Part shown: piece by piece, positions 1 to 64,000 of the stretch
Layout: each line of letters opens with the position of its first letter
How positions within the stretch are numbered: position 1 is the stretch's first letter
Sequence record: NC_015251.1
Reading direction: 5' to 3' (one strand)
Length of the DNA: 64,000 nucleotides
Position numbers and translations under genes: made by a program
The notes under the pieces: generated by a model
Told to the model about the DNA's origin: nothing
Databases searched by the model: none
The model's input: the letters and a program-made list of their open reading frames with translations, nothing else

Positions 1-379
1 CCAGTTCCTCAATACGTCCAAGTTTCAATTTGTTTACTGGGGTATCCCAGTTAATAGGCCATCGCTCGGAATCGTTGGAATGGAAACTGTGTTTGCTATT
101 ACACGCAGAATATTGATCTCCATCAATGAAGATACCAATATCATATTGATGCAATTCACGTTCAAGTTCATAATCCCGAACTCGCTGTTCTGAGTCATAA
201 TCCAGAAGTTCTAAAGCATAGGAACGAGAGATCTTTTGAAGAGGAACTTTTACTTGGTGATAAACATTATCATAACCGCATACATTCCAGATAACAAAGT
301 TTTTACCAAAAGTGAATGCCTCTACTACAGCAACATTACCACCACACATTTCATCGAGTTGGGAAAATGATAATTTCAT
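1..379 (-). CDS. Hypothetical protein, runs off the window edge, with an apparent early frameshift
   Basis: ATG at 379 stops early, but an adjacent frame (CGNVAVVEAFTFGKNFVIW...) is open to position 1. The shift falls in a TGTGTGTG run. Confidence 0.4.
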   Translation of the reverse strand, partial: MKLSFSQLDEMCGGNVAVVEAFTFGKNFVIWNVCGYDNVYHQVKVPLQKISRSYALELLDYDSEQRVRDYELERELHQYDIGIFIDGDQYSACNSKHSFHSNDSERWPINWDTPVNKLKLGRIEEL

Positions 380-581
380 GATTAATCTACCTTAGTAATT
401 GAAAAGGAAAAGTCATTACCGTATGTACTATTACAATACAACAATTCACCGTTAATGTAAACCCCAAATCGACCACCATCATAAGTAATTTGGAGAGATT
501 TGATTTCAGGTAATACATATTGGTCTGTAGAACCCCAACCACCGGAATCATAATCTTGAAAATGGATATCGCATTTGCTGG

Positions 582-1094
582 TCATTTCTTGAGTCCTTTG
601 ATTCGGTTGTATTCTGAAGTGATGATCGGATTTTGAATAGTAGCAATATCCTTTGGATCTAGATCATCAATCTTGGCAACCACAATATTGAAAATTGTAC
701 TATTGATTTCGTCCTTAGTCAAGCCCCAATCGAAATATTGTTTCAGCAAGGGGTCTTTCTTCATCATAGCATTTAGACACTCCATAGCATATTTCACATG
801 TGCTTGAAGGATTGCGCACTTTTCGATAAAGACTGACGACTTGATGTTTTCGTGGAACTGCTCCAACACAAGAACATCATTCATGGCAGTTCGGAGATCC
901 CGTAGTGTTCCAACTTCTAGCGCGTAAAGTTCTTCACAGATACCGGCGATCCTGACTTCGGCCTTTTTCTGTTGGCTTGAAGGATTGACAAGACCAAAGA
1001 AGATTTCAGAAGGTGGATACAAACTGGTCTTTTTACAGAATACATCCAAAACAGAAGAACGGAAATATGGATAGTTTTTCATTTTATTCTCCAA
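582..1094 (-). CDS. Hypothetical protein
   Basis: 170-aa ORF packed among co-directional genes; no recognised motif. Confidence 0.65.
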   Translation of the reverse strand: MENKMKNYPYFRSSVLDVFCKKTSLYPPSEIFFGLVNPSSQQKKAEVRIAGICEELYALEVGTLRDLRTAMNDVLVLEQFHENIKSSVFIEKCAILQAHVKYAMECLNAMMKKDPLLKQYFDWGLTKDEINSTIFNIVVAKIDDLDPKDIATIQNPIITSEYNRIKGLKK

Positions 1095-1321
1095 ACTTAA
1101 TATTACGTGGAAACTTAAAACCGGTTACTTCTTCATACTTAATTCTAATTTCTTCTGCCCAGACTTCAGGATCTTTATCCTTAACGTATTCAACGAATGC
1201 ATGTTGATCACCAAACACAATATTGATGGTTTCCATAACACGCCGTTCGTGAGCAAACAACATATGTGATGGTAATTGACTACTGGGTGTTCCTACTGGG
1301 AAATCAAGAATATTTTTCATT

Positions 1322-1555
1322 TTATTCTCCAACGAATGATTTAATTTTAGTTTGGATCTCTTGGTAACTCAAGATAGGTTTCTTCAGGATCTCATCTGAA
1401 TAACCCCAAATCCCATCGTCTGACACCAACAAAGATTCAGATAATCCCGTTTTCGGATCTCGGGTCATAGCCAATCCCAATGGATGGAGAACTTCATGGT
1501 TGATACGATGAATCAACCCTAACTGACTTGCTTGGTTCCAATCGATAGTTTTCAT
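1322..1555 (-). CDS. Conserved phage hypothetical protein
   Basis: LGLIHRINHEVLHPLGLA motif, recalled as a common phage family. Confidence 0.65.
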   Translation of the reverse strand: MKTIDWNQASQLGLIHRINHEVLHPLGLAMTRDPKTGLSESLLVSDDGIWGYSDEILKKPILSYQEIQTKIKSFVGE

Positions 1556-1747
1556 TGTTTACCCATTTTAATATAATTCATGATTGTTTTATATTCGGGG
1601 TGTTCGATCACCAACGCCGGACAAATTTCTGGATCAATATCCATAATGATTCTGATGATGCGTGGGGTGATAGCTCACAGACAGTTTAGAAATTTGGAGC
1701 TGTACGTTGTTAACATCAATAATCGCTTTCATATAAGATTTCCCTGT

Positions 1748-1790
1748 TAATTGATGTGGGTAGTATCTCATACCCACATATGCGTGTCAA
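1748..1790 (-). promoter_or_regulatory. Sigma70-type early promoter with an inverted repeat over the -10
   Basis: TTGACA-17 bp-GATACT; ATGTGGGTA...TACCCACAT palindrome spans the -10. Confidence 0.75.
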
Positions 1791-2035
1791 TCGTAAACTT
1801 TGAAAAATTCTCTCAGTTCGTAATCATATACTGCTACTGGATGAGCTTTATAGATTTTTTACCATCTTGGTAATATTCACTATAGAAAATGTAACCTTGT
1901 GGGTTTGTTTGATATGGGTCCTCTTCTACGTATACATTGCAATATTCGTAAATATGAAACCAGTCAACCAGTGAATGATGGTTTTTGATCATATCTTCAT
2001 CTGGGTATGCAGATATTATGAAATCTTTTTCTAGT

Positions 2036-2359
2036 TTATGAATTAGCTTTACGCGCTTCATCTTTAATAGCCTCACTTAAACACTCATCAAGATCGCCAC
2101 CACCATTATACCAAAGAGATATAAATTTGATAGTACCATCCTTTGTTTTGGTAACTTCAACATAACCACATGGGTCTAGTTTTGTATACTCAATAACCTT
2201 ATGGACGATGCCACCAACCAAAATATATTCTTTTGATTTATGATACTTATCCAAAAATTCTTCTAGTGCATCATAAGAATCTTCAATTTTCATAAATGTT
2301 TCTACAGATACACCAAGGGAAATGATTTCCCCTTTAACAAATTCCATACTACTCATCAT
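2036..2359 (-). CDS. Conserved phage hypothetical protein
   Basis: 107-aa ORF with a C-terminal WYNGGGDLDE motif. Confidence 0.6.
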   Translation of the reverse strand: MMSSMEFVKGEIISLGVSVETFMKIEDSYDALEEFLDKYHKSKEYILVGGIVHKVIEYTKLDPCGYVEVTKTKDGTIKFISLWYNGGGDLDECLSEAIKDEARKANS

Positions 2360-2816
2360 TCAACCTCATAAAATATGCATACATGGAGTGATTGGTATCA
2401 TATGTTACTTCTTTACCAAACCACTCTGGATAGTCAGAAAAATCGAGAGCTTCTTTTTCGCTAGGAAACTCAACCTCTGCATAATATGTATTAGGGTAAT
2501 CTAATATTTCGTCAAATTCAATGGTATATCCCATCCAAGGCATTTTGTATCGAATCTTACGCAAACCAAACCCGCCACTAGCATAAACGATCTCATGAAA
2601 CTCGTCCTCTTCTATTTCGAATTCGTCTTCATCCCGAGATAGACCGAAACCGGTTTTTACAGTGCGGATATATTGATAACTATAATCCCTAAAAAGTACC
2701 TTTCGATATCGAACTCCGTCAATATACCACTGAGTCATATATACAGTTTCAATATTTTCAAATTCAACATCTGGAAATTCGTCTACAACCCACTTACGTT
2801 CAATTTCTTTAGCCAT
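2349..2816 (-). CDS. CYTH / triphosphate tunnel metalloenzyme
   Basis: N-terminal ExExK (KEIERKW), RYR, RKIRY and a C-terminal AEVEF motif. Confidence 0.85.
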   Translation of the reverse strand: MAKEIERKWVVDEFPDVEFENIETVYMTQWYIDGVRYRKVLFRDYSYQYIRTVKTGFGLSRDEDEFEIEEDEFHEIVYASGGFGLRKIRYKMPWMGYTIEFDEILDYPNTYYAEVEFPSEKEALDFSDYPEWFGKEVTYDTNHSMYAYFMRLNDE

Positions 2817-3192
2817 TATTAATTACCATGTTTATTTTGTTCTGCAACTCGATACCCCATTTGGTTTCTGCACCAAAGAAATTATATGCTTCATAATTCC
2901 AGAATTTACGATTAGGATTTACAAGATCTACCTTATCGCTAGAGAATTGAGCGAACCCCCTACGTGGAATAATCAACTTATCATTCAGAGCTTTCTGGAA
3001 AACAATATTATTCTGAGCAAACCACTTAGCTTTGATATCAATAAGTTCACGAATCTTATCAAGGTCGCAAGTCTTATCAATGTCTAAGGACAAAATTGCA
3101 GAGTGGACAAAAACCTTACAACCCAATCCATCAATGTATGACAGATCGATATAAAATCTAAGTTTATCCTTTTTCTTGAACCATTCTAACAT
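2809..3192 (-). CDS. Hypothetical protein
   Basis: 127-aa ORF overlapping the CYTH start. Confidence 0.6.
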   Translation of the reverse strand: MLEWFKKKDKLRFYIDLSYIDGLGCKVFVHSAILSLDIDKTCDLDKIRELIDIKAKWFAQNNIVFQKALNDKLIIPRRGFAQFSSDKVDLVNPNRKFWNYEAYNFFGAETKWGIELQNKINMVINNG

Positions 3193-3201
3193 AAAAACCT
3201 C

Positions 3202-3303
3202 TTACGAACGTAGTGAGTAACGGCTTTGCCGCCTCGCAAGTTCGGATTTTTCTAATTATAAAGTTTCTATTAATATATTATAGAACTTTATACTTTGATT
3301 ACA
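3202..3303 (+). repeat. Intergenic hairpin/palindrome element, copy 1
   Basis: TTACGAACGTAGTGAGTAACGGC plus ATTTTTCTAATTATAAAGTTTCTATTAATATATTATAGAACTTTATA; a near-identical inverted copy lies at 55713-55817. Confidence 0.9.
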
Positions 3304-3406
3304 TTTGAAACTAACTCATATAAAGCGTTTTAAGAGACTTTACACTTAACCTATACAAAGTTATAGGGTAGGTTATAAAGTCTCTTATACGAGCATACAG
3401 AGTGGT

Positions 3407-3676
3407 CTACTGGACGATTTCGAGATATTCGTTGATCTCATCTTCAAACATTATGAAGCTGTCATTATCATCGAAAGGGAATTCGTCATTTACACCAATC
3501 AAATCACTACCCAGAAGTTCACCTTCGAACACATCGAGGCGAATATGAGAAAACAGATCGATAACTGTCTGTGTATTCTCTGTGTTTTGTGGATAATTAG
3601 AAAAGATTGCTTTTTCTTGTTCAAGAGTGGTAATAAATTGATTGAGAGATTCTTCTGATTTAAAGCGAAATTTCAT
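3407..3676 (-). CDS. Hypothetical protein, K(F/W)KSxE...(Y/F)LEIV paralog family
   Basis: MKFRFKSEES...EINEYLEIVQ. Confidence 0.7.
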   Translation of the reverse strand: MKFRFKSEESLNQFITTLEQEKAIFSNYPQNTENTQTVIDLFSHIRLDVFEGELLGSDLIGVNDEFPFDDNDSFIMFEDEINEYLEIVQ

Positions 3677-3691
3677 TTTTCATTCTCCGAA

Positions 3692-4459
3692 TTATTGAAT
3701 AGTCATATAAACTGTATTTGATGGAAGACTTTTAACAAGCTCCTTCTTGGGGATTCGAATAATATCCAATCGTTGAAGCTTTACAAACTCTCCATCAGAA
3801 AAGAAATCTTCCGATTTTAGAAATCCGTCTTCGATCCATACAGCAGTAAAGATACCAGATTCTGGCATGGTGTCAACCTGTTTTACCTGTTGTTCAAATT
3901 GACTACCAACTTCAACTAGATGATCTTCTACCTCATGAGGTAGGAACAAAATTTGATTTTGGAAACCGATACCATCTGCCTTGAAAATAGATTTATCATT
4001 TTTATAAGCCGCACCTATACCACCTTCACCGATAAAACTTACTTTTTTGCAAATTTGGTCGAGAATGATTTCCAATTCGGTTAGGTATCTTTGATCCCAA
4101 TTACGTTGAAATGCACAGAATACTCGTTCTTTCCACAACACCGGACTGTCTGAATTTTTCCACTTATACCAAGTTTCAACTTTCTCATGGGTTTGTTCAG
4201 TACCAATTTCCACCAAATAATTATTAATATCGTCATCGGTGAATATTAGAAGACCATATACGGATTTATCATTGACCATAGTTACATCGTTAACCCACTT
4301 TTCATGGAAAACGCAAACCATCTCTTTCTCTCCGATAATACTAGCAGCAAATTGAAATTCTTCGCTATTATCACCAAAGATCTTAAATATCTTATTTAAC
4401 CACTCGGATTTTGATTTTGAATCCTTCCATTTATATGTTTTTACTTTACTCATATACAA
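3692..4459 (-). CDS. Hypothetical protein with two tandem paralog-family modules and a C-terminal MPxxGxFxAV module
   Basis: YKWKDS...NYLVEIG, then YKWKNS...DHLVEVG, then MPESGIFTAVW. Confidence 0.7.
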   Translation of the reverse strand: MYMSKVKTYKWKDSKSKSEWLNKIFKIFGDNSEEFQFAASIIGEKEMVCVFHEKWVNDVTMVNDKSVYGLLIFTDDDINNYLVEIGTEQTHEKVETWYKWKNSDSPVLWKERVFCAFQRNWDQRYLTELEIILDQICKKVSFIGEGGIGAAYKNDKSIFKADGIGFQNQILFLPHEVEDHLVEVGSQFEQQVKQVDTMPESGIFTAVWIEDGFLKSEDFFSDGEFVKLQRLDIIRIPKKELVKSLPSNTVYMTIQ

Positions 4460-4582
4460 CCTCTGCTAGTTTTTTGTAAACAAGATTTAGCCCATCGACC
4501 GAATCTTTTAAGTCTTGTGTATGAAACACATCAGAGCATACTATAGCTAAAACTCCAAGTAAAGACCCAATCAAAATATATT

Positions 4583-5158
4583 TCATACATACCCGAGTCG
4601 TTTAGCTTCTTTCTCGTTGATTGCAACAAATCCGTCATCCGTCCGGATCACATAGTCACTTTCCACAACAAGATTACCGTTGAGCAAACACATACCTACC
4701 GCATTTGGACTGCGATATTTCCGGAACCCGTCTACTGCGTCACCTGCAAAGGTTTTAAGTTCGTCAATACCTTCCTGACTATATACAAACTTTACGTATT
4801 TTTTCATATCATTTTCCTCTTTTATCTCAACCTTATCATAGGTTTTCCAAAAAATATCTGGCTTACATGCATAGTATTCCCCATCAACCCCTTTAATAAT
4901 AAAGTCTCCCGGAGTTACTACGTGTTTACCTTCACGAGTATCAATAACACCCATAACCTCCCAAGTCCACATATTACTATCTGAACTACAACCGCTAGTA
5001 CCAAGCAGATTAAAGATCTCCATGTAATCTGTAGGTCTTACCATTGGGTGATCTTTACAATCCCTCGCCCATATAGGCATTCCGTTTGTGTCTGGTGCAT
5101 TCCATTGAATAGCCTCTACAACCACCGGCTTTTTACGATATAGATTATTCAGATTCAC
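4583..5158 (-). CDS. Conserved phage protein (YRKKPVVVEAIQW...PGDFII...CKPDIF family) with a degenerate second copy
   Basis: Motifs in the translation; internal GAGGA-ATG before MKKYVKF. Confidence 0.75.
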   Translation of the reverse strand: MNLNNLYRKKPVVVEAIQWNAPDTNGMPIWARDCKDHPMVRPTDYMEIFNLLGTSGCSSDSNMWTWEVMGVIDTREGKHVVTPGDFIIKGVDGEYYACKPDIFWKTYDKVEIKEENDMKKYVKFVYSQEGIDELKTFAGDAVDGFRKYRSPNAVGMCLLNGNLVVESDYVIRTDDGFVAINEKEAKRLGYV

Positions 5159-6517
5159 AGTTGAATCTCCATGATACTAATAAAATTCCAAGTCCATAAC
5201 CCATCGATTTCATCTTTTCTACAACCAGACATATCAATAACGTATTTTTCTACGATTTCTGTTATAGCTTTCCGATCAACAATGTGTTCATCATGGTCAA
5301 CAACTAACACTTGCTCATTGTTGTTCCCACCAAAAGGACCACAAATATCATACTCACACCAAATTTTTATGTAACTTTTCATTTGTTTTTAAACCTCTGC
5401 TCTATTTGATTAATAACCATTTCATATCCAGAATATGGGGTAACATATGCTACTCCCCTTTCGGACCCATGTAAAGTCATTTTAACTGCGTCATTATGAC
5501 CTACCATAAACTTATATTCCACACGAAGAACACCCTTTTCAAATACGGTTGATTCTACCTTAATAGGGCCAAGGTGCTCTTTTTGGAACTGCTTTAGGGT
5601 TTGTACCAAAGTAATTCGTTGTGAGTCTGTGATAGATTCAACGGCCTTATAGAACTGGTTTTCTTGAAACTGTCGGATCTCATGTTTTACCATATCTATA
5701 ATTTTATCAACGCCGTCAGTTCTAACATAGTCAAAACGATAATTCATACACACCTCACATATTTAAAAGTTACCATTGGGGTAAACATTCTATATTCGTT
5801 GGGGACCATACACCAACATACTACTTCATAACCCATACTTTGGGCAGCGAGATCTACCTCATAAATCCAATCTTCTGCGAATGAAGTATCAATAACTCGA
5901 TTATCATACTTACTCAAAATCGGAAATTGTATAGACAAATCGTTATGAGATTTAACAACGAATTTACCTTTCCACGAACTCATGATATCACCCATATTCC
6001 TGATTTGATGTTTTTATAAAGGCCCAAATTAGTAACCATCATAGTTTTCCATTTACTACCCATGCAGTAGTTGATAACCAGACCGCGCGAGTTATGGACA
6101 ATGTACCAACCCATTTATATTTTCCAGTATTACCAGATGATACACCGTTTATAATGCATTTTACAATAACAAATAAAACGGAAATATTCATTATACCCCT
6201 CTCCAACATTGGAACAATCATAACATGGAGCATATCCATGTAAGTTTGACGATAATCGTCTTGATGGATTTCTTTAATCACCTCATATATATCCCGACCA
6301 TTGAGTGACCAGCTAATAACTTCCGCATTATCTATTTCACGAAACGGATTACCGTTCAGCTTAATGATAATGAAGTTTGAACTTTTTGGAAGATCAATAA
6401 GCCATTCATTTCGGCCTGCTAGGGATTTACCATGGGTTGACAAAACTTTACGAACATCTTCATTGATAAATTGGATTCTCATACACATCTCCTTGATTCA
6501 GATTCCATAATACCAGA

Positions 6518-6556
6518 AACAAAAATGGGATCAAGCATTATTTGCCCGATCCCATT
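6518..6556 (-). terminator. Rho-independent terminator closing the 6560-8038 cluster
   Basis: AATGGGATCGGGCA-AATAA-TGCTTGATCCCATT followed by TTTG. Confidence 0.75.
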
Positions 6557-6559
6557 AAA

Positions 6560-6892
6560 TTATTTCTTCAACATACCATTCAGCTTATCAAAAGCCGCAT
6601 TGAAGTTCTTTTGTGTGTCTTCTTTTGAACGACTAAACTTAACCTGACCGAATGTTTCGATAGGGCTAATGTTTGTCTTTGTCAAGTCAACATTTTCTTT
6701 AACCCAACGTTTCCATTCGTGTTGTTGAACCTCGTAATACTTTTTAGCATCACGGATCCCACCGGTTGTCATACGACCTTGAACCGCACTCAACATAGAA
6801 ATGTATTGGTTAACAATACGATTATAGTCTTTTGAGGTTTTCAAAACGTGTGCCTCATCAAGACGCTCGAAAAATTTACTGTTATCTAACAT
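6560..6892 (-). CDS. Hypothetical protein, candidate internal head protein
   Basis: N-terminus MLDNSKFFERLDE resembles T4-type capsid-targeting/gp21-cleavage leaders; basic body. Confidence 0.55.
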   Translation of the reverse strand: MLDNSKFFERLDEAHVLKTSKDYNRIVNQYISMLSAVQGRMTTGGIRDAKKYYEVQQHEWKRWVKENVDLTKTNISPIETFGQVKFSRSKEDTQKNFNAAFDKLNGMLKK

Positions 6893-6893
6893 A

Positions 6894-7166
6894 TTACCCC
6901 CGAGCTTTCATAACTGCATCGACTACATCTTTGTTATTTGACATAGCAAACATAACAGCAGCTTTACCGATTGCGGTCTTTTTGGTCAGTTGTTCACCTG
7001 ACCATTTAGCCTTGGCATCAAAAGAACCAAATTTAAGTTCGTGTTTTTCGATCCAAGTATTGAAAAATTCTGCCAGTGAATCTTTAAATTGTTTGTTAAT
7101 CAGATCTTTAGATTCACTCAGAAGAGATACATCCAGTTTTTCGTTCAACTCATTGAATTTTTTCAT
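6894..7166 (-). CDS. Hypothetical protein, candidate internal head protein
   Basis: MKKFNELNEKLDVSLLSE leader with LxE sites. Confidence 0.55.
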   Translation of the reverse strand: MKKFNELNEKLDVSLLSESKDLINKQFKDSLAEFFNTWIEKHELKFGSFDAKAKWSGEQLTKKTAIGKAAVMFAMSNNKDVVDAVMKARG

Positions 7167-7178
7167 TTTATTTTTCCT

Positions 7179-8038
7179 TTAGTATCCGTAATTTTTGGCA
7201 GCAACTTCATCATAAACTTCAAACGTTTTGAACTTACCGGTTTCTTCATCGCCAAAAGAGTATACACCTTCTTTCAGGTTAATGGAAAGCTTTTTATACT
7301 CATCCCCGATTTTTATTTTAGCAAATTCACTATCACCAATCATAACTGGATACTCAACACCTTCCAATGTAAGCATAGTTCCCAACTGGGCAATAGATCC
7401 GGTTTGACGATCTGACGGACTTAGATTTTTAAAATTTACTTGTCCGGAAGTCGCTTTTGAACTAAACGCATCCATAGCCTCGGTTAATTTCTGGTCATAG
7501 TCAAACAATTGAACACCATCTACGTCATGACCTAAAATTGATTTTTGCTTCGTCCATCATTCCTTTAAAATCCGGATGGATCATAAGAGATTCAAGCAAA
7601 GACTCCATCATGGCGCTTTTCTGACCAGCAGCCAGTTGTTTATGAGAGATCTTACCGCCAGTACCTTTAGGGAACACGGTTACTATGTTAATTTCTCGTC
7701 CTTTAACACTAGCAACTACCGAACGGTTTTCAGATTGGGAGTGGAACATGTAGGTTCCGCCTTTAATCTTATTCGTTTCAGTATGCTTAACAATCTTACG
7801 GGCAAACTCTTTCCACTCTTCCGCCGACTTATCACCCGCTCGTTGATGTGCCCGAGCTTGTGCATGGATAGACGCTTGAACTTTAAATGGCCCTACCCGC
7901 ATAGTGACGGGTAATTTTGATTGTTTACTAAGATTAAATTCTTGGTCTTTGGTTAGTTCTACTTTTCGATTTCGACTTTCTGCCCGAACTTTCCTCGATT
8001 GATATGAGTCGAGAAAAGAAATGTTTGTTTTCTAACAT
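7179..8038 (-). CDS. Probable single frameshift-split gene (ORFs 8038, 7525-7902, 7179-7508) with a RelE/DUF4258-like segment
   Basis: Strong SD plus MLENKHFFSRL at 8038; overlapping open frames at the junctions; HAQARAHQR...INIVTVFP motif. Confidence 0.45.
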
Positions 8039-8068
8039 ATTATTTTCCTTAAGGTGAGTCTTACCCTT

Positions 8069-8076
8069 TATTTAGG
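8069..8076 (-). promoter_or_regulatory. Candidate T4-type late promoter (CCTAAATA)
   Basis: Variant of TATAAATA about 30 nt upstream of the 8038 start; no sigma70 -35 seen. Confidence 0.45.
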
Positions 8077-8459
8077 AAGATAAAAATAAGACAGTATGAT
8101 AGATAAAATTAGAATTATGTAAATTCCCATTTTGGTTTTCATATCATGGACGGACTCCGCGAGGATCCCAACGCCAAACCCATATAAAAATAATCCAATA
8201 TTCATAAAATACCTCATTTACGAAATTGCAAAGCAGTAAAGGGAAGAAATACCGGCTATTACATAACCAGTGGTGAATCCTTTTGATATGCTGCGCGGGT
8301 ACCTCGTACCGATTTAACGAAACAACCGCCAGCAACAAAAACAAGTGCGATTACCATTATTCTTCCCTCTCATTAGTTGATATGAGTAGTATACACTAAC
8401 GATTTATCATTTCAACATAATTTTTGAAAAGTTATAGATGAAATGCTGTATGTCTCGGA

Positions 8460-8852
8460 TCACAATCCAAACATTCTCATTACAATAAACATGATAATAT
8501 TATAATGAACTAAGTGATGAGCCATTTGGTCTAGTCCAAGATGATACCAGAACTTAGCATCTTTTGGTGTATGGTTTCTACTTAATTCTACTTTAATTTT
8601 ATCGATAACGAAATGAGAAATAAAATCAAAAAGTGTTAGTGCAACAACAACCCAGAAGCTCATACCCATGATGACCGCAACAAACATTGTCATCGCTGCA
8701 TGAACCCCACAATGAGCAGCAAGAGGAAGTTCCCAACCATTCTCTTTGAATTTCCCGAGCATATACTTACCTTGCAGTAAGTAATCAGCTAAGTAGTGTT
8801 TGACCTGATAAAAAACTAGAAGTCCAAATATAGTTAGTAAAATTTCGGTCAT
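8460..8852 (-). CDS. DUF3307-like membrane protein
   Basis: KHYLADYLLQ, HCGVHA, HFVID and DQMAHH histidine motifs in hydrophobic helices. Confidence 0.8.
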   Translation of the reverse strand: MTEILLTIFGLLVFYQVKHYLADYLLQGKYMLGKFKENGWELPLAAHCGVHAAMTMFVAVIMGMSFWVVVALTLFDFISHFVIDKIKVELSRNHTPKDAKFWYHLGLDQMAHHLVHYNIIMFIVMRMFGL

Positions 8853-9156
8853 TTATTCTTCCTCTTCATACTCATCATCTTCGTCATTATTTCGGATATA
8901 TGACATGGGATTATAACCTGACAGTGAATATCCCATCAAACTAATCAGCCATTGAATTTTTTCTTGGTCATCTGTGACGATCTCAAGATCTTCACGATCT
9001 AGGGGTTCCCTCTACTTCGGAATGTTTACCAAGGATTTCACCAAAATATACATCAGACCCAATATATTTTTCAACTACTTCCGAGTCTTCTACAAAAAGA
9101 CCTTCTACACTTCCACCACGACCGGCGTCCCAATAAAAACGATACAATTTCAACAT
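8853..9156 (-). pseudogene. Frameshifted GKHSEV-family hypothetical gene (missing from the ORF track)
   Basis: Stitching frames gives MLKLYRFYWDAGRGGSVEGLFVE...YFGEILGKHSEVEG...EEEE*; probably sequencing indels. Confidence 0.6.
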
Positions 9157-9199
9157 TTTATATTACCCCATATTTTTAGATTTAATTTTACCACAACAT

Positions 9200-10360
9200 T
9201 TATTTCAAAAAGTCCTTACATGTAATATGTTCGTCAAACACTTCCCGATATCCCAATAGGTTTGCTAGACGTTCCCGACATGCTACAACGTTAGATTCAA
9301 CTATGTCAAATCCAAAAAGTTGATGTGCGATTGTTTCTTTATCGTGACCTAGCTCGATTCTTCGTTCGGCGATTCGATATAGGATGTTTCCATCACCACA
9401 CGCGGGATCCATAAAAGACCCTTCCCAATTTGTTACGCGATCAAGCAACATATCGGTTACCACTTCAGGAGTGAAAACTTCATGAGTTGTTTTCTGACGG
9501 ACGATATCAAATTCAGAAGCCCGTCCGGTTCTTATCCTCATTGTGAGAGCCTGAGTGATAGCTACCACGACTTTCTGAATCGTAGTAGGGTAAGACCCCC
9601 ATATATTTTGAAATCCACTCACGCATCGTTGGAAGCTCTTGGTGAGGTCCGGATAAGGAACCGCTGCAAGGGTCCCGCTATCTAGGTGCTGGTTATTTTT
9701 ATAAAGAGCCAAGAATACCCGAGCATAATCAGACTTCACATATTCAAGGAATTTTTCTGCAACTTCCTTATACTTAAACCCATAATGATGCCACTTCATG
9801 TTCGGAGCAGTTTCTACTTGATAATCTTTAGGAACCATTGTAAAGAAATCTGCATTAAACCGATCTCCTGCAACGGGTACGTGTCCACGAATCAATCCTA
9901 TATTAACGAAATAATTACCTTCTGAATTTTGACTATTGAGAAGATTCTTTTCAACTGGAACCTTTTCATATAGTGGGTTTATCATAGTACCGAAATAATT
10001 AAGTTCATCAACCTTCATCCGATTGCGACCATTAATCATAGGTCCATATACGTCAATATAAGCATCGAAAGGAACACCATTCAATGTGTGAGTAATTGAC
10101 AATGGAACAAATAACCCAGCAGAGAAATAAAGATTACCATCGATTAGTTCCATGGAAGTCATATTGGTTCTAATAATGTTCTTGAACTCGGTAACCCGCT
10201 TCTGTTCCTTCACCTTACGCCGGTTGAAAGCTGGGGCTGATGGATGAATACAAATGATCTCTCTACACATACCAAATGCTTTGTTAAAGAAATCAAGATG
10301 TAGATTCTTGTTATATGGTGGATTCATTATTACATAGTCAAATGAACGATCCTCTATCAT
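9200..10360 (-). CDS. N6-adenine DNA methyltransferase with NPPY first and FTP/DPACGDG last (permuted, or two genes fused by a frameshift)
   Basis: FDYVIMNPPY at aa 7-16; EVFTP, FMDPACGDGN, LFGFDI and CKDFL in the last ~110 aa. Confidence 0.85.
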   Translation of the reverse strand: MIEDRSFDYVIMNPPYNKNLHLDFFNKAFGMCREIICIHPSAPAFNRRKVKEQKRVTEFKNIIRTNMTSMELIDGNLYFSAGLFVPLSITHTLNGVPFDAYIDVYGPMINGRNRMKVDELNYFGTMINPLYEKVPVEKNLLNSQNSEGNYFVNIGLIRGHVPVAGDRFNADFFTMVPKDYQVETAPNMKWHHYGFKYKEVAEKFLEYVKSDYARVFLALYKNNQHLDSGTLAAVPYPDLTKSFQRCVSGFQNIWGSYPTTIQKVVVAITQALTMRIRTGRASEFDIVRQKTTHEVFTPEVVTDMLLDRVTNWEGSFMDPACGDGNILYRIAERRIELGHDKETIAHQLFGFDIVESNVVACRERLANLLGYREVFDEHITCKDFLK

Positions 10361-10373
10361 AAAATACCTTTTA

Positions 10374-10395
10374 ATAAAAGGGGCGGTTAGCCCCT
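10374..10395 (-). terminator. Rho-independent terminator
   Basis: AGGGGC-TAACC-GCCCCT followed by TTTATT. Confidence 0.8.
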
Positions 10396-10679
10396 ATTTG
10401 AACAAATCTTTAATATCATGAAAGAACAAACTATTTTGTTCGTCAATATATGAGCGCACTTCACCAACGGTTTTCTCATAAAACTTAATCAAGTCTAGTT
10501 TACTACCAAACACATCATAAATTTCTTTGGTAAAGAATACATCTCGTACCGCATCATAATAAACTGTATGTGCCACTTTTGCTAGGTATTGTTGCATTGT
10601 ACCCATACCAACATTACGAACTTCCAGAAAGGTAATAGTTCCCACAAAAATATTTTCCAGCAAATTTACACGATCAAAC

Positions 10680-11150
10680 TTAATAGTCATATTGATTCTC
10701 CGTTAGGATTGTGATTACCCGATCTTGATTACGAACTACTCGTACATCTTCGGGCGGATTTTTAACAAATTCTCGGATTCGGATTTTAGCATTAATATCC
10801 AAAATACAATTCTTTTCCATATACCAAACCGAATACATATCTCGATCTGAACGTTGATAGTTCGGATACATCCGGATCAACTGGATCTCAGGGATATGGA
10901 TATTCTCGATTCGTTGGAAATACCTTACAAGGAAATGGTCAGTTAGGTTTAGAACCCCGACAGTTCTCCACGTTTCATAGTGGTAATTGTCTTCAATCCT
11001 ACCACCAAGATAATCGCCGGGCGCTAACGTATAATCGACTTGTTCTAATACCCTATGACTATTCGCAATCTCATCGTTAATGAGTTGAATCTGATGATTC
11101 ATTTTAGTTAGCTTACTGGGGTTAACACCCCTAATACGTCTGCCATTCAT
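10680..11150 (-). CDS. Hypothetical protein with a RelE/DUF4258-like motif pattern
   Basis: LTDHFLVRYFQR...VVRNQDRVITIL. Confidence 0.5.
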   Translation of the reverse strand: MNGRRIRGVNPSKLTKMNHQIQLINDEIANSHRVLEQVDYTLAPGDYLGGRIEDNYHYETWRTVGVLNLTDHFLVRYFQRIENIHIPEIQLIRMYPNYQRSDRDMYSVWYMEKNCILDINAKIRIREFVKNPPEDVRVVRNQDRVITILTENQYDY

Positions 11151-11540
11151 AGGTTATCCTTTTAATTTTTATTGTATGATATCGATAGATAAAGTCACTA
11201 CATACCCCATAGCATTGTGGGTAACTTCAAGGGGGAATACCCCGACTAAATTTTCAAATCCAAGACGTACATCTTTTTTATAAATAGACCCGCATATGTA
11301 ATTTTTTGAAATTTCTGAAACCCACGTCTCAAAATATTCTGCATCTGATAGATTAACAACACGAAAAGTAAATGGGTTTACATAAGATATACCTTTAAAT
11401 GGTTTGTCTTTATATATTCCTTTTCCATACCAATTTCTACCAACCAAAACCGGAATATTAACTATTTGCGTTTCTATTTTTGGTCCTTCTATATACTCGA
11501 TTTCTATAGACTTGTCTACAAATTTCAAAATTCCTCGCAT

Positions 11541-12229
11541 TTACCAACCCTCCATGGGGAATTCCATATACACTTGAGCGTTACGGCGGATCTCATTACT
11601 GATCTTCTTTACACGGTCTGTATTGCGACTTACCCGACCAAACCAGCGCCAACCGTTACCAATTGCTTTAGAGCCAGTATGCCACGTTTGCCAATCGAAT
11701 TCAAGTAGGGTGCGGTCTGGGGCTGTATGAAGAACCAGCTCACCGCTATCAATCTTCTGCAAAACTTCTTTATGCCACTGACGATAAATCAGCTCACCGT
11801 CTGGAATTTGGCTAAATTCAGATTCACCTACTGCAAAATGAGTAGGGCAGATATCACCATTAACCAAACCAAGGATATGGCTAGAATGATAACGAGGATT
11901 GTCATAATCAGGTTGTCCCGCAGTGATGAAATGTTTTTCCAGTAGGGATATCTGGACGAGGAACATCATCATGATGGAACCCCGGAATTGCAGGATACCA
12001 CCCCGGCATAAGCATATGTACCCCGAGAGTCAAATACTACATCAGAGCCTTCCCAATCATCTGGAAGTTGAGAGATAAAGCTTCGGGTAATTGGGCCGCC
12101 ATTCTCATAAGCAAAGTTTAGATCGCTATTGAAGAACATCGTTTCGTTTTTGATTTCATCATTCGTTACGTATGATGCAAAAGTACCGCGATTTTTGAAC
12201 TGGGAGTTGAAAGTTTTTTTGCTATTCAT
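11541..12229 (-). CDS. 2OG-Fe(II) oxygenase-like phage protein (two 1-nt insertions)
   Basis: Removing one G (GGGG, ~12022) and one A (AAAAA, ~11936) gives DSRVHMLMPGWYPAIPGFHHDDVPRP...QTWHTG...GWRWFGR. Confidence 0.65.
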
Positions 12230-12945
12230 TTGTATTTCTCCGGAACAAACCCAACCACAAGAAGTAGTATGAAAGTGAAAAATATGGATATAATTAGGAA
12301 ATCTCCATTTCCAGTAACCAATGTACAACCAACTAATATTGTATGAAACACAACAAGAAAACACAAGAACAAAATTTGTTTTATTTGATTGGACTCCAAG
12401 AACCCAAGAACAATCGAATAAATTGTAAGAATAACAACAATAACAGTGAAAAATATAACCACAGTCAATCCTTATTGAAATAATCATCGGAATAATCGGC
12501 TGTAAGTGGATCGTGTTCACTTGCATCATACAATGAAACTGAAACTTTAGTTGTGATACTACTACCACCATCTCTATGATCTACACCAACACAAAGGCTA
12601 ATATTTTCTTTGATGTAACGAATCAAAAAATCTTGATTTTGTTCTACCCAATCTTCATAAGTCATAATCAAACCTCAACTTTAACAATATGATAACCATA
12701 ACCAAGATATCCCAATTCCTTTTGCATAGAAACCATTCGACCTTGGGCGGCGAAATAAGATGCAAGATTGTGCTGGTTCATAGTCTCAACAAATACAGCA
12801 ACCACATAATCGTTTGAGTCTGGACCGTTTTCAATAACCGCATGAGCTTGGCGGAATTTAATTCCCTTCTGGAAGCGGGCTTTGGCTTCTTGCAGTTTGG
12901 CCTTGATTGCTTCATTCATCATATTTTCCATAATTATCTCCTTTT

Positions 12946-12989
12946 GTTTCGACAAAGAGAGTATCCCACAAACGGGGATACTGTGTCAA
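12946..12989 (-). promoter_or_regulatory. Early promoter with -10 hairpin and +1 GTCGAAAC
   Basis: TTGACA-18-GATACT-6-GTCGAAAC; AGTATCCC...GGGATACT palindrome. Confidence 0.8.
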
Positions 12990-12995
12990 CAACTT

Positions 12996-13595
12996 TTAGA
13001 AATTTTTATGAATAGCTACGGCTTCCCACACTTTGTTGAATGCTTCCTGATATGCATCATTTTCTGCAAACTCACGGTCGTACTTATCCGGATCCATCCC
13101 ACCACTATTAGTACCGTAGAATACCATACCGTTTTTAAGTGTAATCATACAGAACAAGAATCTATTATGTTTCTCAATTACGTCATTACTACCGTAGATT
13201 GGGACAGATGAATCAATACCCTGAGCGGCGGTAAAATAGTTAACGGTTGAGATATAACTTTCTACTTCGGTTTTATCGATTGATACACTTGTGGGGTTAT
13301 CATCAAAAACCTCAAAGAAATTGTTCAATTCCAACGAATCAATCCACCAAGTATCGCATCGTTCTTTTGAAATACCTTTCGTATTTTCTGAAAAAATAAC
13401 TTGGTTCTTAATTATCAGATCGGAAGAATACCAATTTTTATGTTCGGGGTGTTTCTGGATGATCGTCTTCATTCCACAAAGTTCCCGTTCTTTCATTGCT
13501 TCAACAACGATTTTAACATTTTTTAGAAATTCTTTAGATAAACCACTTGCATAACGAATATACCCCTCGGGGTTTTTCAATTTAATATATTTCAT
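12996..13595 (-). CDS. Fusion of a paralog-family N-terminus with a C-terminal N4 gp49/Sf6 gp66-like (Tad1-like) domain
   Basis: NYFTAAQG...FCMITLKNGMVFYG...DPDKYDREFAENDAYQEAFNKVW. Confidence 0.7.
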   Translation of the reverse strand: MKYIKLKNPEGYIRYASGLSKEFLKNVKIVVEAMKERELCGMKTIIQKHPEHKNWYSSDLIIKNQVIFSENTKGISKERCDTWWIDSLELNNFFEVFDDNPTSVSIDKTEVESYISTVNYFTAAQGIDSSVPIYGSNDVIEKHNRFLFCMITLKNGMVFYGTNSGGMDPDKYDREFAENDAYQEAFNKVWEAVAIHKNF

Positions 13596-13875
13596 TTATT
13601 ATGTCCTAAAATTCGTAAATTTCTTTTTTATAATCGAAATCTTCATCCAAATCTATTAGTTTGCCGACATACCAACGATCTACATTGATATCATCACAAT
13701 CACTCAGGGTTCCAGTTCCCGTATTTTGCTTCTAATTTAAATTCATATGCCGATTGCCATATACAAATAAAACCATTTTGGTCTATTGTAATTTTAAATC
13801 CAGTTTCGTCTGGAAACATTGGTATGATAATTTTAATTCCTTTTAACTCTATCTCTTTGGCGAATTGTACAAATT

Positions 13876-14040
13876 TCATTTGTTATCACCCGCAATCATT
13901 AGAACAATTCCAGCGATTACAGGGCTGAAAATTAAAGATCCCAATAGCCACAAAACCCAGTTGCGCCCCCAGATATGGGACCCCAACGCAACGAGACAAC
14001 TTAAACCCATATACAACGGATCTAGAATTTCAATATTCAT
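13876..14040 (-). CDS. Small membrane protein (54 aa, below the track cut-off)
   Basis: MNIEILDPLYMGLSCLVALGSHIWGRNWVLWLLGSLIFSPVIAGIVLMIAGDNK; ATGA overlaps at both ends. Confidence 0.65.
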   Translation of the reverse strand: MNIEILDPLYMGLSCLVALGSHIWGRNWVLWLLGSLIFSPVIAGIVLMIAGDNK

Positions 14041-15546
14041 ACACGAACCCCAGTCAAAACAACAATTTCATAATCATCCAGAGGGAAATCTACATCTGGA
14101 TCTGAATAGTGTGTGTTTATTCCCCGAACAATTACCCCACGTTCCAGAATATGCTTTATGTCAAGCCAGTTTGGTTCACACCAAACATTATCAGCGAATT
14201 CAGATCTCACCAACGAGTAATCCTGTTCGCCATCAATGTAACTGGTGAAAACTTCCCAACCAATAAATTTTCCGGTGTCTTTATGTGCAAGTGCAAACAT
14301 GGTTATTTCCTCTTACATTACTTCGGGTTGAGTGTGGACCGCACGGTATTTCTGTTGGAAAGACCGAACAGAAACAATCATGGGATTTTCAGAATTTTCA
14401 ATAAAATCTTTGGTCATTAGGGTTCCCAAAGACCCCTGAGACATAACAACACCTTTTCGGTAGTGTTCACCTACACACCAACCCTTGTTATTCAGTACAT
14501 AGTCCATAGCATCTTGAAAAGACATATCAAATTTGTTCATTACCATTTCCTCGGTTTTTTGATTCCAAACGCAATACGATTCTCGATAGCATTGTAATAC
14601 GTTTCTTTAGCTTTGTCTTTATAATAATCCAATCTAAGCCTAAGCTCGTATTGTTCATCTCGATTAAACACGTCTGTGAATAATACATCATCCCCATCGA
14701 ATTGGTCAAGTAAAACTGCACCATCTAAGATTTTAAGCTTTATGGTGTCGGGAATATACTCAAACGTTATAACGAAAAACCAACCCGGAATTTTGATATT
14801 ACGTCTAACGCTACGCGTTGCAGTACCAACATCGAGGGACCCGATAATTTTTTGAGTTAGTGGGCGAATAGCGGGCTTGTGCTTTTTAAAAAACATTTTC
14901 ACTCTCCGTAATTATTAGCGGCCCAAATTTTCCAATCAAAACCACAATTACATTTACCTTGTGAGTCTTGATATTCTGCGTTTTCACCACACACCGGACA
15001 GCATGGGACCGACACTGTGAACTTAGCACCAATGGGCCACGAATCGGTATGGATTACCGCATATTCACTCTCATATGCTTCCTCTTGCCCAGCAGCAGTA
15101 GCCCACACATAAGGTTTGTTATTCTCTACGTTCAGGCGAATTTCACCATGTCCAACTTGTTCATATTTCATTTTTCAATCTCTTCAAAAATTGTTACATC
15201 GTGAGTTGTTTGGATCGTCTTGTTATCCATAATATAATCGGTGATCCCAGATTCCGCTTCTTCACGACTACCAGCACGATATTCCTTGATCATGGTTCGA
15301 GTTTCGCCGGTTTTTGCGTCAGTAAAAACTACTTTAAACAAAAAATCTTTCATGGGTATTCCTTATTTGAGGGGAAACCATACATTCTAGGATATGAGAT
15401 ATCAAAATTACAGGCCATGCATAAAATCCACGGAAGGGGTTTTCTTCGTCTAAGTGTAGTGCGACTGCCCAGATACCAATAACAATGTAAAACACTACAA
15501 ACGCACACACTTCAAAGATTACATGACTCATTTCGATATCTCTTTT

Positions 15547-15589
15547 GTTTCAACAGGGATAGTATCTCATACCCCCGATATTAGATCAA
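15547..15589 (-). promoter_or_regulatory. Early promoter with +1 GTTGAAAC
   Basis: TTGATC-17-GATACT-6-GTTGAAAC. Confidence 0.75.
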
Positions 15590-15800
15590 CCTATTTCATA
15601 GGTCCTTGCCAAGTTTTTATGATGTTGTGCTTGGTAAGACCTAATGTGTATTTCACTTCATTATATGCTTGTTTGATTGCGTAATACGTTTCAATCAAAA
15701 TCGACAAGAAGAGGATTACAAATACAATGATAGGAAATGCTAGTACCAGATAGGTACGCCTAGCAATATTTGAATCCCAACTAGCAGGGTGTTTCATTTT

Positions 15801-16382
15801 TCATTCTCCATATTTTGAGTTATCTATCATATCTGGGTTTGGAACACAACGCAACTTACCCAAAGTTTCTTTCTTACGGCGAGGCAAATACCTTTGTGAA
15901 ATGTCAGGAAGGTTTTTCTCACAAGTACCGACTACTTCATCGCCTAACATAATCAACCATGCACGGCTCATACTCTTATGCTCTACTTTAGCCGTTGGAT
16001 CTGCTCCCATTACTACAGCCGCCGCTTTCCAACAAGTACCGTGGATATCCCTTCGTTCTACCCAGTGAGCGAGTTCATGGTTTATAGTGTCTGCTATCCC
16101 TTCCCAAGTCATAAACCTCATATGATGTTCAGAAAGATATATCTTACGATCTGGACAAGCACACATACCAACGTATGACTTGTGATTTGTAAATTCCAAT
16201 TTGTAAGGAAATGCGACATTCCATTTGTTTATTTTGTGGGTGCGATAATAATCTTGTGCAAATTTAACACGGTCTTTGTAGTAAGAACTAATCTTGTCTT
16301 TCAGAACTTGAGAAATCATGTCACCATCCATAAAAATAAACCCTATACCGATAATGGTACAGGGTTTGGGATCTACAGTCAA
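15801..16382 (-). CDS. SprT-like zinc metalloprotease
   Basis: GMC...IYLS, TINHELAH (HExxH), HGTCWKAAAVVMGA; the true start is probably MISQ near 16320. Confidence 0.85.
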   Translation of the reverse strand: MTVDPKPCTIIGIGFIFMDGDMISQVLKDKISSYYKDRVKFAQDYYRTHKINKWNVAFPYKLEFTNHKSYVGMCACPDRKIYLSEHHMRFMTWEGIADTINHELAHWVERRDIHGTCWKAAAVVMGADPTAKVEHKSMSRAWLIMLGDEVVGTCEKNLPDISQRYLPRRKKETLGKLRCVPNPDMIDNSKYGE

Positions 16383-17623
16383 TCAATTTTTGGATATTTT
16401 GAACTATTTTATCTACCCATTCGCACTGATACACCCGCTCCGTGGTTACATCATACTTATCTGGGATCACATCGCGACCGTATGTGATCCAAAGGAAAAC
16501 CCACCCAAAATATAGAGGTACATGCCACCACTTCAAATAGTTTCGGTTTTTCATATGCATAATATATAAAACAAACAACGGTAGAATTAATGCTATGAAA
16601 ACAATACCGAATGACCACCACATACGAACTTCTAGAATCGGATCCATCATTGTTTAGCTTCCTGTTCCGTGATGATAGTCAATTCACGATCATGATAATT
16701 ATAATTGTATCCATTAACACCGTAAATTTCCATGGTAGTCCCCGGTCGTGCGCAACCTTCGCCATGACCCCCACCGAAGGTAGTTAGCTGTCGGGAGATT
16801 TTGAATTTTTCTCCATCTGAATTTTTCACATAAAATACGTCAGGAAGTTTTACATCACCCAGACCTTGGGGATACACAACCGTAACATAATTACTCGAAT
16901 ATCCACCGCCGCTATTGTAGCGAACAATCATACCTGATAGGTCTTTCTTTAGTGCCATCAACGCAATGGAAAGAACCTTTGCTAATTGAAATTTATCTTC
17001 TGTGATAGAAATCACATCGCATATACGCGATTTCAGTTCTTGGTGATCCATAATATAATTCTCTTATTTAAATGTCAATTTTACGAATGTACTCATAAAT
17101 TTTTGAAGGAATAGTAGCTATCTGGATGAAAACATTATCCTGATACCAGCTATGGAATGTAGGATTATATCCAAGCTCTCTTAGTTTTTCTAAGTGTACC
17201 TTAGATCCAGTAATGAGTCCACCCCTTTGTGCGAATTCTGCAAAGTGATACATCTCTTCATCATAGATAAAAATACCCACGTTGTAGCAACCTGAAGTTC
17301 CGTTAAATTCTTGCCAGAAGTTCCAACTATCATCTTTAAATTCAGACAACATATCGTGTAGATAATCTAGTTTCAGAACTTTTATTTTATCGAGTTCGTT
17401 TTTCATAAATCAATCCCCTACTACAAATTGGATTTTAAGATTCGAATATAATTCTCCTTCCAAATCAACAACACACCACCCATCTTGAGAATCCCAGTAT
17501 TGGATTACTCCATTCTCATCAACACACCATTTCTCAGATTCCAAGTCATAATCATCATATTGCAACACAGCAATAAAATTACCTTTAGTAGGCATAACAT
17601 TAGTCAGTTTCATTACATATTCC

Positions 17624-18942
17624 TCATTTGTATAGATGGTCAAGTATTACCTTAACCATATCAGACTTGTCAAGCTTTATCAGCTTGTTGTAAAGTCGTT
17701 TTCCTACTTCGATTTCAGGAGTGTATCCTTTCTGACGTATGGTGTCAATCAATTCTGGAAGAATTTTAATAATATCTATCCAATTTTGAAGAATTTCGGT
17801 TGTTCCATCAGCAAACTCTTCCGGTGTGATTGAAGGATGGTTCATATCCTGTCTGTATGGCTTTGTGAGACGTTCTAGCTCTTGTGGGATAGAACCATCT
17901 AGGAACTTGAATACAATTAGCTGGTGAGGCTTGTACGATGTTTTACGAGCTTGTTGTTTGATGCGTTGTTCTAGGAAGTTGTGATACCAATCTTGAAAAA
18001 CTCGTTTGTATCTTTATCGTTATTGATCCAGTTGGTAACGTAAATGTGTCCCGGCTTGGATTTGTTATAACCGTAGGTTGTGCATGATGGACATCGTCTA
18101 CCACCATACACGAAGTCATTATAAGAAGTTGTTTGTCTTTCATGAAGATAGCAAATGTATTCAAACTTCGAGTATGTGTTTTTATAACCATCTGGAAAGC
18201 CAAGGTATTCATAACCAATTTCTTCACAAAGTTCTTTTGTGATTGTTTCTGCTTCTGAATTTCTTTGTTTATCAGCCATCGATTTTATTCCACAATCAAA
18301 ACAACCACGACCGCCGTTAATAAGGTCATTATAAGAGGGAGTATAATGACCATGTTCAGGACAGTTGATTGTCACTTTAGATTTTTGATTTTTATATCCT
18401 TCAGGAAAACCGATATATTCGTGCCCTTTATACTTCTCTCCTTTTAGAACAGACATAACTTTTCCAAAAGGGTCTTGTTCTTTTTGTTTTTCTTTAATTG
18501 ATTTTATTCCACAATCAGCACAACCACAACCACCATTAACAATTTTGTGATAAGAGAGAGTATAATGTCCATGTTCAGGACAGTTGATTGTCACTTTAGA
18601 ATTGCTGTTCTTATATCCTTCAGGAAAACCGATATATTCATGCCCAACATGTTTTTCACTTGTAGATAAAACCTTTTTTACAAGAATCTCTATTTGAAAA
18701 GGTTTCCACTTAGGATTGAATGCACAACCACAAGGGCTACAACCTTGGTTCAAATTACCTTTTGCACTCTCAAACAAATCAGGAAATAACTCTGTATCCA
18801 GAGAACAAATAGAACAAGTCAACTTATATTTCTTCTTATTCCCTTTCAACCCATTATCACTAACAACAGTCAGAACCCCACCTTTCGGAGTTGGAAAAGT
18901 TTGTCCAATAAAATCGTCTTTAACTTCACAAGTACCGCACAC
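17624..18942 (-). mobile_element. Free-standing homing-endonuclease-like gene: Zn-ribbon repeats plus C-terminal GIY-YIG/T5orf172-like domain, 1-nt frameshift at ~17975
   Basis: Repeated CPEHG...GCxDC modules; GHIYV...FKIGIT; adding one A gives KIGITNFLEQRIKQQ and reads through ORF 17624-17845. Confidence 0.75.
18279..18644. repeat. Intragenic direct repeat (~145 bp, period ~219 bp)
   Basis: GATTTTATTCCACAATCA...CATGTTCAGGACAGTTGATTGTCACTTTAGA...TTATATCCTTCAGGAAAACCGATATATTC at ~18279-18425 and ~18498-18644. Confidence 0.9.
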
Positions 18943-18964
18943 TATAACAAACTCCGAAAAATAG

Positions 18965-18997
18965 AAAAAGCCTATATCCGCTAAGATACAGGCTTTT
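18965..18997 (-). terminator. Rho-independent terminator
   Basis: AAAAGCCTGTATCTTAGCGGATATAGGCTTTTT hairpin. Confidence 0.8.
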
Positions 18998-19007
18998 GGT
19001 TTCTATG

Positions 19008-19322
19008 TCAACTACATTTATTCAATTCTAGAACTTTAAGTTGAGAATATCGGTTTTCTAGTTTCTCTCGGGCATTTGTCTCGGCAATTACATTACCAAG
19101 ACCAAAGTCTCCAAGGAAAGAAAAAACGCTACGAGCATCAAACTCAGATGTTTTGTTTATCTCCGAACGAATACTATCAGCACGAATTAGTTCAAGTTTA
19201 ATCTGTTCACATGTATATTGTTGTTCTTCTGATGTACTAACATTTGGGGTTTGTGGGTATTGTTTTGTTGCACACCCAACCATCATAAGAGTGGCAAAAA
19301 CTGCAATAATAATTTTCTTCAT
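19008..19322 (-). CDS. Lipoprotein
   Basis: MKKIIIAVFATLMMVG-C signal peptide and lipobox. Confidence 0.8.
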   Translation of the reverse strand: MKKIIIAVFATLMMVGCATKQYPQTPNVSTSEEQQYTCEQIKLELIRADSIRSEINKTSEFDARSVFSFLGDFGLGNVIAETNAREKLENRYSQLKVLELNKCS

Positions 19323-19660
19323 ATCATATTTCCTGTGATTTTTAAAGTAGGGATATGATATCACACCATATCCCAAACACCAAACTGAATTTAAAAATCG
19401 TGATGGTATCCAAAACTAACTTTGTACGAGTCAAAAGAACTTTCGATTGAGCGTAGATAAATTATCTCTACATCAAATTTAGCAGCAAGGATATCAACAA
19501 TTTCTTTTACTGTATAACCCCGGTCATTTCCCTTTTCAACCATAATAGATTTACATTCAATTGTAATCTTTGGACCATGATGATTTCCGGATACAACTTC
19601 CCCAAACTTATTAACCGCAAATATTATATTATTTACTAATTTAACTGTAGCCATTTTTAA

Positions 19661-19975
19661 TCACTCATATACAACGATAGATTTTACTACGGGAAATACT
19701 TCAGACAATTCAATTTCATCATCTTCGTATTCATAAGGACGCTCATCCTGATTTTCGGTAGCACCTTCGGACCAACCAGTGCGATAGAATTTAGTCACGT
19801 CACCTTGAGTAACAGAAAGGATCTGGTCATAGATAACGCTCCAACGGCTGGTATCTACAATCTCTTTCTGCACGTTTTTAATTACGGCAGGACCTTCAAA
19901 CCCGAACTCACCATCTTCCAGATCCATACGATCTTCATAAACCATTTCTTGCAGAAGTTCTTTATAAAATTTCAT
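19661..19975 (-). CDS. Conserved acidic phage hypothetical protein
   Basis: SRWS...GATENQDERPYE motif. Confidence 0.65.
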   Translation of the reverse strand: MKFYKELLQEMVYEDRMDLEDGEFGFEGPAVIKNVQKEIVDTSRWSVIYDQILSVTQGDVTKFYRTGWSEGATENQDERPYEYEDDEIELSEVFPVVKSIVVYE

Positions 19976-19989
19976 TTCATGTTTCCTTA

Positions 19990-20382
19990 TTAGATTTCTT
20001 GACCATCATAAGTAATGGTCACAACAGTGTTAGTTTTAATTTTACTTGTGATTGAATTAGAGAATTCGTTTTGTTCTTGAACATCAGATACACCATCCAA
20101 CATAGATTCCCAAATCATATAATCATCATCCATTTCTGTATACGTTTTGAATGCAGAAATAAGATCTTCTACAGTCTCACACATATTGATTTTAACATCA
20201 CCATCTACTTCGGAATGTTTTCCATCAAGATAATGAAAATATGGAGTATAACCACGGATCAAGTCTTCATTTTCTTCAAAGAATTCTTTAGTAAAGAATC
20301 CACTTTGACTACAACAAGAGCCAGAATAATAACCTTCACCAAACAGCTCTACAAATACTACCTTTCCAATTAGATCTTTCAT
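19990..20382 (-). CDS. GKHSEV-family hypothetical protein
   Basis: PYFHYLDGKHSEVDGDV. Confidence 0.65.
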   Translation of the reverse strand: MKDLIGKVVFVELFGEGYYSGSCCSQSGFFTKEFFEENEDLIRGYTPYFHYLDGKHSEVDGDVKINMCETVEDLISAFKTYTEMDDDYMIWESMLDGVSDVQEQNEFSNSITSKIKTNTVVTITYDGQEI

Positions 20383-20390
20383 TTTTTATA

Positions 20391-20768
20391 TCACCAGTCA
20401 ATATTAATACCGTAATCACCAGCAGGTAACAGCCCTTTATCATGTAGATCGTTAACAATCATACTCATTTCTGGGTAAAAGTTTCTCTCCCACCACATAT
20501 TAAGTTCCCAATCTGATGTTTGACCAACAATAGGAGTTTTTGGATCCCGTTCCAACCAAGCTTTAAAACTAACTCCCATTTCAGGATGATTTACCTTTTC
20601 AGGAACTGTATCATTTTCATAGTCGTAAGGATACGCATGAGGACAACTAAAATATACAGTCTGGCGCTCTTTACAGTCGTCTTGTTGTTGAAAACTATAG
20701 TCTCGACCATAAGTTGATGAAACCAGATCATCCCACTCTTGCACACTCATAATAGTAACAGATTTCAT
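20391..20768 (-). CDS. Conserved phage hypothetical protein
   Basis: EMGVSFKAWLERDP...WERNFYP...INIDW. Confidence 0.65.
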   Translation of the reverse strand: MKSVTIMSVQEWDDLVSSTYGRDYSFQQQDDCKERQTVYFSCPHAYPYDYENDTVPEKVNHPEMGVSFKAWLERDPKTPIVGQTSDWELNMWWERNFYPEMSMIVNDLHDKGLLPAGDYGINIDW

Positions 20769-20904
20769 CTTTATTCCTTGGCTATTGATATTTGGTTCAT
20801 AATTCTAAGCGATTCATTTAATGACTCGGTTTCAATGTAATACATGGTTGAGGCCCAACCAATTAGAGCCCCAAGCACAATACCCACAATAAAATGTTGC
20901 ATCT

Positions 20905-22080
20905 TCAACTTCTCCATTTAACAGGAACATAAAGTTCTGGATACTTACAAACTACCTCTACAATCTGATCGACTGTAACAGAGCCACTTTGAAACATCTT
21001 CATCGCGATACCGAAATATTGACGATCTTCCTTGAAAGCATCCTGCATTGCGATTGCGAAATCTTTACGCTCCCGACCTTCAACCTTTTTATACTCGGCT
21101 TTCAGTTTAGCCAAGGTATTACTGATTTCACTAACAACGTGATCCTCAAATTCGCGGATCTTTGTTAGAGATAACGTATCGTCAATAAATAGCTGACGAA
21201 GGTCATCAGACGTACCATTTGCAACTGCGCAAACCAGATCCTTATTGTTGGTGATAGAATCCTTGGTCTTGTGAAGCAAGCAATATGCATGAGTCTTTAC
21301 CTTCACGCGAGAACCGTCCTTGAATACAAGCACATACCCCTCGATACCAGTCTCTTCATACATCGATTTAACGCGAGTCTCAACGTCAGTATCCTCAGAA
21401 AACATGAACTGATCTACGGAATACTTTCGGAACACAGGGATACGAACCAGATCTGAATTTGGATAATACTCACCGGATTCACGATTGCGAACGTTCAGGA
21501 TCTTCAAACTCTCTTCTTCGTAAGCAATAACGATTTGATTCTTTGGACTGCACCACTCAAGGTTAACTGTATATCCAGCGTCTTCGCAATCTTGAATAAA
21601 ATTCAAAAGGTCTTCGTGATTATACAACCAACGATTTGCATCATTCGCCTGATCACTATGAAGAGACGTTTTGCTTTTCAGCATATAGTTAACACGGTCT
21701 GATTCTGGGTCTTTGAAGCTATAAGAACTCATCAGACTACCATCTGCTTTATCTTCGTAGCGGTCGATTTGGTCATATTCCAGAACCGGTTTATTCAGGC
21801 TGGAATATTCACAATCTGTCAAATTCCACGCTGTACGTTCTGCCAGATTGAAAAACTTCTCCATGGGACGGGACGCGATCCGTACAGGTTCCCCGTTTTC
21901 CATTTCAAACATGATACCACGACACTCAAGCGCGTCTGGCTGCATCCATGAGGTAAGCCCTGCGATGTGGTATGAGAACACCCGCATATGGTTACCAAAT
22001 GACGTATATTGGTCTTTGAAGAAGAAATTACCTTCACCATTATTGCATAGGTTTACTAAGTTATTATACAGATTTTTCAT
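20905..22080 (-). CDS. rnlA: T4-like RNA ligase 1
   Basis: ECRGIMF, RPMEKFFN, motif I KADGSL, NLEW, EGYV and KVKT. Confidence 0.95.
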   Translation of the reverse strand: MKNLYNNLVNLCNNGEGNFFFKDQYTSFGNHMRVFSYHIAGLTSWMQPDALECRGIMFEMENGEPVRIASRPMEKFFNLAERTAWNLTDCEYSSLNKPVLEYDQIDRYEDKADGSLMSSYSFKDPESDRVNYMLKSKTSLHSDQANDANRWLYNHEDLLNFIQDCEDAGYTVNLEWCSPKNQIVIAYEEESLKILNVRNRESGEYYPNSDLVRIPVFRKYSVDQFMFSEDTDVETRVKSMYEETGIEGYVLVFKDGSRVKVKTHAYCLLHKTKDSITNNKDLVCAVANGTSDDLRQLFIDDTLSLTKIREFEDHVVSEISNTLAKLKAEYKKVEGRERKDFAIAMQDAFKEDRQYFGIAMKMFQSGSVTVDQIVEVVCKYPELYVPVKWRS

Positions 22081-23372
22081 TTTCTAATGCCCATTTTGGG
22101 GGAATAGGATTCATCCTAATCACTGAATTTTTAGGTATAGTTTGTTTAAACTTAACTATATTTCGGTTTATATTTACTTTTGGTCGCAACTTAGAAGCCG
22201 AACACATCAGCATAGTCCCAAATTGATAAATTTGCAGTCTTTTACTTCCTGCTCGGTCATTTCGAACTCGTAATATCCATTAATCTTATGGCGAGTCATA
22301 CGAGTCATCATTTCAGCAACCCGAGATAGAACACCAGTAATAAGTTCTAGATGTTCAACATCCAATTCATTCATTTTAATTTTCATTATATATACCCCAA
22401 AACAATTTCCGGATCCATTTTTGACAATAGATTTTCAGTTCCAAAATGGTCAATAACATCTTGGATTGTAAAGTGATCCAGTATATTGTCGTCTCCGAAA
22501 TATCGGACAATTTCACGAATTCCCAATTCGTCTAGAATCGGTTCCGGATCCATTCCCTCTACGGTAATATATACATTCGAATTATTACAATATCTGCCAG
22601 TAATTTCTATAACGCTGGCTACAGTTTCAACATTAACAGTCTGCATTATGCAAATCTCCGCAGTGTTTTAAATTCGTCTTCTGGGATTTCGATATGTTAA
22701 TGACTCCATACAACATAGCATTTACAATATTTTCAAAGAAATCCGTATCTTCTGGGGTTTGTTCACCGCTGTTGATACGGCTCTCCAACCAAGATGCAGA
22801 AACCCATTCTTTAAGCTCTTTAATATTAACTTGATATTTCATGTTTATTCCTTATACGATTTAATAAAATTCAAAATCTCTTGACAAATTTCGTGCTGAA
22901 ATTCTGCATTTGGATAATATCCATCAAATTCACACAAATCGAAATTAGTTTCTTTCCATGGCAATTCAAAAGCCCAACTAATCATACCTTTTTGAATACC
23001 GCACGATACATAGAAATGATATTTTCCATCATAACACCGAACTTCTCTCAGATAATTCATAAATTCTTCTGGGGTTACTTCATACCATTCTGTTACTATT
23101 TTCTCTCTCGGGAATCGAATCATGATTTGACCTCTTGATATTCGGTATCGTAGTATTCATTCAGAACAGTAACAAATTTCAAATCTTTATGTTTATTTTT
23201 CAACTCTCGATACATCTGACCGATAATGTCAGATTTACCCATACGGTTAGGTGCCCCAAGAATTCCAAGATAATCAACAACTTCCCCCAGCGGAAGTCCA
23301 TCAACAGATGGCGCTGGAAATCGATACATATTACAAACATCCATATCTACAAAAGGTTTCATAATAAATTCC

Positions 23373-23675
23373 TCATATATCAAATAATTTATCGAGTGAC
23401 GGTTCAAAAAGCTTGTTGACAACGTATGCTAAAACATCACCGTGACATGGTTTAGGTTTACAGCAACATCCTAATCGTTTTCCTTCAAGCTCTTTGAAGT
23501 CTTCACGGGTAAGATTACCCGTTCTGATCTGTTCTGTCAACCAAATTTTATACTTTCCTAAAACTATCTGACGGTCTTCTTCTTGTCTAAGTGGGAATGG
23601 ATTTCCCCACTTAGACGGACGCATAATAGGTATGTCACACGGTTCACTATTGAGGTTAACAGCTCGACAAGTCAT
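23373..23675 (-). CDS. DUF4326 domain protein
   Basis: RPSKWGNPF...ELEGKRLGCCCKPKPCHGDVL. Confidence 0.9.
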   Translation of the reverse strand: MTCRAVNLNSEPCDIPIMRPSKWGNPFPLRQEEDRQIVLGKYKIWLTEQIRTGNLTREDFKELEGKRLGCCCKPKPCHGDVLAYVVNKLFEPSLDKLFDI

Positions 23676-24040
23676 TTAATAGTGAAAGTACCTTGTTTTC
23701 CGCATTCGATTGCGTCCAACATGCGTTGATTAAATGGTGGCGGATTGTCAATCAGATCCATCAACATATCCCAAGAATTCGGAGACAGAGAAACTACCTC
23801 GATTAGGTCGGCCTCGTCAGATGGATAACAGTTATCATGATCGTTATCCCACAAGACCCAAACCCACGGATCTTTCTTATCTTCGGGCCAATCTTCATTC
23901 CTATAATCTGGGATTGGTATAACTGTTCCGCTAACCCCAACCGGATTTGTTGGGTCTGTACCTGTATATGCGTATTTACTTTTTGGGTTCAGAATTACCC
24001 TTTGACCAATAGCCATATCTTTATTCATTTTTCTTCCCAC
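23672..24040 (-). CDS. SH3-like domain plus a C-terminal DUF1778 (AtaR/TacA antitoxin)-like peptide
   Basis: IGQRVIL...GTVI...VWVLWDN; C-terminus LSPNSWDMLMDLIDNPPPFNQRMLDAI. Confidence 0.6.
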   Translation of the reverse strand: MGRKMNKDMAIGQRVILNPKSKYAYTGTDPTNPVGVSGTVIPIPDYRNEDWPEDKKDPWVWVLWDNDHDNCYPSDEADLIEVVSLSPNSWDMLMDLIDNPPPFNQRMLDAIECGKQGTFTIK

Positions 24041-24410
24041 TATGAAATGTTACGTTTGCAAGATTCTCAATCAACTCTCCGCATACACTTCGATTTCATG
24101 AGGTTCATCATTTATGACGATAGTATGACGCAATTGACCAAAGTAATCAACAATACCACAGATCCGGTTTTCATTTACATTATATAGAATAATTTCCCAA
24201 CGCTCAAACCCAAACATACTCGGGTCCCCGTATGTATTGAAATTTACCTCTGTATGGGTATATCCTAGCTGGTCTGCAATATTACGCAATACGTATTCTT
24301 CTTGGTCCACAGTCAAGTTATCGTTTTCAATATACATGGTAGTTGTACCACCATCCCCATCCTCAAACCCTTCGAAGTCATCCCAAATATTAACATAAAT
24401 CTTTTTCATA

Positions 24411-24779
24411 TCATTCACCATTAAAATGAACATTCCAGATTGGGCGATATTCCCGAATCAACTTTTGTTCTTCTATATCCAACATCATACTAGATGATCT
24501 CTTAACATACAACCACAAATTTCCATTTTTCATGGTATTAACCATCTTAAGGTTTTTGTCTATGTTAGATCGCTTTGCATTACGCCAATTCACACAGTTT
24601 CGATAAGTATCAAACCGTTTCCAAAGGTCGTTAGCTTTGCCTATATAAAGGACTTTCGTCCCTTTTACAAATGCATAAACCACGTTCTGGTAAAATGTCG
24701 GTATAAGAAATTCGCGAGAGATTAAGCCATTTTCATCCAATCCTAATTTTGAGATCTTTTTAAATCCATCAAGCTTCAT
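24411..24779 (-). CDS. denA: Endonuclease II (GIY-YIG)
   Basis: NVVYAF...VLYIGKA..L.KR..YR...EEQKLIREYRPIWN matches the recalled T4 EndoII pattern; upstream of rnlA. Confidence 0.8.
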   Translation of the reverse strand: MKLDGFKKISKLGLDENGLISREFLIPTFYQNVVYAFVKGTKVLYIGKANDLWKRFDTYRNCVNWRNAKRSNIDKNLKMVNTMKNGNLWLYVKRSSSMMLDIEEQKLIREYRPIWNVHFNGE

Positions 24780-25827
24780 CGATCTCCCTCTTTTTTGATC
24801 GACTTACAATTTTATATCTGGCAAATTCATAATTAGCGCAACAAATAAAAATTTGAAAAATCTGATTCCTAAGTTTGTTACTGTAAGGAATATCTTTATA
24901 TCGGTCTGGATATACGTTGAAACGAAAACAATATACGTTGTGTAGTCGTTGTAGGAATGACTCATTGGTACACATAGTATAAAGTAGGTCTGCGAAAAAT
25001 TGTCCCGATTCTTTTGGAAGATGTTTATCGTAATCATCAATCCATTCTTTAATAACTTCGGAGATTAAATTTCCAAGTTGTGTTCCGTGGTCGGTTTGTA
25101 CACCGTAATCATCAATATAATTCATTATTTTAAAACTCCAATATTTTTTTTCGACTTTAGGATCCGACTAGCTCTCATTAACCTGTTGGTTGACGCTGAT
25201 TCAGATATACAACCAATAACCATATCTCTTACTTGAAGTTCGATAAGAACCAGTTCATCGATGGTAAAATCTACTTTGTATTTTTCTACATACCGTTGAA
25301 TAACATCAGTGTAAATCTGGTTATTTGTTACGATATAACTAAGACTAAGTAATTCAGATAAAAACAGATTAACATCATCCTCTTTATATATATTTTTATT
25401 ATTATATTTTTCATTGATGTAGTTTTCGATGATTATTAACATGTTAACCCCATGTTCATTCCATCTACCGTTTTCATTATAAAAATAAAACATAAATATA
25501 TTTCCTATTTCAAACGTAAATCTAACCGATTGTAAGAAGACCACATGATAACTTCAGAAGCGAGAATTTCATATGCCTCACTGTAATAAGTTGGCTCGTA
25601 TATTTCTACACAACTTTTGTTTTCGTGTATATTGATAACTTTGTACAAATGGTGTGGTTGCTTTAAAATATCAGATATAATACGACCGATTTTATATAAA
25701 ATTTCATCATCCTGAGATGTACTAAATTGGTATTGTAATTCCGCATATTCTTTAATGTATGAACTACAAACCGCCATCAATTCACCAGCTTTTTCGTTGT
25801 AAGAAAAATCGGCTTGGTCACTAAAAA

Positions 25828-26304
25828 TCATTTCATCATCCTTATGGCTTCTTGTGCCTTTTCTTGTGTCAAACCATCTCGTTCAATTTTTACTAAATGT
25901 GGATGGTCGTAATGGAGATCGTCAATAATGACATACTTATCAACTCCACGTTCTTCGGCGTATTTTTGTGCGCAAGTGAATCTAGATTCACCTCCACCAG
26001 TGTAATCGATAACCCCATCGATAGTCAATCCCGTCAATCGCTCAAAATGGATCACCCCTTCACAGTTCAGTTCACCACCCCGAAACCAAGAGCTGATACC
26101 AATCAATTTAATGTCATCATAAGCTCTGAGAACATCATACAGATTGTTTAGCATATGAGGGCATATAAGGTATATGATCCCACCGAAAACCTCGTATACA
26201 ACGTTGTATGATGTATCTGAAGGTAATCTAGACCCATCATGAACACACATATTCGTATCGTAATTATTCAAGGGGCCATCAACGTCTAAGAAAACATATC
26301 TCAT
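25828..26304 (-). CDS. HAD-family phosphatase (Swiss-Army-Knife RNA-repair type)
   Basis: VFLDVDGPLN, IGISSW, YVIIDD...GLT. Confidence 0.8.
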   Translation of the reverse strand: MRYVFLDVDGPLNNYDTNMCVHDGSRLPSDTSYNVVYEVFGGIIYLICPHMLNNLYDVLRAYDDIKLIGISSWFRGGELNCEGVIHFERLTGLTIDGVIDYTGGGESRFTCAQKYAEERGVDKYVIIDDLHYDHPHLVKIERDGLTQEKAQEAIRMMK

Positions 26305-27038
26305 ATCTGTTTTTCTTTCTTACATCTAGATTTCATTAGATAGTCCCACCTTGAGTAAGATATAGAATCTCTTCGGTATTCAACTTACTGCGAATAGATT
26401 CTATTTTTCTCTTTTTGTAAGAATATCATTCCCAATCATTTTCATTAGATACCTATCCGGATTTGGTCGGATACATTGAATGATAGTTTTCCAAGATCCC
26501 GCATGAATACCGGTTATGGTTTTCAATTGATTTTGTGAAGGGATATATGTAAATCCACTATAATCTTTAGCGAGTTGACATGCAAGTGTTGGGTTGTCGG
26601 AATACATAATAGTATCCGAGTGCCCGTGCCCTGCTCGATATATTTGATGTACGTTGGTACGAATTTCTATAGTGGCACCATTATGTTTCTTCATAATTTT
26701 ATTCCTCATCATCAAAAATTGGTTCTACAATAACAGATTTACCGTATTCAGTACACCCATCATGAGTGCTATATACCATACTAATGAGATTGCGGTTTAT
26801 CCATTCGGTTTTTTGTTCCGTGGTACAAATTCCCCAAGACTCCATTAAACCTCCCGGATAGCAGTTTTGGAAGTGATAAACCTCAACAGGTTTCTTATAC
26901 TTGTTTTCCATATAGGAAATTGCGATATCTACCGCAGAACGGTCATGACGGTTTGAAAAAATCCAGTTTTCTACATCACCTGAAGTAGGGTTAAGGGCAA
27001 CTACCAATGTTACAGTATTTTCCATGGGATTCTCCTTT

Positions 27039-27093
27039 GTTTCAATACAGACAAGATACAGGAAAGCCCTAACCGTGTCAACAGCTAGGGCTT
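27039..27093 (-). promoter_or_regulatory. td terminator overlapping an early promoter with +1 ATTGAAAC
   Basis: AAGCCCTA...TAGGGCTT hairpin contains TTGACA; then 17 bp-TATCTT-6-ATTGAAAC. Confidence 0.75.
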
Positions 27094-27097
27094 AAAA

Positions 27098-28039
27098 TTA
27101 TGAAGCGAACGGAATATCAAGCTTTCCGTTATGATGATAACCATCTAATGTTACGATATCGTAAACACCGTTTGAATCATCCAAAACATAACACAGGTCT
27201 ACACATTTATCATCGAAAACCAAACTCGGGTTGTTCATAGTATGAGGGACCCGATTTAGGAACTCTTCACACGATTCAAACTGATTTTCATAAATGTGAA
27301 TATTGTTCATAACGTGGGTTACTTTCCCAATCTTATGTCCGGTGATACGTGCCATCAATTCAAGGAAGAACCAAGCTTGAAGCATGTTAGCAGGACCCCC
27401 TAGAAGGATATCAGTGCTGCGCTGGTAAGATGTTAGGTGAAGGGTATCACCAATCAGTTGGAACTGATGCATCATCATACAAGGACGTAGACACCCTTCA
27501 TCGAATCTAGACGGATCCCAGAATGTAATAATCTCACCACGATTATCAATCCCCTTTTGTAAATCCTCATATACGTCCCAAAGAAGGTCATATTGACCAC
27601 CTTTGGCACCAAAATCCCGAGCAATAGAACCATATACATTACCCATATCATCCTCACCTTTTCGGTTTGGATTAATCAGCCATGCTTTGGTTTCATTTGC
27701 GTTAGCGTCCCATGTACGAGTACCAAGATCCCTAAACTGTTTTGCACTGGTATAACCACGAAGATAACCAATAAATTCCGCAATGAACATTTTAAAGAAT
27801 ACTTGTTTATGGGAAATCATAGGACAACGATCATATACCATTACGTGGGTCGGAATTGTACGACACACGAAACCGGTACGTTTATTGAAAATGTCAGTAC
27901 CGTGATTATAAACATAATGAACCAGATTATAATATTCGTCTTCGAATATATTCCGTTTTTTTAACTGGTCGATGATATCTTTATTGATCTCTTCTGTCAG
28001 AAGTTTGTGATAATATTCTGTAAACGTGATATTTTTCAT
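27098..28039 (-). CDS. td: Thymidylate synthase (no intron)
   Basis: RTGF, WDANA, MGNVYG, LRPCM (catalytic Cys), YQRSTD...N, NIHIYENQ. Confidence 0.97.
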   Translation of the reverse strand: MKNITFTEYYHKLLTEEINKDIIDQLKKRNIFEDEYYNLVHYVYNHGTDIFNKRTGFVCRTIPTHVMVYDRCPMISHKQVFFKMFIAEFIGYLRGYTSAKQFRDLGTRTWDANANETKAWLINPNRKGEDDMGNVYGSIARDFGAKGGQYDLLWDVYEDLQKGIDNRGEIITFWDPSRFDEGCLRPCMMMHQFQLIGDTLHLTSYQRSTDILLGGPANMLQAWFFLELMARITGHKIGKVTHVMNNIHIYENQFESCEEFLNRVPHTMNNPSLVFDDKCVDLCYVLDDSNGVYDIVTLDGYHHNGKLDIPFAS

Positions 28040-28338
28040 CGGAACACGATCCCAGATTCTGATGCCTGATAACCCCCACCAAGCTCTGTAGACGCACGTT
28101 TAACAACATCAAACTGCAAACACAGTTCTTGATATGCAAGTTGTATCTGAGTAATAGCCTCTCGTTGTTCTTCCAACATCTCAGCATGACTTTTAATAGT
28201 TTGTTCGTGCATACGAATCGTCTCTTTTTGATGTTCAGATTGATCAAAAAGTTTATCTATCATGAAGTTAATAAGTTGAATTGTTTCATCAAGAGTAAGA
28301 TCTTCTGGGGATTTATCCAATAGCTGTTCGATATTCAT
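28036..28338 (-). CDS. Coiled-coil hypothetical protein between frd and td
   Basis: 100-aa ORF with heptad character; overlaps the td start. Confidence 0.6.
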   Translation of the reverse strand: MNIEQLLDKSPEDLTLDETIQLINFMIDKLFDQSEHQKETIRMHEQTIKSHAEMLEEQREAITQIQLAYQELCLQFDVVKRASTELGGGYQASESGIVFR

Positions 28339-28341
28339 TTA

Positions 28342-28867
28342 TTATCCTTTTACAAAATGGGTATATACTACGTTCAGTCCTTCGCGAGTAGTCAATGCAG
28401 CGCAATCTATCATATCAAATTCTGATGGAATTCGCTTTGTGAACTGACTATCTAGAAGAACGTCACAGTGTTCTGCTGGCGGCATAGATCCGCATTTTAC
28501 AACGGTCATATGGACTTCATCAGCTCGGTCGATAAAATGATATAGAAGGGACGGACCACCGATAATGCAGAAATCCGCATGTGGGCTTTCATCCATCATT
28601 TTTTCCAAAAGTTCTAGATCATCAAAGATCAAATCCGGAGCTTCTAGATTTTCATTTACTACGTCAGGACTAGATGATACCACGATATGGAATCTGTTGT
28701 GAAGTCGCTTAGGTAGGGATTCAAAAGTTCCGCGGCCCATAACAACGGTTTTGTTAATTGTTACATCACGAAACTTGTTCATATCTTCTTTGATGTGGGG
28801 CCACGGCATAGAGCCACAATGCCCCGAATTGAAGCTGTTCACCTACTGCAAATACGAGAGAGATCAT
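28342..28867 (-). CDS. frd: Dihydrofolate reductase (1-nt insertion near 28826)
   Basis: MISLVFAVGEQLQFG in one frame joins MPWPHIKEDM..F, VVMGRGTFESLP, IIGG in the next. Confidence 0.95.
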
Positions 28868-30222
28868 TAAAATTATTCCTGAATACGTACATTCATAACA
28901 AGAGAAATGGATTGTGCAAATAGCTTATCATCTGGGTTTTTATGTAGTATTTTGATTCCACACAAACAAACAGATTCCCAAGCTAAACACGTATGATGTT
29001 TTCCATCAACCCCAATACATGGGAGATAACATTCTTCGTTTTCTTCCATTTTATACATCCAAAAAATAGAAATATTTTTGTTCTACTAATGGAATAGAAA
29101 TTTTTTGAATACCATCTCGGGTAATTGAATATACTATGTCAGTAACCCAACTAAAATCATTCAAACTATGGGTTACTGTAATAACATCCTTTTGATGGAG
29201 AATATCAATCAATTCGAGTTGAATATCATTTGTTCCGAAAATAGTTTTATATTCTTCGAACCTATGTTCTTTAAATTTAATTTTCATAGTTTTTCCAATT
29301 ATGGGGTAAGTTCTTCATTTACAAAATCACGATGGAACAGATACACCAACGGATAATGAGTAACATAGTTGTCACATTTGAATCCGAAATAAATATTATC
29401 ACGGCTTACAGTTTCATCTACAATTTCCATTGAATATTTTTTACCATCTTCAATGTAAACCAAAGACCAATATTTCCCGTCTTCGTTATAATGGGTGTTC
29501 CATTGGAAATCAGAATAATTCCGATCATATTTTACATTAGTCAATACCCGTTCACTGTCGGCATATACATAGTTTAGTTTCATTTATTCCACCTCGACTA
29601 ATGCTTGTTCTACCATCTCAAAATATTGTGTTTGATTATATGGTCCTTCTAATTGAAGGATTGAATTATACGGTTCCCCATTATCATTCAGACTAATATC
29701 GTATGAATGTACACCGATCCAACTAACGTTGCTAATTTCTATTACATCACCAACATCAACAATATGGCGGCTAGATACCGGTTTAACAATCTTATAACGC
29801 TTTCCTGCTTCAATCATAATTATATTCCTCATAAGATTTGCGAATACGAACAGAGATTTTTGCTTTGACCCCGTAAGGCCCGCCATGATGTTCCCTCCAC
29901 CAGTCTCGGGCTTCTTTCATTGCATCAGAACGGTTACACCACCGTTCTAGATGTACTTCAAACGACTCACCTTTTGTAATTGCAGCATATCCATAAGTAG
30001 ACATTTCCGGTGTAAACTTTGCAACCCACTTATGATTCTTGTTCGATGGTTTTGTCTTTTTCTTTATACCCAAAGCGGATTCTACTTTAGACAGATTACC
30101 ACGTACCATCTCACCATTTATGATTGCATAAAAGTTGCCATCATTCAGTGTTCCTATTCTTTCATCTAACATCAAGTAAGAACCATCGTTCATTTGAGTT
30201 TTGATAAGCATGATAATCTCCT

Positions 30223-30265
30223 GTTTCGATATCAGTAATGTACATCAATCCAAGGTCTAGATCAA
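30223..30265 (-). promoter_or_regulatory. Early promoter with +1 ATCGAAAC
   Basis: TTGATC-17-TACATT-6-ATCGAAAC-AGGAG. Confidence 0.75.
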
Positions 30266-30497
30266 CTAGTTTTTTGGATTAACTACCACATACAACCAAA
30301 GAGATATAAATTGAAACGCGATTATAATTGGTTCCATACTAACTAATCCTCCTATAAAAATACCAAAGCTAACTAAAAACAAGAACAAACATGTTAAAAA
30401 TTCGGGCATGGTATGTGACTTCAAAAGAAGGGAACCGATTGCAGCCATACTCAAAATAAACAAAACAGTCATCGATACTATAATAAGAACCGGCATG

Positions 30498-30725
30498 TTA
30501 TTCCCCTACAATTTCAAACAAGTACATTTCGTAAGTGGAAATGTAAAAAAATGTTCCTGATATCACAATCCAATATCCATTGTGGTCTGGGTATTCTGGT
30601 TTTTGGTGGACAGAAAATTCACCAAGCCCAACCAAACCCGCGAGCATGAGATTGTGGGGGTCTGTGTACGGAGTCGATTCAACAAACCGGTTCATTGCCT
30701 CTTCTGACTTGAATTTGATAATCAT
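30498..30725 (-). CDS. Hypothetical protein, KFKSEE paralog family
   Basis: MIIKFKSEEAMNRF...EMYLFEIVGE. Confidence 0.7.
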   Translation of the reverse strand: MIIKFKSEEAMNRFVESTPYTDPHNLMLAGLVGLGEFSVHQKPEYPDHNGYWIVISGTFFYISTYEMYLFEIVGE

Positions 30726-30737
30726 AGTAAATCTCCT

Positions 30738-30780
30738 GTTTCGATATGAGTAATATACCTCAAGTTATTACCCAGATCAA
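30738..30780 (-). promoter_or_regulatory. Early promoter with -10 palindrome and +1 ATCGAAAC
   Basis: TTGATC-17-TATATT-6-ATCGAAAC-AGGAG; GTAATA...TATTAC inverted repeat. Confidence 0.75.
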
Positions 30781-31757
30781 CTGATTTTTTGAAAAAGTTC
30801 CAAAACCGCAGATGTTTTTGCTTTTGCCTCAACTTCCACATAACCAACACACGATAGAGCCTTAACCTGTTCTACTACTTTAGGATCATCAATAAAATCG
30901 CTATGGGCACGTATAATTTTATCAGACTCACGACTCTGTGAAGCATGGAAAATCGGAGTCTGATCACCCCACGTAGCAAGTACGCGAGAGAATTTATCGG
31001 AATTTACATTGATATACTCGCCAGTCATAACAAGGTGATGGTGGCAATCGTACAGCATCTTGATGCCGTATTTTTCACAAACATCTAATGTGTTGTCAGT
31101 ATCGCCGGTAAACACCTTACCGGTTTTGTCACTATTCTCAAACGACAACCACGGAATGAGATCTTGATGCAATCCATTATCAAACTCAGGCAGATGGTCG
31201 AGATTACCTTCTAGATGGATATTGATACATGACTTATCTGATGTGGTCAACCGTTCCATAAAATACTTGTGATAATTCAGTGTGGAATATGATTGAGTCC
31301 GTGTCTTTTCTGTAGTTGAGTTAATAACAACAAATTGGTCTGGATGTGTAGTTACTGCAATGTTTTTGGTGTCTATAAGCTTTTTGCATCGACCGAGCAT
31401 TACATCTACAAGCTGTAACATCGAATCATCATAGACACATGACAGGACCGGATGATCAAACAGTGGGAGTAGGTCGGAACTAATCCGCAACATATGACAA
31501 CCAGAAGGCATATTTGAAACAAACATAAGTTGATTATATAAAGCGTTAAGATTCTGCTTTACTTTTGGCATCAACTTTGCTTGAAGTTTAGTCAAGTTTG
31601 ATTTGACCATTTCTTGGGTCAATAAATCCGGATCGTCAATACCGCAGATCTGCAACATACTTTTGCGAGTAACCGTACCCATTTTTGTATCTTTATGGGC
31701 GGTGAATGTGGATTTGGTTTTATCGAAAACCCCAGTCATACATACAGTACCAAGCAT
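30777..31757 (-). CDS. uvsE: UV-damage endonuclease (UVDE)
   Basis: RISSDLLP, THPDQF, FENSDK, YDCHHH, AHSDFI and EVEAKAK. Confidence 0.92.
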   Translation of the reverse strand: MLGTVCMTGVFDKTKSTFTAHKDTKMGTVTRKSMLQICGIDDPDLLTQEMVKSNLTKLQAKLMPKVKQNLNALYNQLMFVSNMPSGCHMLRISSDLLPLFDHPVLSCVYDDSMLQLVDVMLGRCKKLIDTKNIAVTTHPDQFVVINSTTEKTRTQSYSTLNYHKYFMERLTTSDKSCINIHLEGNLDHLPEFDNGLHQDLIPWLSFENSDKTGKVFTGDTDNTLDVCEKYGIKMLYDCHHHLVMTGEYINVNSDKFSRVLATWGDQTPIFHASQSRESDKIIRAHSDFIDDPKVVEQVKALSCVGYVEVEAKAKTSAVLELFQKIS

Positions 31758-31794
31758 AAAATCACCTTTTGTCTAAGTCAGGCAGTATAGTAGC

Positions 31795-31820
31795 AAAAAG
31801 GGCTGACCGAAGTCAACCCT
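31795..31820 (-). terminator. Terminator (TTCG loop) overlapping a TTGACT -35 for uvsE
   Basis: AGGGTTGAC-TTCG-GTCAGCCCT-TTTT, then TACTAT. Confidence 0.8.
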
Positions 31821-32166
31821 TTATTTTTATTCAATACCAGATATGTCACGAAGGTCACTAAAAGACCCACCATCAAGAAGACAGTTTACAATCTTTTTCA
31901 TAGTCGCCTTTGCTTTTGAGTTAATTGGAATGTACCCAACCAAATCATAGTAACCGGAACCATCGAATTCAAGAATCTCAATTTGATTATTATCTTCTTG
32001 AACACAAGTAGTCAAATAATATAAATTGTGTGTTTCGTGATCAACACTTGAGTCTAATAGTTCAACAAAAAGACCGTTACAATTTTCGTCATCACCCCAA
32101 CACACGGTAGTTTCAAACAGGTTTTCGAATTGTTTACTTTGTTCTTTATTCATTTTAGCCATTTTA

Positions 32167-32463
32167 TTATTCCATTACAATTTCAAAGAAAATCATATCA
32201 TTTTCGTGGACAATAAAAGGACAATCATCCAATCCCGAGTGTTCGGTCAATTCTACTCGATCTTTTCTGATATAATAACTACCGGTTTCAAAGTCAAATC
32301 CTACAGAAAAATCTACATCAAATTCATTTAGACCTACAACTTTCACAAATTGTTTTGCATTACTTTGTATAAACTCAATAAACGGACCACCGATATGACT
32401 AAATTTGTTTTTGATTTTCAAATACATATCGATATGTTCTTGGTCTTTAAATTTCATCTTCAT
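32167..32463 (-). CDS. Hypothetical protein, KFKxxE paralog family
   Basis: MKMKFKDQEH...NDMIFFEIVME. Confidence 0.7.
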   Translation of the reverse strand: MKMKFKDQEHIDMYLKIKNKFSHIGGPFIEFIQSNAKQFVKVVGLNEFDVDFSVGFDFETGSYYIRKDRVELTEHSGLDDCPFIVHENDMIFFEIVME

Positions 32464-32512
32464 ATTATTTTCCTTTTAAAAGCCCCAGTTACGGGGCTTG
32501 TTGTTTTTATTA

Positions 32513-34043
32513 TTACAGACCAGCCAGTGCGCGGGATTTTACATCTTTCCAGAGTTGGAAGTTAACAAACTTACCATCTCGGAAGGACAATTTCAGTTCA
32601 CCGGTTTGGAATTGTTCGTGAGTTTGGTTTTCGTACAGTACGTACATATCACCTTCTTTCTCTACACGAAGAAGACCGCGAGCCGACTTCTTACTATCCA
32701 ATGCAGTTTTCGGGTTCTTCTGCATTGACACTTCCAGATCATCAACCACTGAGTGAGTACCCTTGATTGCGATAGAGTAACTGTCGCGAGATGCATTCTT
32801 GAGGAAGCCCCAGCTACCCACACCCATCAGGACGTTCGAGATACACCAGCCACGTTGAATCATACCGTGATAAATCTTGTCTTGCATTTCTCCATCAATC
32901 GCTTCGCCGTAGATGATACCGACTTTAGGATTGATTACACGAAGACCCTTTTCGTTTACAGTACCGCCGAAAGTATCCCAAAGAATTTGCAGAGTACCTT
33001 TACGTTGAAGCGGGTCGTCACTTTCATCGTCACCTACGATAACTTCGTAAGGGTGTTTTGGACTACTGTCCGGACGAACTACAAACTTACACAACCCTTG
33101 TGCGTCAACTTTACGAGCTTCAATTTCAGGTTTCAGGGCTGCCATATCTTCACTGATGAACCGGAAATAATCCTCAGAATCGGCAACATAACTCAGAATA
33201 CCGGTCGGGTATACGTTAACCAGAAGGTCACGAACACTCTCACGCTCTGCATGTTCTTCACCAAGAACGTTTCGGAAGTAGGCAATGCGTTGGGTTGCGG
33301 TCGCATGTTCGAATGCGTTTACAGAGCACCCAATGAGTTCTTCATCGCTATTTGCACCATAGTAATCTTCGATGTAGTCAATTGCCCAACCAGTATCAGT
33401 ACCGGCAGAGAACAACATATGACCCATACCGCTAATGGTCGCGTCTTCGATACCACGATGACCACGGGCAGCGAAACAGTGACACGCAATCTCGATCCAG
33501 AAATCGGGAGCCGCAGACATTTTAGCCCATTTGGTGGCGGTCTTGCGATATTGGCTAGAAACCATCGCAGAATTACTCATAGGCCACACCATCGCACTCA
33601 GGTAGGTTTCCAGATAGTTAACCAGCCAGAAGAATTCCTCAAGAGTGTTATTCACAACAAACAGAGGGATCCCCATATTAACCCAGTTACCCTCTTCGAT
33701 TGAGCGAACTTCAATAGGCATATAACCAAGATCGTGAAGCTTTTTCAGGGATTCTACCATTTTAGAACCGTATTCGGCACCGATAGAATTTTTAACACGG
33801 CGGGCAAAACGCTTGATTACTTTCTCTTTCGGCTTTTGGAAGAAGTTTTGATCCCATTGCTCTACCAGATTCGCCAGAGCATATTGTAGACCGAAGAAAA
33901 CCATTTTACCGTTGGAGTCAAGTACGTTTTGCGTATTTGTCGCTACGTGGGGTCATATTTGAACATACAAATTTAGTACCGGAGATATATTGCTCAACGT
34001 GGGACCATTTGTAAAAGTCAGAAGTCATATGTGGATATTTCAT
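32513..34043 (-). CDS. nadV: Nicotinamide phosphoribosyltransferase-like (NAMPT/NadV; candidate Namat), 1-nt insertion near 33925
   Basis: TSDFYKWSH, SNMTPRS, VFFGLQ, FAARG, GTD, SYVADSED, VVRPDS, IYGEAI, GVGSW and AIKGT. Confidence 0.92.
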
Positions 34044-34077
34044 TTTCTCATTTTCCTATATTATTAAAAAGTTGTAT

Positions 34078-34401
34078 TTATTCTTTGGTAGAGAACATAA
34101 TTGTGGTTTCTGGTGTCTCAACACTAAAGCTAGTTTGAGCCAATTCGGTAAGTAGAAGTGTACCAAGTTCAACTGCATCGTCAAGAACTTTTTTATTTTC
34201 GTTTGGAAATCTTGGATAGTTGATTAGTCTAGCAGTAAACCCACATTCCCTACCACCTGTGTAAATGTAATCACACTCAGTTACCTGAACACAAGCCCCC
34301 TTACGTGCCCATTTCTGAATAATATATTTTGCATACTCAACCGGTCCCGCCATATGGATAGTTGCAAAATAACTATTACATTCTTTTGTATAAATTTTCA
34401 A
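34078..34401 (-). CDS. Conserved phage hypothetical protein
   Basis: YIYTGGRECGF...LINYPRFP. Confidence 0.75.
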   Translation of the reverse strand: MKIYTKECNSYFATIHMAGPVEYAKYIIQKWARKGACVQVTECDYIYTGGRECGFTARLINYPRFPNENKKVLDDAVELGTLLLTELAQTSFSVETPETTIMFSTKE

Positions 34402-35457
34402 AATTTAATCCTCAAGTTTTGTAGTTCCGATGTACAATTTTCCATCATACATAACTTCAAAATTAACAATTACATGGGTTCCCACGTCTTTGTAAGAGTG
34501 TACCACAAAATACTCAGGAGTAAAACCATAATATTCGTTGAATATACGAGCGATAATCCTACTCATAACATTGCTAGGTTTCTGCCATTTGTTCATTATA
34601 TCACCCAACTACCCAAAGATGTTGATTATCTCGAACAAATCCGTAAATTTTTTGTTCTACTGGGGACAGGCTAAGACACCGTTCCATTTCTTCATCAGAC
34701 CACATATTTTCTACATCAAGACGTTTACCAAGAATAACAATCTTATGAATATCAATATAGGTTTTCTTTGTACGTTTGTGGTCTTTCATAATATGTGCAA
34801 ACCCATCACACATATATTTCATTTCGATATGTTCCATCAGAATTTATTCCCGTCACAATCAATACGGAGAGATTCACTTTTACCAAACTTACGTTCGCCA
34901 CAGATGAACCCTGCACGTTTCGCTCGACAACTACCCATAGTAGACAGTCGGTTTTTTAAAACAATTCGCCCGATATGCTCATCCATATGATCGTGGTTTA
35001 CCAGTTTAGAGAAAACTACGGTCAAAACTTTATCATCTTTCAGATCATATTCGATGAATTTATAATCTCCAATTGTATCCCGTCCGGTATCGATAATTTC
35101 GATTTCGTTTTCATCTGAACGGAACCAGTCGTGCCGTGCATCGAACATCCGGATCCGATGAACCTTTTTTACTTCTTCCATTGGGATATCCCCAATCACT
35201 TTAATTGTGATAGGTTGATATGCTTCGTGGCAGTTTTCTTTCTTCAAAATATAAGTGAATGATTGAATCATTTCTTTTCTCCAAAACAGAGAGTACCGAT
35301 AGCCAGATTATGAACGAGATTCTTGATCCCGTCTTCACTAACACCATTTGCCTTTTCACGCATCAACATCTCTTGAACTGATTTGTTAGCCAACAGTTCA
35401 TCAATACGAGTGTTAATAATATCAGTCATCTGTTCGATACTCATCATGTTTAGTTCC

Positions 35458-36249
35458 TCATTTTGTCCAGTCGTGCTTAGAATACACATTATCGATGTAT
35501 TGTGCAAGGTTTTCTTTTGCATTATAAGAAAAAATTCCGTGAGTAACATATAGATCTACCCGTGCGGCACCTGCTTCTTTCAGAGCCTTACCAAGATTCA
35601 GGAAGGATCGACCACCATCACAGATATCATCTACGATTAGAAGCCGCTTACCCGTTACGTTTGCACTGAAACGAGGTTCGCTAACAACCCCAGTTTGGAT
35701 ATCCCGGGTCTTCATAGCTTCAATTACTGGTAGATTACCCTCTTTTGCTTGCGGATAAATCTTCTTCAGTGCGCCAGCGTCCGGAGATACAATCGCATCG
35801 TATGCCCGATGACGAACACCATTCATCCAACAATTTTGTTCGATTGGGTATACATTATTGATTAGTGAAGTAGAAACATCAGAATGTGGATCGTCAATAA
35901 TTACCTGATCAAATTTCATGGAGTTGATAAAATCGCAGAACACTTTAATGGATAGACTTTCACCCTTGGTCATAACTCGATCCTGACGCGCATATGGGAG
36001 ATATGTCAATTTCAAAATAAATTCTACGCGATTACCAAAGAAACGCCGAAGTGCATCATTCAAAATGGCAAGCTTCATGATATCGCCATCATGAATAGAC
36101 GCTTCTATACCAACAATAACCGCATCTGATGGAGAATGAATCCGAATTTCTTCTGGGATTTTTACATTCCACTCACCACCTGCAAACTGTTTGAACTCAA
36201 CTTGAGATGATACGGGATTCTTTGGATATTGAACAAAAACATTAAACAT
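35458..36249 (-). CDS. prs: Ribose-phosphate pyrophosphokinase-like (candidate Adps)
   Basis: FAGGEWNV, YLPYARQDR, DPHS, VSPDAGA, LIVDDICDGGRSF and YVTHGIFS. Confidence 0.93.
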   Translation of the reverse strand: MFNVFVQYPKNPVSSQVEFKQFAGGEWNVKIPEEIRIHSPSDAVIVGIEASIHDGDIMKLAILNDALRRFFGNRVEFILKLTYLPYARQDRVMTKGESLSIKVFCDFINSMKFDQVIIDDPHSDVSTSLINNVYPIEQNCWMNGVRHRAYDAIVSPDAGALKKIYPQAKEGNLPVIEAMKTRDIQTGVVSEPRFSANVTGKRLLIVDDICDGGRSFLNLGKALKEAGAARVDLYVTHGIFSYNAKENLAQYIDNVYSKHDWTK

Positions 36250-36644
36250 TATAAAACCCTCATAGAAATAATATCGGTATTGAGAATGAGATATTCACCC
36301 TCACGTTTTAACATCTGAAGCAATACATTTTTGTATGGCTCATAATTACAATATTTTTTGATAACAAACTTTATATTTTCATTTGTCAGTAAAGGAATTG
36401 CATCAACTTCATATACTTGACCGCGAGAAGATTTTTGAAAATACATTCCAATTTTTGTTGACTTATCAACAGTACAGGAAAAGCTATTCAATTCGTTATC
36501 TTCAAACGGATGTTTAACTGACCACTCGATATAGTGTAGCGGGTTTATTATCAAAGTTTTCTTTTGCAAAGTCAACCAGTATTTTTACTTCCAAATCTGA
36601 AATAGGTAGTCCGTCAAGATAACGGAATAAAATAGAATGTGGTG

Positions 36645-37139
36645 TCAAATCAGTTCTCTAATCTCGGTCAAAATGTCACAAAACTCTTTTTCTGTGAGAA
36701 TTGTATGATGTGGATCTTTACACCCCATAGTATGGGCCAAAATATGCGGTTTTGAGTGTACCAGAGCCTCTAAGAAGCTTTTATTCTGTTCTGCCATAGA
36801 AAGGTATGCATTATATATAAGATTGCTGTATGCGTCACTGAGGCGATGTATTGGCCTTCCTTTATACCACATAGTAAGGTCTTTCTTCCAACCTATATGG
36901 TTGTGGCAGAACCTATAAACCTCATGTCCTCTCAACCCATTAATGTCAGGGGGATTCTCATATTTGAGGCTTTGTAAGAAAGCCTCTATCGTCCGGTAAT
37001 ATACCCCATCGAATGTAAATGTATGTTCTGTGAAATTTGATAATTCACGTTCGATCCAATTACTGCTACCAGAATATATGTCAATGACTTCCATATTTCC
37101 TTTCCAGTTCTTCAAGGTCAATATTATTTTGCCAATCAC
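36645..37139 (-). CDS. NADAR-family ADP-ribose hydrolase (T4 gp30.3-like)
   Basis: LSNF..H.F..DG...EAFLQSLK...QNKSF..AL......HTMG...TILTEKEF. Confidence 0.85.
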   Translation of the reverse strand: MIGKIILTLKNWKGNMEVIDIYSGSSNWIERELSNFTEHTFTFDGVYYRTIEAFLQSLKYENPPDINGLRGHEVYRFCHNHIGWKKDLTMWYKGRPIHRLSDAYSNLIYNAYLSMAEQNKSFLEALVHSKPHILAHTMGCKDPHHTILTEKEFCDILTEIRELI

Positions 37140-39072
37140 CCACCCTTTCTAGATCTACCTCTACATCAGCAGATATAAGGCTTTCGAAGTGTCCAGTTAT
37201 AAACCATGTACAAATTTGAATTCGACCACCTTTATGATGGATCATAATCCCATCATAAAAATCCCACAATTCCCCTTTATGCTGACTAATCGCCCACGGT
37301 TGTTTACGTGCCAGCTCAAGGACTTTATTCTGTTTGCTGGGAGTCCATCGTTCGTTATTAAACGCCATATAATATTCATTAAAGGCATGAAGCTCTAACA
37401 GGGCTTTGTATGCATCATCTTGGTTATCCCAAATGGGTGATAGTGTAGTTTCGGTTTCTTCAGACCCAAAGCTATCCCCAGTTACATAACGAACCTTGAT
37501 AGTGTAGTTCATATATTATTCCTTATGAAAGATGAATGCAACTTTTTTAAGAACACCGTCAGAAACAACAGAACCCACTTCAAAACTGGTAGATTTTGTA
37601 ATCAATTCAATTGCATGACCCATTTGACCGATATGATCCAACAGTTTCCCATTTGGCTTATTTTCTTTGCGGGTGAACACAATGACCCATCGATTTGAAA
37701 CCAGTGAACCAGAATCACCATATTCTTTAATTTCGTAATTAATATGGTCCATCATACCTTTAAGGTTAGTTGGTTCAAAGAATTCAACAACCGAGGCTCG
37801 GCGTTGAAGTTCACTCATAAATTTATTGAAGCCATATGCAAACTCGATATTCTTCCTGCATATCGATCTTGGAGTTTTGATCTTACCACCATAAACATCA
37901 ATTTCATTAAGAAATACTTTACGAACATAAGTTATTAGTTTCATTTTTGTTCTCACATCAGATTGAATTTGTTACGAAAAATGTCATGTGCTTGTTTCGC
38001 GTTTTCCAGATCTCGCCTTGCTTGATCTACCGCAGCAGATTTTTCAGATACAACATCCCACAACCGAGATTTTTCTTCTTTAACCAATTTGGCGATTTTA
38101 TCAAAATCCACATAATCAGCAACATCGAAGGTTTCCGGTTTTGGAATACAAGTTTCCGAATTCTCCAATACATCCAAACTAATTCGGATCTTTAGTTCGG
38201 CAGACTTTTTCCTACTACCGACGTAAGTATAAGGACGGTTTCGGCGGTCTTTAGGGAAATCAGTATCATATCTGATATATTCCACAACAACCCCAGAATG
38301 AACATCTTCTACTTTCCGGAACAGTTGTTCCAAATGAGTTACCATACCAACACGAAAATCTTTGTTGTTGTGTATTGTGATATATACAAATTCATTTTTT
38401 GACTCAACCGAGTAATTAATGTTTTCTTTAAGATTACCCATACTGGTATGTGGTCCTTTCATTCGCATAACACGGTTAAGGAATGCAGGATCCATAATTT
38501 TGTTTGTGATAAATACGGATTGATTTGATTTTGGGATTGGTTGACGGTATTTTTTATTACCAGCATAATCAATTTTATTAGACAAATATTGTTCAATATA
38601 TTCTACAAATTCATGTTTCATTGGTTAATCCTTTTTATAAGTTACAGGAGTACATTCTAACTTTTCCATTTCCAAAAGGAAAGGAGTCTCTTCTTTCTTT
38701 TTCTTTTCACAGAGTTCGAGTGTAGTAGCGATTTCCACTTGGAACGGTTCGCATACAACTTCATCTTTATCGTTAAACAAGCACGAAGTAAGTACAAGAG
38801 CGAATAAAGTTTCCATAACATCTCCTTGATTTGATATAAGTATTATCCCAGATTTACATACCAACGTCAACAACAAATTTTTGTTTACAGTGACGACATT
38901 TCATATCACATAGACGATGGATCCACACAACCAATTGAACTTGGTTTGTACCGCATTCGGGACAATGAATCTTCATACTACTTATGGCTTTTCTCCTATC
39001 AACCATTTCAGATATGGCTTTATTCATAACATCTTCATCGACTATCATATCAAACATAAAAAATTCTCCAAA

Positions 39073-39120
39073 TAAAAAAGCGGTATAAGGGATTTTACTC
39101 CTTATACCGCACATTGTCAA
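39073..39120 (-). promoter_or_regulatory. Terminator hairpin enclosing a promoter -10
   Basis: TTGACA-17-TAAAAT; 11-bp stem GCGGTATAAGG/CCTTATACCGC followed by TTTTTT. Confidence 0.8.
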
Positions 39121-39353
39121 CTAACTATCTTTNTGTAACTCGCTAATAAACCAAATCAGATAGATTTCTTCTCAAACGACCGTATTCACCACAATACATT
39201 CCTTTTGTTGTTTTTCGCATCCGCATATAACACTCTTTAGGCGAGCCATTTATTGTAGATGGAATTGGATAAACCAGCTCACCGGAATAATAAAGCCATG
39301 TACCGAAGTCTTTTGAAGATCCCATAGATCATAGCATAAAAGACCGAGTACGG

Positions 39354-40122
39354 TCAGGCATGATCTGACTTTGATTTCTCTTTAAGCAAAATAGAAATTA
39401 GAACCAATTCCAGAAAACATTTGGAATATTATAATCGTCCTTCGGGGATTTTGAAAGGACATTAAATTGCTTGTTTTTTGGTTCCATTCTGCACCCCTTG
39501 TAGAGGGAAAGTCCCTTCAGGGGGCTCTAACCCCACAATTTTTTGGGGTGCAACGAACAGTGCATGAATACATCACAAGGCGTTTTTTCGCCCAAAAATA
39601 CCACCGGAAAAGCCGCGGTCTTTGAGCACAAAATTCTTTAACAATTGGTTTGTGTGCCAGGGGTAAGCCCAAACCAACCCTGGTTCCGGTATTTCGATAA
39701 AGTAATCCGAAATAATCTTGAGCGGGGTCCCTCCCCCCATCTTCCTGCTTTTTTACGGACATACCAAAATAAGCCTTCATTTTGGTTGAATAGATTTTGA
39801 CCAGGTTTCTCTCAGGAACTGGAAATTTTCCAGGTGAATTAATACTTATTCATCCGGAGCATGAAGCATATCAATAGCGGGCGGTTTCACCTTTGGGAAG
39901 CCATTTGGATAAACTTCTTCCATGAAAGTATTTCGCGATCTACATCATCTCCGGTATTCGCCATACTTTAGTTCCAGTATCCTTATGGAACACCTCTTTG
40001 GTCCCCATGGATAATCTGGCGCGAAGTAGGAAGAAAAACACTTTTATAATCGGTGTCACTTTGGGGGTATCGGTCCCATATAGCTTAGACCCGAACACAC
40101 AATCAAAAATCAATTTGCTCAT
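39354..40122 (-). pseudogene. T4 NrdC.11-like nucleotidyltransferase in a low-quality sequence stretch
   Basis: FGSKLYGTDTP.SDTDYKG, DVDREILSWKKF and GETA.IDMLHAP recoverable across frames; inflated homopolymers. Confidence 0.7.
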
Positions 40123-40430
40123 TAGATAGCCCTTACTCGAAAAGATTTAACGTTCTGATAATCGTTAACAGAACCCCATACAACAGAAACGTCATACCCA
40201 AGACCCCGCAAAACCTCTACAAATTTATCGCAAATTTTATCTGGATTTTTACCGATATTAACCGCATGACCTCGTACTATTGAATCCCGAATATCAACTG
40301 ATAGAGATTCGTTCTTTACCATCATATCATATACATCAGCAACCAAATTCTCTACATGACCTTCGTCCAGATTAAACCGTGAAGACACGGCATCTTTTAC
40401 ATTCTGGGAAGAGTATTTTTCTAATTTCAT
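40122..40430 (-). CDS. Hypothetical protein, LRxLGY paralog
   Basis: DMMVK...VLRGLGYDV. Confidence 0.65.
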   Translation of the reverse strand: MKLEKYSSQNVKDAVSSRFNLDEGHVENLVADVYDMMVKNESLSVDIRDSIVRGHAVNIGKNPDKICDKFVEVLRGLGYDVSVVWGSVNDYQNVKSFRVRAI

Positions 40431-40735
40431 TTCTTAACCCTCTCATCAATACTAATATTATAATAGGTTTCATTATACTGGTTCCCAGATAAAACTGTAT
40501 ATCCCAATTCACGTAAGGTATCTACAAATAAAATAGTCACTAGTTGTGTATTCAATCCATTCTGCTTTGAGAATTTAGAAATCTCATTAGAATCCATATA
40601 AGAAAATTTTACTGATTTTTCAACCATATCATCTACTACACGTTCAATCAATGGTACTATTTGAGACTTAGTTATACTGGTATTTTCCATTATTTTTCTA
40701 GAGGTATTAAACGCACTAAAATCTGACAAATCCAT
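40427..40735 (-). CDS. Hypothetical protein, LRxLGY paralog
   Basis: DDMVEK...TLRELGYTV. Confidence 0.65.
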   Translation of the reverse strand: MDLSDFSAFNTSRKIMENTSITKSQIVPLIERVVDDMVEKSVKFSYMDSNEISKFSKQNGLNTQLVTILFVDTLRELGYTVLSGNQYNETYYNISIDERVKK

Positions 40736-41327
40736 ATTTATTTCCTTTCAACTTTAACAAAACTGGAACTGGAAGGGTCATTCCAAAAATATCCACCACT
40801 CGGTTTGATATAAGATCCCCGCTTAGAGTTCTTATTCTTGACATATTGCATATGAATTGCATTAAAGTATCTCAGATTTGTAGAAATCTTTTTCGCGGCT
40901 TTTACCATATTGTAATTAAAATAGAAACACCCAATAGAATCAAATGTTACACACATACCACCAGTTTCATCACGACAATAAGAATACTTAAGATATGGGT
41001 TCTTAACAATACCCATATGTTCAGAATCTGAAATAATCGTGCTAATAAACCCACACATTAGCTTTAAAGAGAAAAATCGAACTCGACCAAAACCATCAAT
41101 TAGGGTAAATCCCCGCGCCCCAGTATCTGTACCGTTTGCGGGACGAAATCCCAAAGCTTTAGCAGTTTCAACCAACACCGTAACATTTCTAATCATATAA
41201 TTATCCTTTCCGACATTTGACGTTTTTCATTTTGAACTCAGACATGATCACATCATAAAGACGGGCCTTTTTACCATACTTAGCAATCAGCATTTCTAAT
41301 GACATTTTCATGGTAGTTCCTTAGTTC

Positions 41328-41371
41328 GTTTCGACAAAGAGAGTATCCCACGAATAGGATACTCTCGTCAA
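41328..41371 (-). promoter_or_regulatory. Early promoter/terminator module with +1 GTCGAAAC
   Basis: TTGACG-18-GATACT-6-GTCGAAAC; perfect 10-bp stem GAGAGTATCC/GGATACTCTC. Confidence 0.8.
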
Positions 41372-41378
41372 TCAATTT

Positions 41379-42140
41379 CTAAATCTTTTTCAGACGAATC
41401 TCAAACGTGTAGTTATATGATTGATCTGTTTCCCGATCATCAACAGTAACAAATCCATGTTCTGTATCAATGAAAACCTCAAACTTATTGTTGGTTTTGT
41501 GTTGGTGCATCGCTGAATAGTAATGTGGTCCCCAACCATCCGGATTCAATACCGCATCATGAAACACCAAAGTGTGTCCATCTTCGTCCCAACCATCCCA
41601 ATTGGAAACTAGATTTTTCTCAATTCCGTTAGAATCACCCATAATCCGCCACACGAAGAAGCTTAGATCATCAAGAGTGGAGTTACACCGATGATGTGTC
41701 AATCCCTCTGGTGAATTTTCTACATCCTCAACGAAATTCCAGAAATTGGTATCCATCAGGGTAACAAACTCAGAAGACGATTCACGCGAGATATAACGAT
41801 TCATGAACATTTCTTTAAGTTGGGCATTTTCACGCTCGGCCCAAATAGGATGACGAATATCACGTTTATATTCCGGATATACCAAATGAACAACACCATA
41901 ACCATAGTTACGGTCAGCAATACCTTTTATTACATCAGGATATGCAGAAACGAGAATGAAATCATAAACTCCCTCTACAAAGTGACGATCAATAGCCGCT
42001 AGATAGTTTTCAGGAAACCCAGATTTATTGTCAAATTGCGAAATATCCAGATCTAAGAAGTGGTATTGTGGATATTGGTTATTTTGGGTAAGGTAGGTTT
42101 TCCCAATACCGGGAAAACCACAAATAATTTTAGTCATCAA
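41379..42140 (-). CDS. P-loop kinase-like protein
   Basis: IICGFPGIGKT, LDLD and FILVS. Confidence 0.75.
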   Translation of the reverse strand: MMTKIICGFPGIGKTYLTQNNQYPQYHFLDLDISQFDNKSGFPENYLAAIDRHFVEGVYDFILVSAYPDVIKGIADRNYGYGVVHLVYPEYKRDIRHPIWAERENAQLKEMFMNRYISRESSSEFVTLMDTNFWNFVEDVENSPEGLTHHRCNSTLDDLSFFVWRIMGDSNGIEKNLVSNWDGWDEDGHTLVFHDAVLNPDGWGPHYYSAMHQHKTNNKFEVFIDTEHGFVTVDDRETDQSYNYTFEIRLKKI

Positions 42141-42571
42141 ATAATCCTATTTTTATAGTCTATATAATTTTCAATGTAACTTTTTATATTAGCCAAACCG
42201 ATTGGATTCTTGGTGTGGTAATAAATGTGTTCAGGCAATTCTACATCGTCCGTTTGCACAACATCAACGAGATACTTTGCACAAGTCAATCCTGTGTACT
42301 CTCTTCCACTTTCATCAAAATCTGCTAGGTCATGATCAAAACTCATATATTTTGGAATACCATGAGATTTAATTTCATCCTTAAATTCTGCAAAGTTTCG
42401 GACAATAGTCCATNGTATATGTGGGTCGTATCGGATCCAGCTAACATCAGATGGAGTTCGTTCATCATCCAAGAAGATTCCCCGAAACTTGTTCGTAAGG
42501 TGTTGGTTCAGAACTAGCATCCCAACTAAGATGATAACCAGACCGACTAAACATAAAATATAGCCGATCAT
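42137..42571 (-). CDS. Cyclic-phosphate-processing receiver (cREC)-like domain with an N-terminal TM segment
   Basis: FLDDERTP, SFDHDL, TGLTCAKYL and HTKNPIG; contains an N at 42414. Confidence 0.75.
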   Translation of the reverse strand: MIGYILCLVGLVIILVGMLVLNQHLTNKFRGIFLDDERTPSDVSWIRYDPHIXWTIVRNFAEFKDEIKSHGIPKYMSFDHDLADFDESGREYTGLTCAKYLVDVVQTDDVELPEHIYYHTKNPIGLANIKSYIENYIDYKNRII

Positions 42572-42580
42572 ATCATTTCC

Positions 42581-42966
42581 TTAAAGGGTTCTGTTAATAC
42601 GAATAGTTTGTTTTGTAACAATCAATTCGCGTTTTCCAATAATATCCATAATTTCCATTGGGATAACACCAGCAATATCAATATATACGTGAGTTGCGTC
42701 CGGAACTTGTTCCAATGCATTCTCCAATTGACTCTTCAGACCAAGAACCCCGTTATACAGAGTTGCAGATTGTACATGTGATACACCAATTTCAAAAGTC
42801 TCGGTATCTGGTTGAATAAAGTCACTAATACGTTCATATGCTTGATGTTCGTCCATTTCATCACCAGAACAATTACCGGACTAATCGCAACTTGTTCAGC
42901 CGCTTTGGAAAACAATCGGGTAGTCTTTCCGGAACCAGATTCTCCAACAATTACTTCATAAATCAT
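42581..42966 (-). CDS. Small P-loop NTPase (frameshift-split)
   Basis: GESGSGKT (ORF 42736-43002) joins the frame of ORF 42581-42856, which carries a Walker-B-like VYID. Confidence 0.6.
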
Positions 42967-42968
42967 TA

Positions 42969-43475
42969 TTACATTTCCTTCTGTTCTGAGGACCAACCCC
43001 AAAGATTTGCAACATTAACCAGTCGATAATATCCTTCCTGATATTTGAAGGACCGTTTCATATCTTTTTCAGTAACACCTTTCAAGCGGCGTAGGTCACT
43101 ATTATGACGGAAGTCGCACATTTTTACAAGACATGCCATCCGATTATCCTCAATACCTTGAAGATATTCTTCATATACATCCGGATCTTTGTAGTCTTTA
43201 CCATGTACCTTAGTTAACCGGACGATGGATTCAACCACATCAGGAGAGAAACCCATATCAATCAAATCGTCTCGGGTTGCTCCCTGTACATCTTCCAGAT
43301 AGTCATGAAGGATCGCAACTTGTTTAAGTTTATCAGATGCCTTCGGACCCAATTTACGACATACTTCTAGACAGTGTTCGAAGTAAGGGCGACCCCCTCG
43401 ATCAAACACACCATCAAAAGCGTTTGCTGCTAGTGCGTAAGCAACTGAGGTCATTTTTGCTTGTTTTTTGCTCAT
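42969..43475 (-). CDS. HD-domain hydrolase, small alarmone hydrolase/Mesh1-like
   Basis: DRGGRPYFEH, AILHDYLED, LT, and VKMCDFRHN. Confidence 0.85.
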   Translation of the reverse strand: MSKKQAKMTSVAYALAANAFDGVFDRGGRPYFEHCLEVCRKLGPKASDKLKQVAILHDYLEDVQGATRDDLIDMGFSPDVVESIVRLTKVHGKDYKDPDVYEEYLQGIEDNRMACLVKMCDFRHNSDLRRLKGVTEKDMKRSFKYQEGYYRLVNVANLWGWSSEQKEM

Positions 43476-43953
43476 TTTAAATCTCCCATTGGATCATATG
43501 ACAATGTGTAATAACGTCCAATTGTTCTTTTATGTTCTCTGGAATTTCTTCTCCGCAAGTTTTATACTCACGGAGGGTATACCCCTGACCAGCTTTACCA
43601 TTAACACCAGTTCCCGCCTCAACAACAAGATACCCACCAGAATGATTCTTACGAACATAACGTCCGGTTATCGACTCAGGCGAATAAGCTTTGGCTTGAT
43701 AAGTAATGTTAATCATAGGGTTTCTCCATTCGTTTAGTTCAAGAGTATAATATCAGTCTGGGGTCTTTTCGTCAACAACAATTTTCATGTTATATCCGAT
43801 TCTTTCTTGAACCTGACGTTTTAGATTACCTTCAATATACGGAAAAAGATTTTCATTAAATCGTTTTTCGTCCATCCAGTTAGATACGGATGAAACCATG
43901 AACATCAAACTTACGAAGAAAAACAATCCTTTAGTTCTCATATTTNCCTTCCC

Positions 43954-45000
43954 CTAAACTGATTGGTCCCAAGATTTCCACCCACAACGATTCGCCTCTT
44001 TATGATAAGTAAGCCGTTGCAAGTACAATCCTAAAACTTGTTTCTCACGCTCTTGACGGATCATATCACCAAGTTCTTTACCGGTCAACTCAGGAAAATC
44101 CTTGGCAGTAACTGACCGATACGCTTTTACCTGTTCTACATCTACCATCCCCAAATCTAGGGCAATATCGAGCATTGGGGTGTTTGGTTCCTGTTCAGCT
44201 CGACATTTAGTAAGAATCGCGGGTTCTGGTCCATCAAAATACCAAACATCAGCAAACACTTTGAACTCATTAGGGATTTTGTAAATCTTATCCAGATCTT
44301 CAAAATCTTTTCGAGTCGCTTGAAGAGTACATAGGAAGTATTGCAACGATACGTCATAATCACAACCTAATGTAAATTCGCTAAATCCGAATTCTTCCAT
44401 GATATCATTATCTCGAATGAAACCATAAAATTCGTTCATTTTTCCATCTTCATGAATCTTGGTCAATTCCAAGAACATCCGTTCGCGAGGCAAGTTTTTA
44501 AGTTTACCATCTTTTACCATCGATACAATTGCATTATGGGTATCGATTTCGATTTCAAATCCGTAACGACATGCAAACCGGATGGCTCGGAACACACGGA
44601 GCGGGTCATCTCGGAATGCGTTAGGGTTAACCATCCGAATTTTTTTAGAAACGATATCACAGATACCGCCATAGGGGTCAATGTAAGAACCGGTTTCGTC
44701 ATCATATGCGATTGCATTGATTGTGAAATCTCGGCGGTATAGATCTTCCTGTATGGTAACTGTTGGGTTGAAATCCACAACAAAATCGTTATATCCATCA
44801 CCAGTAGAACGCTCTGTACGAGCCATAGCGAGTTCGTCACCGTTGGGGAGTAGATATACTGGGAAATGTTCCCCTACACGCTGATAACCTTTTTTATCCA
44901 TATTCTCAACGGTTTCCCCAACGATAACCCAATCCATATCTTTACATTCGCGGCCTAAAATTTTATCACGAACCGCACCACCAACAAGATATGTTTTCAT
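43954..45000 (-). CDS. cca: tRNA nucleotidyltransferase (CCA-adding enzyme, class II)
   Basis: YLVGGAVRD, KDMD, ARTE, EDLYRRDFTINA, DDPLRVFRAIRF and ERMFLEL; start MKTYLV at 45000. Confidence 0.95.
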   Translation of the reverse strand: MKTYLVGGAVRDKILGRECKDMDWVIVGETVENMDKKGYQRVGEHFPVYLLPNGDELAMARTERSTGDGYNDFVVDFNPTVTIQEDLYRRDFTINAIAYDDETGSYIDPYGGICDIVSKKIRMVNPNAFRDDPLRVFRAIRFACRYGFEIEIDTHNAIVSMVKDGKLKNLPRERMFLELTKIHEDGKMNEFYGFIRDNDIMEEFGFSEFTLGCDYDVSLQYFLCTLQATRKDFEDLDKIYKIPNEFKVFADVWYFDGPEPAILTKCRAEQEPNTPMLDIALDLGMVDVEQVKAYRSVTAKDFPELTGKELGDMIRQEREKQVLGLYLQRLTYHKEANRCGWKSWDQSV

Positions 45001-45387
45001 TTTACCACTCCTTGAGTTCTGTACGTGGAAGTGTGTTGCATTTTTCAAAAAGACGAGAAACCTTTTCCGAGTCTACATAAATCTTATTTGTTGTATAAGT
45101 GAAACATCCTTTTAGCATTAGATAAAATTCGTCAGCAGAAAAAACCACAATCGGGGAGGAATGGTCGCATTTCTTGATACCCCACTTATTACACGTAAAC
45201 CACTGATTCTTATAGTTACAATATATATCGTAACCTAACTCAGCAAGAGCATTTTTATAATGTGTTGGAATATTTTTTAATTTCCAATTTCTATATTTCT
45301 CAAGTGTGTAAATCCAAACAAACAAAATGAATAAAATTAAACAAACAATAATTATCGTGTTAATGAATGATTGCATATTAGTTATCC

Positions 45388-45615
45388 TTAGAGAACCAGA
45401 GTTTTGGATTTCTTGGTGATTACGGTAGTGGTTACAGAACCACCACGGCGACCGGTGCGGGAAAGAGTGAGTGTTTCTTTCTTAGTAGGCTGTACCTCAA
45501 CAGTCCGAGCCCAACGCTTTTCGGAAGTAGTACCGTTATCAGTCATTTTGCCAAAAGACGCAGCACGGGCATTTGAACGAGTAGAGAAGAAAACTTGTAC
45601 GTTAGTCATGGTCAT
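45388..45615 (-). CDS. Small basic conserved phage protein
   Basis: FSTRSNAR...FGK..DNG...KRW; has its own promoter and SD. Confidence 0.7.
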   Translation of the reverse strand: MTMTNVQVFFSTRSNARAASFGKMTDNGTTSEKRWARTVEVQPTKKETLTLSRTGRRGGSVTTTVITKKSKTLVL

Positions 45616-45637
45616 TTCCTTTTTAAAATGGGGTTTC

Positions 45638-45680
45638 GTTTCAACAAAGCTAGTATCTCACACTAGGTTATTCGAGTCAA
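45638..45680 (-). promoter_or_regulatory. Early promoter with +1 GTTGAAAC
   Basis: TTGACT-17-GATACT-6-GTTGAAAC. Confidence 0.8.
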
Positions 45681-46989
45681 CTACTTTTCTTAAATTTTCC
45701 CACGTTCCATCATAGATGTTAGATTGAATTCTATGTCAGAAGACCCACCTTTACCAACCAACAATCTACATTCATTAACGAATCTACGCAGACTATTATT
45801 AAACTCTTTGGTATCGAATTCAAACCGACTCATCATAGAGTAGTCTTCTTTTCGGGATAATACAGTAACTGCAAATAATTTATTTCCAAGTTTGTAAATC
45901 CAAAGGGCGTTTTTTTCACCAATCTTAGGATCGTGTTTAGAAATTCTCTTACCGTCTCGGTCAAATATATCCACATTATCAATTCTATCATTAAATGATA
46001 AAATACTAAAATGTAGTATATATTTTCCCACAAATTCAAGATCTGTATCTGAAGTGTTCTCTAATTCTCTAAAGAAACATGCAACTTGTGTATAATCATG
46101 AAAACAAGCAACTGGGGGAATAATATCCGACGATTGATATTTAGTACCCGATTTCTCCCAATAATCGCGTCTTGGGGTCCCTGTAACATATTTCTGTAAG
46201 CATATTGAGATCTCTTGATATCCATCACCCAGCTCACTGAACATTTTTGCATTTTCATTTTTCATTGTATACCCCCAATTCGTATCGGCATTCTTTTATG
46301 AAATCTTGTAGGTCTTTAGAAATACCATTATTGTCGTATCCATTCATAATGTCAACTACATTTTTATCAAACCTACCTTTACCACCATCTACAAGCCTTA
46401 AGCAAAACGTATTGCTGGTAGACCCATATGAAAACACATATCCAATATAATTATAAAAAACATTAGGAGGATTTACAATGTCGATAGATTGGATCTTAAC
46501 TTCACCATCATTATAAGATAAATCTAGGTAAGAAAGATTAATCAAGCCAATAAATGTAATTTTAGCATTTTTTGTTTTGGATATTTCCCTTGATAGAAAT
46601 TTAAGATCTTCCATATTCTTAACTGCAACAACTGGCGGAATGTCAGGATTTGCTTTAAATCCCCCACGGGTTGGGTTGTGCGTCCACCATGTATAAGGAG
46701 TTTCTTCTATACCGGAAGCAATAATACTTTTTGATAGGCCGTTGAGAGAGCTACTAAACTTAGAAATATATTCTGCATTTTTGTTTTTCACAATCTTTTC
46801 CTCTTTATATACTTCTTTTTTAGAAATAATATCATTCGAAACCATACTACATACACGGTCTGAAATAATAGGATTTGAAAACATACATACACGGTCTGAT
46901 GTTCCCTCTTGATCATCAACGATATATTGCATCGTTCTAGGATCATAATATGTAAAATTACGAACTTTCATCAACATAACATTCTCCAT

Positions 46990-47019
46990 TAAAAAGGGGT
47001 CCGATTTCTCAGACCCCTT
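46990..47019 (-). terminator. Rho-independent terminator
   Basis: AAGGGGTC...GACCCCTT-TTT. Confidence 0.8.
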
Positions 47020-47031
47020 AATTATACCTTC

Positions 47032-47622
47032 TTATTTCAAAGAAGCAATCAGTTCTTCAACTTCGGAGTCAGTAACTTCAGTTTGTTGGTGTCCGTTGAA
47101 AGTTTCGATTCGCATCATTACATCTTCAACGTTTACCTTAGTCAAGGCAGCCAGTTCAACAACATCAGCAGCACAAGAGATACCCAAATCGTTAGCGGCT
47201 TTAGTTTCGCGGATATATTCCAGCTTAACAGCGAGATCTTGACGTTGGTCATCCAGAGAAACAACCGCTTTCGCAATTTCAATTCGCATATTATGAAGAC
47301 CATCAGCCTTTTCGATCAGAGCGGCAGCAGTACGGCGGAACAAAATAGCCAGCTTCGCGTGAGTAACTACAGGACCGGAACCTTCCTTGTTAATTCGGCG
47401 GATTTCGTTTTCTTTCTGGATAGCCTGTTTGGTCTTTTCTTCCGCAAGCTTCCGCAAGCGAGATTCTTCACCTACAGACTTTTCCTTTGCGGTCTTGAGA
47501 CGGGTCATCTCATCAATCACATTACTTGCAGCCAACATATAACGATCTTCAACAGAAATATTTTTGGTGAAGAAGGAGTTCATTTTGGTGCGGATAAATT
47601 GTACAAGTTCTTTAAGTTTCAT
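47032..47622 (-). CDS. T4 e.6-like coiled-coil protein (PspA/IM30-like)
   Basis: FIRTK...SVEDRY...HAKLAILFRRTA...RIEIAK.VV.LDD.RQ.LAVKLEYIRET, matching recalled T4-like homologs. Confidence 0.7.
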   Translation of the reverse strand: MKLKELVQFIRTKMNSFFTKNISVEDRYMLAASNVIDEMTRLKTAKEKSVGEESRLRKLAEEKTKQAIQKENEIRRINKEGSGPVVTHAKLAILFRRTAAALIEKADGLHNMRIEIAKAVVSLDDQRQDLAVKLEYIRETKAANDLGISCAADVVELAALTKVNVEDVMMRIETFNGHQQTEVTDSEVEELIASLK

Positions 47623-47651
47623 TATTCATTTTCCTTTTGGATTTGTGTTTT

Positions 47652-47694
47652 GTTTCAACAGGATTAGTATCTCAAAACTAGTTCTTGTCGTCAA
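47652..47694 (-). promoter_or_regulatory. Early promoter with +1 GTTGAAAC
   Basis: TTGACG-17-GATACT-6-GTTGAAAC. Confidence 0.8.
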
Positions 47695-47984
47695 CTACTT
47701 TTTCAATTCTTTTTCTTGGGCCAGTATTTTACAATGGTTGCAAATTGTTCGTAATCCAACTCAATATGTTTTATATCAAACACAAACAAATTGTTCATAG
47801 CTTCTAGTAAGTGCCTAGCTTGGGTAACTCCCCGAATCTCATTGGATCGCTTTTCAATGGATTCACTATTCACAAAATTTAGATGGGCCTTTATAAACTG
47901 GTCCCGAGTAACAATAATTTTCATATTAATTTCCTCAATTAACTAAGGATTATTGTACACGATAAAATCATGAAGTCAACAAAT

Positions 47985-48009
47985 AAAAAGCCCCAATTAA
48001 GGGGCTTTT
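47985..48009 (-). terminator. Terminator followed by a promoter
   Basis: AAAAGCCCC-TTAATT-GGGGCTTTT; TTGACT...TACAAT downstream. Confidence 0.8.
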
Positions 48010-48013
48010 GTAA

Positions 48014-48256
48014 TTACTTGGCTTTGGACCGGAGAGCTTTTGCTACATCCTGACCAGATACAACCCGACCGGCGATGAATTGAGCATCTTTGTCCTTGGT
48101 AGTTTTCAGGACGTTCATTGCACGATTAACCTTTGCTTTCAGTGCATCACCAAGCTGGTCAACCCGACCGTTGGATTTGCGCTTATAACCGGTGCGACCG
48201 GATTTAGCAACTTCGACTTTCTTTTCTACTGCTTTCTTTTGCTTAGACATTTTCAT
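48014..48256 (-). CDS. T4 gp30.9-like basic protein
   Basis: KSGRTGYKR..N.RVD; lies directly downstream of gp31 as in T4. Confidence 0.6.
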   Translation of the reverse strand: MKMSKQKKAVEKKVEVAKSGRTGYKRKSNGRVDQLGDALKAKVNRAMNVLKTTKDKDAQFIAGRVVSGQDVAKALRSKAK

Positions 48257-48272
48257 ATTTCCTTATTTAAAA

Positions 48273-48647
48273 TTATTGCTTATCAGTATGAGTATAAACG
48301 CCACGAATTGCAAGATGGTGGCACGTAACATAAATAGTATCTTTTCCTGAGTTCTCTTTCAACTCTTGACGAACTACGCGAGGATCCCAGAATTTAGTAA
48401 AGTTTCCGGTAGATGGAAGCGCAACCTCATAACCGATCATATCGTTGAAATCTTGAGGACAATTACCACCAACCGAAACGATAACTCCATGAGTTGGGAT
48501 ACCGCCTTGTTTACTTTGGGTTGCAGTTTCCAAAATAATACCGGACCTTGATTTTTCTTCTTCCCCAGCTCGTTTCGCTTCACACATCAGAATTACATGG
48601 TCGCCCATAGCTTTAAAACCGAGCTTACTTTGGTCAATATCTTTCAT
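48273..48647 (-). CDS. 31: gp31 GroES-like co-chaperonin
   Basis: AMGDHVIL..E...AGEEE.SRSGII...P..GVIVSVG...VTCHH.AI. Confidence 0.9.
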   Translation of the reverse strand: MKDIDQSKLGFKAMGDHVILMCEAKRAGEEEKSRSGIILETATQSKQGGIPTHGVIVSVGGNCPQDFNDMIGYEVALPSTGNFTKFWDPRVVRQELKENSGKDTIYVTCHHLAIRGVYTHTDKQ

Positions 48648-48917
48648 TTTACTTATTCTCTTCGTTGTTTTGTCTATTATATCATGGTTTTAGGAAATGT
48701 GTAAAGCTTGCATAATACATATCCATCATTTTTATCAGGTCAGTATCTAACCCATTTTGATTATAGGCATAACTTCCGGTTTCAGCCATATTTTTCATTC
48801 TTCGGTCACAAATCACACAATCCATTTGATGCATGGTTTTTCGATCTACCACCTCAAAAAGAAATGTATCATAAAATTCTTCAAATGTCATTTCTTTTTT
48901 AGAATCGTCTATGACTT

Positions 48918-49271
48918 TCATTTTTCACCAACACTTAGCATATGTGTTTCAACACCATGGAAAATATCACCATGGCATAGATCCGCAAGTGTAACCAATT
49001 TCTCAAGTTTAAAGGTACGGAATTCACCCTTATCTACATCAAAGAATCGGACAACATCCGGGTTTTCTTTACGTGGTTTTGAATCGGGTTTAGCCTCTTC
49101 AGGGCGACCAATGACAGATTCGACAAGAACCGGATCCAGAGTTGCTTTACCAGATCTCTGTGTTCCATCAACTTTCTCAAAAGTCAAATCAACAACCCCA
49201 GATTTAAGGATCTCAATTACGCTGGATTTGAATACTTCACGACCTTCTACGGTCAGATCATTATAATTCAT
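48918..49271 (-). CDS. SH3/WYL-like beta-barrel protein conserved next to gene 31 in T4-like phages
   Basis: GVVDLTFEKVDGTQRSGKATLD...FFDVDKGEFRTFK. Confidence 0.7.
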   Translation of the reverse strand: MNYNDLTVEGREVFKSSVIEILKSGVVDLTFEKVDGTQRSGKATLDPVLVESVIGRPEEAKPDSKPRKENPDVVRFFDVDKGEFRTFKLEKLVTLADLCHGDIFHGVETHMLSVGEK

Positions 49272-49284
49272 ACTATGTTATCTC

Positions 49285-49824
49285 TCACAATACTGTTAAA
49301 AATTTAGGAAGACGAGGAACCCGAACATGATAATTATTGAAGTCAATCACAGACTCATATTGTTCAACCTCAATACCCTGATCCTCTAAGGTCTTTTCCC
49401 AACCTTCGGCGGATTTACTATAAAGAGTATGATATATAACCTTTTTGATCCCAGCAGCAGCCATATGTTTGGCACAATTAGAACACGGACTCAAAGATGT
49501 TACCAATGTAGCACCATCAACCGATTGACCGGAACGGGCAGCATATAGCAGAGCATTCATTTCACTATGGATTACATGAGTGTTAGCCCATGAGCTATAT
49601 TCATCTTCATACTTTGGATACAATCTAACACCATCTACGGCTCTTTCAGCCCAACCCATATTGATAGCGTGTTCATCCGGATTAATCCCCCCCGCACGGG
49701 TCCCATTATACCCTGTAGAAATCACCCGACCATTTTTAACAATTACGGTTCCTACCTTATGACTCGGGCATTTACTTTCGTTACTAACAGCAAGCGCCAT
49801 TGTAACTAGTGTTTTAATCTTCAT
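49285..49824 (-). CDS. cd: dCMP deaminase
   Basis: VGTVI, STGYNG, HSEMNAL and SPCSNC. Confidence 0.95.
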   Translation of the reverse strand: MKIKTLVTMALAVSNESKCPSHKVGTVIVKNGRVISTGYNGTRAGGINPDEHAINMGWAERAVDGVRLYPKYEDEYSSWANTHVIHSEMNALLYAARSGQSVDGATLVTSLSPCSNCAKHMAAAGIKKVIYHTLYSKSAEGWEKTLEDQGIEVEQYESVIDFNNYHVRVPRLPKFLTVL

Positions 49825-50377
49825 TTAGTTTATCGCCTTTTCTTTCCCATTTTTATATTGTTGACCAACACAATAGCAAACCTCACCAAATTTATCTATA
49901 TATACCGTATGGATCAGAACTGGCATACCAACCGGATCCACCACAGCAATTTCATAAATTGTATCAGATTTCTTAATATGACCAACACGGAACGGGTTAG
50001 GAACCGTTTCATCAAATCGGTTTACAAGTTCCATTACTTTCTGTTCAAATTCCAATACGTCCATTACACAACACCTGAATATTTTATATTAGATACTTTT
50101 CGCACCGTGATGGTACTTAGGATCTGATTTAGTTCTTTAATCTCTTGTTGAGTCAACTTCTCATAAATGTCTGGGCGGAACCAACGAGATTTAACCAATA
50201 TCCCCCGCTTAATACGATCACGAACGTATGGAACAAATACGGTAGACTCATACGTTTTTGCATATTCGAGTTTATTAAAAAACAAACCTTTTCCGTGATG
50301 GAATATGACGTGAGTTTTTCCACCCACATCAGAATAAGTTATTGCATACATTTCATACCTCTTTTGTTTCAATCATA

Positions 50378-51178
50378 TCATACTTCCTTTTTCTTTGTAT
50401 ACCTTTTTGTAAGGATTTTCAGGGTGATATGAGAAACCATCGGAGTAAGCATAAATCCGAACAAGAACCAAACCCAAGTCCTACGACCAAGCTGTTTAGC
50501 TTTAACGCTTACATAGATAACCCACATTAAAATCAAACTAGTAATTATCATACCAATCCAATCAATAGACGAGGATGATGGCGGTTCTGGATCTGTAATT
50601 ACTGTACTCGATTCCTTATTGCAACTATCTGGGATTTTATATATCCGTTGCATAGTGTCAATAAGACCGGATGTATTTAATGTTACGTCTCGAATATCAC
50701 CGGCAGTTGTTAAATAATTTATGTGAATACTATCGGAATTAACCAAATTGTAATATTCACCGGTACACGTATTTAGCTCCTGATATGAAAATAGTTTCAT
50801 AGTTACCGTAGAATCAGAAACTCGTATTGATTCCGCAATCCCATTAATATTTCGGTTTTGTGGCTCGAAATATTTAACGGTTTCACCCACTTGAACCACA
50901 ATAGGGGTCTTTGGATGAAAGTTATCAATCAAGGATGACATATTCATATAGAATGCCTGATGACGTTGCATGGCAGCAATATGAAGAATATACGGGATCG
51001 ATTGATCTTCTGATTCTGGGTGCGGAAAATATCCAACCAAACTCATAGTTTTCTGAGTAGCAGCATCAGTTATAATATGCTCTCTCCAAACACGATCTGA
51101 ATCTGGAACCATGGCAGAGACTGATAATGATACTAAAACAAATAAAGAAACTATAAATTTTTTCATAAATCTCTCCAC
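50378..51178 (-). CDS. Exported protein with a C-terminal membrane hairpin
   Basis: Signal peptide MKKFIVSLFVLVSLSVSA; C-terminal TM plus GRRTWVWFLFGFMLTP. Confidence 0.75.
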   Translation of the reverse strand: MERFMKKFIVSLFVLVSLSVSAMVPDSDRVWREHIITDAATQKTMSLVGYFPHPESEDQSIPYILHIAAMQRHQAFYMNMSSLIDNFHPKTPIVVQVGETVKYFEPQNRNINGIAESIRVSDSTVTMKLFSYQELNTCTGEYYNLVNSDSIHINYLTTAGDIRDVTLNTSGLIDTMQRIYKIPDSCNKESSTVITDPEPPSSSSIDWIGMIITSLILMWVIYVSVKAKQLGRRTWVWFLFGFMLTPMVSHITLKILTKRYTKKKEV

Positions 51179-51386
51179 AACCGATCATTAATCTCATTTT
51201 CTAGCCGGATCTCAAGCTCCCTAATTCTAGCTCTAAGATCCTGAATTGTAGATTCTGGGTCTTCCATGTCCATCATGTGGCGGATATTACCCGCACAATG
51301 TACTTGAATAACTCCTTTCTTAATAGCCCACGCAATTTCTTCTTTAGTAAGAAGAGACATATTATCTTGAAGATGATCGTATTGCA

Positions 51387-51764
51387 TCACAGATTTCCTA
51401 CAGTAAATCGAATCTCTTGAACGATTTCGGTTAAGTTCTTAACTTCCATACTAAGCTCTTTTACTGCTTGAAGCAAGACCTCATTTGTATCCGTTTTTGA
51501 AACTACATCACAATCTTCATATGGCATTACGAACATATTCATATGAGTTTCATCATTAAAAGCGTAAACTTCGTCCATAAGGAACTCATTACGTAATTCA
51601 AGTGACGGTTTCAATAAAGTATAATCTTGACCATCCCATATCATCTCGAAAGGTTCGCATGGATCCATAAACCAAGAGCATCGATATTGCCAATTACATT
51701 TTTTGCGATAGTCATCAAACGCTTCTACGGATTTAAAAACAAACAGTTTTGTATTCATATACAT
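51387..51764 (-). CDS. Hypothetical protein, FKSxE paralog module plus coiled coil
   Basis: KLFVFKSVEAF...; C-terminal heptads. Confidence 0.6.
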   Translation of the reverse strand: MYMNTKLFVFKSVEAFDDYRKKCNWQYRCSWFMDPCEPFEMIWDGQDYTLLKPSLELRNEFLMDEVYAFNDETHMNMFVMPYEDCDVVSKTDTNEVLLQAVKELSMEVKNLTEIVQEIRFTVGNL

Positions 51765-51781
51765 TCCTTAAAAGGGGATTT

Positions 51782-52693
51782 CTAAAAATCCCCGCTTTGA
51801 ACCTGCCAGCACTCGATACCAAGACCGCGCCACATTTTGACAACCTGATCGCGATCATCCACAACAAAACACACATTATAATTTGGTGCGATATCACGCC
51901 AGAAGATTTCTTCTTTGATGATAGAAACGGGACGCTGGGCCCCTTCATCGCGTTTGGAATGTGCATCGTTAGGAATGCCATGGGTCTTGTACCAATCGGC
52001 TGTATCACTCATACAGACACCATCACGACCGGATACGTTGATGATCTGATATCCTTGAGATTTGAGAAGGTTAGCCAACATAACAACATTCTCTCGGGGA
52101 GTATCTTCACCAACTTTATCCCAATCGAACGGTTTACGCTCGTTCTTTTCGGCAAGAGTACCGTCAGTATCAAAGATAACTGCCATTGGAAGACTAGGAT
52201 CCGCAGTATAAAGCTTTTTATCTACGTATTCCACCACACGATCCGACTTACCACGATTCGGAAATTGCTCATCGAATTGGGATACCATACGAACAAGAAC
52301 ATCGTCATTCACAGCCCAACCGCCACGGTCCTTACTACGGCGTTTCAGTTCTTCCATGGGGACAGGGAACCAGACAAAGACAACCTCATAACCCATTTGT
52401 TCCAAACTATCTACCAGAGCGGTACGAAGGTGTACGTTAAGGTTAGTATCGGAGATAACAACGTTTTTCTCTGCATTGTAGGCAGCAAGAATTTTACTCT
52501 TGTTAACCTCAGTAACGAGATTTTCGCGGTCTTTACCGAAATTATAACCTTTCCAACTCTTGATCTGGAACAGGCTACGGCGTGTATCATCGCGATTGAT
52601 ATTGATAGTCTTGCCTTGAGAGGTCTTAACCATAGCCTCGGCAAAGGTACTTTTACCGCTGGAACTTGCACCGATAGTAATGTATGCAAACAT
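51782..52693 (-). CDS. pseT: Polynucleotide 5'-kinase/3'-phosphatase
   Basis: GASSSGKST, NRDD, SDTNL, FDTDGT, SGR and DDRDQV. Confidence 0.96.
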   Translation of the reverse strand: MFAYITIGASSSGKSTFAEAMVKTSQGKTININRDDTRRSLFQIKSWKGYNFGKDRENLVTEVNKSKILAAYNAEKNVVISDTNLNVHLRTALVDSLEQMGYEVVFVWFPVPMEELKRRSKDRGGWAVNDDVLVRMVSQFDEQFPNRGKSDRVVEYVDKKLYTADPSLPMAVIFDTDGTLAEKNERKPFDWDKVGEDTPRENVVMLANLLKSQGYQIINVSGRDGVCMSDTADWYKTHGIPNDAHSKRDEGAQRPVSIIKEEIFWRDIAPNYNVCFVVDDRDQVVKMWRGLGIECWQVQSGDF

Positions 52694-52704
52694 AATTATA
52701 TTCC

Positions 52705-53052
52705 TTATTTGTCCATATCACACATATTAGCGTTTACTTTTTGAGCCCATTTACTGGACTTCATATCGAGCTGATATTGTAATTCTTCTTGTACATATTT
52801 GTCAATCTCTTCGTCAGTCAATTTACCGTAAGATTGATCTTTTACGGTAAGACGAAGCAGGTCAACAATACAGTTAATGTAATCGGCACATTCACCAAAC
52901 ACAGTTTCTTTACAACGATACGGTTGAATAATAGTGGTGGCGATTTCACCGTTTTCTTCTGCCATCTTACCCATAACGAAAAGGGTATTCCGTTCGGGAG
53001 AAAACGGGGCGGTTCTTGAAATATACAATTGACGACTAAGATCGAGTTTCAT
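52705..53052 (-). CDS. MazG-like nucleotide pyrophosphohydrolase
   Basis: KMAEENGEIA...GECADYI..IVD. Confidence 0.75.
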   Translation of the reverse strand: MKLDLSRQLYISRTAPFSPERNTLFVMGKMAEENGEIATTIIQPYRCKETVFGECADYINCIVDLLRLTVKDQSYGKLTDEEIDKYVQEELQYQLDMKSSKWAQKVNANMCDMDK

Positions 53053-53523
53053 TTATTTTCCTTTATGCTTTAATATTCGAATTTTTGAATTAGATGTATA
53101 CAATTCGTTAGGTTTAAGAATAATACCTTCCCGCAGATTTGGGTTGTGCTTAATAAGATATCGGATCCGTTCGTTAATTGCAAGCAATTCCCAGTAACGA
53201 AGATTCCTGTTCTGTGCGACAAAATCTTTAAGCATTTGGTTCGCACCGAGTATATCATTCCTATACTCATCTGCTACACTTTTACAGAAGTTTTCAGTTT
53301 CTTCGTTCTTGATAATGTTCATCACTTCACCTCAACTTGATACAAGTGGATTTCACCCTCAAAGATAACCTTACACTTAGTAGTGTTCCAGATACCGTCT
53401 TGATACTTATCCGCAATTGTAAAGTCATACCCTTCTGGGGTATAGATAACTGCGCGGGGCTTCAGGTCTGCGATAGTAGCTTGACGGAACTGAGTGGTTT
53501 TCTTTTTCATGTTTATCTCTCCT

Positions 53524-53566
53524 GTTTCGATAGGGATATAGTCTCATATCCCTACATCTAGGTCAA
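53524..53566 (-). promoter_or_regulatory. Early promoter with -10 hairpin and +1 ATCGAAAC
   Basis: TTGACC-17-GACTAT-6-ATCGAAAC; 9-bp stem TAGGGATAT/ATATCCCTA. Confidence 0.8.
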
Positions 53567-53876
53567 CAAGTTTCTTAAACAATATCCAATTTAACTACTT
53601 CATACTCGGAAAGAATGGCTTTACCTTTTCCGGTCTTGTAGTAACTTGAAAGTTCTGGGTCTTCTGGTGAAGAATTGTACCAAGGAACATCTTGTTCACC
53701 AGAAAGAACACGTTCCAGATAACCTACTCGGTTTGTGATGAATGGGACAAAACATTCAGGTTCAAAACTCGCCTGAACATCATTCTGAAACTCGGATTCA
53801 TCTCCAACACCAGTAGTGGAGATCCCGATAAACAAACCTTTCTTATCTTTATGACGGAGTGCATAAAACATAATCA

Positions 53877-54134
53877 TTACCTCAGTTGAGAATCTTTACT
53901 TCCTCTACGATTGTACATACTCGGTATCTTCTTGTCAAAGAGATTTTGACATTTAATACAGTATCTTGTTTCTATGGCCTGTCGTCTTGCTATTGGGATT
54001 GGTTCATCACACTCATCACAAAACTCAGGACTTACACCACGATACATGTTAGCTCGCGCAAAGTCAACTGCATTTGCAACAGTAGTTGCGATTGTTTCTT
54101 GAACACCATCAACGGAACCAAACCCAACGGCCAT
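53877..54134 (-). CDS. TraR/DksA C4 zinc-finger protein
   Basis: DGVQETI (acidic tip); CDECDEPIPIARRQA...YCIKCQ. Confidence 0.9.
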   Translation of the reverse strand: MAVGFGSVDGVQETIATTVANAVDFARANMYRGVSPEFCDECDEPIPIARRQAIETRYCIKCQNLFDKKIPSMYNRRGSKDSQLR

Positions 54135-55056
54135 TTTTAAACCTTTATATTTGGATACAAACTGGAATCCATTATACCAGACTCATAACCTAGAAGATAG
54201 TTGTATGCGTCAGTAGCGTTTAGAAAAACCCCGATGATAACATCTTTTCGGTTTTTGAGTTTAATGCGATCATTAAAAAGAATTACTTCGATTGCGTATT
54301 TTTCAGCTTTGGCTTTCATACCCAAGTAGTTATGAATTTCTTGCATCTTTACTTTACCTCTTCCAGAACGTTATTGAGAAAATCGCCATAGTTATCGCCA
54401 AACAATTCGATCCCTTCGTCACTCATGGCAAGCACATATTCCCCTGTGTCTGAGATAGAATCGCCCCAACTAAGTTTATCAAACCATACATAATCCCCGT
54501 AATAATTCTTATCCGTACACTTGATGATATTACCGAGACAGTTACCATGCTCTTTAGCAACACCACATAGGGAAACTATTTTATAAGACTTACCAATTTC
54601 AACTTTCATAATTATCTCCTATTAAATCACAATTTTCAATACTGTTCAATAATAAATTTAGGAACCATCACACGATAAATTTCAAAATCTTCAAGGGTAA
54701 CATCTCGGATAACATTACCGAATGTACTCATTGGGTCCTGAGAAAGATAAGGATATCCACGGGAGATCATACCCCGAAGAAGCCCGATAGTAGTTGGGTC
54801 TTCTTCATAAATGTATCCGAGCGCACATTCATTCACGATCACATAACGAACTTTACGAATACCGTTATCATCATACCATTTAGCCATTTTATTAATCCTC
54901 ATCAAAATCACCACCAAGAACTTTCGCGGCCAGTACACACGAACCATACCACATCATACCACCAATAACCAGTATGGAAATAGTAATAACTTCGTTCATG
55001 TGTTTCTCCAAAAAGAAAAGGTCTTGTCCCAATCGACAAGACCTATTATATACACA

Positions 55057-55584
55057 TTACTGACGATAGCAACCACAAGATCGTAAAAACTTAATGTTTT
55101 TTGCTACTCGTTCGTAATACTCAATACCTGCACTACTGTTAGGGCTATATCCAGCATTGTAACTTTTAACAACCATTTTCCAGTCACCATTACGGACTTC
55201 TTTCCAATACTCAAGCTCCATCAGAGCATAGTTAGCAGAGGTTTCCATACTCGCGATAAGCTCGGATCTCAACTTTCGTTGGTGTTTCCAACCCATCTTA
55301 GAACCGGTTAGTTGTTCAACCCGCTTAACCGTATACTTTAGATTGTTCTGGAACACTCCATAATCGCCAGTACGGTTATTGATTAAAAATTTACCTGCTT
55401 TACTCTCAGTAAGAGCAATTGCAGCCAGTGTAAGCCCATAACCTGAAGATTCTCCAAGTTCATAAGCTCGCTGAATTGTATAAATCTGATTTTCCGTTAA
55501 TTCACGGTTTTCATACATAACAGCATTTGCCGATATCGACGTTAGAAGTAGGAGAATTCCTACTAATATACTACCACTTTTCAT
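55057..55584 (-). CDS. T4 Vs.1-like SLT lytic transglycosylase with signal peptide
   Basis: AIALTESKAG, GVFQ and SYNAG. Confidence 0.85.
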   Translation of the reverse strand: MKSGSILVGILLLLTSISANAVMYENRELTENQIYTIQRAYELGESSGYGLTLAAIALTESKAGKFLINNRTGDYGVFQNNLKYTVKRVEQLTGSKMGWKHQRKLRSELIASMETSANYALMELEYWKEVRNGDWKMVVKSYNAGYSPNSSAGIEYYERVAKNIKFLRSCGCYRQ

Positions 55585-55712
55585 CTTCGATCCTTTTTAG
55601 TGGAAGGGGTGAATTGTGGGACTTTCTAACACTCATCTAAAAACAAGCAAAGCCCAAAATAGTATTTAGCCATAAAATATTATAGAAGTCAAGAATATTT
55701 TTAGTTTCAAGT

Positions 55713-55817
55713 GCAATCAAATTATAAAGTTCTATAATATATTAATAGAGACTTTATAATTAGAAAAATGTGAGTGAAACGAACAAACGGCTTTGCCGTT
55801 ACTCACTACGTTCGTAA
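55713..55817 (-). repeat. Intergenic hairpin/palindrome element, copy 2 (inverted relative to 3202-3303)
   Basis: The reverse complement shares a 23-bp identical block and a ~55-bp block with about 3 mismatches. Confidence 0.9.
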
Positions 55818-57016
55818 TTCTATAGGTCTGTATCTACGTATAATAAACTCTTCATCCTAAGAGATTAAATGATACCTAACAACTATAGGAATTGATTATA
55901 CATCGATATAGACACTCTACAGGATAGTAACGAAGCTATCCAGATATGTCATATGAACAGTTAACGTAGAACCGTCTAGATGATAACCCTTGATGTAAAT
56001 GTCGGTTGCATTTTCATCGATCAAACTTTGGACAATTGAGAATGTCCCAATGATACTTTCCTTCACCAACTCAATTTCGTCATCACTCAAAAGGAATCGA
56101 TATTCCTCACACGACATTTTAACGGATGGGCCGGATTTATCACCGGAAACAACCGTTGCATTGTATGGATTAATGAAAAAATCATTAGACCCAACCAGAT
56201 ACATCATCGACTCACCAAATTGATCAATAAGCATATTAACCTACCAGTTTTTCTTTATTAAACATAGCAATCATACCACCACCATCCTCGATATCCACCA
56301 TCTCATCGAGCATAGTATCCGACTCTACATTTTTGAGATGTGCATATTGACGATCTGATACATTACAGATGTAGATGACTCCCGATTGTATGAATATTAA
56401 CTCTTTCGTTACATCTTTTTCACTAATCAGATCCATATGGGCGAATTCATTATATTTATCAAATACAACTTTTATCAACATATAGTTTTTCTTTATTCCC
56501 CAGTCATAGTTGCGCTTTTTCAATTACACTAGCGGCTTTCTCAAATAGCAACCCAAGAAATGATGCAGTTGTTTTCTCGGCCTACTTCATACTAACTTTC
56601 ATACCTGTATATTTTGCGACTTGATCCCCAGTCATATCTGGATGATGGAATCGGACAATCACATCAGAATCAAGAGTCTTACCCAGAACAATATAAAAAT
56701 GAATGCTATTCATCTTCACATTCGGCATGGTTTTGTTTTTGAAAACTTCAGCATCTGGAAGCTCTACCGTCAAAATTTCAATGGCAGCAGGAACTAGATC
56801 ATTCAATTCAGCTTCACGTAGGTCTTTTTTGGCCTGCCGTTCAAACTTTTTCAGACGGGTTTCAACATCAATCTTTAGATCATAAATGGATCCAAGTTCA
56901 GTACCCGTAGGTTTGTGAATGAACATACCATCCAACTTCATGGTTACTTCTGAAATATTCCAACCATATGCTTTACAAAAATCCAATAGTGAATGACTCA
57001 TTACTTATTATCCTAT

Positions 57017-57454
57017 TTATTTATGAAATGTGTTTTCAGTTCCACCCAAAGAAAAATATATTTTCTTCCAATTTTCATCATGGGTAGATTTATCATCTTT
57101 TACAAACTCAACTAAGTGAGCTACTTCATGTGGGATAGTTTCATTGAAAACATAATTCCAAACAATCTCGTTTTCTAACATAGAATTAATATTCAAACGT
57201 ATATAATATTTATTGACAGAATTTAAAGAACCATCTATTACTACTATTTCAGTATTAAATCCAGCAAGCCCATAATATCTTTTATGGCAAGATGTGTATA
57301 ATTTATATTCAACCCCGTTCATCCAAGGGTATAAAGATCTTGCGGTACTCATGACACTATCCAATCTATCTTTTACTAAATTTATAGTTTCTTTTCGATT
57401 GGTTGTGTACATAAGAAATCTCCTTGGTCGATGTGGGTATTCTCTCACACCCAC
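57017..57454 (-). CDS. SprT-like zinc metalloprotease
   Basis: GLAG, IRLN, TIPHEVAHLV and HDENWK. Confidence 0.85.
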   Translation of the reverse strand: MGVREYPHRPRRFLMYTTNRKETINLVKDRLDSVMSTARSLYPWMNGVEYKLYTSCHKRYYGLAGFNTEIVVIDGSLNSVNKYYIRLNINSMLENEIVWNYVFNETIPHEVAHLVEFVKDDKSTHDENWKKIYFSLGGTENTFHK

Positions 57455-57470
57455 AATCTAATGTCAAACT

Positions 57471-57839
57471 TTAAATACCATCCAAGGTACAATCAAAATT
57501 ACCTTGTTCTTCAGCTTTTGCGAATTGCATCAAAATTTTTGTTGGAATAGACACTACGAAGGTTTCCGTTTTCCCAATATATTCAATATTATATCCAAGA
57601 TTTGGAAACTTCCGCAGGAGTTCGTTATAAACCATACCCGAATCGAAATTAATAGAGCCACCTACAGAATGTCGTATCCATTTATCCACATAATCCGTTT
57701 TGAAAGTATAAGTGATTTCTCGTGAAATAACCATCATTTCTGCGATTTCATTATAGATATTATTGACTATTTTAGCAATATCAGCATTATTTCGATTTGC
57801 TATTTCCTGCAAAACTGCCATAGAATCTTTGTATTTCAT
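57471..57839 (-). CDS. Hypothetical protein, LRxLGY paralog
   Basis: AEMMV...LLRKFPNLGYNI. Confidence 0.6.
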   Translation of the reverse strand: MKYKDSMAVLQEIANRNNADIAKIVNNIYNEIAEMMVISREITYTFKTDYVDKWIRHSVGGSINFDSGMVYNELLRKFPNLGYNIEYIGKTETFVVSIPTKILMQFAKAEEQGNFDCTLDGI

Positions 57840-58478
57840 TTTAAAATTCCTTTAAAAATTACGGGTTCTTTTGGGCATACAAAATTCGGAGTGGTAACAA
57901 AAGTTAAAATTGTTGGTGGGTCAATCTCTGCATCGTATTCAACGCCTTCAAAATAATTGTAAGACTTGATCCATTTCACATTAGTAGAAAATGAAAGATG
58001 GATCAATTTCAGATCGGTTGAAATTGATGGACCAATTTTAAGCAACATCAAATTATGTAGGTCTTCTTTAAAATTCTCATACTCCATACTAATTTCTTCC
58101 ACAGAAGAATCATTATTATACACATCAGTATCGAGAAGAGAATCTATTGTGAAATCAACCAATTCTCCGTTGTCGTAATATAGTGTTGCTAGTCCGTATA
58201 TCATACTTGTAAATCCAACCAACCCTTTTCATCCAGAATACGACACGCATCATATACGGTCACCATATCCATTGCTACATCTACAGGGGTGCCATATAAA
58301 GCACAATAATAGACAACATCCTTCATCATACTGGGAAGATTGTTGTCATATATAACCTTTAGAGGATTATCACCAGCTTTTGAAATATGAGGTCTACACG
58401 CTAACGTTACTCGATTTGTTGCCGCAGCCGCATCTGACCAAGATACATTTTTCATTTAAGATTCCTTAGATTAATTTT

Positions 58479-59252
58479 TCACGCACCGTACCATTTGACA
58501 CACAACTTGTATTGATTTGATACGGTAGTATATTGTCCAACACCATAATTATTGTTGAAGTCTACCCAATTATTATACCCACTTTCCCACAATTTCATAG
58601 CCTTTTTTGTTGGCTTTGTCATTTTTATTCCGGAGGGGGATACGCATACAGCCTTTCTGGTTTCTACAATCTCGATACCATGGATGTATTGTTTAAAATC
58701 TTCTGGGATCTCATCCATCATCCGGTTCATATCGACATAATGTTTCTTTTCCAAAACGTATCGACCGCCGCCACAAGTAACTGTACCGTCATAATCTTTG
58801 CTTTGGATTTTCTCATGTGAGTATTGACTAACATTAACCTTTCCAAATCCGTCAATATAATAGCGGTGTCTTCCGCGAGAAACTACGTCAAGGTTATGAC
58901 AACGTTCACCTTTACATCCAAGACTAATTGCGATATCCCGCCAGATTTTATCGTGGCCGCTTTTACCTCTACGGACATAATCAACAAGATGTGCAACTTC
59001 ATGAGGAATGGTGTCAAAGAAGATGTGATTCCATTCTTCAATCCCACGAACCATCATATCAATATTCAGTTTAATGTAATAAGAACGTTTACCATTCGTG
59101 ACTTTAAAGCCAGCTTTCCCAGCAGCAACACCTTTACATTCCTTGAATCTGTATTCAAAATCATACATCTCAGGGTAAAGAGATTTCGCAATATCCAAAA
59201 TCTCTTCGATTCGAGTTTCTACTATGAACTGGGCTTGGTCTTTAATAATCAT
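58479..59252 (-). CDS. SprT-like zinc metalloprotease with a C-terminal extension
   Basis: AAGKA, IKLN, TIPHEVAHLV, GHDKIWR and CH. Confidence 0.9.
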   Translation of the reverse strand: MIIKDQAQFIVETRIEEILDIAKSLYPEMYDFEYRFKECKGVAAGKAGFKVTNGKRSYYIKLNIDMMVRGIEEWNHIFFDTIPHEVAHLVDYVRRGKSGHDKIWRDIAISLGCKGERCHNLDVVSRGRHRYYIDGFGKVNVSQYSHEKIQSKDYDGTVTCGGGRYVLEKKHYVDMNRMMDEIPEDFKQYIHGIEIVETRKAVCVSPSGIKMTKPTKKAMKLWESGYNNWVDFNNNYGVGQYTTVSNQYKLCVKWYGA

Positions 59253-59809
59253 GAATCTGTTCCTCTTAGTTAACAGAGACAGAATAGCTTAGTTTATTGG
59301 AAGGGTCAAACATTTTCTTTTTAACTTCTTCATTTAGTTCATCATAGCTAACGCCAGTAATCCATTGGTTCATGGCATCTGTTGCAAAGATCACAGAATC
59401 CTCAATAAAATATTTATAACTGGTAAAATCCATATACAACTGTGATTTACCAAGGGATATGATGAAATCGGAAAGGGTGTCTTTTGTTGCACACCCACTC
59501 ATGATAAACGCACACATCACGCTTCTGTTTTGAGTTTTGGATAGCCGTTGATTGTTCATCGAATTACCTTTACAACCCGAGGATCGTTATATGGACTAAA
59601 ATTGCTTGTCTGTTGGTCTTCCCGCCAGCTTTTAAGACATTCCTCACAAACGATATCATACCAATATGAATCATCCCCATCCCAGTTACCGGTATTTGCG
59701 CCAAGCTTTAAAACAACTTCGTTGTGTGGGCATTTGGATTGAAGTTCGTAGATCTGGCTACGAAGTTCTTCAATTTTCTTCAATTTTGCAATAATTTTTA
59801 CTCGACTCA

Positions 59810-59983
59810 TTAATAAATCTCCAAATCAGCTTCTTTGTGAATTTTTATAATTTTGTCACAAAAATCGCATTTGGTTTCACATCCCCGAGGGTCTGTATAC
59901 CACCCATCAACATGTTTTTCACAATGAGGGCATACTACAAAACATCCGCTAACATGTACCCTAACTTCAGTCACTTCTTCCAT
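59810..59983 (-). CDS. Zn-ribbon microprotein (frameshifted)
   Basis: MEEVTE...CPHCEK...CDFCDK after adding one T. Confidence 0.55.
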   Translation of the reverse strand: MEEVTEVRVHVSGCFVVCPHCEKHVDGWYTDPRGCETKCDFCDKIIKIHKEADLEIY

Positions 59984-60007
59984 TATATTTCTCCATATTA
60001 TATAAGT

Positions 60008-60139
60008 TCATTGTCCATCCAAACCATAAGTAGATGTACAATACTCGCAATGAACGATTCTGGCTTCAAAATCGATGGTATCACAATCGGCTTTACCGCC
60101 ACACTCAGGACATACCGGATAAACATTCTTGATATTCAT
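60008..60139 (-). CDS. 43-aa Zn-ribbon microprotein
   Basis: MNIKNVYPVCPECGGKADCD...HCEYC; abuts the GNAT stop. Confidence 0.6.
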   Translation of the reverse strand: MNIKNVYPVCPECGGKADCDTIDFEARIVHCEYCTSTYGLDGQ

Positions 60140-60708
60140 TATACAAACTCCTTCAAGGTTTCACCCATAGCATAACCATGCCACGATACATTTGCAAGAA
60201 CTTTTTCATTGTTTTTAATATTTTCTTTGGTGAACCAGTATTCGTTTCGATCTTTATCGTTCACCACAAGCCCATTAGATTCAAGGTCATTGAAATATTT
60301 TTCTATATTGAACGGTATAAATCCGCGCTTCAACCACACGATTCGACCATCAAGAATAGCAGAGGTAATCACTTTCTTAATTGATAATTCTTCGCATATA
60401 TCAACAGACGCTCGGATCATCAATTGGGTTATTCCCATTTTTTGAAATTCTTCATCAACACAAAATGTGTCGTGTTCAAAATATCCGGTATGAAGATTGA
60501 TTGTTCTGATTAGTTTTACTTTCTTACCACAATGGAGAGAAAATTCGTAATCGGTCCCTTCCATCTGATATATCGAAAGTACCCAATTGGTATCGTTTAT
60601 GATCCGAGATACATTAGATGCAAATTTAGTCAGATGTTTGGTTATGATATCAACACCTTTACAATGGACAAACGGCAATTCGCAATTACGATCATAAACG
60701 ATATTCAT
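60139..60708 (-). CDS. GNAT-family acetyltransferase
   Basis: FCVDEEFQKMGIT (motif A) and A..DG..VW.K.GF; probable start MNIVYD. Confidence 0.8.
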   Translation of the reverse strand: MNIVYDRNCELPFVHCKGVDIITKHLTKFASNVSRIINDTNWVLSIYQMEGTDYEFSLHCGKKVKLIRTINLHTGYFEHDTFCVDEEFQKMGITQLMIRASVDICEELSIKKVITSAILDGRIVWLKRGFIPFNIEKYFNDLESNGLVVNDKDRNEYWFTKENIKNNEKVLANVSWHGYAMGETLKEFV

Positions 60709-60818
60709 TTTTCCTCTCCTACGCAATATTCACATACATCATCGATACCACCATCAAGAGCACCCCCACATTCAGGACAAAAACATACAGGTTGATATAT
60801 GATATCGATGATTTCCAT
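60705..60818 (-). CDS. 37-aa Zn-ribbon microprotein
   Basis: MEIIDIIYQPVCFCPECGG...VCEYCVGEEK; ATGA overlap with the GNAT. Confidence 0.6.
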   Translation of the reverse strand: MEIIDIIYQPVCFCPECGGALDGGIDDVCEYCVGEEK

Positions 60819-61113
60819 AATTATTTCCTCAGTGATTCGATTAATTCAACGATCTCTCGTTCTCCGTCAGCTTGCTTTATCAGATTTTCTGCCTGCCAAC
60901 GGTAACTAGCTTCTGTATCGACACACCTAGAGTAAACCTTTGAGATCCATTGGTCAATACCTTTTTTATAAGTTTTTTCGTAGTCATTACATTGACCTAG
61001 TTCTATCTTTTCTCCGTCAATTACTGCAACCAGATAATAACGACTGCACTTGATTACAGAGAATGGACCTTTTGTTTCTATCAGCTTATCGTTCTTGTAT
61101 TCTTGAAAAATTT

Positions 61114-61401
61114 TCATTCGATTACCTCACAACACACACGACCCTCGTTAATATCTTCTGATATAAAAAGGTTCATCCCACAACCATAAGATTTTCCGTT
61201 AAGTGTAGTTTTTAGAATACCATCTGAATATGAATAAGTTTCTAATTTTACATTGGACTCAAAATCGTATTTCACACCAACTTCAATTTCTTTAATATAT
61301 GGTATAACCACTTTACATGATTCCAGTTCATCTTCGTTGATGTACCGGATCATCTCTTCTTTTTGTTCTTCCGAAGCGAACCATACTTTATATTTAAACA
61401 T
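61114..61401 (-). CDS. Hypothetical protein, FxSEE paralog family
   Basis: YKVWFASEEQ...EVIE. Confidence 0.6.
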   Translation of the reverse strand: MFKYKVWFASEEQKEEMIRYINEDELESCKVVIPYIKEIEVGVKYDFESNVKLETYSYSDGILKTTLNGKSYGCGMNLFISEDINEGRVCCEVIE

Positions 61402-61642
61402 TTATATATTCCTTTTATAAATAGACACTCGATCATAATATCGATTATGAATATTGTTTTCCCATACTTCAAAAACCCCAACCTCCGGTTGATGTACACG
61501 ATTAAACCAACAACGCTTATTTCCCAATTTAAACACCTTACCTATAAAAAGAGACGACCCGTTATCTGAACCATAAATGATATAATCGCCCTTCTTTATT
61601 TCTTCTCCGTGCATATCTCTCATTTTCAATTCCTATTATAAA

Positions 61643-61669
61643 TAAAAAGGGAACCCCGAAGGATTCCCT
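61643..61669 (-). terminator. Rho-independent terminator (TTCG loop)
   Basis: AGGGAATCC-TTCG-GGGTTCCCT-TTTT. Confidence 0.85.
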
Positions 61670-61677
61670 ATATTGTA

Positions 61678-62634
61678 TTATGATTCACGCGCATTAGTCA
61701 ACAGAAGTTTTGACTTAATCTTAGTGATTTGGTTCTTACGACCTCGCCAATGTTTACCACACTTGACGCACTTATATTGTTTGAATTTGCTTACTTCAGT
61801 ATAAGCAAAACCGGAATCCTCAAACTCATGACCACCACATACACATGTGAATTCGTCAGAATCGGTATATAGGGAGAAGTTTGGAAGGCGATCCGACCAT
61901 GGGGAAAGTTTAACATAAAGTTCTTGAAGAGAAACGATATCACCAATATTGTAATCTTCCATTTCTTGCCAAGCTTCCATATTACCAGCCAGACATTCTT
62001 TCCACAGTTCAAAACCTGGGAATTTAGCATGTTTAGATTTCTTAGTGTCACTACACAGTGTATCTGTCATATATTCGAGTTTATTGGAAGTAAATCCGAA
62101 AGTACGCTTTGCAATTTCAAGAGTATCGATATGTTTTACACCTGAGAATGGCTTCATATTATGGAAGATCATACGAGCGCGGATCTTTGGAATATCGAAC
62201 CGCTTACCATTTTGGTGAAGAACAATATCGGCTTCATCCAAAAGTTCCCACAGAACTTTGAGCATATCGGAATCATCTTCTACGTTTTTAGCGTTTCTCT
62301 GGTCCATATAAATGATTTCATCACTATCAAACCATTTTGCTGCAAAACTTAGCATGTACCAATCTTGGTCGATCATGTTCAAACCAACGTTAGTCTTGAA
62401 CAATCGCCATACGTGAGCAAGTACAGGAGCGGTTTCAATATCAAGAACAAGGACTCGGGGACCGGTCTTCATATCATCTACTATATTATTTTCTTCCATA
62501 TAACGTTCGTAATAGTAGTTAACTGAAGATTTAGAAATACCGAGTTCTTTAGCAATTGCACGGGAACCCATACCTTTGCTTTCTTTCATCTCAACAATAG
62601 ATGAGATGACTTTTTCATAGTTGCTAACGGACAT
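61678..62634 (-). CDS. HTH plus RNase H-like (DEDD) exonuclease with a C-terminal Zn ribbon
   Basis: SRAIAKELGISKSSV; LDIET, NGKRFD, HIDTL, NKLEY, YNIGD; CVCG...CVKCG. Confidence 0.9.
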   Translation of the reverse strand: MSVSNYEKVISSIVEMKESKGMGSRAIAKELGISKSSVNYYYERYMEENNIVDDMKTGPRVLVLDIETAPVLAHVWRLFKTNVGLNMIDQDWYMLSFAAKWFDSDEIIYMDQRNAKNVEDDSDMLKVLWELLDEADIVLHQNGKRFDIPKIRARMIFHNMKPFSGVKHIDTLEIAKRTFGFTSNKLEYMTDTLCSDTKKSKHAKFPGFELWKECLAGNMEAWQEMEDYNIGDIVSLQELYVKLSPWSDRLPNFSLYTDSDEFTCVCGGHEFEDSGFAYTEVSKFKQYKCVKCGKHWRGRKNQITKIKSKLLLTNARES

Positions 62635-62711
62635 TTAAATATTACCTTATGTTTAAGTTTATTCATTATATCATATTGTCCTCATTTCTATGAACATAGT
62701 ATTTCTCTCAT

Positions 62712-62737
62712 AAATAAGGGGGAACTTAATCCCCCTT
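62712..62737 (-). terminator. rIIB terminator
   Basis: AAGGGGGA-TTAAGT-TCCCCCTT-ATTT. Confidence 0.75.
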
Positions 62738-62740
62738 TAA

Positions 62741-63976
62741 TTAATACGTGAATCCAATAGACTCATTTTTGAAAGCCCCGTTTTTGAATTCATATGTAAC
62801 TTCCTTAATTACATCATAAGTCCAAGTCCGGAGTTTTGCATGGTCATATCCCTCTGGGATAGCAACAACATTAGCTGGGTCAACCTTTACCATGATAACA
62901 CGGTCATTTTCTCTACGGGAATAATATGGAATGTATCCGGCAGATGCAACGTGCAAACCACATGAACACTCATTCTTTCGATCTGCATCTACTTCGAAAG
63001 GTTCCATACGAGGGCTTGCCCCAATAGAGTTATCAAAAGTACCAGTCCAGATATCAGTATAGTCATCACGAATTCGCTTATATGCGAGAAAGTATCCATC
63101 TTCGGTAATTTTGATATCGTTGTGTTTCAGGAAATCAAACAGCTCATATACTGCCTCACGGCGCGGATTCTTAACCAGACGGATAAGGAAGTTGATCATA
63201 GAATCGATATTTTCGCCACTTTTCCACATCTCAACTACACGGCGAGTCATGTTAGTATCTAGAACAACATCTTTATATGTCAGGGTATTACCAATTATTT
63301 TGATATCACCTTTTACATAAGTTTCAATTGCCTTTTTTATGGACAACATACTAGCAGCACGAATAACATCATTCGTTTCTATCAAAATTTTAAATGCTTC
63401 ATCAAATGCTGGGTGTTTACGATCCGCCGTAATAACTTCGCCATCAATATAACAGTTAATGAAATTGAATCCTGCATTCCAAGAAACTTCGGATTTCTTT
63501 TCTTCTACAACATCAACATTTTTAACGTCTACTTTCTTAGGCTTCTGAATCCCTTTATAACGCCGAACAATATCACCAACCGTAGATCGGGGGACCCCAC
63601 TTTGTCTAGAGATTTCATTTTGACTCAGACCGGTTTTATGCAGACGAATAACCTTATCTTCCCGACTTTCTACAACCTGATGCTCATCGACATAACGTTC
63701 TAGAGGGTGTACATAATATTTATATTTAACAATAAGATTGGCGAATTCCCGAATATTAAGATTTGAAATCGCGTCATAATCATCAAAATCGTTTATATGT
63801 TGAAAGTCTGTATCAAGACTTTCTTCAATATACATGATTAATTCTACTACATCCAATCCATCCAATCCAATCCAACCAAGCGTTTTTGACATATCTCGGG
63901 ATGTAACTTTAATTCCTGTTACGTCATATATACCATCATATATAAGATCAAATACAGCTTCATAATTAGTTTTCAT
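62741..63976 (-). CDS. rIIB: rIIB protein with an N-terminal ACP-like domain and an HTH
   Basis: WNAG, NP...V..LFDFL..NDI.ITEDGYF.AYK, DNS.G, CSCGLHV, VKVDP..VV.IP..Y...K.R; aa 1-86 carry GLDGLDVVELIMYIEE. Confidence 0.93.
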   Translation of the reverse strand: MKTNYEAVFDLIYDGIYDVTGIKVTSRDMSKTLGWIGLDGLDVVELIMYIEESLDTDFQHINDFDDYDAISNLNIREFANLIVKYKYYVHPLERYVDEHQVVESREDKVIRLHKTGLSQNEISRQSGVPRSTVGDIVRRYKGIQKPKKVDVKNVDVVEEKKSEVSWNAGFNFINCYIDGEVITADRKHPAFDEAFKILIETNDVIRAASMLSIKKAIETYVKGDIKIIGNTLTYKDVVLDTNMTRRVVEMWKSGENIDSMINFLIRLVKNPRREAVYELFDFLKHNDIKITEDGYFLAYKRIRDDYTDIWTGTFDNSIGASPRMEPFEVDADRKNECSCGLHVASAGYIPYYSRRENDRVIMVKVDPANVVAIPEGYDHAKLRTWTYDVIKEVTYEFKNGAFKNESIGFTY

Positions 63977-64000
63977 TTTATATCCTCATTTAAAGGGGCA

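Follow-up and report, generated by a model that had tools for sequence, protein, structure and literature searches.

An evenly spaced, easily melted intergenic cassette in Aeromonas phage 65 and other giant MotA-less T4-type phages: candidate replication origins

The replication origins of T4-type phages are, to our knowledge, essentially unmapped outside T4 itself. In T4, two of the origins are fired by MotA-dependent promoters. At least five origins are found per 169 kb of T4 DNA, and the minimal oriF and oriG each take up about 100 bp, in which a promoter lacking a -35 element but having a sigma70 -10 sequence is combined with an AT-rich unwinding element; no motif is common to the T4 origins (PMC3016281). 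Phage 65, Aeh1 and KVP40 have been stated to carry AsiA without MotA (PMC2988021).

The window analysed here is the last 64 kb of the 235-kb genome of Aeromonas phage 65, a T4-like phage. A sequence-only reading of this DNA had described two inverted copies of a short element within the window, and the inverted relationship was borne out: positions 3202-3224 on the plus strand are the exact reverse complement of 55795-55817 (TTACGAACGTAGTGAGTAACGGC), and complementarity is 94% over the 69 nt of the arms 3246-3314 and 55701-55769 and 90% over the 30 nt of the arms 3202-3231 and 55788-55817. A degenerate 23-nt pattern for the right arm matched the window at these two copies only, with 0.03 matches expected by chance, and both copies do lie in non-coding gaps, flanked by minus-strand ORFs. 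It was wrong, however, to take the element as a mere pair 52 kb apart, since the whole phage 65 genome has seven copies at six loci, copy A being at locus S5 and copy B at locus S6. Assembly duplication is excluded by the presence of the same loci in independently sequenced phages. The contrast drawn between inverted flanks and a fixed loop strand is real for the window copies, where the TTT loop of CGGC-TTT-GCCG is on the plus strand both times; it is not unique, because the family shows several module inversions, this TTT/AAA flip among them, and the orthologous copy in avDM6 carries the other loop of the pair.

The cassette is a non-coding unit of about 110 bp made of three modules, namely a GC hairpin, an AT-rich quasi-palindrome of about 48 bp, and a 19-nt box (TTGATTnCAnTTGAAACTA) that is the most conserved of the three. 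Two outward-facing TAnnnT boxes without a -35 element, 28-30 bp apart, are found in the quasi-palindrome, and in the Aeromonas versions TTGA occurs twice, at a distance of 9-10 bp. An alignment of 27 copies (A1) has about 32 invariant columns, whereas the adjoining intergenic DNA is unalignable. The covariation analysis that had been proposed gave support to one module and not to the other. In the family alignment A2, the apical stem of the GC hairpin showed compensatory double changes in three of its four pairs and the helix CGAAC:GTTCG was paired in 97%, the apical stem being the only covarying part of the GC module. In the AT palindrome, none of 15 pairs had double changes (RNAalifold, 27-copy core); a first impression of symmetric compensatory changes there had no formal support, and three Aswh_1 copies have non-complementary mid-arms. 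A pseudoknot within the GC module (GTGAG:CTCAC crossing CGAAC:GTTCG) also failed, its second helix being only 81% paired and without covariation.

In copy A, the GC hairpin occupies 3205..3244 on the plus strand and is fully nested (CGAAC-GTA-GTGAG-TAA-CGGC-TTT-GCCG-C-CTCGC-AA-GTTCG), with a predicted RNA fold of -17.8 kcal/mol (z -2.7). The quasi-palindrome follows at 3251..3298 (TCTAATTATAAAGTTTCTAT-TAATATATT-ATAGAACTTTATACTTTGA, with the invariant columns of alignment A1); only two 50-bp duplex loci in the 235-kb genome are less stable. Its left outward -10-like box, TATAAT on the minus strand at 3255..3260, is directed through the GC hairpin at the start of the ORF 2809-3192, and the right one is TATACT at 3289..3294 on the plus strand. 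The 19-nt box at 3295..3313 (plus strand, TTGATTACATTTGAAACTA) has its two TTGA repeats 10 bp apart. Beside copy A there is a long site-specific hairpin (3331..3388; -26.7 kcal/mol, z -5.6). CC2 and Aswh_1 retain its structure but not its sequence; the phage 65 hairpin has arms that repeat the half-site TATAAAGTCTCT.

Copy B has its GC hairpin at 55770..55814 on the minus strand (CGAACGTAGTGAG-TAACGGCAAAGCCGTT-TGTTCGTTTCACTCAC; -13.8 kcal/mol, z -2.2), and a terminator consensus scan scored the apical stem as weakly terminator-like. The quasi-palindrome at 55717..55764 is the second least stable 50-bp duplex locus genome-wide. Both of its -10-like boxes read TATAAT, the left one at 55755..55760 on the plus strand and the right one at 55721..55726 on the minus strand, directed at vs.1; the 19-nt box is at 55702..55720 on the minus strand (TTGATTGCACTTGAAACTA). 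In avDM6 and CC2 the right box of this copy leads straight to a 77-aa gene that is missing from phage 65, the ribosome-binding site and ATG coming immediately after the box.

Positions 1, 2, 4 and 6 of the TAnnnT boxes are invariant in the 27 copies. Variation in the left box falls only at hexamer positions 3 and 5, where constraint is weak, and is uncompensated in the right box, which is TATAnT throughout, all four bases being found at position 5. A consensus scan found no canonical sigma70 -35/-10 pair in copy A or copy B; TCTATT or CTATAA occupies the -35 position, and the left box of copy A has neither a -35 element nor a TG. The phage 65 genome encodes AsiA and contains neither the N-terminal nor the C-terminal domain of MotA. 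Cassette orientation is independent of the direction of the flanking genes and runs against them at four of the six phage 65 loci. Genes beside these loci include gp35, gp24/inh and gp54/gp26, and PHROG and Pfam searches gave no informative function for the flanking genes. The early-promoter class of phage 65 is unlike the cassette, with TTGAC-N17-GATACT inside a stem-loop. A likeness of TTGAAAC to the early-promoter leaders was rejected, as it reflects the U-tract of terminators of PeSLs (promoter-early stem-loops, cassettes of T4-type phages) and the offset differs.

The search of related genomes that had been suggested was productive. The same loci recur in avDM6, CC2 and Aswh_1 with the order and orientation of phage 65, and extra copies are present at S3 and, in Aswh_1, at S1. 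Cassette loci are fixed across Emmerichvirinae and differ between phage 65, Aeh1 and KVP40. Aeh1 has a related family of eight copies at seven loci, three of them syntenic, in which the 19-nt box is the same but inverted relative to the palindrome. The related family of KVP40 has six copies, each a GC hairpin with six direct repeats of 9-bp period. A single copy was also found in an unrelated Aeromonas prophage, within a 1.1-kb divergent control region and beside direct repeats; both of its boxes are TCTATACTT. In Aeh1 and this prophage the AT core is flanked by a GC hairpin on either side. No cognate regulator is shared between the prophage and phage 65, which have in common only a lysozyme, a homing-endonuclease-like ORF and a piece of tail fibre. 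Degenerate-pattern scans of IMG/VR, GTDB genomes and metagenomes gave almost only chance matches, save for close relatives and one prophage.

The six loci of phage 65 are about 24-52 kb apart. Locus spacing was far more even than chance in phage 65 (P 0.0016-0.009), in Aeh1 (P about 1e-4) and in KVP40 (P 0.002-0.003), the evenness being tested also against a null restricted to intergenic gaps; it could come partly from the removal, by homologous recombination, of repeats lying close together. When 50-bp duplex loci are ranked from the least stable upwards, the cassette cores of phage 65 take ranks 2, 3, 5, 6, 8 and 10, those of Aeh1 make up seven of the first 11, and those of KVP40 are all within the top 22 (6 of 6), although equally unstable duplex is found at other loci in the genome and the low stability arises partly because the cassette is an AT-rich palindrome or promoter.

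Of the cis-acting roles proposed in the sequence-only reading, that of a replication origin is the best supported, circumstantially, by the spacing, the low duplex stability, the -10 boxes lacking a -35 and a density like that of T4. We therefore tentatively read the cassettes as replication origins of phage 65, or more generally as preferred sites of DNA unwinding and initiation, with a confidence that stops slightly short of even. Host sigma70 RNA polymerase together with phage AsiA would open the AT-rich quasi-palindrome at one of the two back-to-back -10 boxes, and a short transcript, or the melted region itself, would admit the replisome, as at T4 oriF and oriG. The 19-nt box with its TTGA repeats might be bound by a host or phage accessory protein, and the flanking GC hairpin might set the limit of the unwound region or form a structure in the primer RNA. 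The six loci would thereby split the 235-kb genome into similar replication domains. Given that the T4 origins have no common motif (PMC3016281), an origin cassette repeated from locus to locus would be without precedent in the group. A wider version, which we hold more guardedly still, extends the origin reading to the phage 65 group, Aeh1 and KVP40 alike. Each of these giant MotA-less T4-type phages would have as its origins six to eight regularly spaced copies of one composite cassette, in which an GAGCGAAGCG-type motif and a GC hairpin common to all are joined to an extremely meltable AT core peculiar to the lineage. All origins would then share one recognisable sequence, for the first time in the T4 superfamily, and spacing itself would be under selection.

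A purely transcriptional role, with two back-to-back -35-independent promoters sharing an AT-rich operator and no part in replication, is unlikely but deserves the most attention among the alternatives. The hairpin would then act as a terminator for transcription from one side and, for transcription from the other, as a 5' leader or stabiliser, giving a second promoter/stem-loop class beside the PeSLs. The -10-like boxes vary as real -10 hexamers do, at four loci the next gene has its 5' end on the hairpin side, AAGAGG and ATG come immediately after the hairpin in copy A, the right arm of copy B abuts a ribosome-binding site and ATG in avDM6 and CC2, and the prophage boxes are directed into two divergent operons. 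Moreover, a phage with AsiA and without MotA, such as phage 65, needs -35-independent promoters (PMC2988021). However, the right arm is towards the 3' end of a convergent gene in five of seven copies, gp26 and vs.1 have CTAAATA late promoters of their own downstream of the cassette, the 19-nt box of Aeh1 is inverted relative to the -10-like boxes, and KVP40 has direct repeats in place of them. A pure promoter also leaves regular spacing at mostly different loci in three lineages without a reason. It is very improbable that the cassettes are small-RNA genes whose transcripts share the 5' end GCACUUGAAACUA, begin at the right-hand box and stop at the neighbouring terminator or hairpin. A strong terminator does lie 10-20 nt past the right arm at S1 in all four phages, and S2 and S5 have hairpins after theirs, but downstream sequences are unrelated from locus to locus and the right arm of S4 runs antisense into a coding region without a terminator. 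Nor was an Rfam family matched: the window gave no matches at the gathering score, a permissive threshold around both copies gave only chance-level ones (E > 0.7), and a tRNA search found none.

Architectural sites like BIMEs or RIPs, in which GC palindromes flank an AT-rich site for IHF, another bending protein or a topoisomerase and so set up topological domains, would fit the regular spacing through a domain-organising role, as well as the double GC hairpins of Aeh1 and the prophage; we think this improbable. The reverse complement of the Aeh1 box, AATCAATRAGTTA, fits what we take to be the IHF consensus, WATCAANNNNTTR, which we count towards this explanation as a lead only, but the phage 65 box is one base off that presumed consensus and 45 other Aeromonas species genomes contain no copy of the cassette. 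The 19-nt box was likewise set beside what we take to be the OmpR, DnaA and sigmaS/extended -10 consensus sequences, as leads only, and because several such sequences were compared the IHF match is weak evidence. A functionless selfish or neutral repeat, MITE-like or PeSL-like, spread and homogenised by the very active recombination of the phage, seems more doubtful again. It would suit the GC modules, identical among the four copies of CC2 and among the four of Aswh_1 and different between genomes, as well as the flipped modules, the extra copies, the indels adjoining several loci, and the 28-bp terminal inverted repeats that flank the prophage copy. Against it, no target-site duplication was seen at that copy, the loci are stable across genera, the invariant columns stand out from unalignable neighbouring DNA, and three lineages, despite a changed core sequence, have held on to both the regular spacing and the extreme meltability. 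As for recombination sites, the mutually inverted window copies had suggested programmed inversion of the 52-kb segment between them, an idea now largely refuted and scarcely credible: the six loci keep the same order and orientation in phage 65, avDM6, CC2 and Aswh_1, the segment being inverted in none of the four, the seven copies are in mixed orientations rather than forming one pair, and no serine resolvase/invertase or tyrosine recombinase domain was found in phage 65.

No description of the cassette was found in the literature searched, although the KVP40 genome paper (PMC180978) may mention the repeat family of that phage. The cassette bears on what replaces MotA-dependent promoters in phages that have AsiA and lack MotA (PMC2988021). 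Short and recognisable, it points in each of three lineages to six to eight precise, sequence-defined candidate origins, evenly spaced and at maximally meltable sites, and it is a feature that genome annotators could mark. Were the cassettes promoters or architectural sites only, their regular spacing would still need explaining.

Compared with T4 oriF (uvsY) and oriG (34), the cassette is likewise a stretch of about 100 bp of non-coding DNA, with what appears to be a sigma70-type -10 sequence lacking a usable -35 and an AT-rich part predicted from duplex stability to unwind easily, and in both phages several such sites are dispersed over the genome, roughly one per 35-40 kb. The T4 origins, however, need a MotA box at -30, whereas phage 65 has no motA gene; one cassette is repeated at every phage 65 locus; and the cassette has two back-to-back boxes, a GC hairpin and a 19-nt box. 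The six direct repeats beside a hairpin in KVP40 recall the iterons of T4 oriE and iteron-type origins of plasmids or phages, as do the paired TTGA repeats of the Aeromonas versions, but phage 65 has only those two repeats and a palindrome instead. BIMEs and RIPs, in which an IHF site lies between REP palindromes, belong to enterobacterial hosts and run to tens or hundreds of copies. They share with the cassette an intergenic, multicopy nature and GC-rich imperfect palindromes beside an AT-rich core with a presumed IHF-like motif; they differ in that the cassette is absent from Aeromonas chromosomes save for one prophage and that its match to the presumed IHF consensus is imperfect in phage 65. 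The PeSLs of T4-type phages are also repeated composite intergenic cassettes of a stem-loop and promoter-like sequence (PMC2839356, PMC4122927), and both kinds of element adjoin indels between related phages. PeSLs, in contrast, have a full sigma70 early promoter with -35 and -10, are co-oriented with genes and are clustered in hyperplastic regions, whereas the cassette lacks a -35 and is found in mixed orientation, evenly spaced, also among late and core genes.

The window corresponds by BLAST to bases 171230-235229 of Aeromonas phage 65 (GU459069/NC_015251; 235,229 bp; Straboviridae, Emmerichvirinae, Ishigurovirus), and its minus strand carries nearly all of the ORFs. The sequence-only reading had described two inverted copies of a non-coding element, and these were recovered by a repeat search as inverted repeat pairs, one of 69 nt (94%) and one of 30 nt (90%). 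A degenerate 23-nt pattern for the right arm matched only these two sites in the window, where 0.03 would be expected. However, the premise of two copies was wrong, as a whole-genome search identified seven copies at six intergenic loci. On genome coordinates the cores are found at 35.36 kb (S1, +), 59.31 kb (S2, -), 102.20 and 102.31 kb (S3, a head-to-head pair between gp54 and gp26), 136.56 kb (S4, +), 174.50 kb (S5, +, which is copy A, near 3.3 kb of the window) and 226.98 kb (S6, -, copy B, near 55.7 kb of the window), and none of the element's modules was found on its own elsewhere in the phage 65 genome.

Three related phages, avDM6 of the same genus, CC2 (Ceceduovirus) and Aswh_1, carry the element at the same loci, with circular order and relative orientation unchanged. 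An assembly artefact is therefore ruled out, and there is no sign of the proposed inversion of the 52 kb separating copies A and B. Other giant T4-type phages have related families. Self-BLAST of Aeh1 (Cinqassovirus) gave eight copies at seven loci (22.45, 49.59, 90.01, 120.0/120.2, 148.88, 187.14 and 230.76 kb); synteny with phage 65 holds for three of these loci (the gp54/gp26 pair, ndd/gp52 and one upstream of vs.1) and is lacking for four. Two GC hairpins, the first including CGAACGTAGTGAG, belong to the Aeh1 cassette; its palindrome has TATTTT boxes that face outward at a distance of 29 bp, and the 19-nt box of phage 65 recurs in it, turned around with respect to the core. KVP40 has six copies, at 35.9, 79.25, 129.7, 184.0, 210.0 and 238.25 kb and mostly without synteny to the Aeromonas phages, in which six TTAG direct repeats with a 9-bp period come after a GC hairpin; GCGAAGCG is present in four of the six flanks. 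No comparable single family was found in T4, in agreement with the published lack of a common motif among T4 origins (PMC3016281). No account of such a family was found in reviews of T4 relatives, the Aeh1 genome paper or the papers on promoter-early stem-loop (PeSL) cassettes; the KVP40 genome paper was outside this search.

The anatomy of the element was derived from an alignment of 27 copies, and that of its GC hairpin module from an alignment of 14 sequences. The module runs CGAAC-GWA-GTGAG, apical stem-loop, GTTCG-YTWCR-CTCAC. The CGAAC:GTTCG helix is 97% paired and the apical stem shows compensatory double changes in three of four pairs (CGGC/GCCG, CCC/GGG, CGCC/GGCG, CGCGC/GCGCG), while a crossing helix GTGAG:CTCAC was without support. 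The TTT of the CGGC-TTT-GCCG stem is indeed on the plus strand in both window copies, as had been noticed. Several loci of Aswh_1 and CC2 carry the module turned around with respect to the core, and the S6 orthologues in phage 65 and avDM6 have different TTT/AAA loops; the loop observation is therefore one case of hairpin inversion.

The core is an AT-rich quasi-palindrome of about 48 bp, with TCnAAnTnTA conserved on the left, inner arms TCTAT and ATAGA, and TATAnTTTGA on the right. Read outward, both sides present TAnnnT hexamers 28-30 bp apart (right: TATAAT, TATACT, TATAGT, TATATT; left: TATAAT, TACAGT, TACACT), which vary only at positions 3 and 5, changes on one side being uncompensated on the other. 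RNAalifold found double changes in none of 15 core pairs. As judged from the sequences, this pattern fits putative -10 boxes and not a stem; neither a -35 nor a TG extension is present at these boxes. The most invariant part is the 19-nt box TTGATTnCAnnTGAAACTA, which together with the GAGCGAAGCG motif may represent candidate protein-binding sequences.

The orientation of the element is independent of gene direction, and the flanking genes gave no functional clue. The hairpin side faces the 5' end of the next gene at S1, S2, S4 and S5 (in copy A it is directly followed by AAGAGG and the ATG of ORF 2809-3192), whereas at S3b and S6 the next gene is faced by the 19-nt side; in five copies this side points toward the 3' end of a convergent gene. 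Copy A alone has a very stable neighbouring 58-nt hairpin (3331-3388, -26.7 kcal/mol, z -5.6), situated between that copy and the stop codon of ORF 3407-3676 (-) and without a T-tract following it on either strand; in CC2 and Aswh_1 the structure is kept with unrelated sequence. In a PHROG search that ORF (89 aa) weakly resembles (E 1e-4) the T4 goF mRNA metabolism modulator. Immediately beyond the right arm of copy B, avDM6 (L007 1371-1601) and CC2 (locus L060) carry a 77-aa gene, where phage 65 instead has a different 60-bp stretch before vs.1 (window 55640-55700) with TTGACT promoter-like and CTAAATA late-promoter-like sites, an indel lying exactly on the element boundary. The annotated 39-aa ORF adjoining S2 (L002 1620-1739, genome 59419-59538, +) matches a DprA-like PHROG at only the first 36 of 191 positions and is probably a gene fragment. 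Elsewhere in the window, the large minus-strand ORF 17971-18942 contains a 163-nt direct repeat (18264-18426 and 18483-18645, 84% identity, 219 nt spacing).

The other repeats of the window (D2-D5) are phage 65 early promoters, in which TTGAC-N17-GATACT lies within a stem-loop followed by a T-tract. These minus-strand cassettes (12943-12972, 15531-15573, 41325-41354, 45612-45688, 47626-47702 and 53508-53577), a stem-loop and then a TTTGTYGAAAC tract, number about 17 good copies between 140 and 219 kb of the genome. They are of the PeSL terminator/promoter type of Arbiol and Comeau (PMC2839356, PMC4122927), whereas the element studied here belongs to a different class.

Scanning IMG/VR, GTDB genomes and metagenomes with degenerate patterns returned close relatives only, with one exception: Aeromonas rivipollensis DSM 24593 has one copy, in a low-GC prophage whose terminase is unrelated to phage 65 gp17. 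The genomes of 45 other Aeromonas species lack the element, which is thus a phage and not a host element. The prophage core lies between 28-bp inverted repeats that include GTTCGCTTCGCTCAC, both outward boxes being TCTATACTT, in a 1.1-kb divergent region between a leftward lysis/terminase/head/tail operon and rightward genes (Rha/ANT, H-NS-like), with direct repeats and small palindromes close by. In this control region (L146 3260-3315 and 3930-4060) AATGACACTAT forms three direct repeats and the palindrome TTCCGAATAATATTCGA is present twice, and a GGTTCGCTWCGCTC motif occurs four times around the element. The prophage and phage 65 were found to have no DNA-binding protein in common. A partial homologue (31% identity, L146 421-882) of the homing endonuclease gene adjoining S1 (L001 425-1321, genome 34224-35120) lies 2.7 kb from the prophage copy.

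Spacing was evaluated from the minimum gap and the standard deviation of gaps, under uniform placement or placement in intergenic gaps of 80 bp or more. The loci are regularly spaced in phage 65 (P 0.009 and 0.0016, respectively, identical under both nulls), in Aeh1 (both about 2e-4 uniform; 9e-5 and 1e-4 intergenic) and in KVP40 (0.006 and 0.003 uniform; 0.0025 and 0.0019 intergenic); the remaining repeat families of these genomes are clustered. Even spacing could partly come from recombinational loss of closely spaced repeats. Nearest-neighbour energies in 50-bp windows, ranked genome-wide, placed the six phage 65 loci at ranks 2, 3, 5, 6, 8 and 10 of least stable duplex, the Aeh1 copies at seven of the 11 least stable loci, and all six KVP40 copies within the top 22. 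Low stability is retained across lineages despite differing core sequences. Part of this meltability simply comes with a palindrome rich in AT. Four loci outside the family and the window (genome 22459, 13921, 96755 and 116616) are as unstable as the element cores.

The main rival to a role in replication is a bidirectional promoter/hairpin cassette that serves transcription only, which would account for the outward boxes and the prophage context; it leaves the spacing unexplained, and we consider it unlikely. Architectural sites for IHF or topoisomerase rank lower, the IHF-like match in the element being what we take as a lead only. They are followed by a selfish repeat homogenised by recombination, by small-RNA genes and, last, by inversion sites; no serine or tyrosine recombinase domain was found in phage 65.

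We rank first, at somewhat less than even probability and inferring every functional step, the reading that these elements would be promoter-plus-unwinding-element replication origins. Phage 65 has AsiA and neither of the two MotA domains, and AsiA without MotA has been stated for phage 65, Aeh1 and KVP40 (PMC2988021). The T4 origins oriF and oriG are units of about 100 bp in which a promoter that has a sigma70 -10 and no -35 is combined with an AT-rich unwinding element, and at least five origins are in use on the 169 kb of T4 (PMC3016281). The ranking follows from this comparison, as the element has the same ingredients at a similar density, one per 33-40 kb, and adds to them regular spacing and extreme meltability.

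Follow-up and report, generated by a model that had tools for sequence, protein, structure and literature searches.

An octamer conserved at the predicted transcription start of Aeromonas phage 65 promoters: a probable initially transcribed region of strong early promoters

Introduction

Why should one octamer, RTYGAAAC, recur at a constant distance from the -10 element of promoters that serve different genes? The question is raised by the final 64 kb of the genome of the T4-like Aeromonas phage 65 (Straboviridae). This stretch of 64,000 nucleotides (positions 171230-235229 of record NC_015251.1) is referred to as the window, and coordinates not designated as record positions refer to it. Every gene of the window is located on the minus strand. 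It represents an early-gene region, harbouring homologs of rIIB, alc, pseT, cd, 31, td, frd, denA and rnlA, all of which belong to the early region in T4, and its promoters are thus placed as T4-type early promoters are, ahead of early genes and on the early strand. An initial annotation had interpreted the octamer as a conserved initially transcribed sequence which aids promoter escape or tags early mRNA and, more speculatively, the combination of hairpin and octamer as a mimic of CRISPR repeats.

Results

Architecture of the octamer promoters

The nine minus-strand RTYGAAAC sites listed by the initial annotation are all present in the sequence (Table 1), and each of them displays the same layout of TTGAY, a spacer of 17 nt (seven sites) or 18 nt (12946 and 41328), a -10 hexamer, exactly 6 nt and the octamer. 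The -10 hexamer reads GATACT in five cases and GACTAT, TATATT, TACATT and TATCTT in one case each; its second base is invariably A and its sixth T, and at six of the nine sites a TG is found one base before it (extended -10). All nine thus comprise -35 and -10 matches to sigma-70 promoters within the 16-18 nt spacing criterion of T4-type early promoters. They occupy intergenic gaps of 51-80 nt, the octamer lying 19-37 nt upstream of the annotated start codon, and the leaders accordingly consist of 19-37 nt with a Shine-Dalgarno sequence followed by ATG. The minus strand of the window contains 26 octamers, and a promoter context is present only at these nine. The downstream genes are, as originally claimed, unrelated with the exception of one paralogous pair. 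Duplication, as seen in this one promoter-gene pair, contributes part of the similarity among the copies.

For all phage 65 sites the transcription start is a prediction from sequence, namely the seventh base after the -10 hexamer, which places the octamer at +1 to +8. Applied to T4, this rule yields position 133295, which is Pe133295, an early promoter annotated in the T4 record, and the 7-nt gap that precedes the annotated T7 A1 start is of similar size.

Table 1. Promoters of the window, their start regions, the genes they precede and associated hairpins (z, comparison with shuffled sequence).
Feature	Coordinates	Strand	Predicted +1 to +8	-35	Spacer (nt)	-10	Gap (nt)	Downstream gene	Hairpin
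Octamer promoter	12946..12989	-	GTCGAAAC	TTGACA	18	GATACT	6	ST65p309 (12668-12931)	8 bp, across spacer and -10; terminator-like in independent scan; z -2.7
Octamer promoter	15547..15589	-	GTTGAAAC	TTGATC	17	GATACT	6	ST65p318 (15334-15531)	weak; z -1.2
Octamer promoter	27039..27081	-	ATTGAAAC	TTGACA	17	TATCTT	6	ST65p349 (26699-27025)	terminator-type, around -35 element; z -3.4
Octamer promoter	30223..30265	-	ATCGAAAC	TTGATC	17	TACATT	6	ST65p357 (29810-30211)	not significant; z -0.5
Octamer promoter	30738..30780	-	ATCGAAAC	TTGATC	17	TATATT	6	ST65p359 (30498-30725, annotated goF-like)	z -3.1
Octamer promoter	41328..41371	-	GTCGAAAC	TTGACG	18	GATACT	6	ST65p385 (41201-41311)	10 bp, -10 element within 3' arm; z -4.6
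Octamer promoter	45638..45680	-	GTTGAAAC	TTGACT	17	GATACT	6	ST65p394 (45388-45609)	z -0.5
Octamer promoter	47652..47694	-	GTTGAAAC	TTGACG	17	GATACT	6	ST65p397, e.6 homolog (47032-47622)	z -0.5
Octamer promoter	53524..53566	-	ATCGAAAC	TTGACC	17	GACTAT	6	ST65p412 (53322-53510)	9 bp, end at +1; z -3.2
Near-version promoter	1748..1790	-	ATCAATTA			GATACT			9 bp, -10 within loop
Near-version promoter	38828..38870	-	ATCAAATC			GATAAT			
Near-version promoter	57425..57467	-	ATCGACCA			GAGAAT			7 bp, end at +1
Near-version promoter	59267..59309	-	GTTAACTA			TATTCT			
Family promoter without octamer	39078..39120	-							11-bp terminator hairpin around -10, then T-run; z -4.4
Family promoter without octamer	18969..19011	-							terminator hairpin around -10, then T-run; z -4.1
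Family promoter without octamer	16340..16382	-							terminator hairpin around -10, then T-run; z -3.9

Constancy and registration within the promoter family

The octamer had been called invariant, which is too strong: only 9 of the 23 candidate promoters of the window carry the exact form; several of the others possess near versions (ATCAATTA, ATCAAATC, ATCGACCA, GTTAACTA) and several none. Throughout the phage 65 genome the exact octamer occurs in 12 of 57 candidate promoters, always at the 6-nt gap and at no other, so that chance can be rejected as the source of its placement (binomial P about 9e-32 for 12 of 57 at gap 6). These twelve copies, which are combined with six different -10 hexamers, all reside between 136 and 235 kb of the record and precede genes of 36-196 codons. 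The shorter motif RTYRA is found at gap 6 in 20 of the 57 candidates and in at most two at any other gap. Record positions 161510 and 161960 provide a natural pair of promoters whose sole difference is the start region.

Averaged over all 57 candidates the start region is weakly defined, with an information content of only 0.1-0.35 bit per position from +1 to +5 (T at -1 in 35 candidates; G in 24 and A in 14 at +1; T in 34 at +2; G in 27 at +4; A in 30 at +5). Upstream of the -35 element an A-rich tract is apparent, with five positions at which 29-33 of the 57 candidates carry A, and G occupies position -14 in 32 of 57. Bare -35/-10 matches show no excess over shuffled sequence in one region (81 versus a mean of 79) and a modest one in the other (95 versus 70). 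The promoter family is therefore defined by its extra features rather than by the two hexamers alone.

Conservation with respect to phage avDM6

Fifteen promoters have orthologs in the close relative avDM6. Mismatches amount to 0/90 in the -35 element, 30/256 in the spacer, 5/90 in the -10 element, 13/90 in the discriminator and 5/120 at +1 to +8 (Fisher p = 0.009 for +1 to +8 against spacer plus discriminator). At the seven exact-octamer sites among them only 1 of 56 octamer positions differs. The ortholog of the 27039 promoter displays ATCGAAAC instead of ATTGAAAC, and four of its six discriminator bases are changed. That the octamer is kept while spacer and discriminator diverge fits purifying selection.

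Could the octamer nevertheless lack a function of its own and merely hitchhike as promoter-leader cassettes are copied and homogenised by inter-repeat recombination, as proposed for PeSL, whose shuffling is documented (PMC2839356, PMC4122927)? The phage 65 promoters do form sub-families with common spacer, hairpin and discriminator sequences. Moreover, the 45638 unit of promoter, leader and gene is duplicated, with its paralog at record position 141273, and avDM6 lacks a 414-bp phage 65 module (29851-30264) that consists of a core promoter and ST65p357, the junction coinciding with the 5' edge of the -35 hexamer. Within and between the sub-families, however, spacer and discriminator vary freely while +1 to +8 is kept, and the octamer has changed less than its flanks with respect to avDM6. 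In addition, the start region recurs with different -10 hexamers and across genera, and only about 4 of 13 indel breakpoints versus avDM6 touch or lie near a promoter, which is close to chance expectation. We regard hitchhiking as a rather unlikely explanation of the octamer.

Occurrence in other phages and in cellular genomes

A search of IMG/VR with the composite promoter pattern returned 22 matches at a gap of 6 and none at gaps of 5 and 7; the five matches at gap 9 include four which represent one coding sequence. The same architecture is present in the Aeromonas phages AS-zj and CC2 as well as in some metagenomic T4-like contigs, and a T4-like cyanophage contig is likewise among the hits. 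The octamer feature thus does follow early promoters of related phages, the outcome which the initial annotation had listed among its refuting conditions as making the octamer a known generic initially transcribed sequence. In 596 Gb of cellular genomes the composite pattern matched only nine times (about four matches are expected by a rough estimate), with none in Aeromonas or other gamma-proteobacteria.

T4 early promoters, for which additional consensus regions have been described and which have been compared to T7 PA1 (Hinton 2010, PMC2988021), exhibit a conserved start of their own type, namely ATCAACTAC (twice), ATCAACTAT, GTCAACTAA and ATCAAAACT. The T7 A1 promoter is composed of TTGACT, 17 nt, GATACT, a 7-nt gap and the annotated start ATCGAGAG, which agrees with ATCGAAAC in six of eight letters. 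Judged from these comparisons, RTYGAAAC is the phage 65 lineage's version of a conserved start region that T4 and T7 A1 also display.

These comparisons bear on the idea that the octamer acts as RNA, be it as a single-stranded 5' tag against 5'-end-dependent decay, as the target of an RNA-binding factor or as an aid to ribosome loading on short, A-rich leaders. Transcripts would begin with the octamer, predictions leave most of it unpaired (the mean pairing probability ranges from 0.03 to 0.54 and is typically about 0.2), and phage 65 possesses several RNA-metabolism genes (three goF-like genes, pseT, rnlA and regA). Registration to the -10 element would be equally strict for an element anchored at the 5' end of the RNA. 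The octamer lies, however, at a variable distance (19 to 37 nt) from the Shine-Dalgarno sequence and start codon, for which reason it is not a translation element of fixed geometry, and no candidate protein partner has emerged. Furthermore, T7 A1 and T4 have similar start regions despite different hosts and factor sets, which favours the shared RNA polymerase over a phage-specific reader. We regard a function of the octamer at the RNA level as rather unlikely.

Hairpins overlapping the promoters

Stems of at least 6 bp accompany 28% of the promoters versus 6-11% of controls, and three promoter-embedded hairpins were classified as terminator-like in an independent scan. Of the octamer sites only five bear a hairpin better than that of shuffled sequence (z of -2.7 or lower), while four do not. 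The position at which the stem closes on its 3' side varies between -7 and +6 relative to the start of the octamer. At 53524 the 9-bp stem indeed closes right at the octamer, as pointed out in the initial annotation.

Such a site could suggest that hairpin-plus-octamer units imitate CRISPR repeats, either as RNA anti-CRISPRs or as decoys which occupy Cas6, Cas5 or Cas7, and one of the nine octamers (27039, ATTGAAAC) is identical to a handle string given in crRNA papers. This proposal found no support. No Rfam CRISPR repeat family matches anywhere in the window at gathering score or at E values up to 5, only five of the nine octamer sites have a significant hairpin, and the variable stem end leaves no constant, cleavage-like distance. 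A transcript that began, as predicted, with the octamer would lack the 5' arm, and with it the hairpin. In the literature searched, the handle strings appear solely in work on Pyrococcus, Thermoproteus, Thermococcus, Sulfolobus, Methanococcus and Clostridium thermocellum, which is to say on archaea and one Clostridium species, and not on gamma-proteobacteria or relatives of Aeromonas. Finally, the same start region is shared by T4 and T7 promoters. CRISPR mimicry must therefore be considered extremely improbable.

Inverted repeats at several promoters, with arms of the GGGATACTC type, and the overlap of the octamer with the start site, a frequent target of repressors, might alternatively hint at an operator, where a phage or host protein binds to +1 to +8 or to the -10 inverted repeat and shuts off early promoters. 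Yet the octamer is non-palindromic, the arms of the inverted repeats differ among sub-families, and their spacing ranges from 4 to 8 nt inside a single sub-family, a variation which a folded single strand accommodates better than a rigid dimeric site. No candidate regulator is apparent. To our knowledge, no such regulator acts on T7 A1 in spite of its similar start. We hold an operator to be very unlikely.

Discussion

In our assessment, these are probably very strong early promoters, often fused to a terminator-like hairpin in a PeSL-like manner, with the octamer as their conserved initially transcribed region. The 6-nt registration, the selection evident from avDM6 and the occurrence in T4, T7 A1 and T4-like phages agree with this main proposal of the initial annotation. 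The nine sites would be very strong early promoters of the host sigma-70 type, built from an A-rich tract, a -35 element, often TGn, a -10 element and a pyrimidine-rich discriminator of 6 nt; the octamer would represent their initially transcribed region in its most conserved form. Transcription would commence at its opening purine, just after the pyrimidine at -1. The first five to eight transcribed bases may be selected for their effects on initiation itself, through start-site choice, binding of the first nucleotides and escape from a tightly bound promoter. In many copies a stem-loop extends over spacer, -10 element and discriminator; transcripts coming from upstream would be terminated or attenuated there, which would make the unit a compact PeSL-like cassette of terminator, promoter and leader, placed ahead of unrelated small early genes.

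That the octamer aids escape is not self-evident, since some of its features, namely T at +2 and +3 as well as an early pyrimidine-G step, were associated in vitro with slower rather than faster escape at some promoters (PMC12464699; PMC5961368). Neither the T5 N25 system (PMC12464699) nor the work of Heyduk and Heyduk 2018 (PMC5961368) reported a favourable octamer-like motif.

A broader proposal, which we put forward tentatively and consider possible rather than likely, is that a start region composed of a purine, T, a pyrimidine, G or A and an A-rich segment, held at 6-7 nt from the -10 element, constitutes a promoter element in its own right and under selection. It would be common to early promoters of T4-like phages of several hosts and T7 A1, absent from cellular promoters, and either read by the host RNA polymerase during initial transcription or a mark which destines the 5' end of early phage mRNA for a particular fate. 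If true, the start region would be an overlooked part of how lytic phages out-compete host promoters.

Comparison with known systems

At some phage 65 sites a short hairpin with about 8 nt behind it recalls CRISPR repeats or solitary repeat units; the phage units differ from these and from RNA anti-CRISPRs in that they lack a match to a curated family, a fixed geometry and a hairpin within the predicted transcript.

The likeness to T7 A1 also includes the -35 element TTGACT, the 17-nt spacer and GATACT, which are common to both, whereas the gap between -10 element and start measures 7 nt in T7 A1 and 6 nt in phage 65. T7 A1 moreover belongs to an unrelated phage family with another host and is a single promoter as opposed to a dispersed family.

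PeSLs (Arbiol et al. 2010, PMC2839356; Comeau et al. 2014, PMC4122927) likewise combine a repeated early promoter with a stem-loop, a Shine-Dalgarno sequence and a start codon; they share with the phage 65 cassettes the AT-rich upstream tract and the location in hyperplastic regions ahead of unrelated small genes, and one phage 65 promoter-plus-gene module is, in keeping with this, an indel with respect to avDM6. In PST PeSLs, according to a published figure legend (Fig. 3), the stem-loop is situated just upstream of the promoter, while in phage 65 it overlaps spacer, -10 element and discriminator, or the -35 element, and exists only in some copies. For the phage 65 cassettes the association with indel breakpoints does not clearly exceed chance, and the conserved start region is not described in the two PeSL papers.

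With T4-type early promoters (PMC2988021; Nolan et al. 2006, PMC1524935) the phage 65 sites share the use of host sigma-70, the A-rich upstream tract, the -35 element, a segment rich in G and T that includes TG ahead of the -10 element, the pyrimidine-rich discriminator and the purine start. A published promoter analysis of T4-like phages omitted phage 65. Unlike in T4, the -35 element is TTGAC instead of the TTTAC type, the -10 element often starts with G (GATACT), and the start region is RTYGAAAC instead of the ATCAAC type; as in T4, the sites precede small early genes on the early strand.

Early region of phage 65

Aeromonas phage 65 (GU459069 / NC_015251; 235,229 bp) is a T4-like myovirus (Straboviridae, Ishigurovirus) whose host is Aeromonas salmonicida. 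An 8-kb stretch of the window matches its record at 100% identity. The window, in which position x corresponds to record position 171,229 + x, harbours about 165 annotated genes, all of them on the minus strand and the majority small and of unknown function, together with homologs of the T4 early-region genes rIIB, alc, pseT, cd, 31, e.6, frd, td, denA and rnlA. Its GC skew is uniformly negative and its G+C content amounts to 36-40%. The early region also contains a gene for a DksA/TraR-like zinc-finger protein; proteins of this type bind RNA polymerase and could have a bearing on the behaviour of the early promoters. Three separate small genes carry the annotation of goF-like modulators of mRNA metabolism; the octamer promoter at 30738 drives one of these. 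The deposited window sequence holds three ambiguous bases (N), the first of them just 5' of the promoter at 39120.

Features of phage 65 and of one metagenomic contig (window coordinates unless indicated; L006, phage 65 stretch outside the window)
Feature	Position	Strand	Remark
Octamer promoter	12946	minus	18-nt spacer
Octamer promoter	15547	minus	17-nt spacer
Octamer promoter	27039	minus	17-nt spacer
Octamer promoter	30223	minus	17-nt spacer
Octamer promoter	30738	minus	17-nt spacer
Octamer promoter	41328	minus	18-nt spacer
Octamer promoter	45638	minus	17-nt spacer
Octamer promoter	47652	minus	17-nt spacer
Octamer promoter	53524	minus	17-nt spacer
Octamer promoter	record 141273		
Octamer promoter	record 154851		
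Octamer promoter	record 161960		
Terminator-type hairpin	39078-39120		promoter 39120
Terminator-type hairpin	18969-19011		promoter 19011
Terminator-type hairpin	16340-16382		promoter 16382
Terminator-type hairpin	27053-27095		promoter 27081
Terminator-type hairpin	31780-31830		promoter 31816
414-bp module	29851-30264		absent in avDM6
Duplicated unit	45388-45680		
Duplicated unit	record 141018-141310		L006 about 5018-5280
goF-like gene	30498-30725		
goF-like gene	32167-32463		
goF-like gene	L006 22242-22490		
DksA/TraR-like gene	53877-54134		
Promoter-like site	60915-60957		inside ST65p435
Potato virus X cis-element match	58543-58610	plus	
Ambiguous base	39133		
Ambiguous base	42414		
Ambiguous base	43946		
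Conserved promoter	L009 853-895		metagenomic contig

Registration of the octamer with the -10 hexamer

Within the window RTYGAAAC occurs 28 times (15.2 ± 3.4 expected), with 26 copies residing on the minus strand. In nine of these 26, TTGAY, a spacer and a -10 hexamer stand upstream, with exactly 6 nt between hexamer and octamer, which confirms, position by position, the nine promoters described in the initial annotation. Their -10 hexamer is GATACT in five cases and GACTAT, TATATT, TACATT and TATCTT in one case each. All nine are located in intergenic gaps of 51-80 nt, with a Shine-Dalgarno sequence and an ATG 19-37 nt 3' of the octamer; promoter context is absent from the remaining 17 minus-strand copies in the window. 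A generic two-hexamer scan of the window yielded 81 sites in one region, where the shuffle mean of 79 leaves no excess, and 95 sites in the other, a modest excess over the 70 of the shuffles. Since plain -35/-10 matches hardly exceed shuffled sequence, such a scan alone cannot certify individual sites, and the promoter family is recognised by extra shared features rather than by its hexamers alone.

A site anywhere in the phage 65 genome counted as a candidate if it had TTGAY, 16-18 nt and nAnnnT and if an open frame with Shine-Dalgarno sequence and start codon followed at most 40 nt downstream. This rule returned 57 candidate promoters, some false positives among them. Twelve carry the exact octamer, the nine window sites and three further ones (see table), invariably 6 nt after the -10 hexamer and never at another gap (binomial P about 9e-32). 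The shorter motif RTYRA is found at gap 6 in 20 of the 57 candidates and in no more than two at every other gap. The association of the octamer with promoters in phage 65 is real and far beyond chance. The octamer is not, however, the invariant element it had been taken for: merely 9 of the 23 window candidates possess it exactly, the others showing near versions or none. Among the other candidates of the genome, near versions such as GTTGAAAG, GTCGATTG, GTAGACAG, ATCAATTA, ATCGACCA and ATCAAATC are common, and some lack any version. The column counts (n = 57) are T35 at -1; G24 and A14 at +1; T34 at +2; T22, A18 and C14 at +3; G27 at +4; A30 at +5; A29 at +6; and A28 at +7. Taken together, these numbers identify the octamer as the sharpest form of a soft preference. 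Late promoters could not serve as a contrast class, as the seven TATAAATA sites found before genes in phage 65 are too few.

The promoters at record positions 161510 and 161960 are identical in -35, spacer, -10 and discriminator and differ in their start regions (ATACCAAC vs ATCGAAAC), so that nature provides a pair on which the role of the start region can be studied. Within an annotated gene there is a further promoter-like site, with GTCGATAC at gap 6 and neither a Shine-Dalgarno sequence nor a start codon close by; this site may promote transcription from inside the gene or match by chance. Two other roles of the octamer were considered and dropped. TTGAAA, contained in some octamers, resembles a -35 element and was flagged once, yet no consistent -10 hexamer follows that would make it part of a second, downstream promoter. 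Pairing of the octamer with the -35 region in read-through RNA is present in some minimum-energy folds; on visual inspection, however, C or T in the -35 does not vary together with G or A at +1, and this idea was therefore abandoned.

Selection on the start region

Phage avDM6, a close relative, is about 86% identical to phage 65 over the 8 kb tested. In the 15 promoters that are orthologous between both phages, mismatches amount to 0/90 in the -35 hexamer, 30/256 in the spacer, 5/90 in the -10 hexamer, 13/90 in the discriminator, 5/120 at +1 to +8 and 17/255 at +9 to +25, the +1 to +8 stretch having fewer mismatches than spacer plus discriminator (Fisher p = 0.009). Seven octamer sites show a single change in 56 positions, a C/T exchange which stays within the motif; it affects the promoter at 27039, where four of the six discriminator bases have changed. 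Moreover, the octamer is combined with six -10 hexamers and with a wide variety of spacers and discriminators. The conservation of +1 to +8 thus speaks for selection, not for recent copying, and the purifying selection is measurable.

Passive conservation of the octamer through the copying of cassettes is, on these data, unlikely. avDM6 lacks a 414-bp module of phage 65 that consists of the core promoter at 30223, the leader and ST65p357 (133 codons). The junction of this module coincides exactly with the 5' edge of the -35 hexamer; at this point avDM6 has kept the A-rich upstream tract and lacks the promoter core. Overall, indel breakpoints relative to avDM6 reveal no clear enrichment at promoters, as examined for shuffling of the kind known for PeSL (promoter-early stem-loop) cassettes of T4-like phages. 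The view that the downstream genes are unrelated holds for the first genes behind the 12 exact copies with the exception of one paralogous pair. These paralogs, ST65p394 and ST65p184 (67% identity), have a near-identical promoter, the octamer and a leader of 34-36 nt in common and form a duplicated promoter-leader-gene unit whose copies are about 75 kb apart.

Hairpins embedded in the promoters

Between -32 and +6, 28% of the 57 candidates possess a perfect stem of 6 bp or more, compared with 6% for shuffled sequences and 11% for windows drawn at random from the genome, and several stems reach 8-11 bp. One sub-family, with GGGATACTC-type arms and 4-8 nt in the loop, has the -10 hexamer within the 3' arm; in a second one the hexamer occupies the loop (arms of the GTGGGT/ACCCAC type). 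At five good promoters a plain terminator with its T-run is wrapped around the -10 or -35 hexamer (see table), so that a terminator and the next promoter share the same 40-50 nt. An independent scan classified three embedded hairpins as terminator-like, one of them at 12946. Variable loop length and arm sequence favour a folded single strand over a dimeric protein site, and a function of the octamer as operator is very improbable.

The initial annotation had further speculated that hairpin-plus-octamer units mimic CRISPR repeats. Folding is significantly better than in shuffles at five of the nine sites (z -2.7 to -4.6); at the remaining four (z -0.5 to -1.2) it is not, their hairpin being absent or weak. 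The 3' end of the stem varies in position between -7 and +6, at no constant distance from the octamer, and a transcript starting at the octamer would lack the 5' arm. The octamer is predicted to be unpaired, which also led us to discard a 5' hairpin in primary transcripts. In the whole window, Rfam gave no match at gathering scores, and with E relaxed to 5 no CRISPR repeat family appeared among the matches. In the papers searched, the crRNA handle strings quoted in the initial annotation occur exclusively in work on Pyrococcus, Thermoproteus, Thermococcus, Sulfolobus, Methanococcus and Clostridium thermocellum. Mimicry was rejected on these three grounds and deserves virtually no credence, which removes a tempting, unsupported explanation. 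The only Rfam match at permissive threshold, a Potato virus X cis-element on the non-coding strand (23.6 bits, E 0.85, gathering score 42), is almost certainly due to chance.

Distribution outside phage 65

The exact pattern TTGAY, 15-16 nt, TGnGATACT, 6 nt, RTYGAAAC was matched 22 times at 21 loci in IMG/VR, where less than one match is expected by rough estimate. The matches belong to phage 65 and a close metagenomic relative, to AS-zj and CC2, both of them Aeromonas phages, and to about eight independent contigs from metagenomes, whose G+C ranges from 33 to 59%. One matching contig is a T4-like cyanophage; another gives short, weak matches alone, mostly to cyanophages. With a gap of 5 or 7 nt the same pattern is not found in IMG/VR at all, and with 9 nt it occurs at five loci, four of which represent one conserved coding sequence. 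Further promoters of AS-zj and CC2 exhibit ATTGAAAC or ATCAAAAC at the octamer position. Across 596 Gb of genomes from bacteria and archaea, this pattern appears nine times in scattered taxa (about four expected by a rough chance estimate), none of them Aeromonas or another gamma-proteobacterium. This distribution marks the composite as a phage feature, neither a host promoter type nor an array. The metagenomic contigs L009, L015 and L019 have one conserved promoter with ATCGAAAC at gap 6 in common. In L009 (110 kb), which is related to T4-like Synechococcus phages, it is situated directly 5' of a helicase gene, with no Shine-Dalgarno-like leader visible.

Interpretation and comparison with T4 and T7

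We consider it probable that very strong early promoters have the octamer as their initially transcribed part, in line with the conserved initially transcribed sequence regarded as most parsimonious in the initial annotation, a reading that stands. Transcription would start at the first purine of the octamer, following a pyrimidine at -1, and selection would act on the first transcribed bases through their influence on initiation. Studies on initially transcribed sequences (PMC12464699; PMC5961368) do not name this motif as favourable and find some of its features unfavourable in certain contexts, so that the direction of the effect is one we infer. A 5'-terminal RNA tag, for which the same exact register with the -10 hexamer would be expected, seems unlikely to us.

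An initially transcribed element also agrees with other phages. In T7 (NC_001604), the annotated start of the E. coli promoter A1 (498) follows TTGACT, 17 nt, GATACT and a 7-nt gap and reads ATCGAGAG; that of A3 reads ATGAAACG. A short inverted repeat (GGTAC/GTACC) flanks the -10 region of A3 (around 715-760 in T7 stretch L029), reminiscent of the promoter-embedded repeats of phage 65. Scanning 69 kb of T4 (NC_000866) for consensus-type early promoters gave 18 sites, whose starts include ATCAACTAC (twice), ATCAACTAT, GTCAACTAA, ATCAAAACT and ATCGGCAAT, with column counts of T14 at -1, A11 at +1, T11 at +2, C9 at +3 and A10 at +5. Applied to the T4 cd.2/cd.3 promoter, the phage 65 start rule (+1 is the seventh base after the -10 hexamer) gives 133295, and the T4 record itself names this promoter Pe133295. 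Three T4 early promoters (record 167050, 163637 and 146839) are near-identical from the stretch before the -10 hexamer through +9, hence T4 also has repeated promoter sub-families. Conservation of the start region is therefore common to the T4-type early promoters as a family and comes in lineage-specific versions. In our literature search, its description was confined to the general remark on "additional regions of consensus" in T4 early promoters, likened to T7 PA1 (Hinton review, PMC2988021); a published promoter comparison of T4-like phages excluded phage 65.

The octamer promoters do not reveal a new kind of system. They supply a clean early-promoter catalogue for an unannotated stretch of this T4-like Aeromonas phage and show that early-promoter conservation extends, in exact registration, into the first eight bases predicted to be transcribed. 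Natural promoter pairs differing only in the start region are suited to asking how this region shapes promoter output. The hairpin-bearing promoters of phage 65 fit the concept of PeSLs, the composite terminator and early-promoter units from hyperplastic regions of T4-like phages (PMC2839356, PMC4122927), with the difference that the phage 65 stem-loop is packed inside the promoter. The phage 65 sites are well-defined additions to T4-type early promoters and PeSL-like cassettes.

Follow-up and report, generated by a model that had tools for sequence, protein, structure and literature searches.

Gene 65p341 of Aeromonas phage 65

The window analysed here, a stretch of 64,000 nt from record NC_015251.1, is the final 64 kb of the 235-kb genome of the T4-like Aeromonas phage 65. 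In a region of small ORFs placed amid nucleotide-metabolism genes, the minus strand carries the gene 65p341 (23672..24028). This gene encodes 118 amino acids followed by a stop codon, matches PHROG 9469 over its full length, and is deposited as a hypothetical protein both in GU459069 (record positions 194901-195257) and in phage avDM6. The ORF at this place, also on the minus strand, extends from 23672 to 24040, starts with GTG and has 122 codons for amino acids. In the records deposited for phage 65 and for avDM6, the start is placed instead at the ATG at 24028, which is preceded by a purine-rich stretch, and all residue numbers given below are counted from this ATG. A scan for promoters and terminators was uninformative because it returned fewer sites than were found in shuffled sequence.

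The protein has two parts: a small beta-barrel domain (residues 1-78; 23795..24028, minus strand) and a tail (residues 79-118; 23675..23794, minus strand) homologous to the C-terminal region by which DUF1778 antitoxins of the TacA/AtaR/KacA type neutralise their toxins. Its neighbours encode a PHROG 16852 protein and nrdA.1 (23373..23675, minus strand), a DUF4326 protein (Pfam, E 4e-24) that lies outside the antitoxin-like module and whose ATG overlaps the stop codon of 65p341. There is no adjacent GNAT gene. Scans of 65p341 with PADLOC and NCBIfam gave no match.

The AF2 model of residues 1-78 is mostly beta, with a pLDDT of about 72-92. Weak matches to Pfam MIB_HERC2 (PF06701) were found in 65p341 and six relatives (15-23.5 bits, for a cut-off of 33.5). 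The best Foldseek matches of these residues are the CPH domain of HECTD1 (3dkm), the MZM domain of Mind bomb (4xi7) and YorP (2heq), all with E values of at least 0.028; those to CPH and MIB have probabilities of 0.99-1.00 but TM scores of 0.4-0.6. The SH3-like fold proposed for this part in the original prediction thus finds qualitative support only, through repeated weak matches to the SH3-fold domains of MIB/HERC2 and CPH and to YorP of the B. subtilis element SPbeta, but all scores are under the family thresholds and function is not transferable from these proteins. Qualitatively, the domain appears to be a MIB/HERC2-like SH3-fold barrel. It is a phage-specific module, seen singly, as tandem copies or combined with a variety of tails (e.g., coiled coils), and it is present without the antitoxin-like tail in Ceceduovirus orthologues and in other phage proteins. 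Versions of the module with several different tails come from Aeromonas and Vibrio phages, and the other tails on these relatives gave no matches to antitoxin-like families.

Homology of the tail to DUF1778 antitoxins

The central claim of the original prediction was that the end of this protein is related to the C-terminal neutralising region of DUF1778 antitoxins, and family profiles, plasmid searches, pairwise alignments and shuffling tests all uphold it. Pfam TacA1 (PF08681) is the best family for the whole protein (E 0.0043, 17.4 bits) and the sole family matched by the tail on its own (profile positions 45-75 of 80; E 5e-4, 20.4 bits), while the avDM6 tail scores 18.4 bits. The DUF1778 profile match that had been anticipated is therefore present as the best or sole family, but all scores of 65p341 and avDM6 are under the gathering threshold of 21 bits, as expected given that just 31 of the 80 profile positions are present. 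The profile positions 1-44 are unmatched, and the RHH DNA-binding/dimerisation domain is absent from 65p341, as had been claimed; residues 1-78 are the beta-barrel. In a sequence search of the PDB, the best three matches are all DUF1778 antitoxins (single-sequence E 0.12-0.84) and include the neutralising fragments 7ak9_C and 6gtq_C (36 and 46 residues). The pattern of L, SW, MD and NPP, which the original prediction had ascribed to AtaR, reappears when 65p341 is aligned with the DUF1778 chains in 6gtq and 6ajm, two AtaR-AtaT entries.

Searches outside curated families gave the same relatives. When the tail was compared by tblastn with 7.3 Gb of plasmid sequence, all 40 matches listed fell in DUF1778 genes, the best of them encoding the antitoxin of A. 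veronii pVA7-1, which adjoins a GNAT gene (E 4e-3 database-wide). Aligned with this antitoxin by BLASTP, the tail is identical at 16 of 40 positions without gaps (E 3e-10), and the copy of A. caviae likewise gives 3e-10; identity to the nearest antitoxin is 38-45%. The comparison of the tail with the antitoxin subfamily by hhalign has a probability of 96.3% (E 1.5e-9). An HMM of six antitoxins has one match in the whole genome of phage 65, which is the tail (E 1.6e-6 among 3677 ORF fragments; next 0.86), and aligns to 65p341 over HMM positions 67-104 only. None of 5000 shuffled tails reaches the score of the real one (z about 16), and the reciprocal tblastn search, with the pVA7-1 antitoxin against 50,697 phage records, recovered the tails of avDM6 and phage 65. 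By these sequence comparisons, the tail is a true homologue of the toxin-binding end of DUF1778 antitoxins.

In KacA, AtaR and TacA, this end forms a hook that wraps the GNAT toxin, covers the acetyl-CoA and aminoacyl-tRNA site and blocks dimerisation. An ungapped profile alignment to KacA (5zgn_A), in which the number of the phage residue is that of the KacA residue plus 25, gives the equivalent parts of the tail. Its helix 1 (residues 83-94; 23747..23782, minus strand; AF2 helix 83-94) corresponds to KacA alpha-C, whose hydrophobic side lies against the toxin, and includes S85, W86, L89, L92 and I93. The linker Asn-Pro-Pro-Pro-Phe that follows (residues 95-99; 23732..23746, minus strand) is the equivalent of the proline linker at KacA 71-74, and its N, P, P and F are invariant in the phage tails and in every antitoxin of the subfamily. 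Helix 2 (residues 100-108; 23705..23731, minus strand; AF2 helix 101-106), which includes R102, corresponds to KacA alpha-D. The helices of the AF2 model hence fall where alpha-C and alpha-D map; the pLDDT of the tail is low, which fits expectation because the antitoxin peptide folds on binding.

The peptide quoted in the original prediction is present as residues 79-107, and the interval given for it there, 23690-23797, spans residues 78-113. The protein had been taken to end at Asp-Ala-Ile, but 11 further residues lead to K118, and these are also aligned with the Aeromonas antitoxin subfamily. The resulting C-terminal extension (residues 109-118; 23675..23704, minus strand) lies beyond the Pfam model and is common only to this subfamily. 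In an alignment free of gaps it matches the pVA7-1 antitoxin at residues 96-105, and G113 and I117 are invariant among seven sequences.

Nine KacA residues have been published as contacts of the toxin KacT (PMC6698736). Five of them (S60, W61, I68, P72 and R77) are identical in the aligned tail, V64 and A67 are conservatively replaced, and N57 and E58 differ. P72 aligns with P97 of 65p341, and R77, which acts at the acetyl-CoA site (PMC6698736), aligns with R102. The partner of R77 in KacT is E110; the pVA7-1 toxin has a lysine at the aligned position, so the R77-type contact may not transfer.

Occurrence of the tail and of candidate partner toxins

The tail occurs in only three genomes, all of Ishigurovirus: 65, 65.2 and avDM6. 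Syntenic orthologues from the sister genus Ceceduovirus end exactly at the junction of domain and tail. The tail has a dN/dS of 0.14, its core residues 79-108 one of 0.08, and the N-terminal domain one of 0.08 (dS about 0.5; values from one genome pair), and none of the three genomes has a stop or a frame change in the tail. As judged from these rates, the tail is under purifying selection. The original prediction had counted absence of the tail from orthologues against itself; it is lacking in Ceceduovirus and kept in Ishigurovirus, a pattern that reads as a lineage-specific gain retained by selection. An origin by fusion with the next small gene of Ceceduovirus was ruled out, as the sequences are unrelated.

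Large-scale searches added no further carriers of the tail. Word-based searches of 5.8 billion proteins returned avDM6 only, whether the query was the complete protein or just the tail, and an exhaustive HMMER search with the full-length sequence among 1.84 billion representatives returned relatives of the N-terminal domain only, none of them bearing the tail. In the tblastn search of phages with the tail, matches beyond 65, 65.2 and avDM6 were just noise (E at least 1), mostly in clamp-loader genes of Vibrio phages. The scan of IMG/VR with the tail alignment gave phage 65 itself and a spurious 15-residue match in a fibre-like ORF.

The nearest relatives of the tail belong to DUF1778-GNAT pairs of A. 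veronii pVA7-1, Aeromonas sp. w55 and A. caviae CECT 838. Pairs of the pVA7-1 type reside on Aeromonas phage-plasmids (A. veronii and Aeromonas sp.), and that of A. caviae CECT 838 in a prophage-like region. The GNAT protein of pVA7-1 is a relative of KacT/AtaT/TacT (E 6e-14). This antitoxin subfamily is rare, with four protein clusters and one GTDB representative: a scan of GTDB with a single antitoxin gave no match, and one with the alignment gave A. caviae CECT 838 only. For the recorded hosts, A. salmonicida and A. hydrophila, limited searches did not turn up the subfamily, and any DUF1778 match at all was found on only three Aeromonas plasmids. The DNA of pVA7-1 has no close relative among deposited phages, where its RNR genes alone match.

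That no cognate toxin is adjacent to 65p341, as stated in the original prediction, was confirmed and extends to the whole phage genome. A tblastn search of all phages revealed no GNAT toxin homologues in 65, 65.2 or avDM6, a six-frame search of the complete phage 65 genome with two cognate-type toxins gave a best E of 0.36, and the annotation of phage 65 lists no GNAT toxin. The majority of the genes of this phage have no assigned function. We ruled out nrdA.1 as a partner toxin because DUF4326 is not a GNAT family and is widespread in T4-type phages with tail-less orthologues; in CC2 and Asswx_1, other small genes lie between nrdA.1 and the tail-less orthologue. The tRNA-repair gene set, which had been invoked in support of the antitoxin reading, turned out to be nonspecific: rnlA, about 1.6 kb away, is standard content of T4-type phages.

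A putative decoy for GNAT toxins

Given a tail homologous to the neutralising end of an antitoxin and no toxin in the phage, 65p341 most likely disarms an acetyltransferase toxin of rival mobile elements in the host. We give somewhat better than even credence to the view that it is an orphan decoy derived from an antitoxin and aimed at GNAT toxins, for which we infer binding, neutralisation, a defence role of the target, the timing of expression and a role of the N-terminal domain.

Other accounts of the tail have to be weighed against this one. A chance resemblance of a short helix, Pro-Pro, helix peptide to DUF1778 might seem compatible with a Pfam score under the gathering threshold and with the single-sequence E values in the PDB, but it is effectively refuted by the ungapped 40-residue match, pairwise and against 7.3 Gb, by the hhalign and HMM results, by the shuffled tails and by the recovery of the tail in the reciprocal search. 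If the tail were a non-functional leftover, the translated fossil of an old recombination, one could understand its restriction to one genus, the orthologues of the sister genus that evidently function without it and the low AF2 confidence across it. Yet its dN/dS, which over residues 79-108 equals that of the folded N-terminal domain, and its intact frame in all three genomes make this account barely credible, and low pLDDT is expected of an antitoxin region that folds on binding. We also regard as very unlikely that 65p341 is the antitoxin of a phage-borne toxin, which would be a highly divergent GNAT or something other than a GNAT, for instance the product of the neighbouring gene, within a phage-internal TA-like or regulatory unit. 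The overlap of its stop with the start of nrdA.1 is the usual antitoxin-then-toxin layout, and the many phage 65 genes without assigned function leave room for such a partner; but nrdA.1 encodes DUF4326 and not a GNAT, other genes set it apart from the tail-less orthologues of other T4-type phages, and neither the six-frame nor the tblastn search returned a candidate.

The tail may otherwise be a domesticated DUF1778 fragment with a new partner, be it another GNAT-fold protein or something unrelated from host or phage, or it may serve the beta-barrel domain as a peptide for interaction or oligomerisation; in either case it would have no anti-TA role. We found no report in the literature that ties GNAT/DUF1778 modules to phage restriction, and none of the PADLOC models covers them; limited searches did not turn up the target subfamily in the recorded host species; the tail is just about 40% identical to real antitoxins; and the family of the N-terminal domain bears unrelated tails, and is thus a scaffold used in several contexts. 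Such a change of partner deserves serious consideration but is unlikely, since the conserved S, W, I, P and R, together with the hydrophobic face, are the toxin contacts of KacA with KacT, the subfamily-specific C-terminal extension has also been retained, and preservation of the entire hook at a dN/dS of about 0.1 would not be expected.

Compared with the antitoxins KacA/AtaR/TacA (PF08681), 65p341 shares the C-terminal 40 residues, with their beta-strand, first helix, Asn-Pro-Pro linker, second helix and subfamily-specific end, and most of the published toxin-contact positions. Unlike them, it has a beta-barrel in place of the RHH domain, lacks a downstream GNAT gene and is encoded by a virulent T4-type phage. 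Natural antitoxins dimerise via the RHH domain, whereas the hook of 65p341 would have to work in the cell as a monomer on a different scaffold. Type II antitoxins are usually specific for their cognate toxin, which calls for caution at an identity of 38-45%.

Phage proteins that replace host antitoxins have precedents. The T4 protein Dmd acts against RnlA/LsoA; it is not known to share sequence homology with the host antitoxins that it replaces, whereas 65p341 is directly homologous to the neutralising segment of a host antitoxin. The Vibrio cholerae phage ICP1 encodes an antitoxin mimic against DarTG (bioRxiv 10.1101/2023.12.14.571748). This mimic and Dmd resemble the proposed role of 65p341 in that a phage protein takes the place of a labile host antitoxin during infection, but their targets belong to toxin families other than the GNAT toxins proposed here. 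AdfN (T4 gp30.3), an orphan DarG1-like NADAR protein of T-even phages, counters DarTG1 (PMC11825919). It is likewise a host-antitoxin homologue in a T4-type phage without the toxin, for which capture from a bacterial TA system has been proposed (PMC11825919). AdfN, however, is an enzyme that reverses the DNA modification made by the toxin (type IV logic), while 65p341 would bind the toxin stoichiometrically (type II logic); and AdfN is a whole antitoxin, while the tail of 65p341 is a fragment grafted on another domain.

In the scenario that we propose for the decoy, an ancestor of Ishigurovirus would have acquired the 3' portion of the gene for a DUF1778 antitoxin from a GNAT/DUF1778 TA module like those found on Aeromonas phage-plasmids and prophages, and a small beta-barrel protein that already existed would have received this portion at its end. 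The tail would have retained the hook (strand, helix, Pro-Pro linker, helix) and lost the RHH half; without the latter, 65p341 cannot repress an operon and would be a toxin binder only. Once expression of the host or of the resident element is shut off, the labile resident antitoxin would decay and 65p341 would occupy the freed toxin, so that aminoacyl-tRNAs would stay unacetylated and phage translation would go on. A possible role of the folded N-terminal barrel is to stabilise the otherwise disordered peptide, or else to bring extra bulk to the surface of the toxin. A tentative extension, to which we lend rather less than even belief, is that the GNAT/DUF1778 modules of Aeromonas phage-plasmids and prophages act as an abortive-infection defence against virulent T4-type phages, and that the hook grafted on a barrel is the answer of Ishigurovirus.

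Work on GNAT/DUF1778 modules, which are among the commonest type II TA systems, has dealt chiefly with persistence and plasmid maintenance. A virulent phage in which the toxin-binding part alone is kept under purifying selection, with no toxin of its own, is a sign, indirect yet pointed, that these toxins are of consequence in infection. The tail further singles out one toxin family, the pVA7-1/A. caviae type of phage-plasmids and prophages, and the question about GNAT toxins in infection thereby becomes addressable by data on structure and distribution. The architecture of 65p341 shows that type II antitoxins can have their neutralising peptide separated from the DNA-binding domain and borne by a fold unrelated to it; a sequence screen that looks for antitoxins of full length would overlook proteins of the 65p341 kind. 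If the abortive-infection extension is true, 65p341 would be the first counter-defence against toxins that acetylate aminoacyl-tRNA, the 'warhead' of a type II antitoxin would have been transferred to a foreign carrier domain, and the MIB/HERC2-like module could be a general carrier of such peptides.

Homology of the 65p341 tail to DUF1778 antitoxins

The gene of 65p341 in Aeromonas phage 65 lies on the minus strand. Its longest open reading frame (23672-24040, 122 aa) begins with GTG, and both deposited annotations start at the ATG at 24028, which is preceded by a purine-rich stretch; residue numbers throughout refer to the resulting 118-residue form. The peptide on which the original prediction was built is present at residues 79-107, although it is not the end of the protein, as had been assumed, because 11 further residues follow. 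Its proposed relation to DUF1778 is borne out by several independent lines of evidence. Among 24,736 Pfam families, TacA1/PF08681 is the top match for the whole protein (E 0.0043, 17.4 bits) and, with the 45-residue tail taken alone, the only match (E 5e-4, 20.4 bits). The tail thus matches the family profile at a score below its gathering score of 21. The match spans profile positions 45-75 of 80, the C-terminal part, and the tail of phage avDM6 behaves in the same way (18.4 bits). As predicted, the RHH domain is missing (positions 1-44 absent). The best three matches of 65p341 among 177,635 distinct PDB sequences are all DUF1778 antitoxins (7zg5_C; 7ak9_C, a 36-residue fragment; 6gtq_C, a 46-residue fragment from the AtaR-AtaT entries).

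A tblastn search of plasmids (7.3 Gb) with the tail listed 40 matches, all in genes annotated as DUF1778. The best of these (E 4e-3 database-wide) is in the Aeromonas veronii plasmid pVA7-1, directly upstream of a GNAT acetyltransferase gene. This antitoxin is a bona fide PF08681 member (E 2.8e-17) and aligns without gaps to residues 79-118, as far as the final residues of 65p341, with 16 of 40 positions identical and 25 of 40 similar (pairwise E 3e-10). Used as query against 50,697 phage records, it returned nine records only and recovered the tail of avDM6 (E 2e-3) and, at E 2e-2, those of phages 65 and 65.2. Profile-profile comparison of two phage proteins with six antitoxins of the pVA7-1 subfamily gave 96.3% probability (E 1.5e-9, 39 columns). 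An HMM made from these six antitoxins only had the tail as its single match (E 1.6e-6; next best E 0.86) among the 3,677 ORF fragments that six-frame translation of the whole phage 65 genome gave, and in 5,000 shuffles of the tail no score was as high as that of the real alignment (z about 16).

The unrelated viral contig IMGVR_UViG_3300002220_000113 shares an identical word of eight residues with the tail (L008:3001-3045). The word sits in a fibre-like ORF of 464 aa, rich in glycine and threonine, and we rejected it as a chance match, not a relative.

The antitoxin-type hook and the N-terminal barrel

The C-terminal hook of the antitoxin KacA wraps its GNAT toxin, KacT, with high affinity; this region comprises beta-B (52-56), alpha-C (57-70), a Pro-Pro-Ala-Pro linker (71-74) and alpha-D (75-86), and its R77 interferes with acetyl-CoA binding (PMC6698736). 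In AtaR, the C-terminal region is disordered and hinders both the binding of tRNA and the alignment of acetyl-CoA (reviewed in PMC7758455). Alignment of the subfamily profile to KacA (5zgn_A) needs no gaps, so that each phage residue is the KacA residue plus 25. Nine KacA contact residues are named in PMC6698736, of which five are identical in the tail (S60/S85, W61/W86, I68/I93, P72/P97, R77/R102), two have conservative hydrophobic replacements (V64/L89, A67/L92) and two differ (N57/S82, E58/P83). The R77-type contact may not carry over, because its partner KacT E110 is aligned with a lysine in the pVA7-1 toxin. The AlphaFold2 model has helices at 83-94 and 101-106, which correspond to the mapped positions of alpha-C and alpha-D. 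Its confidence, 72-92 for residues 1-80, drops to 46-66 in the tail, a pattern that fits a tail folding on binding.

In place of the RHH domain, residues 1-78 are predicted to form a small beta-barrel. Matches to Pfam MIB_HERC2 are weak and recur in 65p341 and six relatives (best 23.5 bits, cut-off 33.5), and the best Foldseek matches (HECTD1 CPH, Mind bomb MZM, SPbeta YorP, Tudor/SH3) all have E values of at least 0.028. The term 'SH3-like' thus describes the fold fairly and says nothing beyond it. The module is found in Aeromonas and Vibrio phage proteins alone (P0002, P0005, P0008, P0009), in tandem (P0004, a duplicated barrel), or with unrelated C-terminal tails, some coiled-coil-like (P0006, P0007, P0010); a further relative, P0003, has an N-terminal extension. 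This MIB/HERC2-like beta-barrel (23795-24028) is a promiscuous phage module.

Gain of the tail and its relatives on mobile elements

Phages 65 (GU459069 / NC_015251) and 65.2 are 100% identical to window 23000-25000, and avDM6 is 89% identical; all three are T4-type phages (Straboviridae, Emmerichvirinae, genus Ishigurovirus). By coordinate offset, the window corresponds to the final 64 kb of the phage 65 record, which has 235,229 bp. Ceceduovirus, the sister genus, has syntenic orthologs (CC2_147, ASswx1_385 and others) placed between the denA block and nrdA.1; they have 75-79 residues and end exactly where the phage 65 tail starts. The small genes after them, considered as a source of the tail, are unrelated to it. 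The Ishigurovirus lineage has therefore gained the tail, and the lack of a tail in the Ceceduovirus orthologs is read in this way. Between phage 65 and avDM6 (dS about 0.5), the tail has a dN/dS of 0.14, and both residues 79-108 and the N-terminal domain have 0.08, in one genome pair with small counts. On this one pair and these small counts, the tail is maintained by purifying selection.

The gene is one of many small minus-strand ORFs that follow each other in the region of td, frd, denA and rnlA, a place compatible with, and no proof of, pre-late expression; a promoter scan was uninformative. The ATG of nrdA.1 (DUF4326, 100 aa) overlaps the 65p341 stop codon (23672-23675), which suggests translational coupling. 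The layout is the same in avDM6, and in CC2 and Asswx_1 other small genes separate nrdA.1 from the ortholog. The nearby gene annotated as denA (endonuclease II, 24411-24779) has a strong match to PHROG 1111 'endonuclease', but in Pfam its only matches, to GIY-YIG and Eco29kI, are below threshold (about 21 bits). Phage 65 also carries rnlA (20905-22080), rnlB and, outside the window, a cluster of 16 annotated tRNA genes (GU459069, 107957-115331), which may bear on tRNA-directed host toxins. All of this is standard T4-type content. The tRNA-repair genes had been seen as fitting an antitoxin mimic; they offer no specific evidence for it.

The subfamily is rare, with four protein clusters in 5.8 billion and one GTDB representative. 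Deposited as a plasmid, the 114-kb pVA7-1 is a phage-plasmid, with genes for ParA, DnaE, a DnaB-like helicase, Hfq, HU, tail and tail-fibre proteins and a HipA-family toxin; none of the deposited phages is closely related to it in DNA sequence. In the region examined (NZ_AP027934.1, 9341-65000), the DUF1778-GNAT pair lies between td and nrdB of a T4-like td-frd-nrdB-nrdA cluster. Over 53 nt (L005:3116-3168) the antitoxin ORF and the annotated toxin ORF share the same DNA, and the stretch homologous to the tail ends at nt 3120, within 5 nt of the annotated toxin start; thus, the phage holds the antitoxin coding part up to, and not into, the toxin gene. A nearly identical antitoxin is on a 111-kb contig of Aeromonas sp. 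w55. In A. caviae CECT 838 the copy, again with a GNAT gene after it, is in a prophage-like stretch (NZ_CDBK01000088.1, 124726-131022), with HNH endonuclease, DUF2514 and phage lysozyme on one side and SRAP and S24 peptidase on the other. Two more Aeromonas plasmids (111-113 kb) have a more distant pair. The toxin of pVA7-1 is related to KacT, AtaT and TacT, with E values of 6e-14 and below. With the closest antitoxins on such elements beside GNAT genes, a tail of this type has as its natural partners GNAT toxins of Aeromonas temperate or plasmid-like elements. In Enterobacter, Citrobacter and Salmonella, many of the DUF1778-GNAT plasmid matches fall on plasmids of about 105-117 kb that are non-mobilizable, and the P1-like Escherichia phages Cyrano and CMS-2020a also carry a KacT-type pair; phage-plasmids may be a frequent home of this family.

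A putative decoy for GNAT toxins

We slightly favour the reading of 65p341 as an orphan antitoxin-derived decoy that would bind and neutralise GNAT toxins. It draws on the homology, the architecture, a phage without the toxin, the lineage-specific gain, purifying selection and the Aeromonas mobile-element relatives; a precedent exists in T4-like phages, whose orphan antitoxin-like proteins act against DarTG1 (PMC11825919). During infection, a labile resident antitoxin would no longer be replenished and the GNAT toxin would be freed. Binding of this toxin by 65p341 through the conserved hook would then keep aminoacyl-tRNAs from being acetylated, and the barrel may make the peptide more stable or add steric bulk. 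The protein would act as a monomeric hook, whereas natural antitoxins are dimeric. A weak point of the decoy reading is the identity of about 40% to real antitoxins, in a class known for cognate specificity. Neither the literature nor PADLOC gave evidence of GNAT modules as anti-phage defence, and the subfamily was not found in the recorded host species of these phages in limited searches.

The alternative with most weight, possible if doubtful, is a domesticated antitoxin fragment with a new partner. Next, and improbable, is an antitoxin of an unrecognised phage-borne toxin. The absence of an adjacent toxin was correctly predicted, the neighbours being nrdA.1 and an uncharacterised protein. 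A tblastn search of all phage records with the pVA7-1 toxin gave no match in phages 65, 65.2 and avDM6; a local tblastn of the whole phage 65 genome, in separate pieces, with two cognate-type toxins gave nothing better than E 0.36, and there is no annotated acetyltransferase anywhere in the phage 65 record. A functionless leftover is disfavoured by the dN/dS of the tail and very improbable. Last comes chance resemblance, hardly credible and excluded by the pairwise, reverse, HMM, profile-profile and shuffle evidence.

Without an RHH domain or toxin partner, and with a sub-threshold Pfam score, 65p341 is not a DUF1778 antitoxin in the family sense, but it contains a homolog of the neutralising region. 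We found in the literature no phage orphan antitoxin or mimic of the GNAT/DUF1778 family, and no phage antitoxin in which a foreign domain carries the neutralising peptide. Orphan antitoxins and antitoxin mimics are already known in phages, and 65p341 appears to fit the functional class 'phage orphan antitoxin' on both sequence-based criteria.

Follow-up and report, generated by a model that had tools for sequence, protein, structure and literature searches.

A predicted acyl carrier protein-like domain, mostly lacking the phosphopantetheine serine, in the rIIB of Aeromonas phage 65 and its relatives

What does a domain resembling acyl carrier protein (ACP) do at the front of a phage rIIB protein? 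The rIIA and rIIB genes are among the most famous genes in genetics. The window analyzed here is a 64,000-nucleotide stretch of DNA from the right-hand end of Aeromonas phage 65 (GU459069/NC_015251), a T4-like phage of roughly 235 kb (Straboviridae, Emmerichvirinae, Ishigurovirus). The mechanism by which the rII proteins inhibit RexAB remains unclear, T6 rIIB triggers a bacterial gasdermin defence system, and protection from Rex exclusion, together with the rapid-lysis phenotype of mutants, is known for T4 and T6 only (10.1101/2023.05.28.542683). We searched the literature for rIIB together with ACP or phosphopantetheine; only unrelated papers came up, none of which connects rIIB with a carrier-protein domain.

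The rIIB gene, taken from the list of open reading frames and annotated as such, occupies positions 62741-63976 on the minus strand and comprises 411 codons plus the stop in a single uninterrupted frame. A Shine-Dalgarno sequence read from the DNA, GAGGA (63983-63987, minus strand), lies 6 nt 5' of the ATG at 63976. Position 1 of the record is the end of rIIA, and 24 nt downstream, across the record junction, lies the start codon of rIIB, so that rIIB follows rIIA directly, as in T4-type phages. We found that residues 161-404 (62765-63496, minus strand) form the rIIB core, with matches to PHROG 609, 3803 and 36818, and that residues 103-146 (63539-63670, minus strand) form a helix-turn-helix (HTH) domain, detected by HTH_SB (E=6.4e-11), by HTH_23 above its gathering threshold (GA) and in the alignment with the rIIBs of VEc20 and PKO111. 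PHROG 609 'RIIB lysis inhibitor' matches with E=7e-103, the precomputed domain annotation is PF26926 (Phage_T4_rIIB), and the core is matched by 2,713 phage records. Judged by these matches, the whole protein is a bona fide rIIB. A comparison of the core with the PDB, by sequence and by fold, returned no credible relative. The T4-type rIIBs of VEc20 and PKO111 open with the HTH, which corresponds to a start near residue 100 in phage 65, in agreement with the initial annotation, which held that T4-type rIIB lacks the additional domain.

The same annotation proposed an in-frame fusion of an ACP-like domain with the HTH and the core of rIIB, with no obvious internal start. Both points hold: neither a stop nor a frameshift separates the domains, and no ATG, GTG or TTG preceded by a Shine-Dalgarno sequence is found near the domain boundary (residues 89-102). 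The rIIB sequence is 100% identical in GU459069, NC_015251 and KY290955, which cover the separately named isolates 65 and 65.2, and phage avDM6 (92% nucleotide identity) keeps the frame intact. A sequencing frameshift is therefore unlikely. We also considered a (TTGGA)n-like run under the codons for W-I-G-L-D-G-L-D (63851-63880) as a possible slippage tract. This candidate was rejected, because L008 and avDM6, the closest relatives, have the run broken up and CC2 does not have it at all; it is a by-product of codon choice and not conserved.

The ACP-like N-domain spans residues 1-88 (63713-63976, minus strand), as delimited by AlphaFold2 (AF2), Foldseek and the clade profile. AF2 modelled it from a five-sequence alignment with a pLDDT of 84.5 and a pTM of 0.77, and placed helices at residues 4-20, 40-54, 67-71 and 75-89. 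The model is a four-helix bundle, with a long helix I, a long loop, helix II, a short helix III and helix IV. When it was compared with the PDB by Foldseek, the best 50 matches were all carrier proteins, with TM scores up to 0.77 and probabilities mostly above 0.9; none of the E-values was better than 0.08, a weakness usual with small helical domains. In a library of viral structures, the next matches after the protein itself were phage 'carrier domain' proteins, and the only high-probability PDB matches of the full-length model were ACPs. The predicted fold is thus the ACP bundle and not another one, although the strong helix II motif may pull AF2 toward it.

By sequence, the N-domain of phage 65 alone matches the Pfam ACP model PF00550 with E=0.048 and 14.4 bits, below the GA of 20.8. 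A 96-residue piece matches phrog_5934 'acyl carrier protein' with E=6.7e-4, and a phmmer search of the PDB with the single N-domain gave a best E of 0.026, all 44 matches at E<=10 being ACPs. The signal grew when orthologs were included: a profile of five N-domains matches E. coli ACP with E=1.4e-4, and a profile of ten orthologs does so with E=1.2e-8 (38 bits). The latter profile found 90 PDB sequences at E<=0.001, and the best 60 of the 90 are all ACPs. PF00550 is matched by 9 of the 10 N-domains at E<=0.1, and those of P0051 (24.3 bits) and ZPAH1 (29.5 bits) exceed its GA. On the ortholog from ZPAH1, PF00550 is already annotated by database pipelines. A word-index protein search proved too insensitive for this domain, since it returned three close relatives within full-length proteins and nothing for the 96-residue piece. 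The ACP likeness noticed at first reading is thus more than chance, though only once orthologs are included; since the phage 65 sequence alone fails the Pfam threshold, membership of the carrier superfamily rests on the orthologs and the fold. By profile and predicted fold, then, the N-domain is a member of the carrier-protein superfamily. In NCBIfam, the models closest to the domain are those for AcpP of fatty-acid synthesis (TIGR00517/NF002149). The phage 65 domain scores 21.9 bits against the AcpP equivalog cut-off of 70.45, and the best ortholog, that of ZPAH1, reaches 45.5, so on these scores the domain is not an AcpP equivalog.

The residue that would hold the prosthetic group is changed. 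Residue 40 is Gly, encoded by GGA (63857-63859, minus strand) within IGLDGLDVVELIMYIEE, and the HMMER alignments place Gly40 opposite Ser36 of E. coli ACP. This confirms the replacement of the phosphopantetheine serine that had been noted in phage 65. With Gly in place of Ser the phage 65 domain would be unable to carry phosphopantetheine, and because the defining Ser of the D-S-L motif is absent, the N-domain would not be a functional ACP (holo-ACP). We then compared this site among the orthologs. The 65 group has Gly (GGA), the CC2 group has Asp (GAT), and ZPAH1, P0053, P0055 and P0056 have Glu (the codon read in P0056 is GAA). In P0051, which is sister to the CC2 group, D-S-L-D is intact and the Ser codon is AGT. 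The initial annotation had suggested checking whether orthologs keep the fusion and the Gly: the fusion is kept across the clade except in P0054, and the residue varies (Gly, Asp, Glu, and Ser in P0051). Likewise, the description of the domain as non-modifiable fits phage 65, with its Gly40, but is not a fixed feature of the fusion, given the Ser of P0051. The codon paths slightly favour Glu (GAA) as the ancestral state, with Ser (AGT) regained in P0051; biologically, this history and repeated loss from a Ser ancestor are equally plausible. The lack of constraint at the Ser site in the clade suggests that the role of the domain is independent of the prosthetic group.

These data bear on whether the domain could still be a genuine carrier, phosphopantetheinylated at another residue or in the Ser-bearing relatives, and carrying a group that rIIB needs. 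P0051 retains D-S-L-D and passes the Pfam PP-binding threshold, and on one phage-like contig (L015) a serine-less copy, P0011, is directly followed by a canonical Ser-bearing ACP. But the attachment site in phage 65 is Gly, its D-x-L-D motif contains neither Ser nor Thr, and the Ser is missing in 9 of the 10 fusion orthologs examined. Phosphopantetheinyl transferases are specific for the attachment Ser of ACP. We consider a carrier function extremely improbable, although the Ser of P0051 makes one conceivable in some lineages.

The surface of helix II shows the opposite pattern to the Ser site. This helix, the equivalent of the ACP 'recognition helix', covers residues 40-54 (63815-63859, minus strand), as judged by column conservation, and aligns to D35-D51 of ACP. 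In ten orthologs L41, D42, E45, L46 and E51 are invariant, and D39, M48, D55 and I75 are conserved at 90% or more. The invariant residues correspond to L37, D38, E41, L42 and E47 of ACP, and D39, M48 and D55 to its D35, M44 and D51 on helix II. True ACPs dock on the basic patches of client enzymes through the acidic face of this helix. Every N-domain is strongly acidic, with a net charge of -10 to -18 (-10 in phage 65). Since the Ser site varies while helix II and the charge are kept, the role of the domain likely needs the docking face and not phosphopantetheine, and we infer that helix II is the working surface.

To define the distribution of the fusion, we built a tree of rIIB cores, and found that all rIIBs with the ACP-like domain form one clade (support 98/95, and 100/100 with other sampling). 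The tree shows that the fusion to rIIB arose once, at the base of this clade, which consists of the ~230-kb Aeromonas T4-like phages (Emmerichvirinae) and metagenomic relatives. The N-terminal extension is covered in 21 of the 2,713 phage records with a rIIB match, all of them Aeromonas phages of ~230 kb: 65/65.2 (three records), avDM6, ZPAH1, Aswh_1 and the CC2/AS-zj group. Among the smaller T4-like phages of Aeromonas that were listed, the match begins only at the core. Fusion relatives share the gene order topoisomerase, three small ORFs, rIIA, rIIB and a 318-aa exonuclease. The domain order itself varies, as P0055 and P0056 have the HTH first, followed by the ACP-like domain and the core. 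In P0054, nested in the clade, an unrelated 240-residue extension stands in place of the ACP-like domain; we looked for a hidden ACP-like domain in this extension by hhalign and found none (probability 0.4). Another candidate, the 305-aa rIIB of P0049, which was called without the N-domain, was considered as a natural deletion and rejected. Its contig begins 162 nt before the called gene, and an N-domain's C-terminal half can be read there in frame; the end of the contig truncates the call, which therefore does not show a loss. Because P0054 has exchanged the ACP-like domain and thousands of rIIBs work without it, the domain is accessory.

We also carried out an exhaustive profile search of 1.84 billion representative sequences, which found 45 proteins at E<=0.001, mostly ACPs of ~80 residues; further rIIB fusions came from the full-length search. 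The Ser is absent in 10 of the 45, where the site reads D-E/D/A-L-D. Three serine-less stand-alone genes were looked up (P0019, P0011 and P0048), and all are located in long co-directional arrays of small ORFs on contigs of 80-190 kb that bear phage markers, e.g. RNase H, N6/N4 methyltransferase and M15 peptidase. P0019 reads D-E-L-D and has a helix II near-identical to that of the phage 65 domain (LDELDVVELIMYIE), and its sole matches among 50,697 phage records are rIIB N-domains. Other serine-less profile matches have lipoprotein-like signal peptides. These stand-alone relatives in phage-like contigs indicate that the ACP-like module can exist without rIIB, and that an ACP fold without its cofactor site is recurrent. 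A free-standing phage gene is a plausible donor of the rIIB fusion.

Such a donor fits another explanation of the domain, namely that a small phage gene of the ACP-like kind, located upstream, lost its stop codon and so became joined to rIIB, then lost the Ser, and has since been tolerated as a nearly neutral appendage. To assess this, we compared substitution rates. The dN/dS of the N-domain stays below 1 in both lineages (0.15 for CC2, 0.44-0.82 for 65), and that of the core is 0.05-0.10. The raised values in the 65 lineage (against 0.05 for the core, and based on few substitutions) are also compatible with relaxed constraint, and both the unconstrained Ser site and the replacement of the domain in P0054 point the same way. 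However, the substitutions in the 65 lineage all fall outside helices I and II, the five helix II positions are strictly invariant, and the CC2 lineage has the low value of 0.15. The domain is kept in all sampled lineages but one, even though dS is saturated between the 65 and CC2 lineages, it survives the rearrangement of domain order, and its fold is still confidently predicted. A neutral remnant is thus quite unlikely.

Taken together, we propose that residues 1-88 are a degenerate ACP domain of the fatty-acid-synthesis (AcpP) type, in which selection would keep the ACP fold, the marked acidity and, on helix II, the acidic face. In the model, the domain is tethered ahead of the HTH and the rIIB core by a flexible linker (residues 89-101; 63674-63712, minus strand), the fastest-evolving stretch of the protein. 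Helix II would bind a positively charged partner, and binding would either recruit rIIB to this partner or block it. A cofactor-independent, apo-ACP-like protein-binding module is the best-supported role, because the domain is tethered, persists when the domain order changes and can be exchanged, as in P0054. We give this reading a probability of about 0.5. Speculatively, the partner could be rIIA, a defence protein of the host, or one of the host's ACP clients to which the apo form is acceptable, and the clients could include the inner-membrane glycerol-3-phosphate acyltransferase or the phospholipid-synthesis complex. The rII proteins are reported to associate with the membrane, and an inner-membrane client would fit this location.

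A partner within the phage is the core of a further explanation, in which the acidic module acts as a regulatory domain that docks either on the adjacent HTH, where it would serve as a DNA mimic or an autoinhibitor, or on rIIA, and host ACP clients are irrelevant. An HTH is present in all ten ACP-like rIIBs examined, in either order, rIIA is always encoded directly upstream in the relatives examined, and the acidity of the N-domain would suit a mimic of this kind. On the other hand, T4-type rIIBs have the HTH without the ACP-like domain, and rIIA, at 744-754 aa, is similar in length to that of phages without the domain. The full-length AF2 model (107-sequence alignment; pLDDT 86.4) predicts rIIB as three well-folded modules whose mutual arrangement carries no confidence, with a pTM of 0.54 and a pLDDT below 50 in the linkers at 89-101 and 150-157. 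We regard internal docking as unlikely.

The initial annotation had proposed a decoy that could recruit or titrate host ACP partners or ACP-dependent defence proteins. In its strict form, the domain would compete with host AcpP for its clients or for such defence proteins and so titrate or inhibit them, for example by shutting down phospholipid synthesis in the manner of apo-ACP. The acidic residues matching ACP D35, D38, E41, E47, E48 and D51 are all present and conserved, the nearest family is the AcpP type, and serine-less ACP-like genes stand alone in phage-like contigs. Apo-ACP strongly inhibits glycerol-3-phosphate acyltransferase (PMC3896788), and expression of rIIB is toxic in E. coli (10.1101/2023.05.28.542683). 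The toxicity does not implicate the ACP part, because the rIIB found to be toxic, and to trigger the gasdermin system, is that of T6 (10.1101/2023.05.28.542683), a T-even rIIB of the type without the domain. Moreover, host ACP is abundant, at about 0.25% of the total soluble protein of E. coli (PMC3896788), and an early phage protein competing with it stoichiometrically would have to bind with much higher affinity. The domain and E. coli ACP also share only some 26-28% identity overall. Among the partners first suggested, SpoT has to be dropped as a likely one: SpoT does not bind apo-ACP (PMC3896788), which makes it a poor candidate. A PADLOC run matched no defence system and returned nothing meaningful. 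A strict decoy is plausible but not likely. Beyond rIIB, serine-less ACP mimics, fused as here or free-standing in other large phages, might be a general phage device that engages the host's ACP-client machinery at the inner membrane, e.g. the PlsB/phospholipid-synthesis complex, but we advance this very tentatively and think it rather unlikely.

The new finding is a rIIB fusion that, on the sequence evidence, defines one clade of about 21 annotated Aeromonas phages and their metagenomic relatives. The rIIB of this clade appears to have gained an interaction module from a hub of host lipid synthesis and to have kept it through rearrangement. This is surprising for a classic gene, but only one clade has the domain, as an accessory with a putative function. 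The binding partner of the domain could point to the cellular site or the partner of rIIB. If serine-less mimics were indeed a general device, the domain would reveal where rIIB acts and would be a first biochemical handle on rII function. If the domain were a neutral appendage, the result would amount to no more than a better annotation of about 21 phage genomes. The fusion also adds a case, with stand-alone copies, of phages retaining the ACP fold without the cofactor site.

Among known systems, AcpP (PF00550, TIGR00517) is the best match of the phage 65 N-domain in both sequence and predicted fold. The two have in common the four-helix bundle, the long loop between helices I and II, the strong acidity and the helix II motif D-x-L-D-x-V-E-L-x-M-x-x-E-E with its client-docking residues. 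They differ in that the phage 65 domain has Gly40 and no phosphopantetheine Ser, has Tyr at the position of ACP Ala45, has diverged in helices III and IV, and is the first domain of a 411-aa protein instead of a free-standing one. The solved ACP sequences aligned here keep the Ser, unlike the phage 65 domain, and several ACP interactions outside fatty-acid synthesis depend on the acyl-phosphopantetheine arm. T4-type rIIB (PF26926, PHROG 609) has an orthologous HTH and core, with 35-36% identity, but the VEc20 protein (312 aa) opens with the HTH, and nothing in it corresponds to residues 1-97 of the phage 65 protein. The stand-alone phage 'acyl carrier protein' genes of PHROG 5934 belong to the same fold family as the rIIB N-domain, but they encode free-standing proteins of 80-99 aa in arrays of small early-type ORFs, with no linkage to rIIB. 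E. coli apo-ACP resembles the proposed module in having no prosthetic group and acting purely by protein binding (PMC3896788); it is the host's own unmodified protein, and binding of the phage domain to PlsB would be only an analogy. The fold matches also include AcpP bound to MukB, the ACP subunits of mitochondrial complex I and the carrier domain of ALDH1L1, and these cases indicate that the ACP fold is usable as a binding module or as a fused domain.

The N-terminus of rIIB appears to be a site at which accessory modules are exchanged. A 551-aa rIIB from Logan (P0054), found on a 31-kb contig, is nested within the clade of rIIBs carrying the ACP-like domain. Upstream of its HTH lies an unrelated N-terminal extension of approximately 240 residues, for which we found neither a Pfam match nor similarity to the ACP-like profile. 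Two metagenomic relatives, P0055 and P0056 (L022:6001-7140), run from an N-terminal HTH through the ACP-like domain to the core, reversing the HTH/ACP-like order of the phage 65 rIIB, and both lack an HTH at the site corresponding to that of phage 65.

We also found that a syntenic relative, P0051 (L021:6001-7206), keeps the canonical G-L-D-S-L-D in its rIIB N-domain, with an AGT codon for the serine. This N-domain passed the Pfam PP-binding threshold. P0051 could have a genuine, modifiable carrier domain fused to rIIB.

Around the Gly40 site of phage 65, a (TTGGA)n-like run, ttggattggattggatggattggat (window 63851-63880, minus strand), arises from the codons that encode W-I-G-L-D-G-L-D. Since the run is broken up in the close relatives avDM6 and L008, and is missing from CC2, it is probably incidental.

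Serine-less ACP-like proteins with D-E-L-D or D-D-L-D were also observed outside rIIB. Three are encoded by free-standing genes (L012:6001-6300, L015:5001-5494, L018:5001-5267), located in small-ORF arrays on phage-like contigs of 80-190 kb; at L015, a canonical Ser-bearing ACP gene directly follows the serine-less copy. Five others (P0021, P0029, P0036, P0039, and P0040) have lipoprotein-like signal peptides at the N-terminus, and are thus predicted to be located outside the cytoplasm.

In an rIIB at 95% identity on a short metagenomic scaffold (L024:1-201), the reading frame is interrupted by a stop codon lying a few codons from where the scaffold ends. This rIIB reads 'DIKM-ESREDK' where avDM6 reads 'DIKFVVETESREDK', creating an ATG immediately before the HTH. 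L024 could be a variant from which rIIB lacking the N-domain can be expressed, or else the differences could be an artefact of the assembly at the scaffold end.

At the other end of the protein, phage 65, avDM6, and L008 share a 14-residue C-terminal tail, KNGAFKNESIGFTY (residues 398-411; window 62744-62785, minus strand), which has low pLDDT in the model. Neither the CC2 group nor T4-type rIIB has this tail.

The gene 3' of rIIB (window 61678-62634, minus strand) encodes a 318-aa product annotated as DNA polymerase exonuclease subunit, and its counterparts in the relatives belong to the RNase_H_2 family. The product starts with a putative HTH-like sequence, SRAIAKELGISKSSVNYYYERY. Synteny of this gene with rIIB is kept in all relatives examined. 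Different genes occupy the slot downstream of rIIB in the T4-type loci examined (VEc20 and PKO111).
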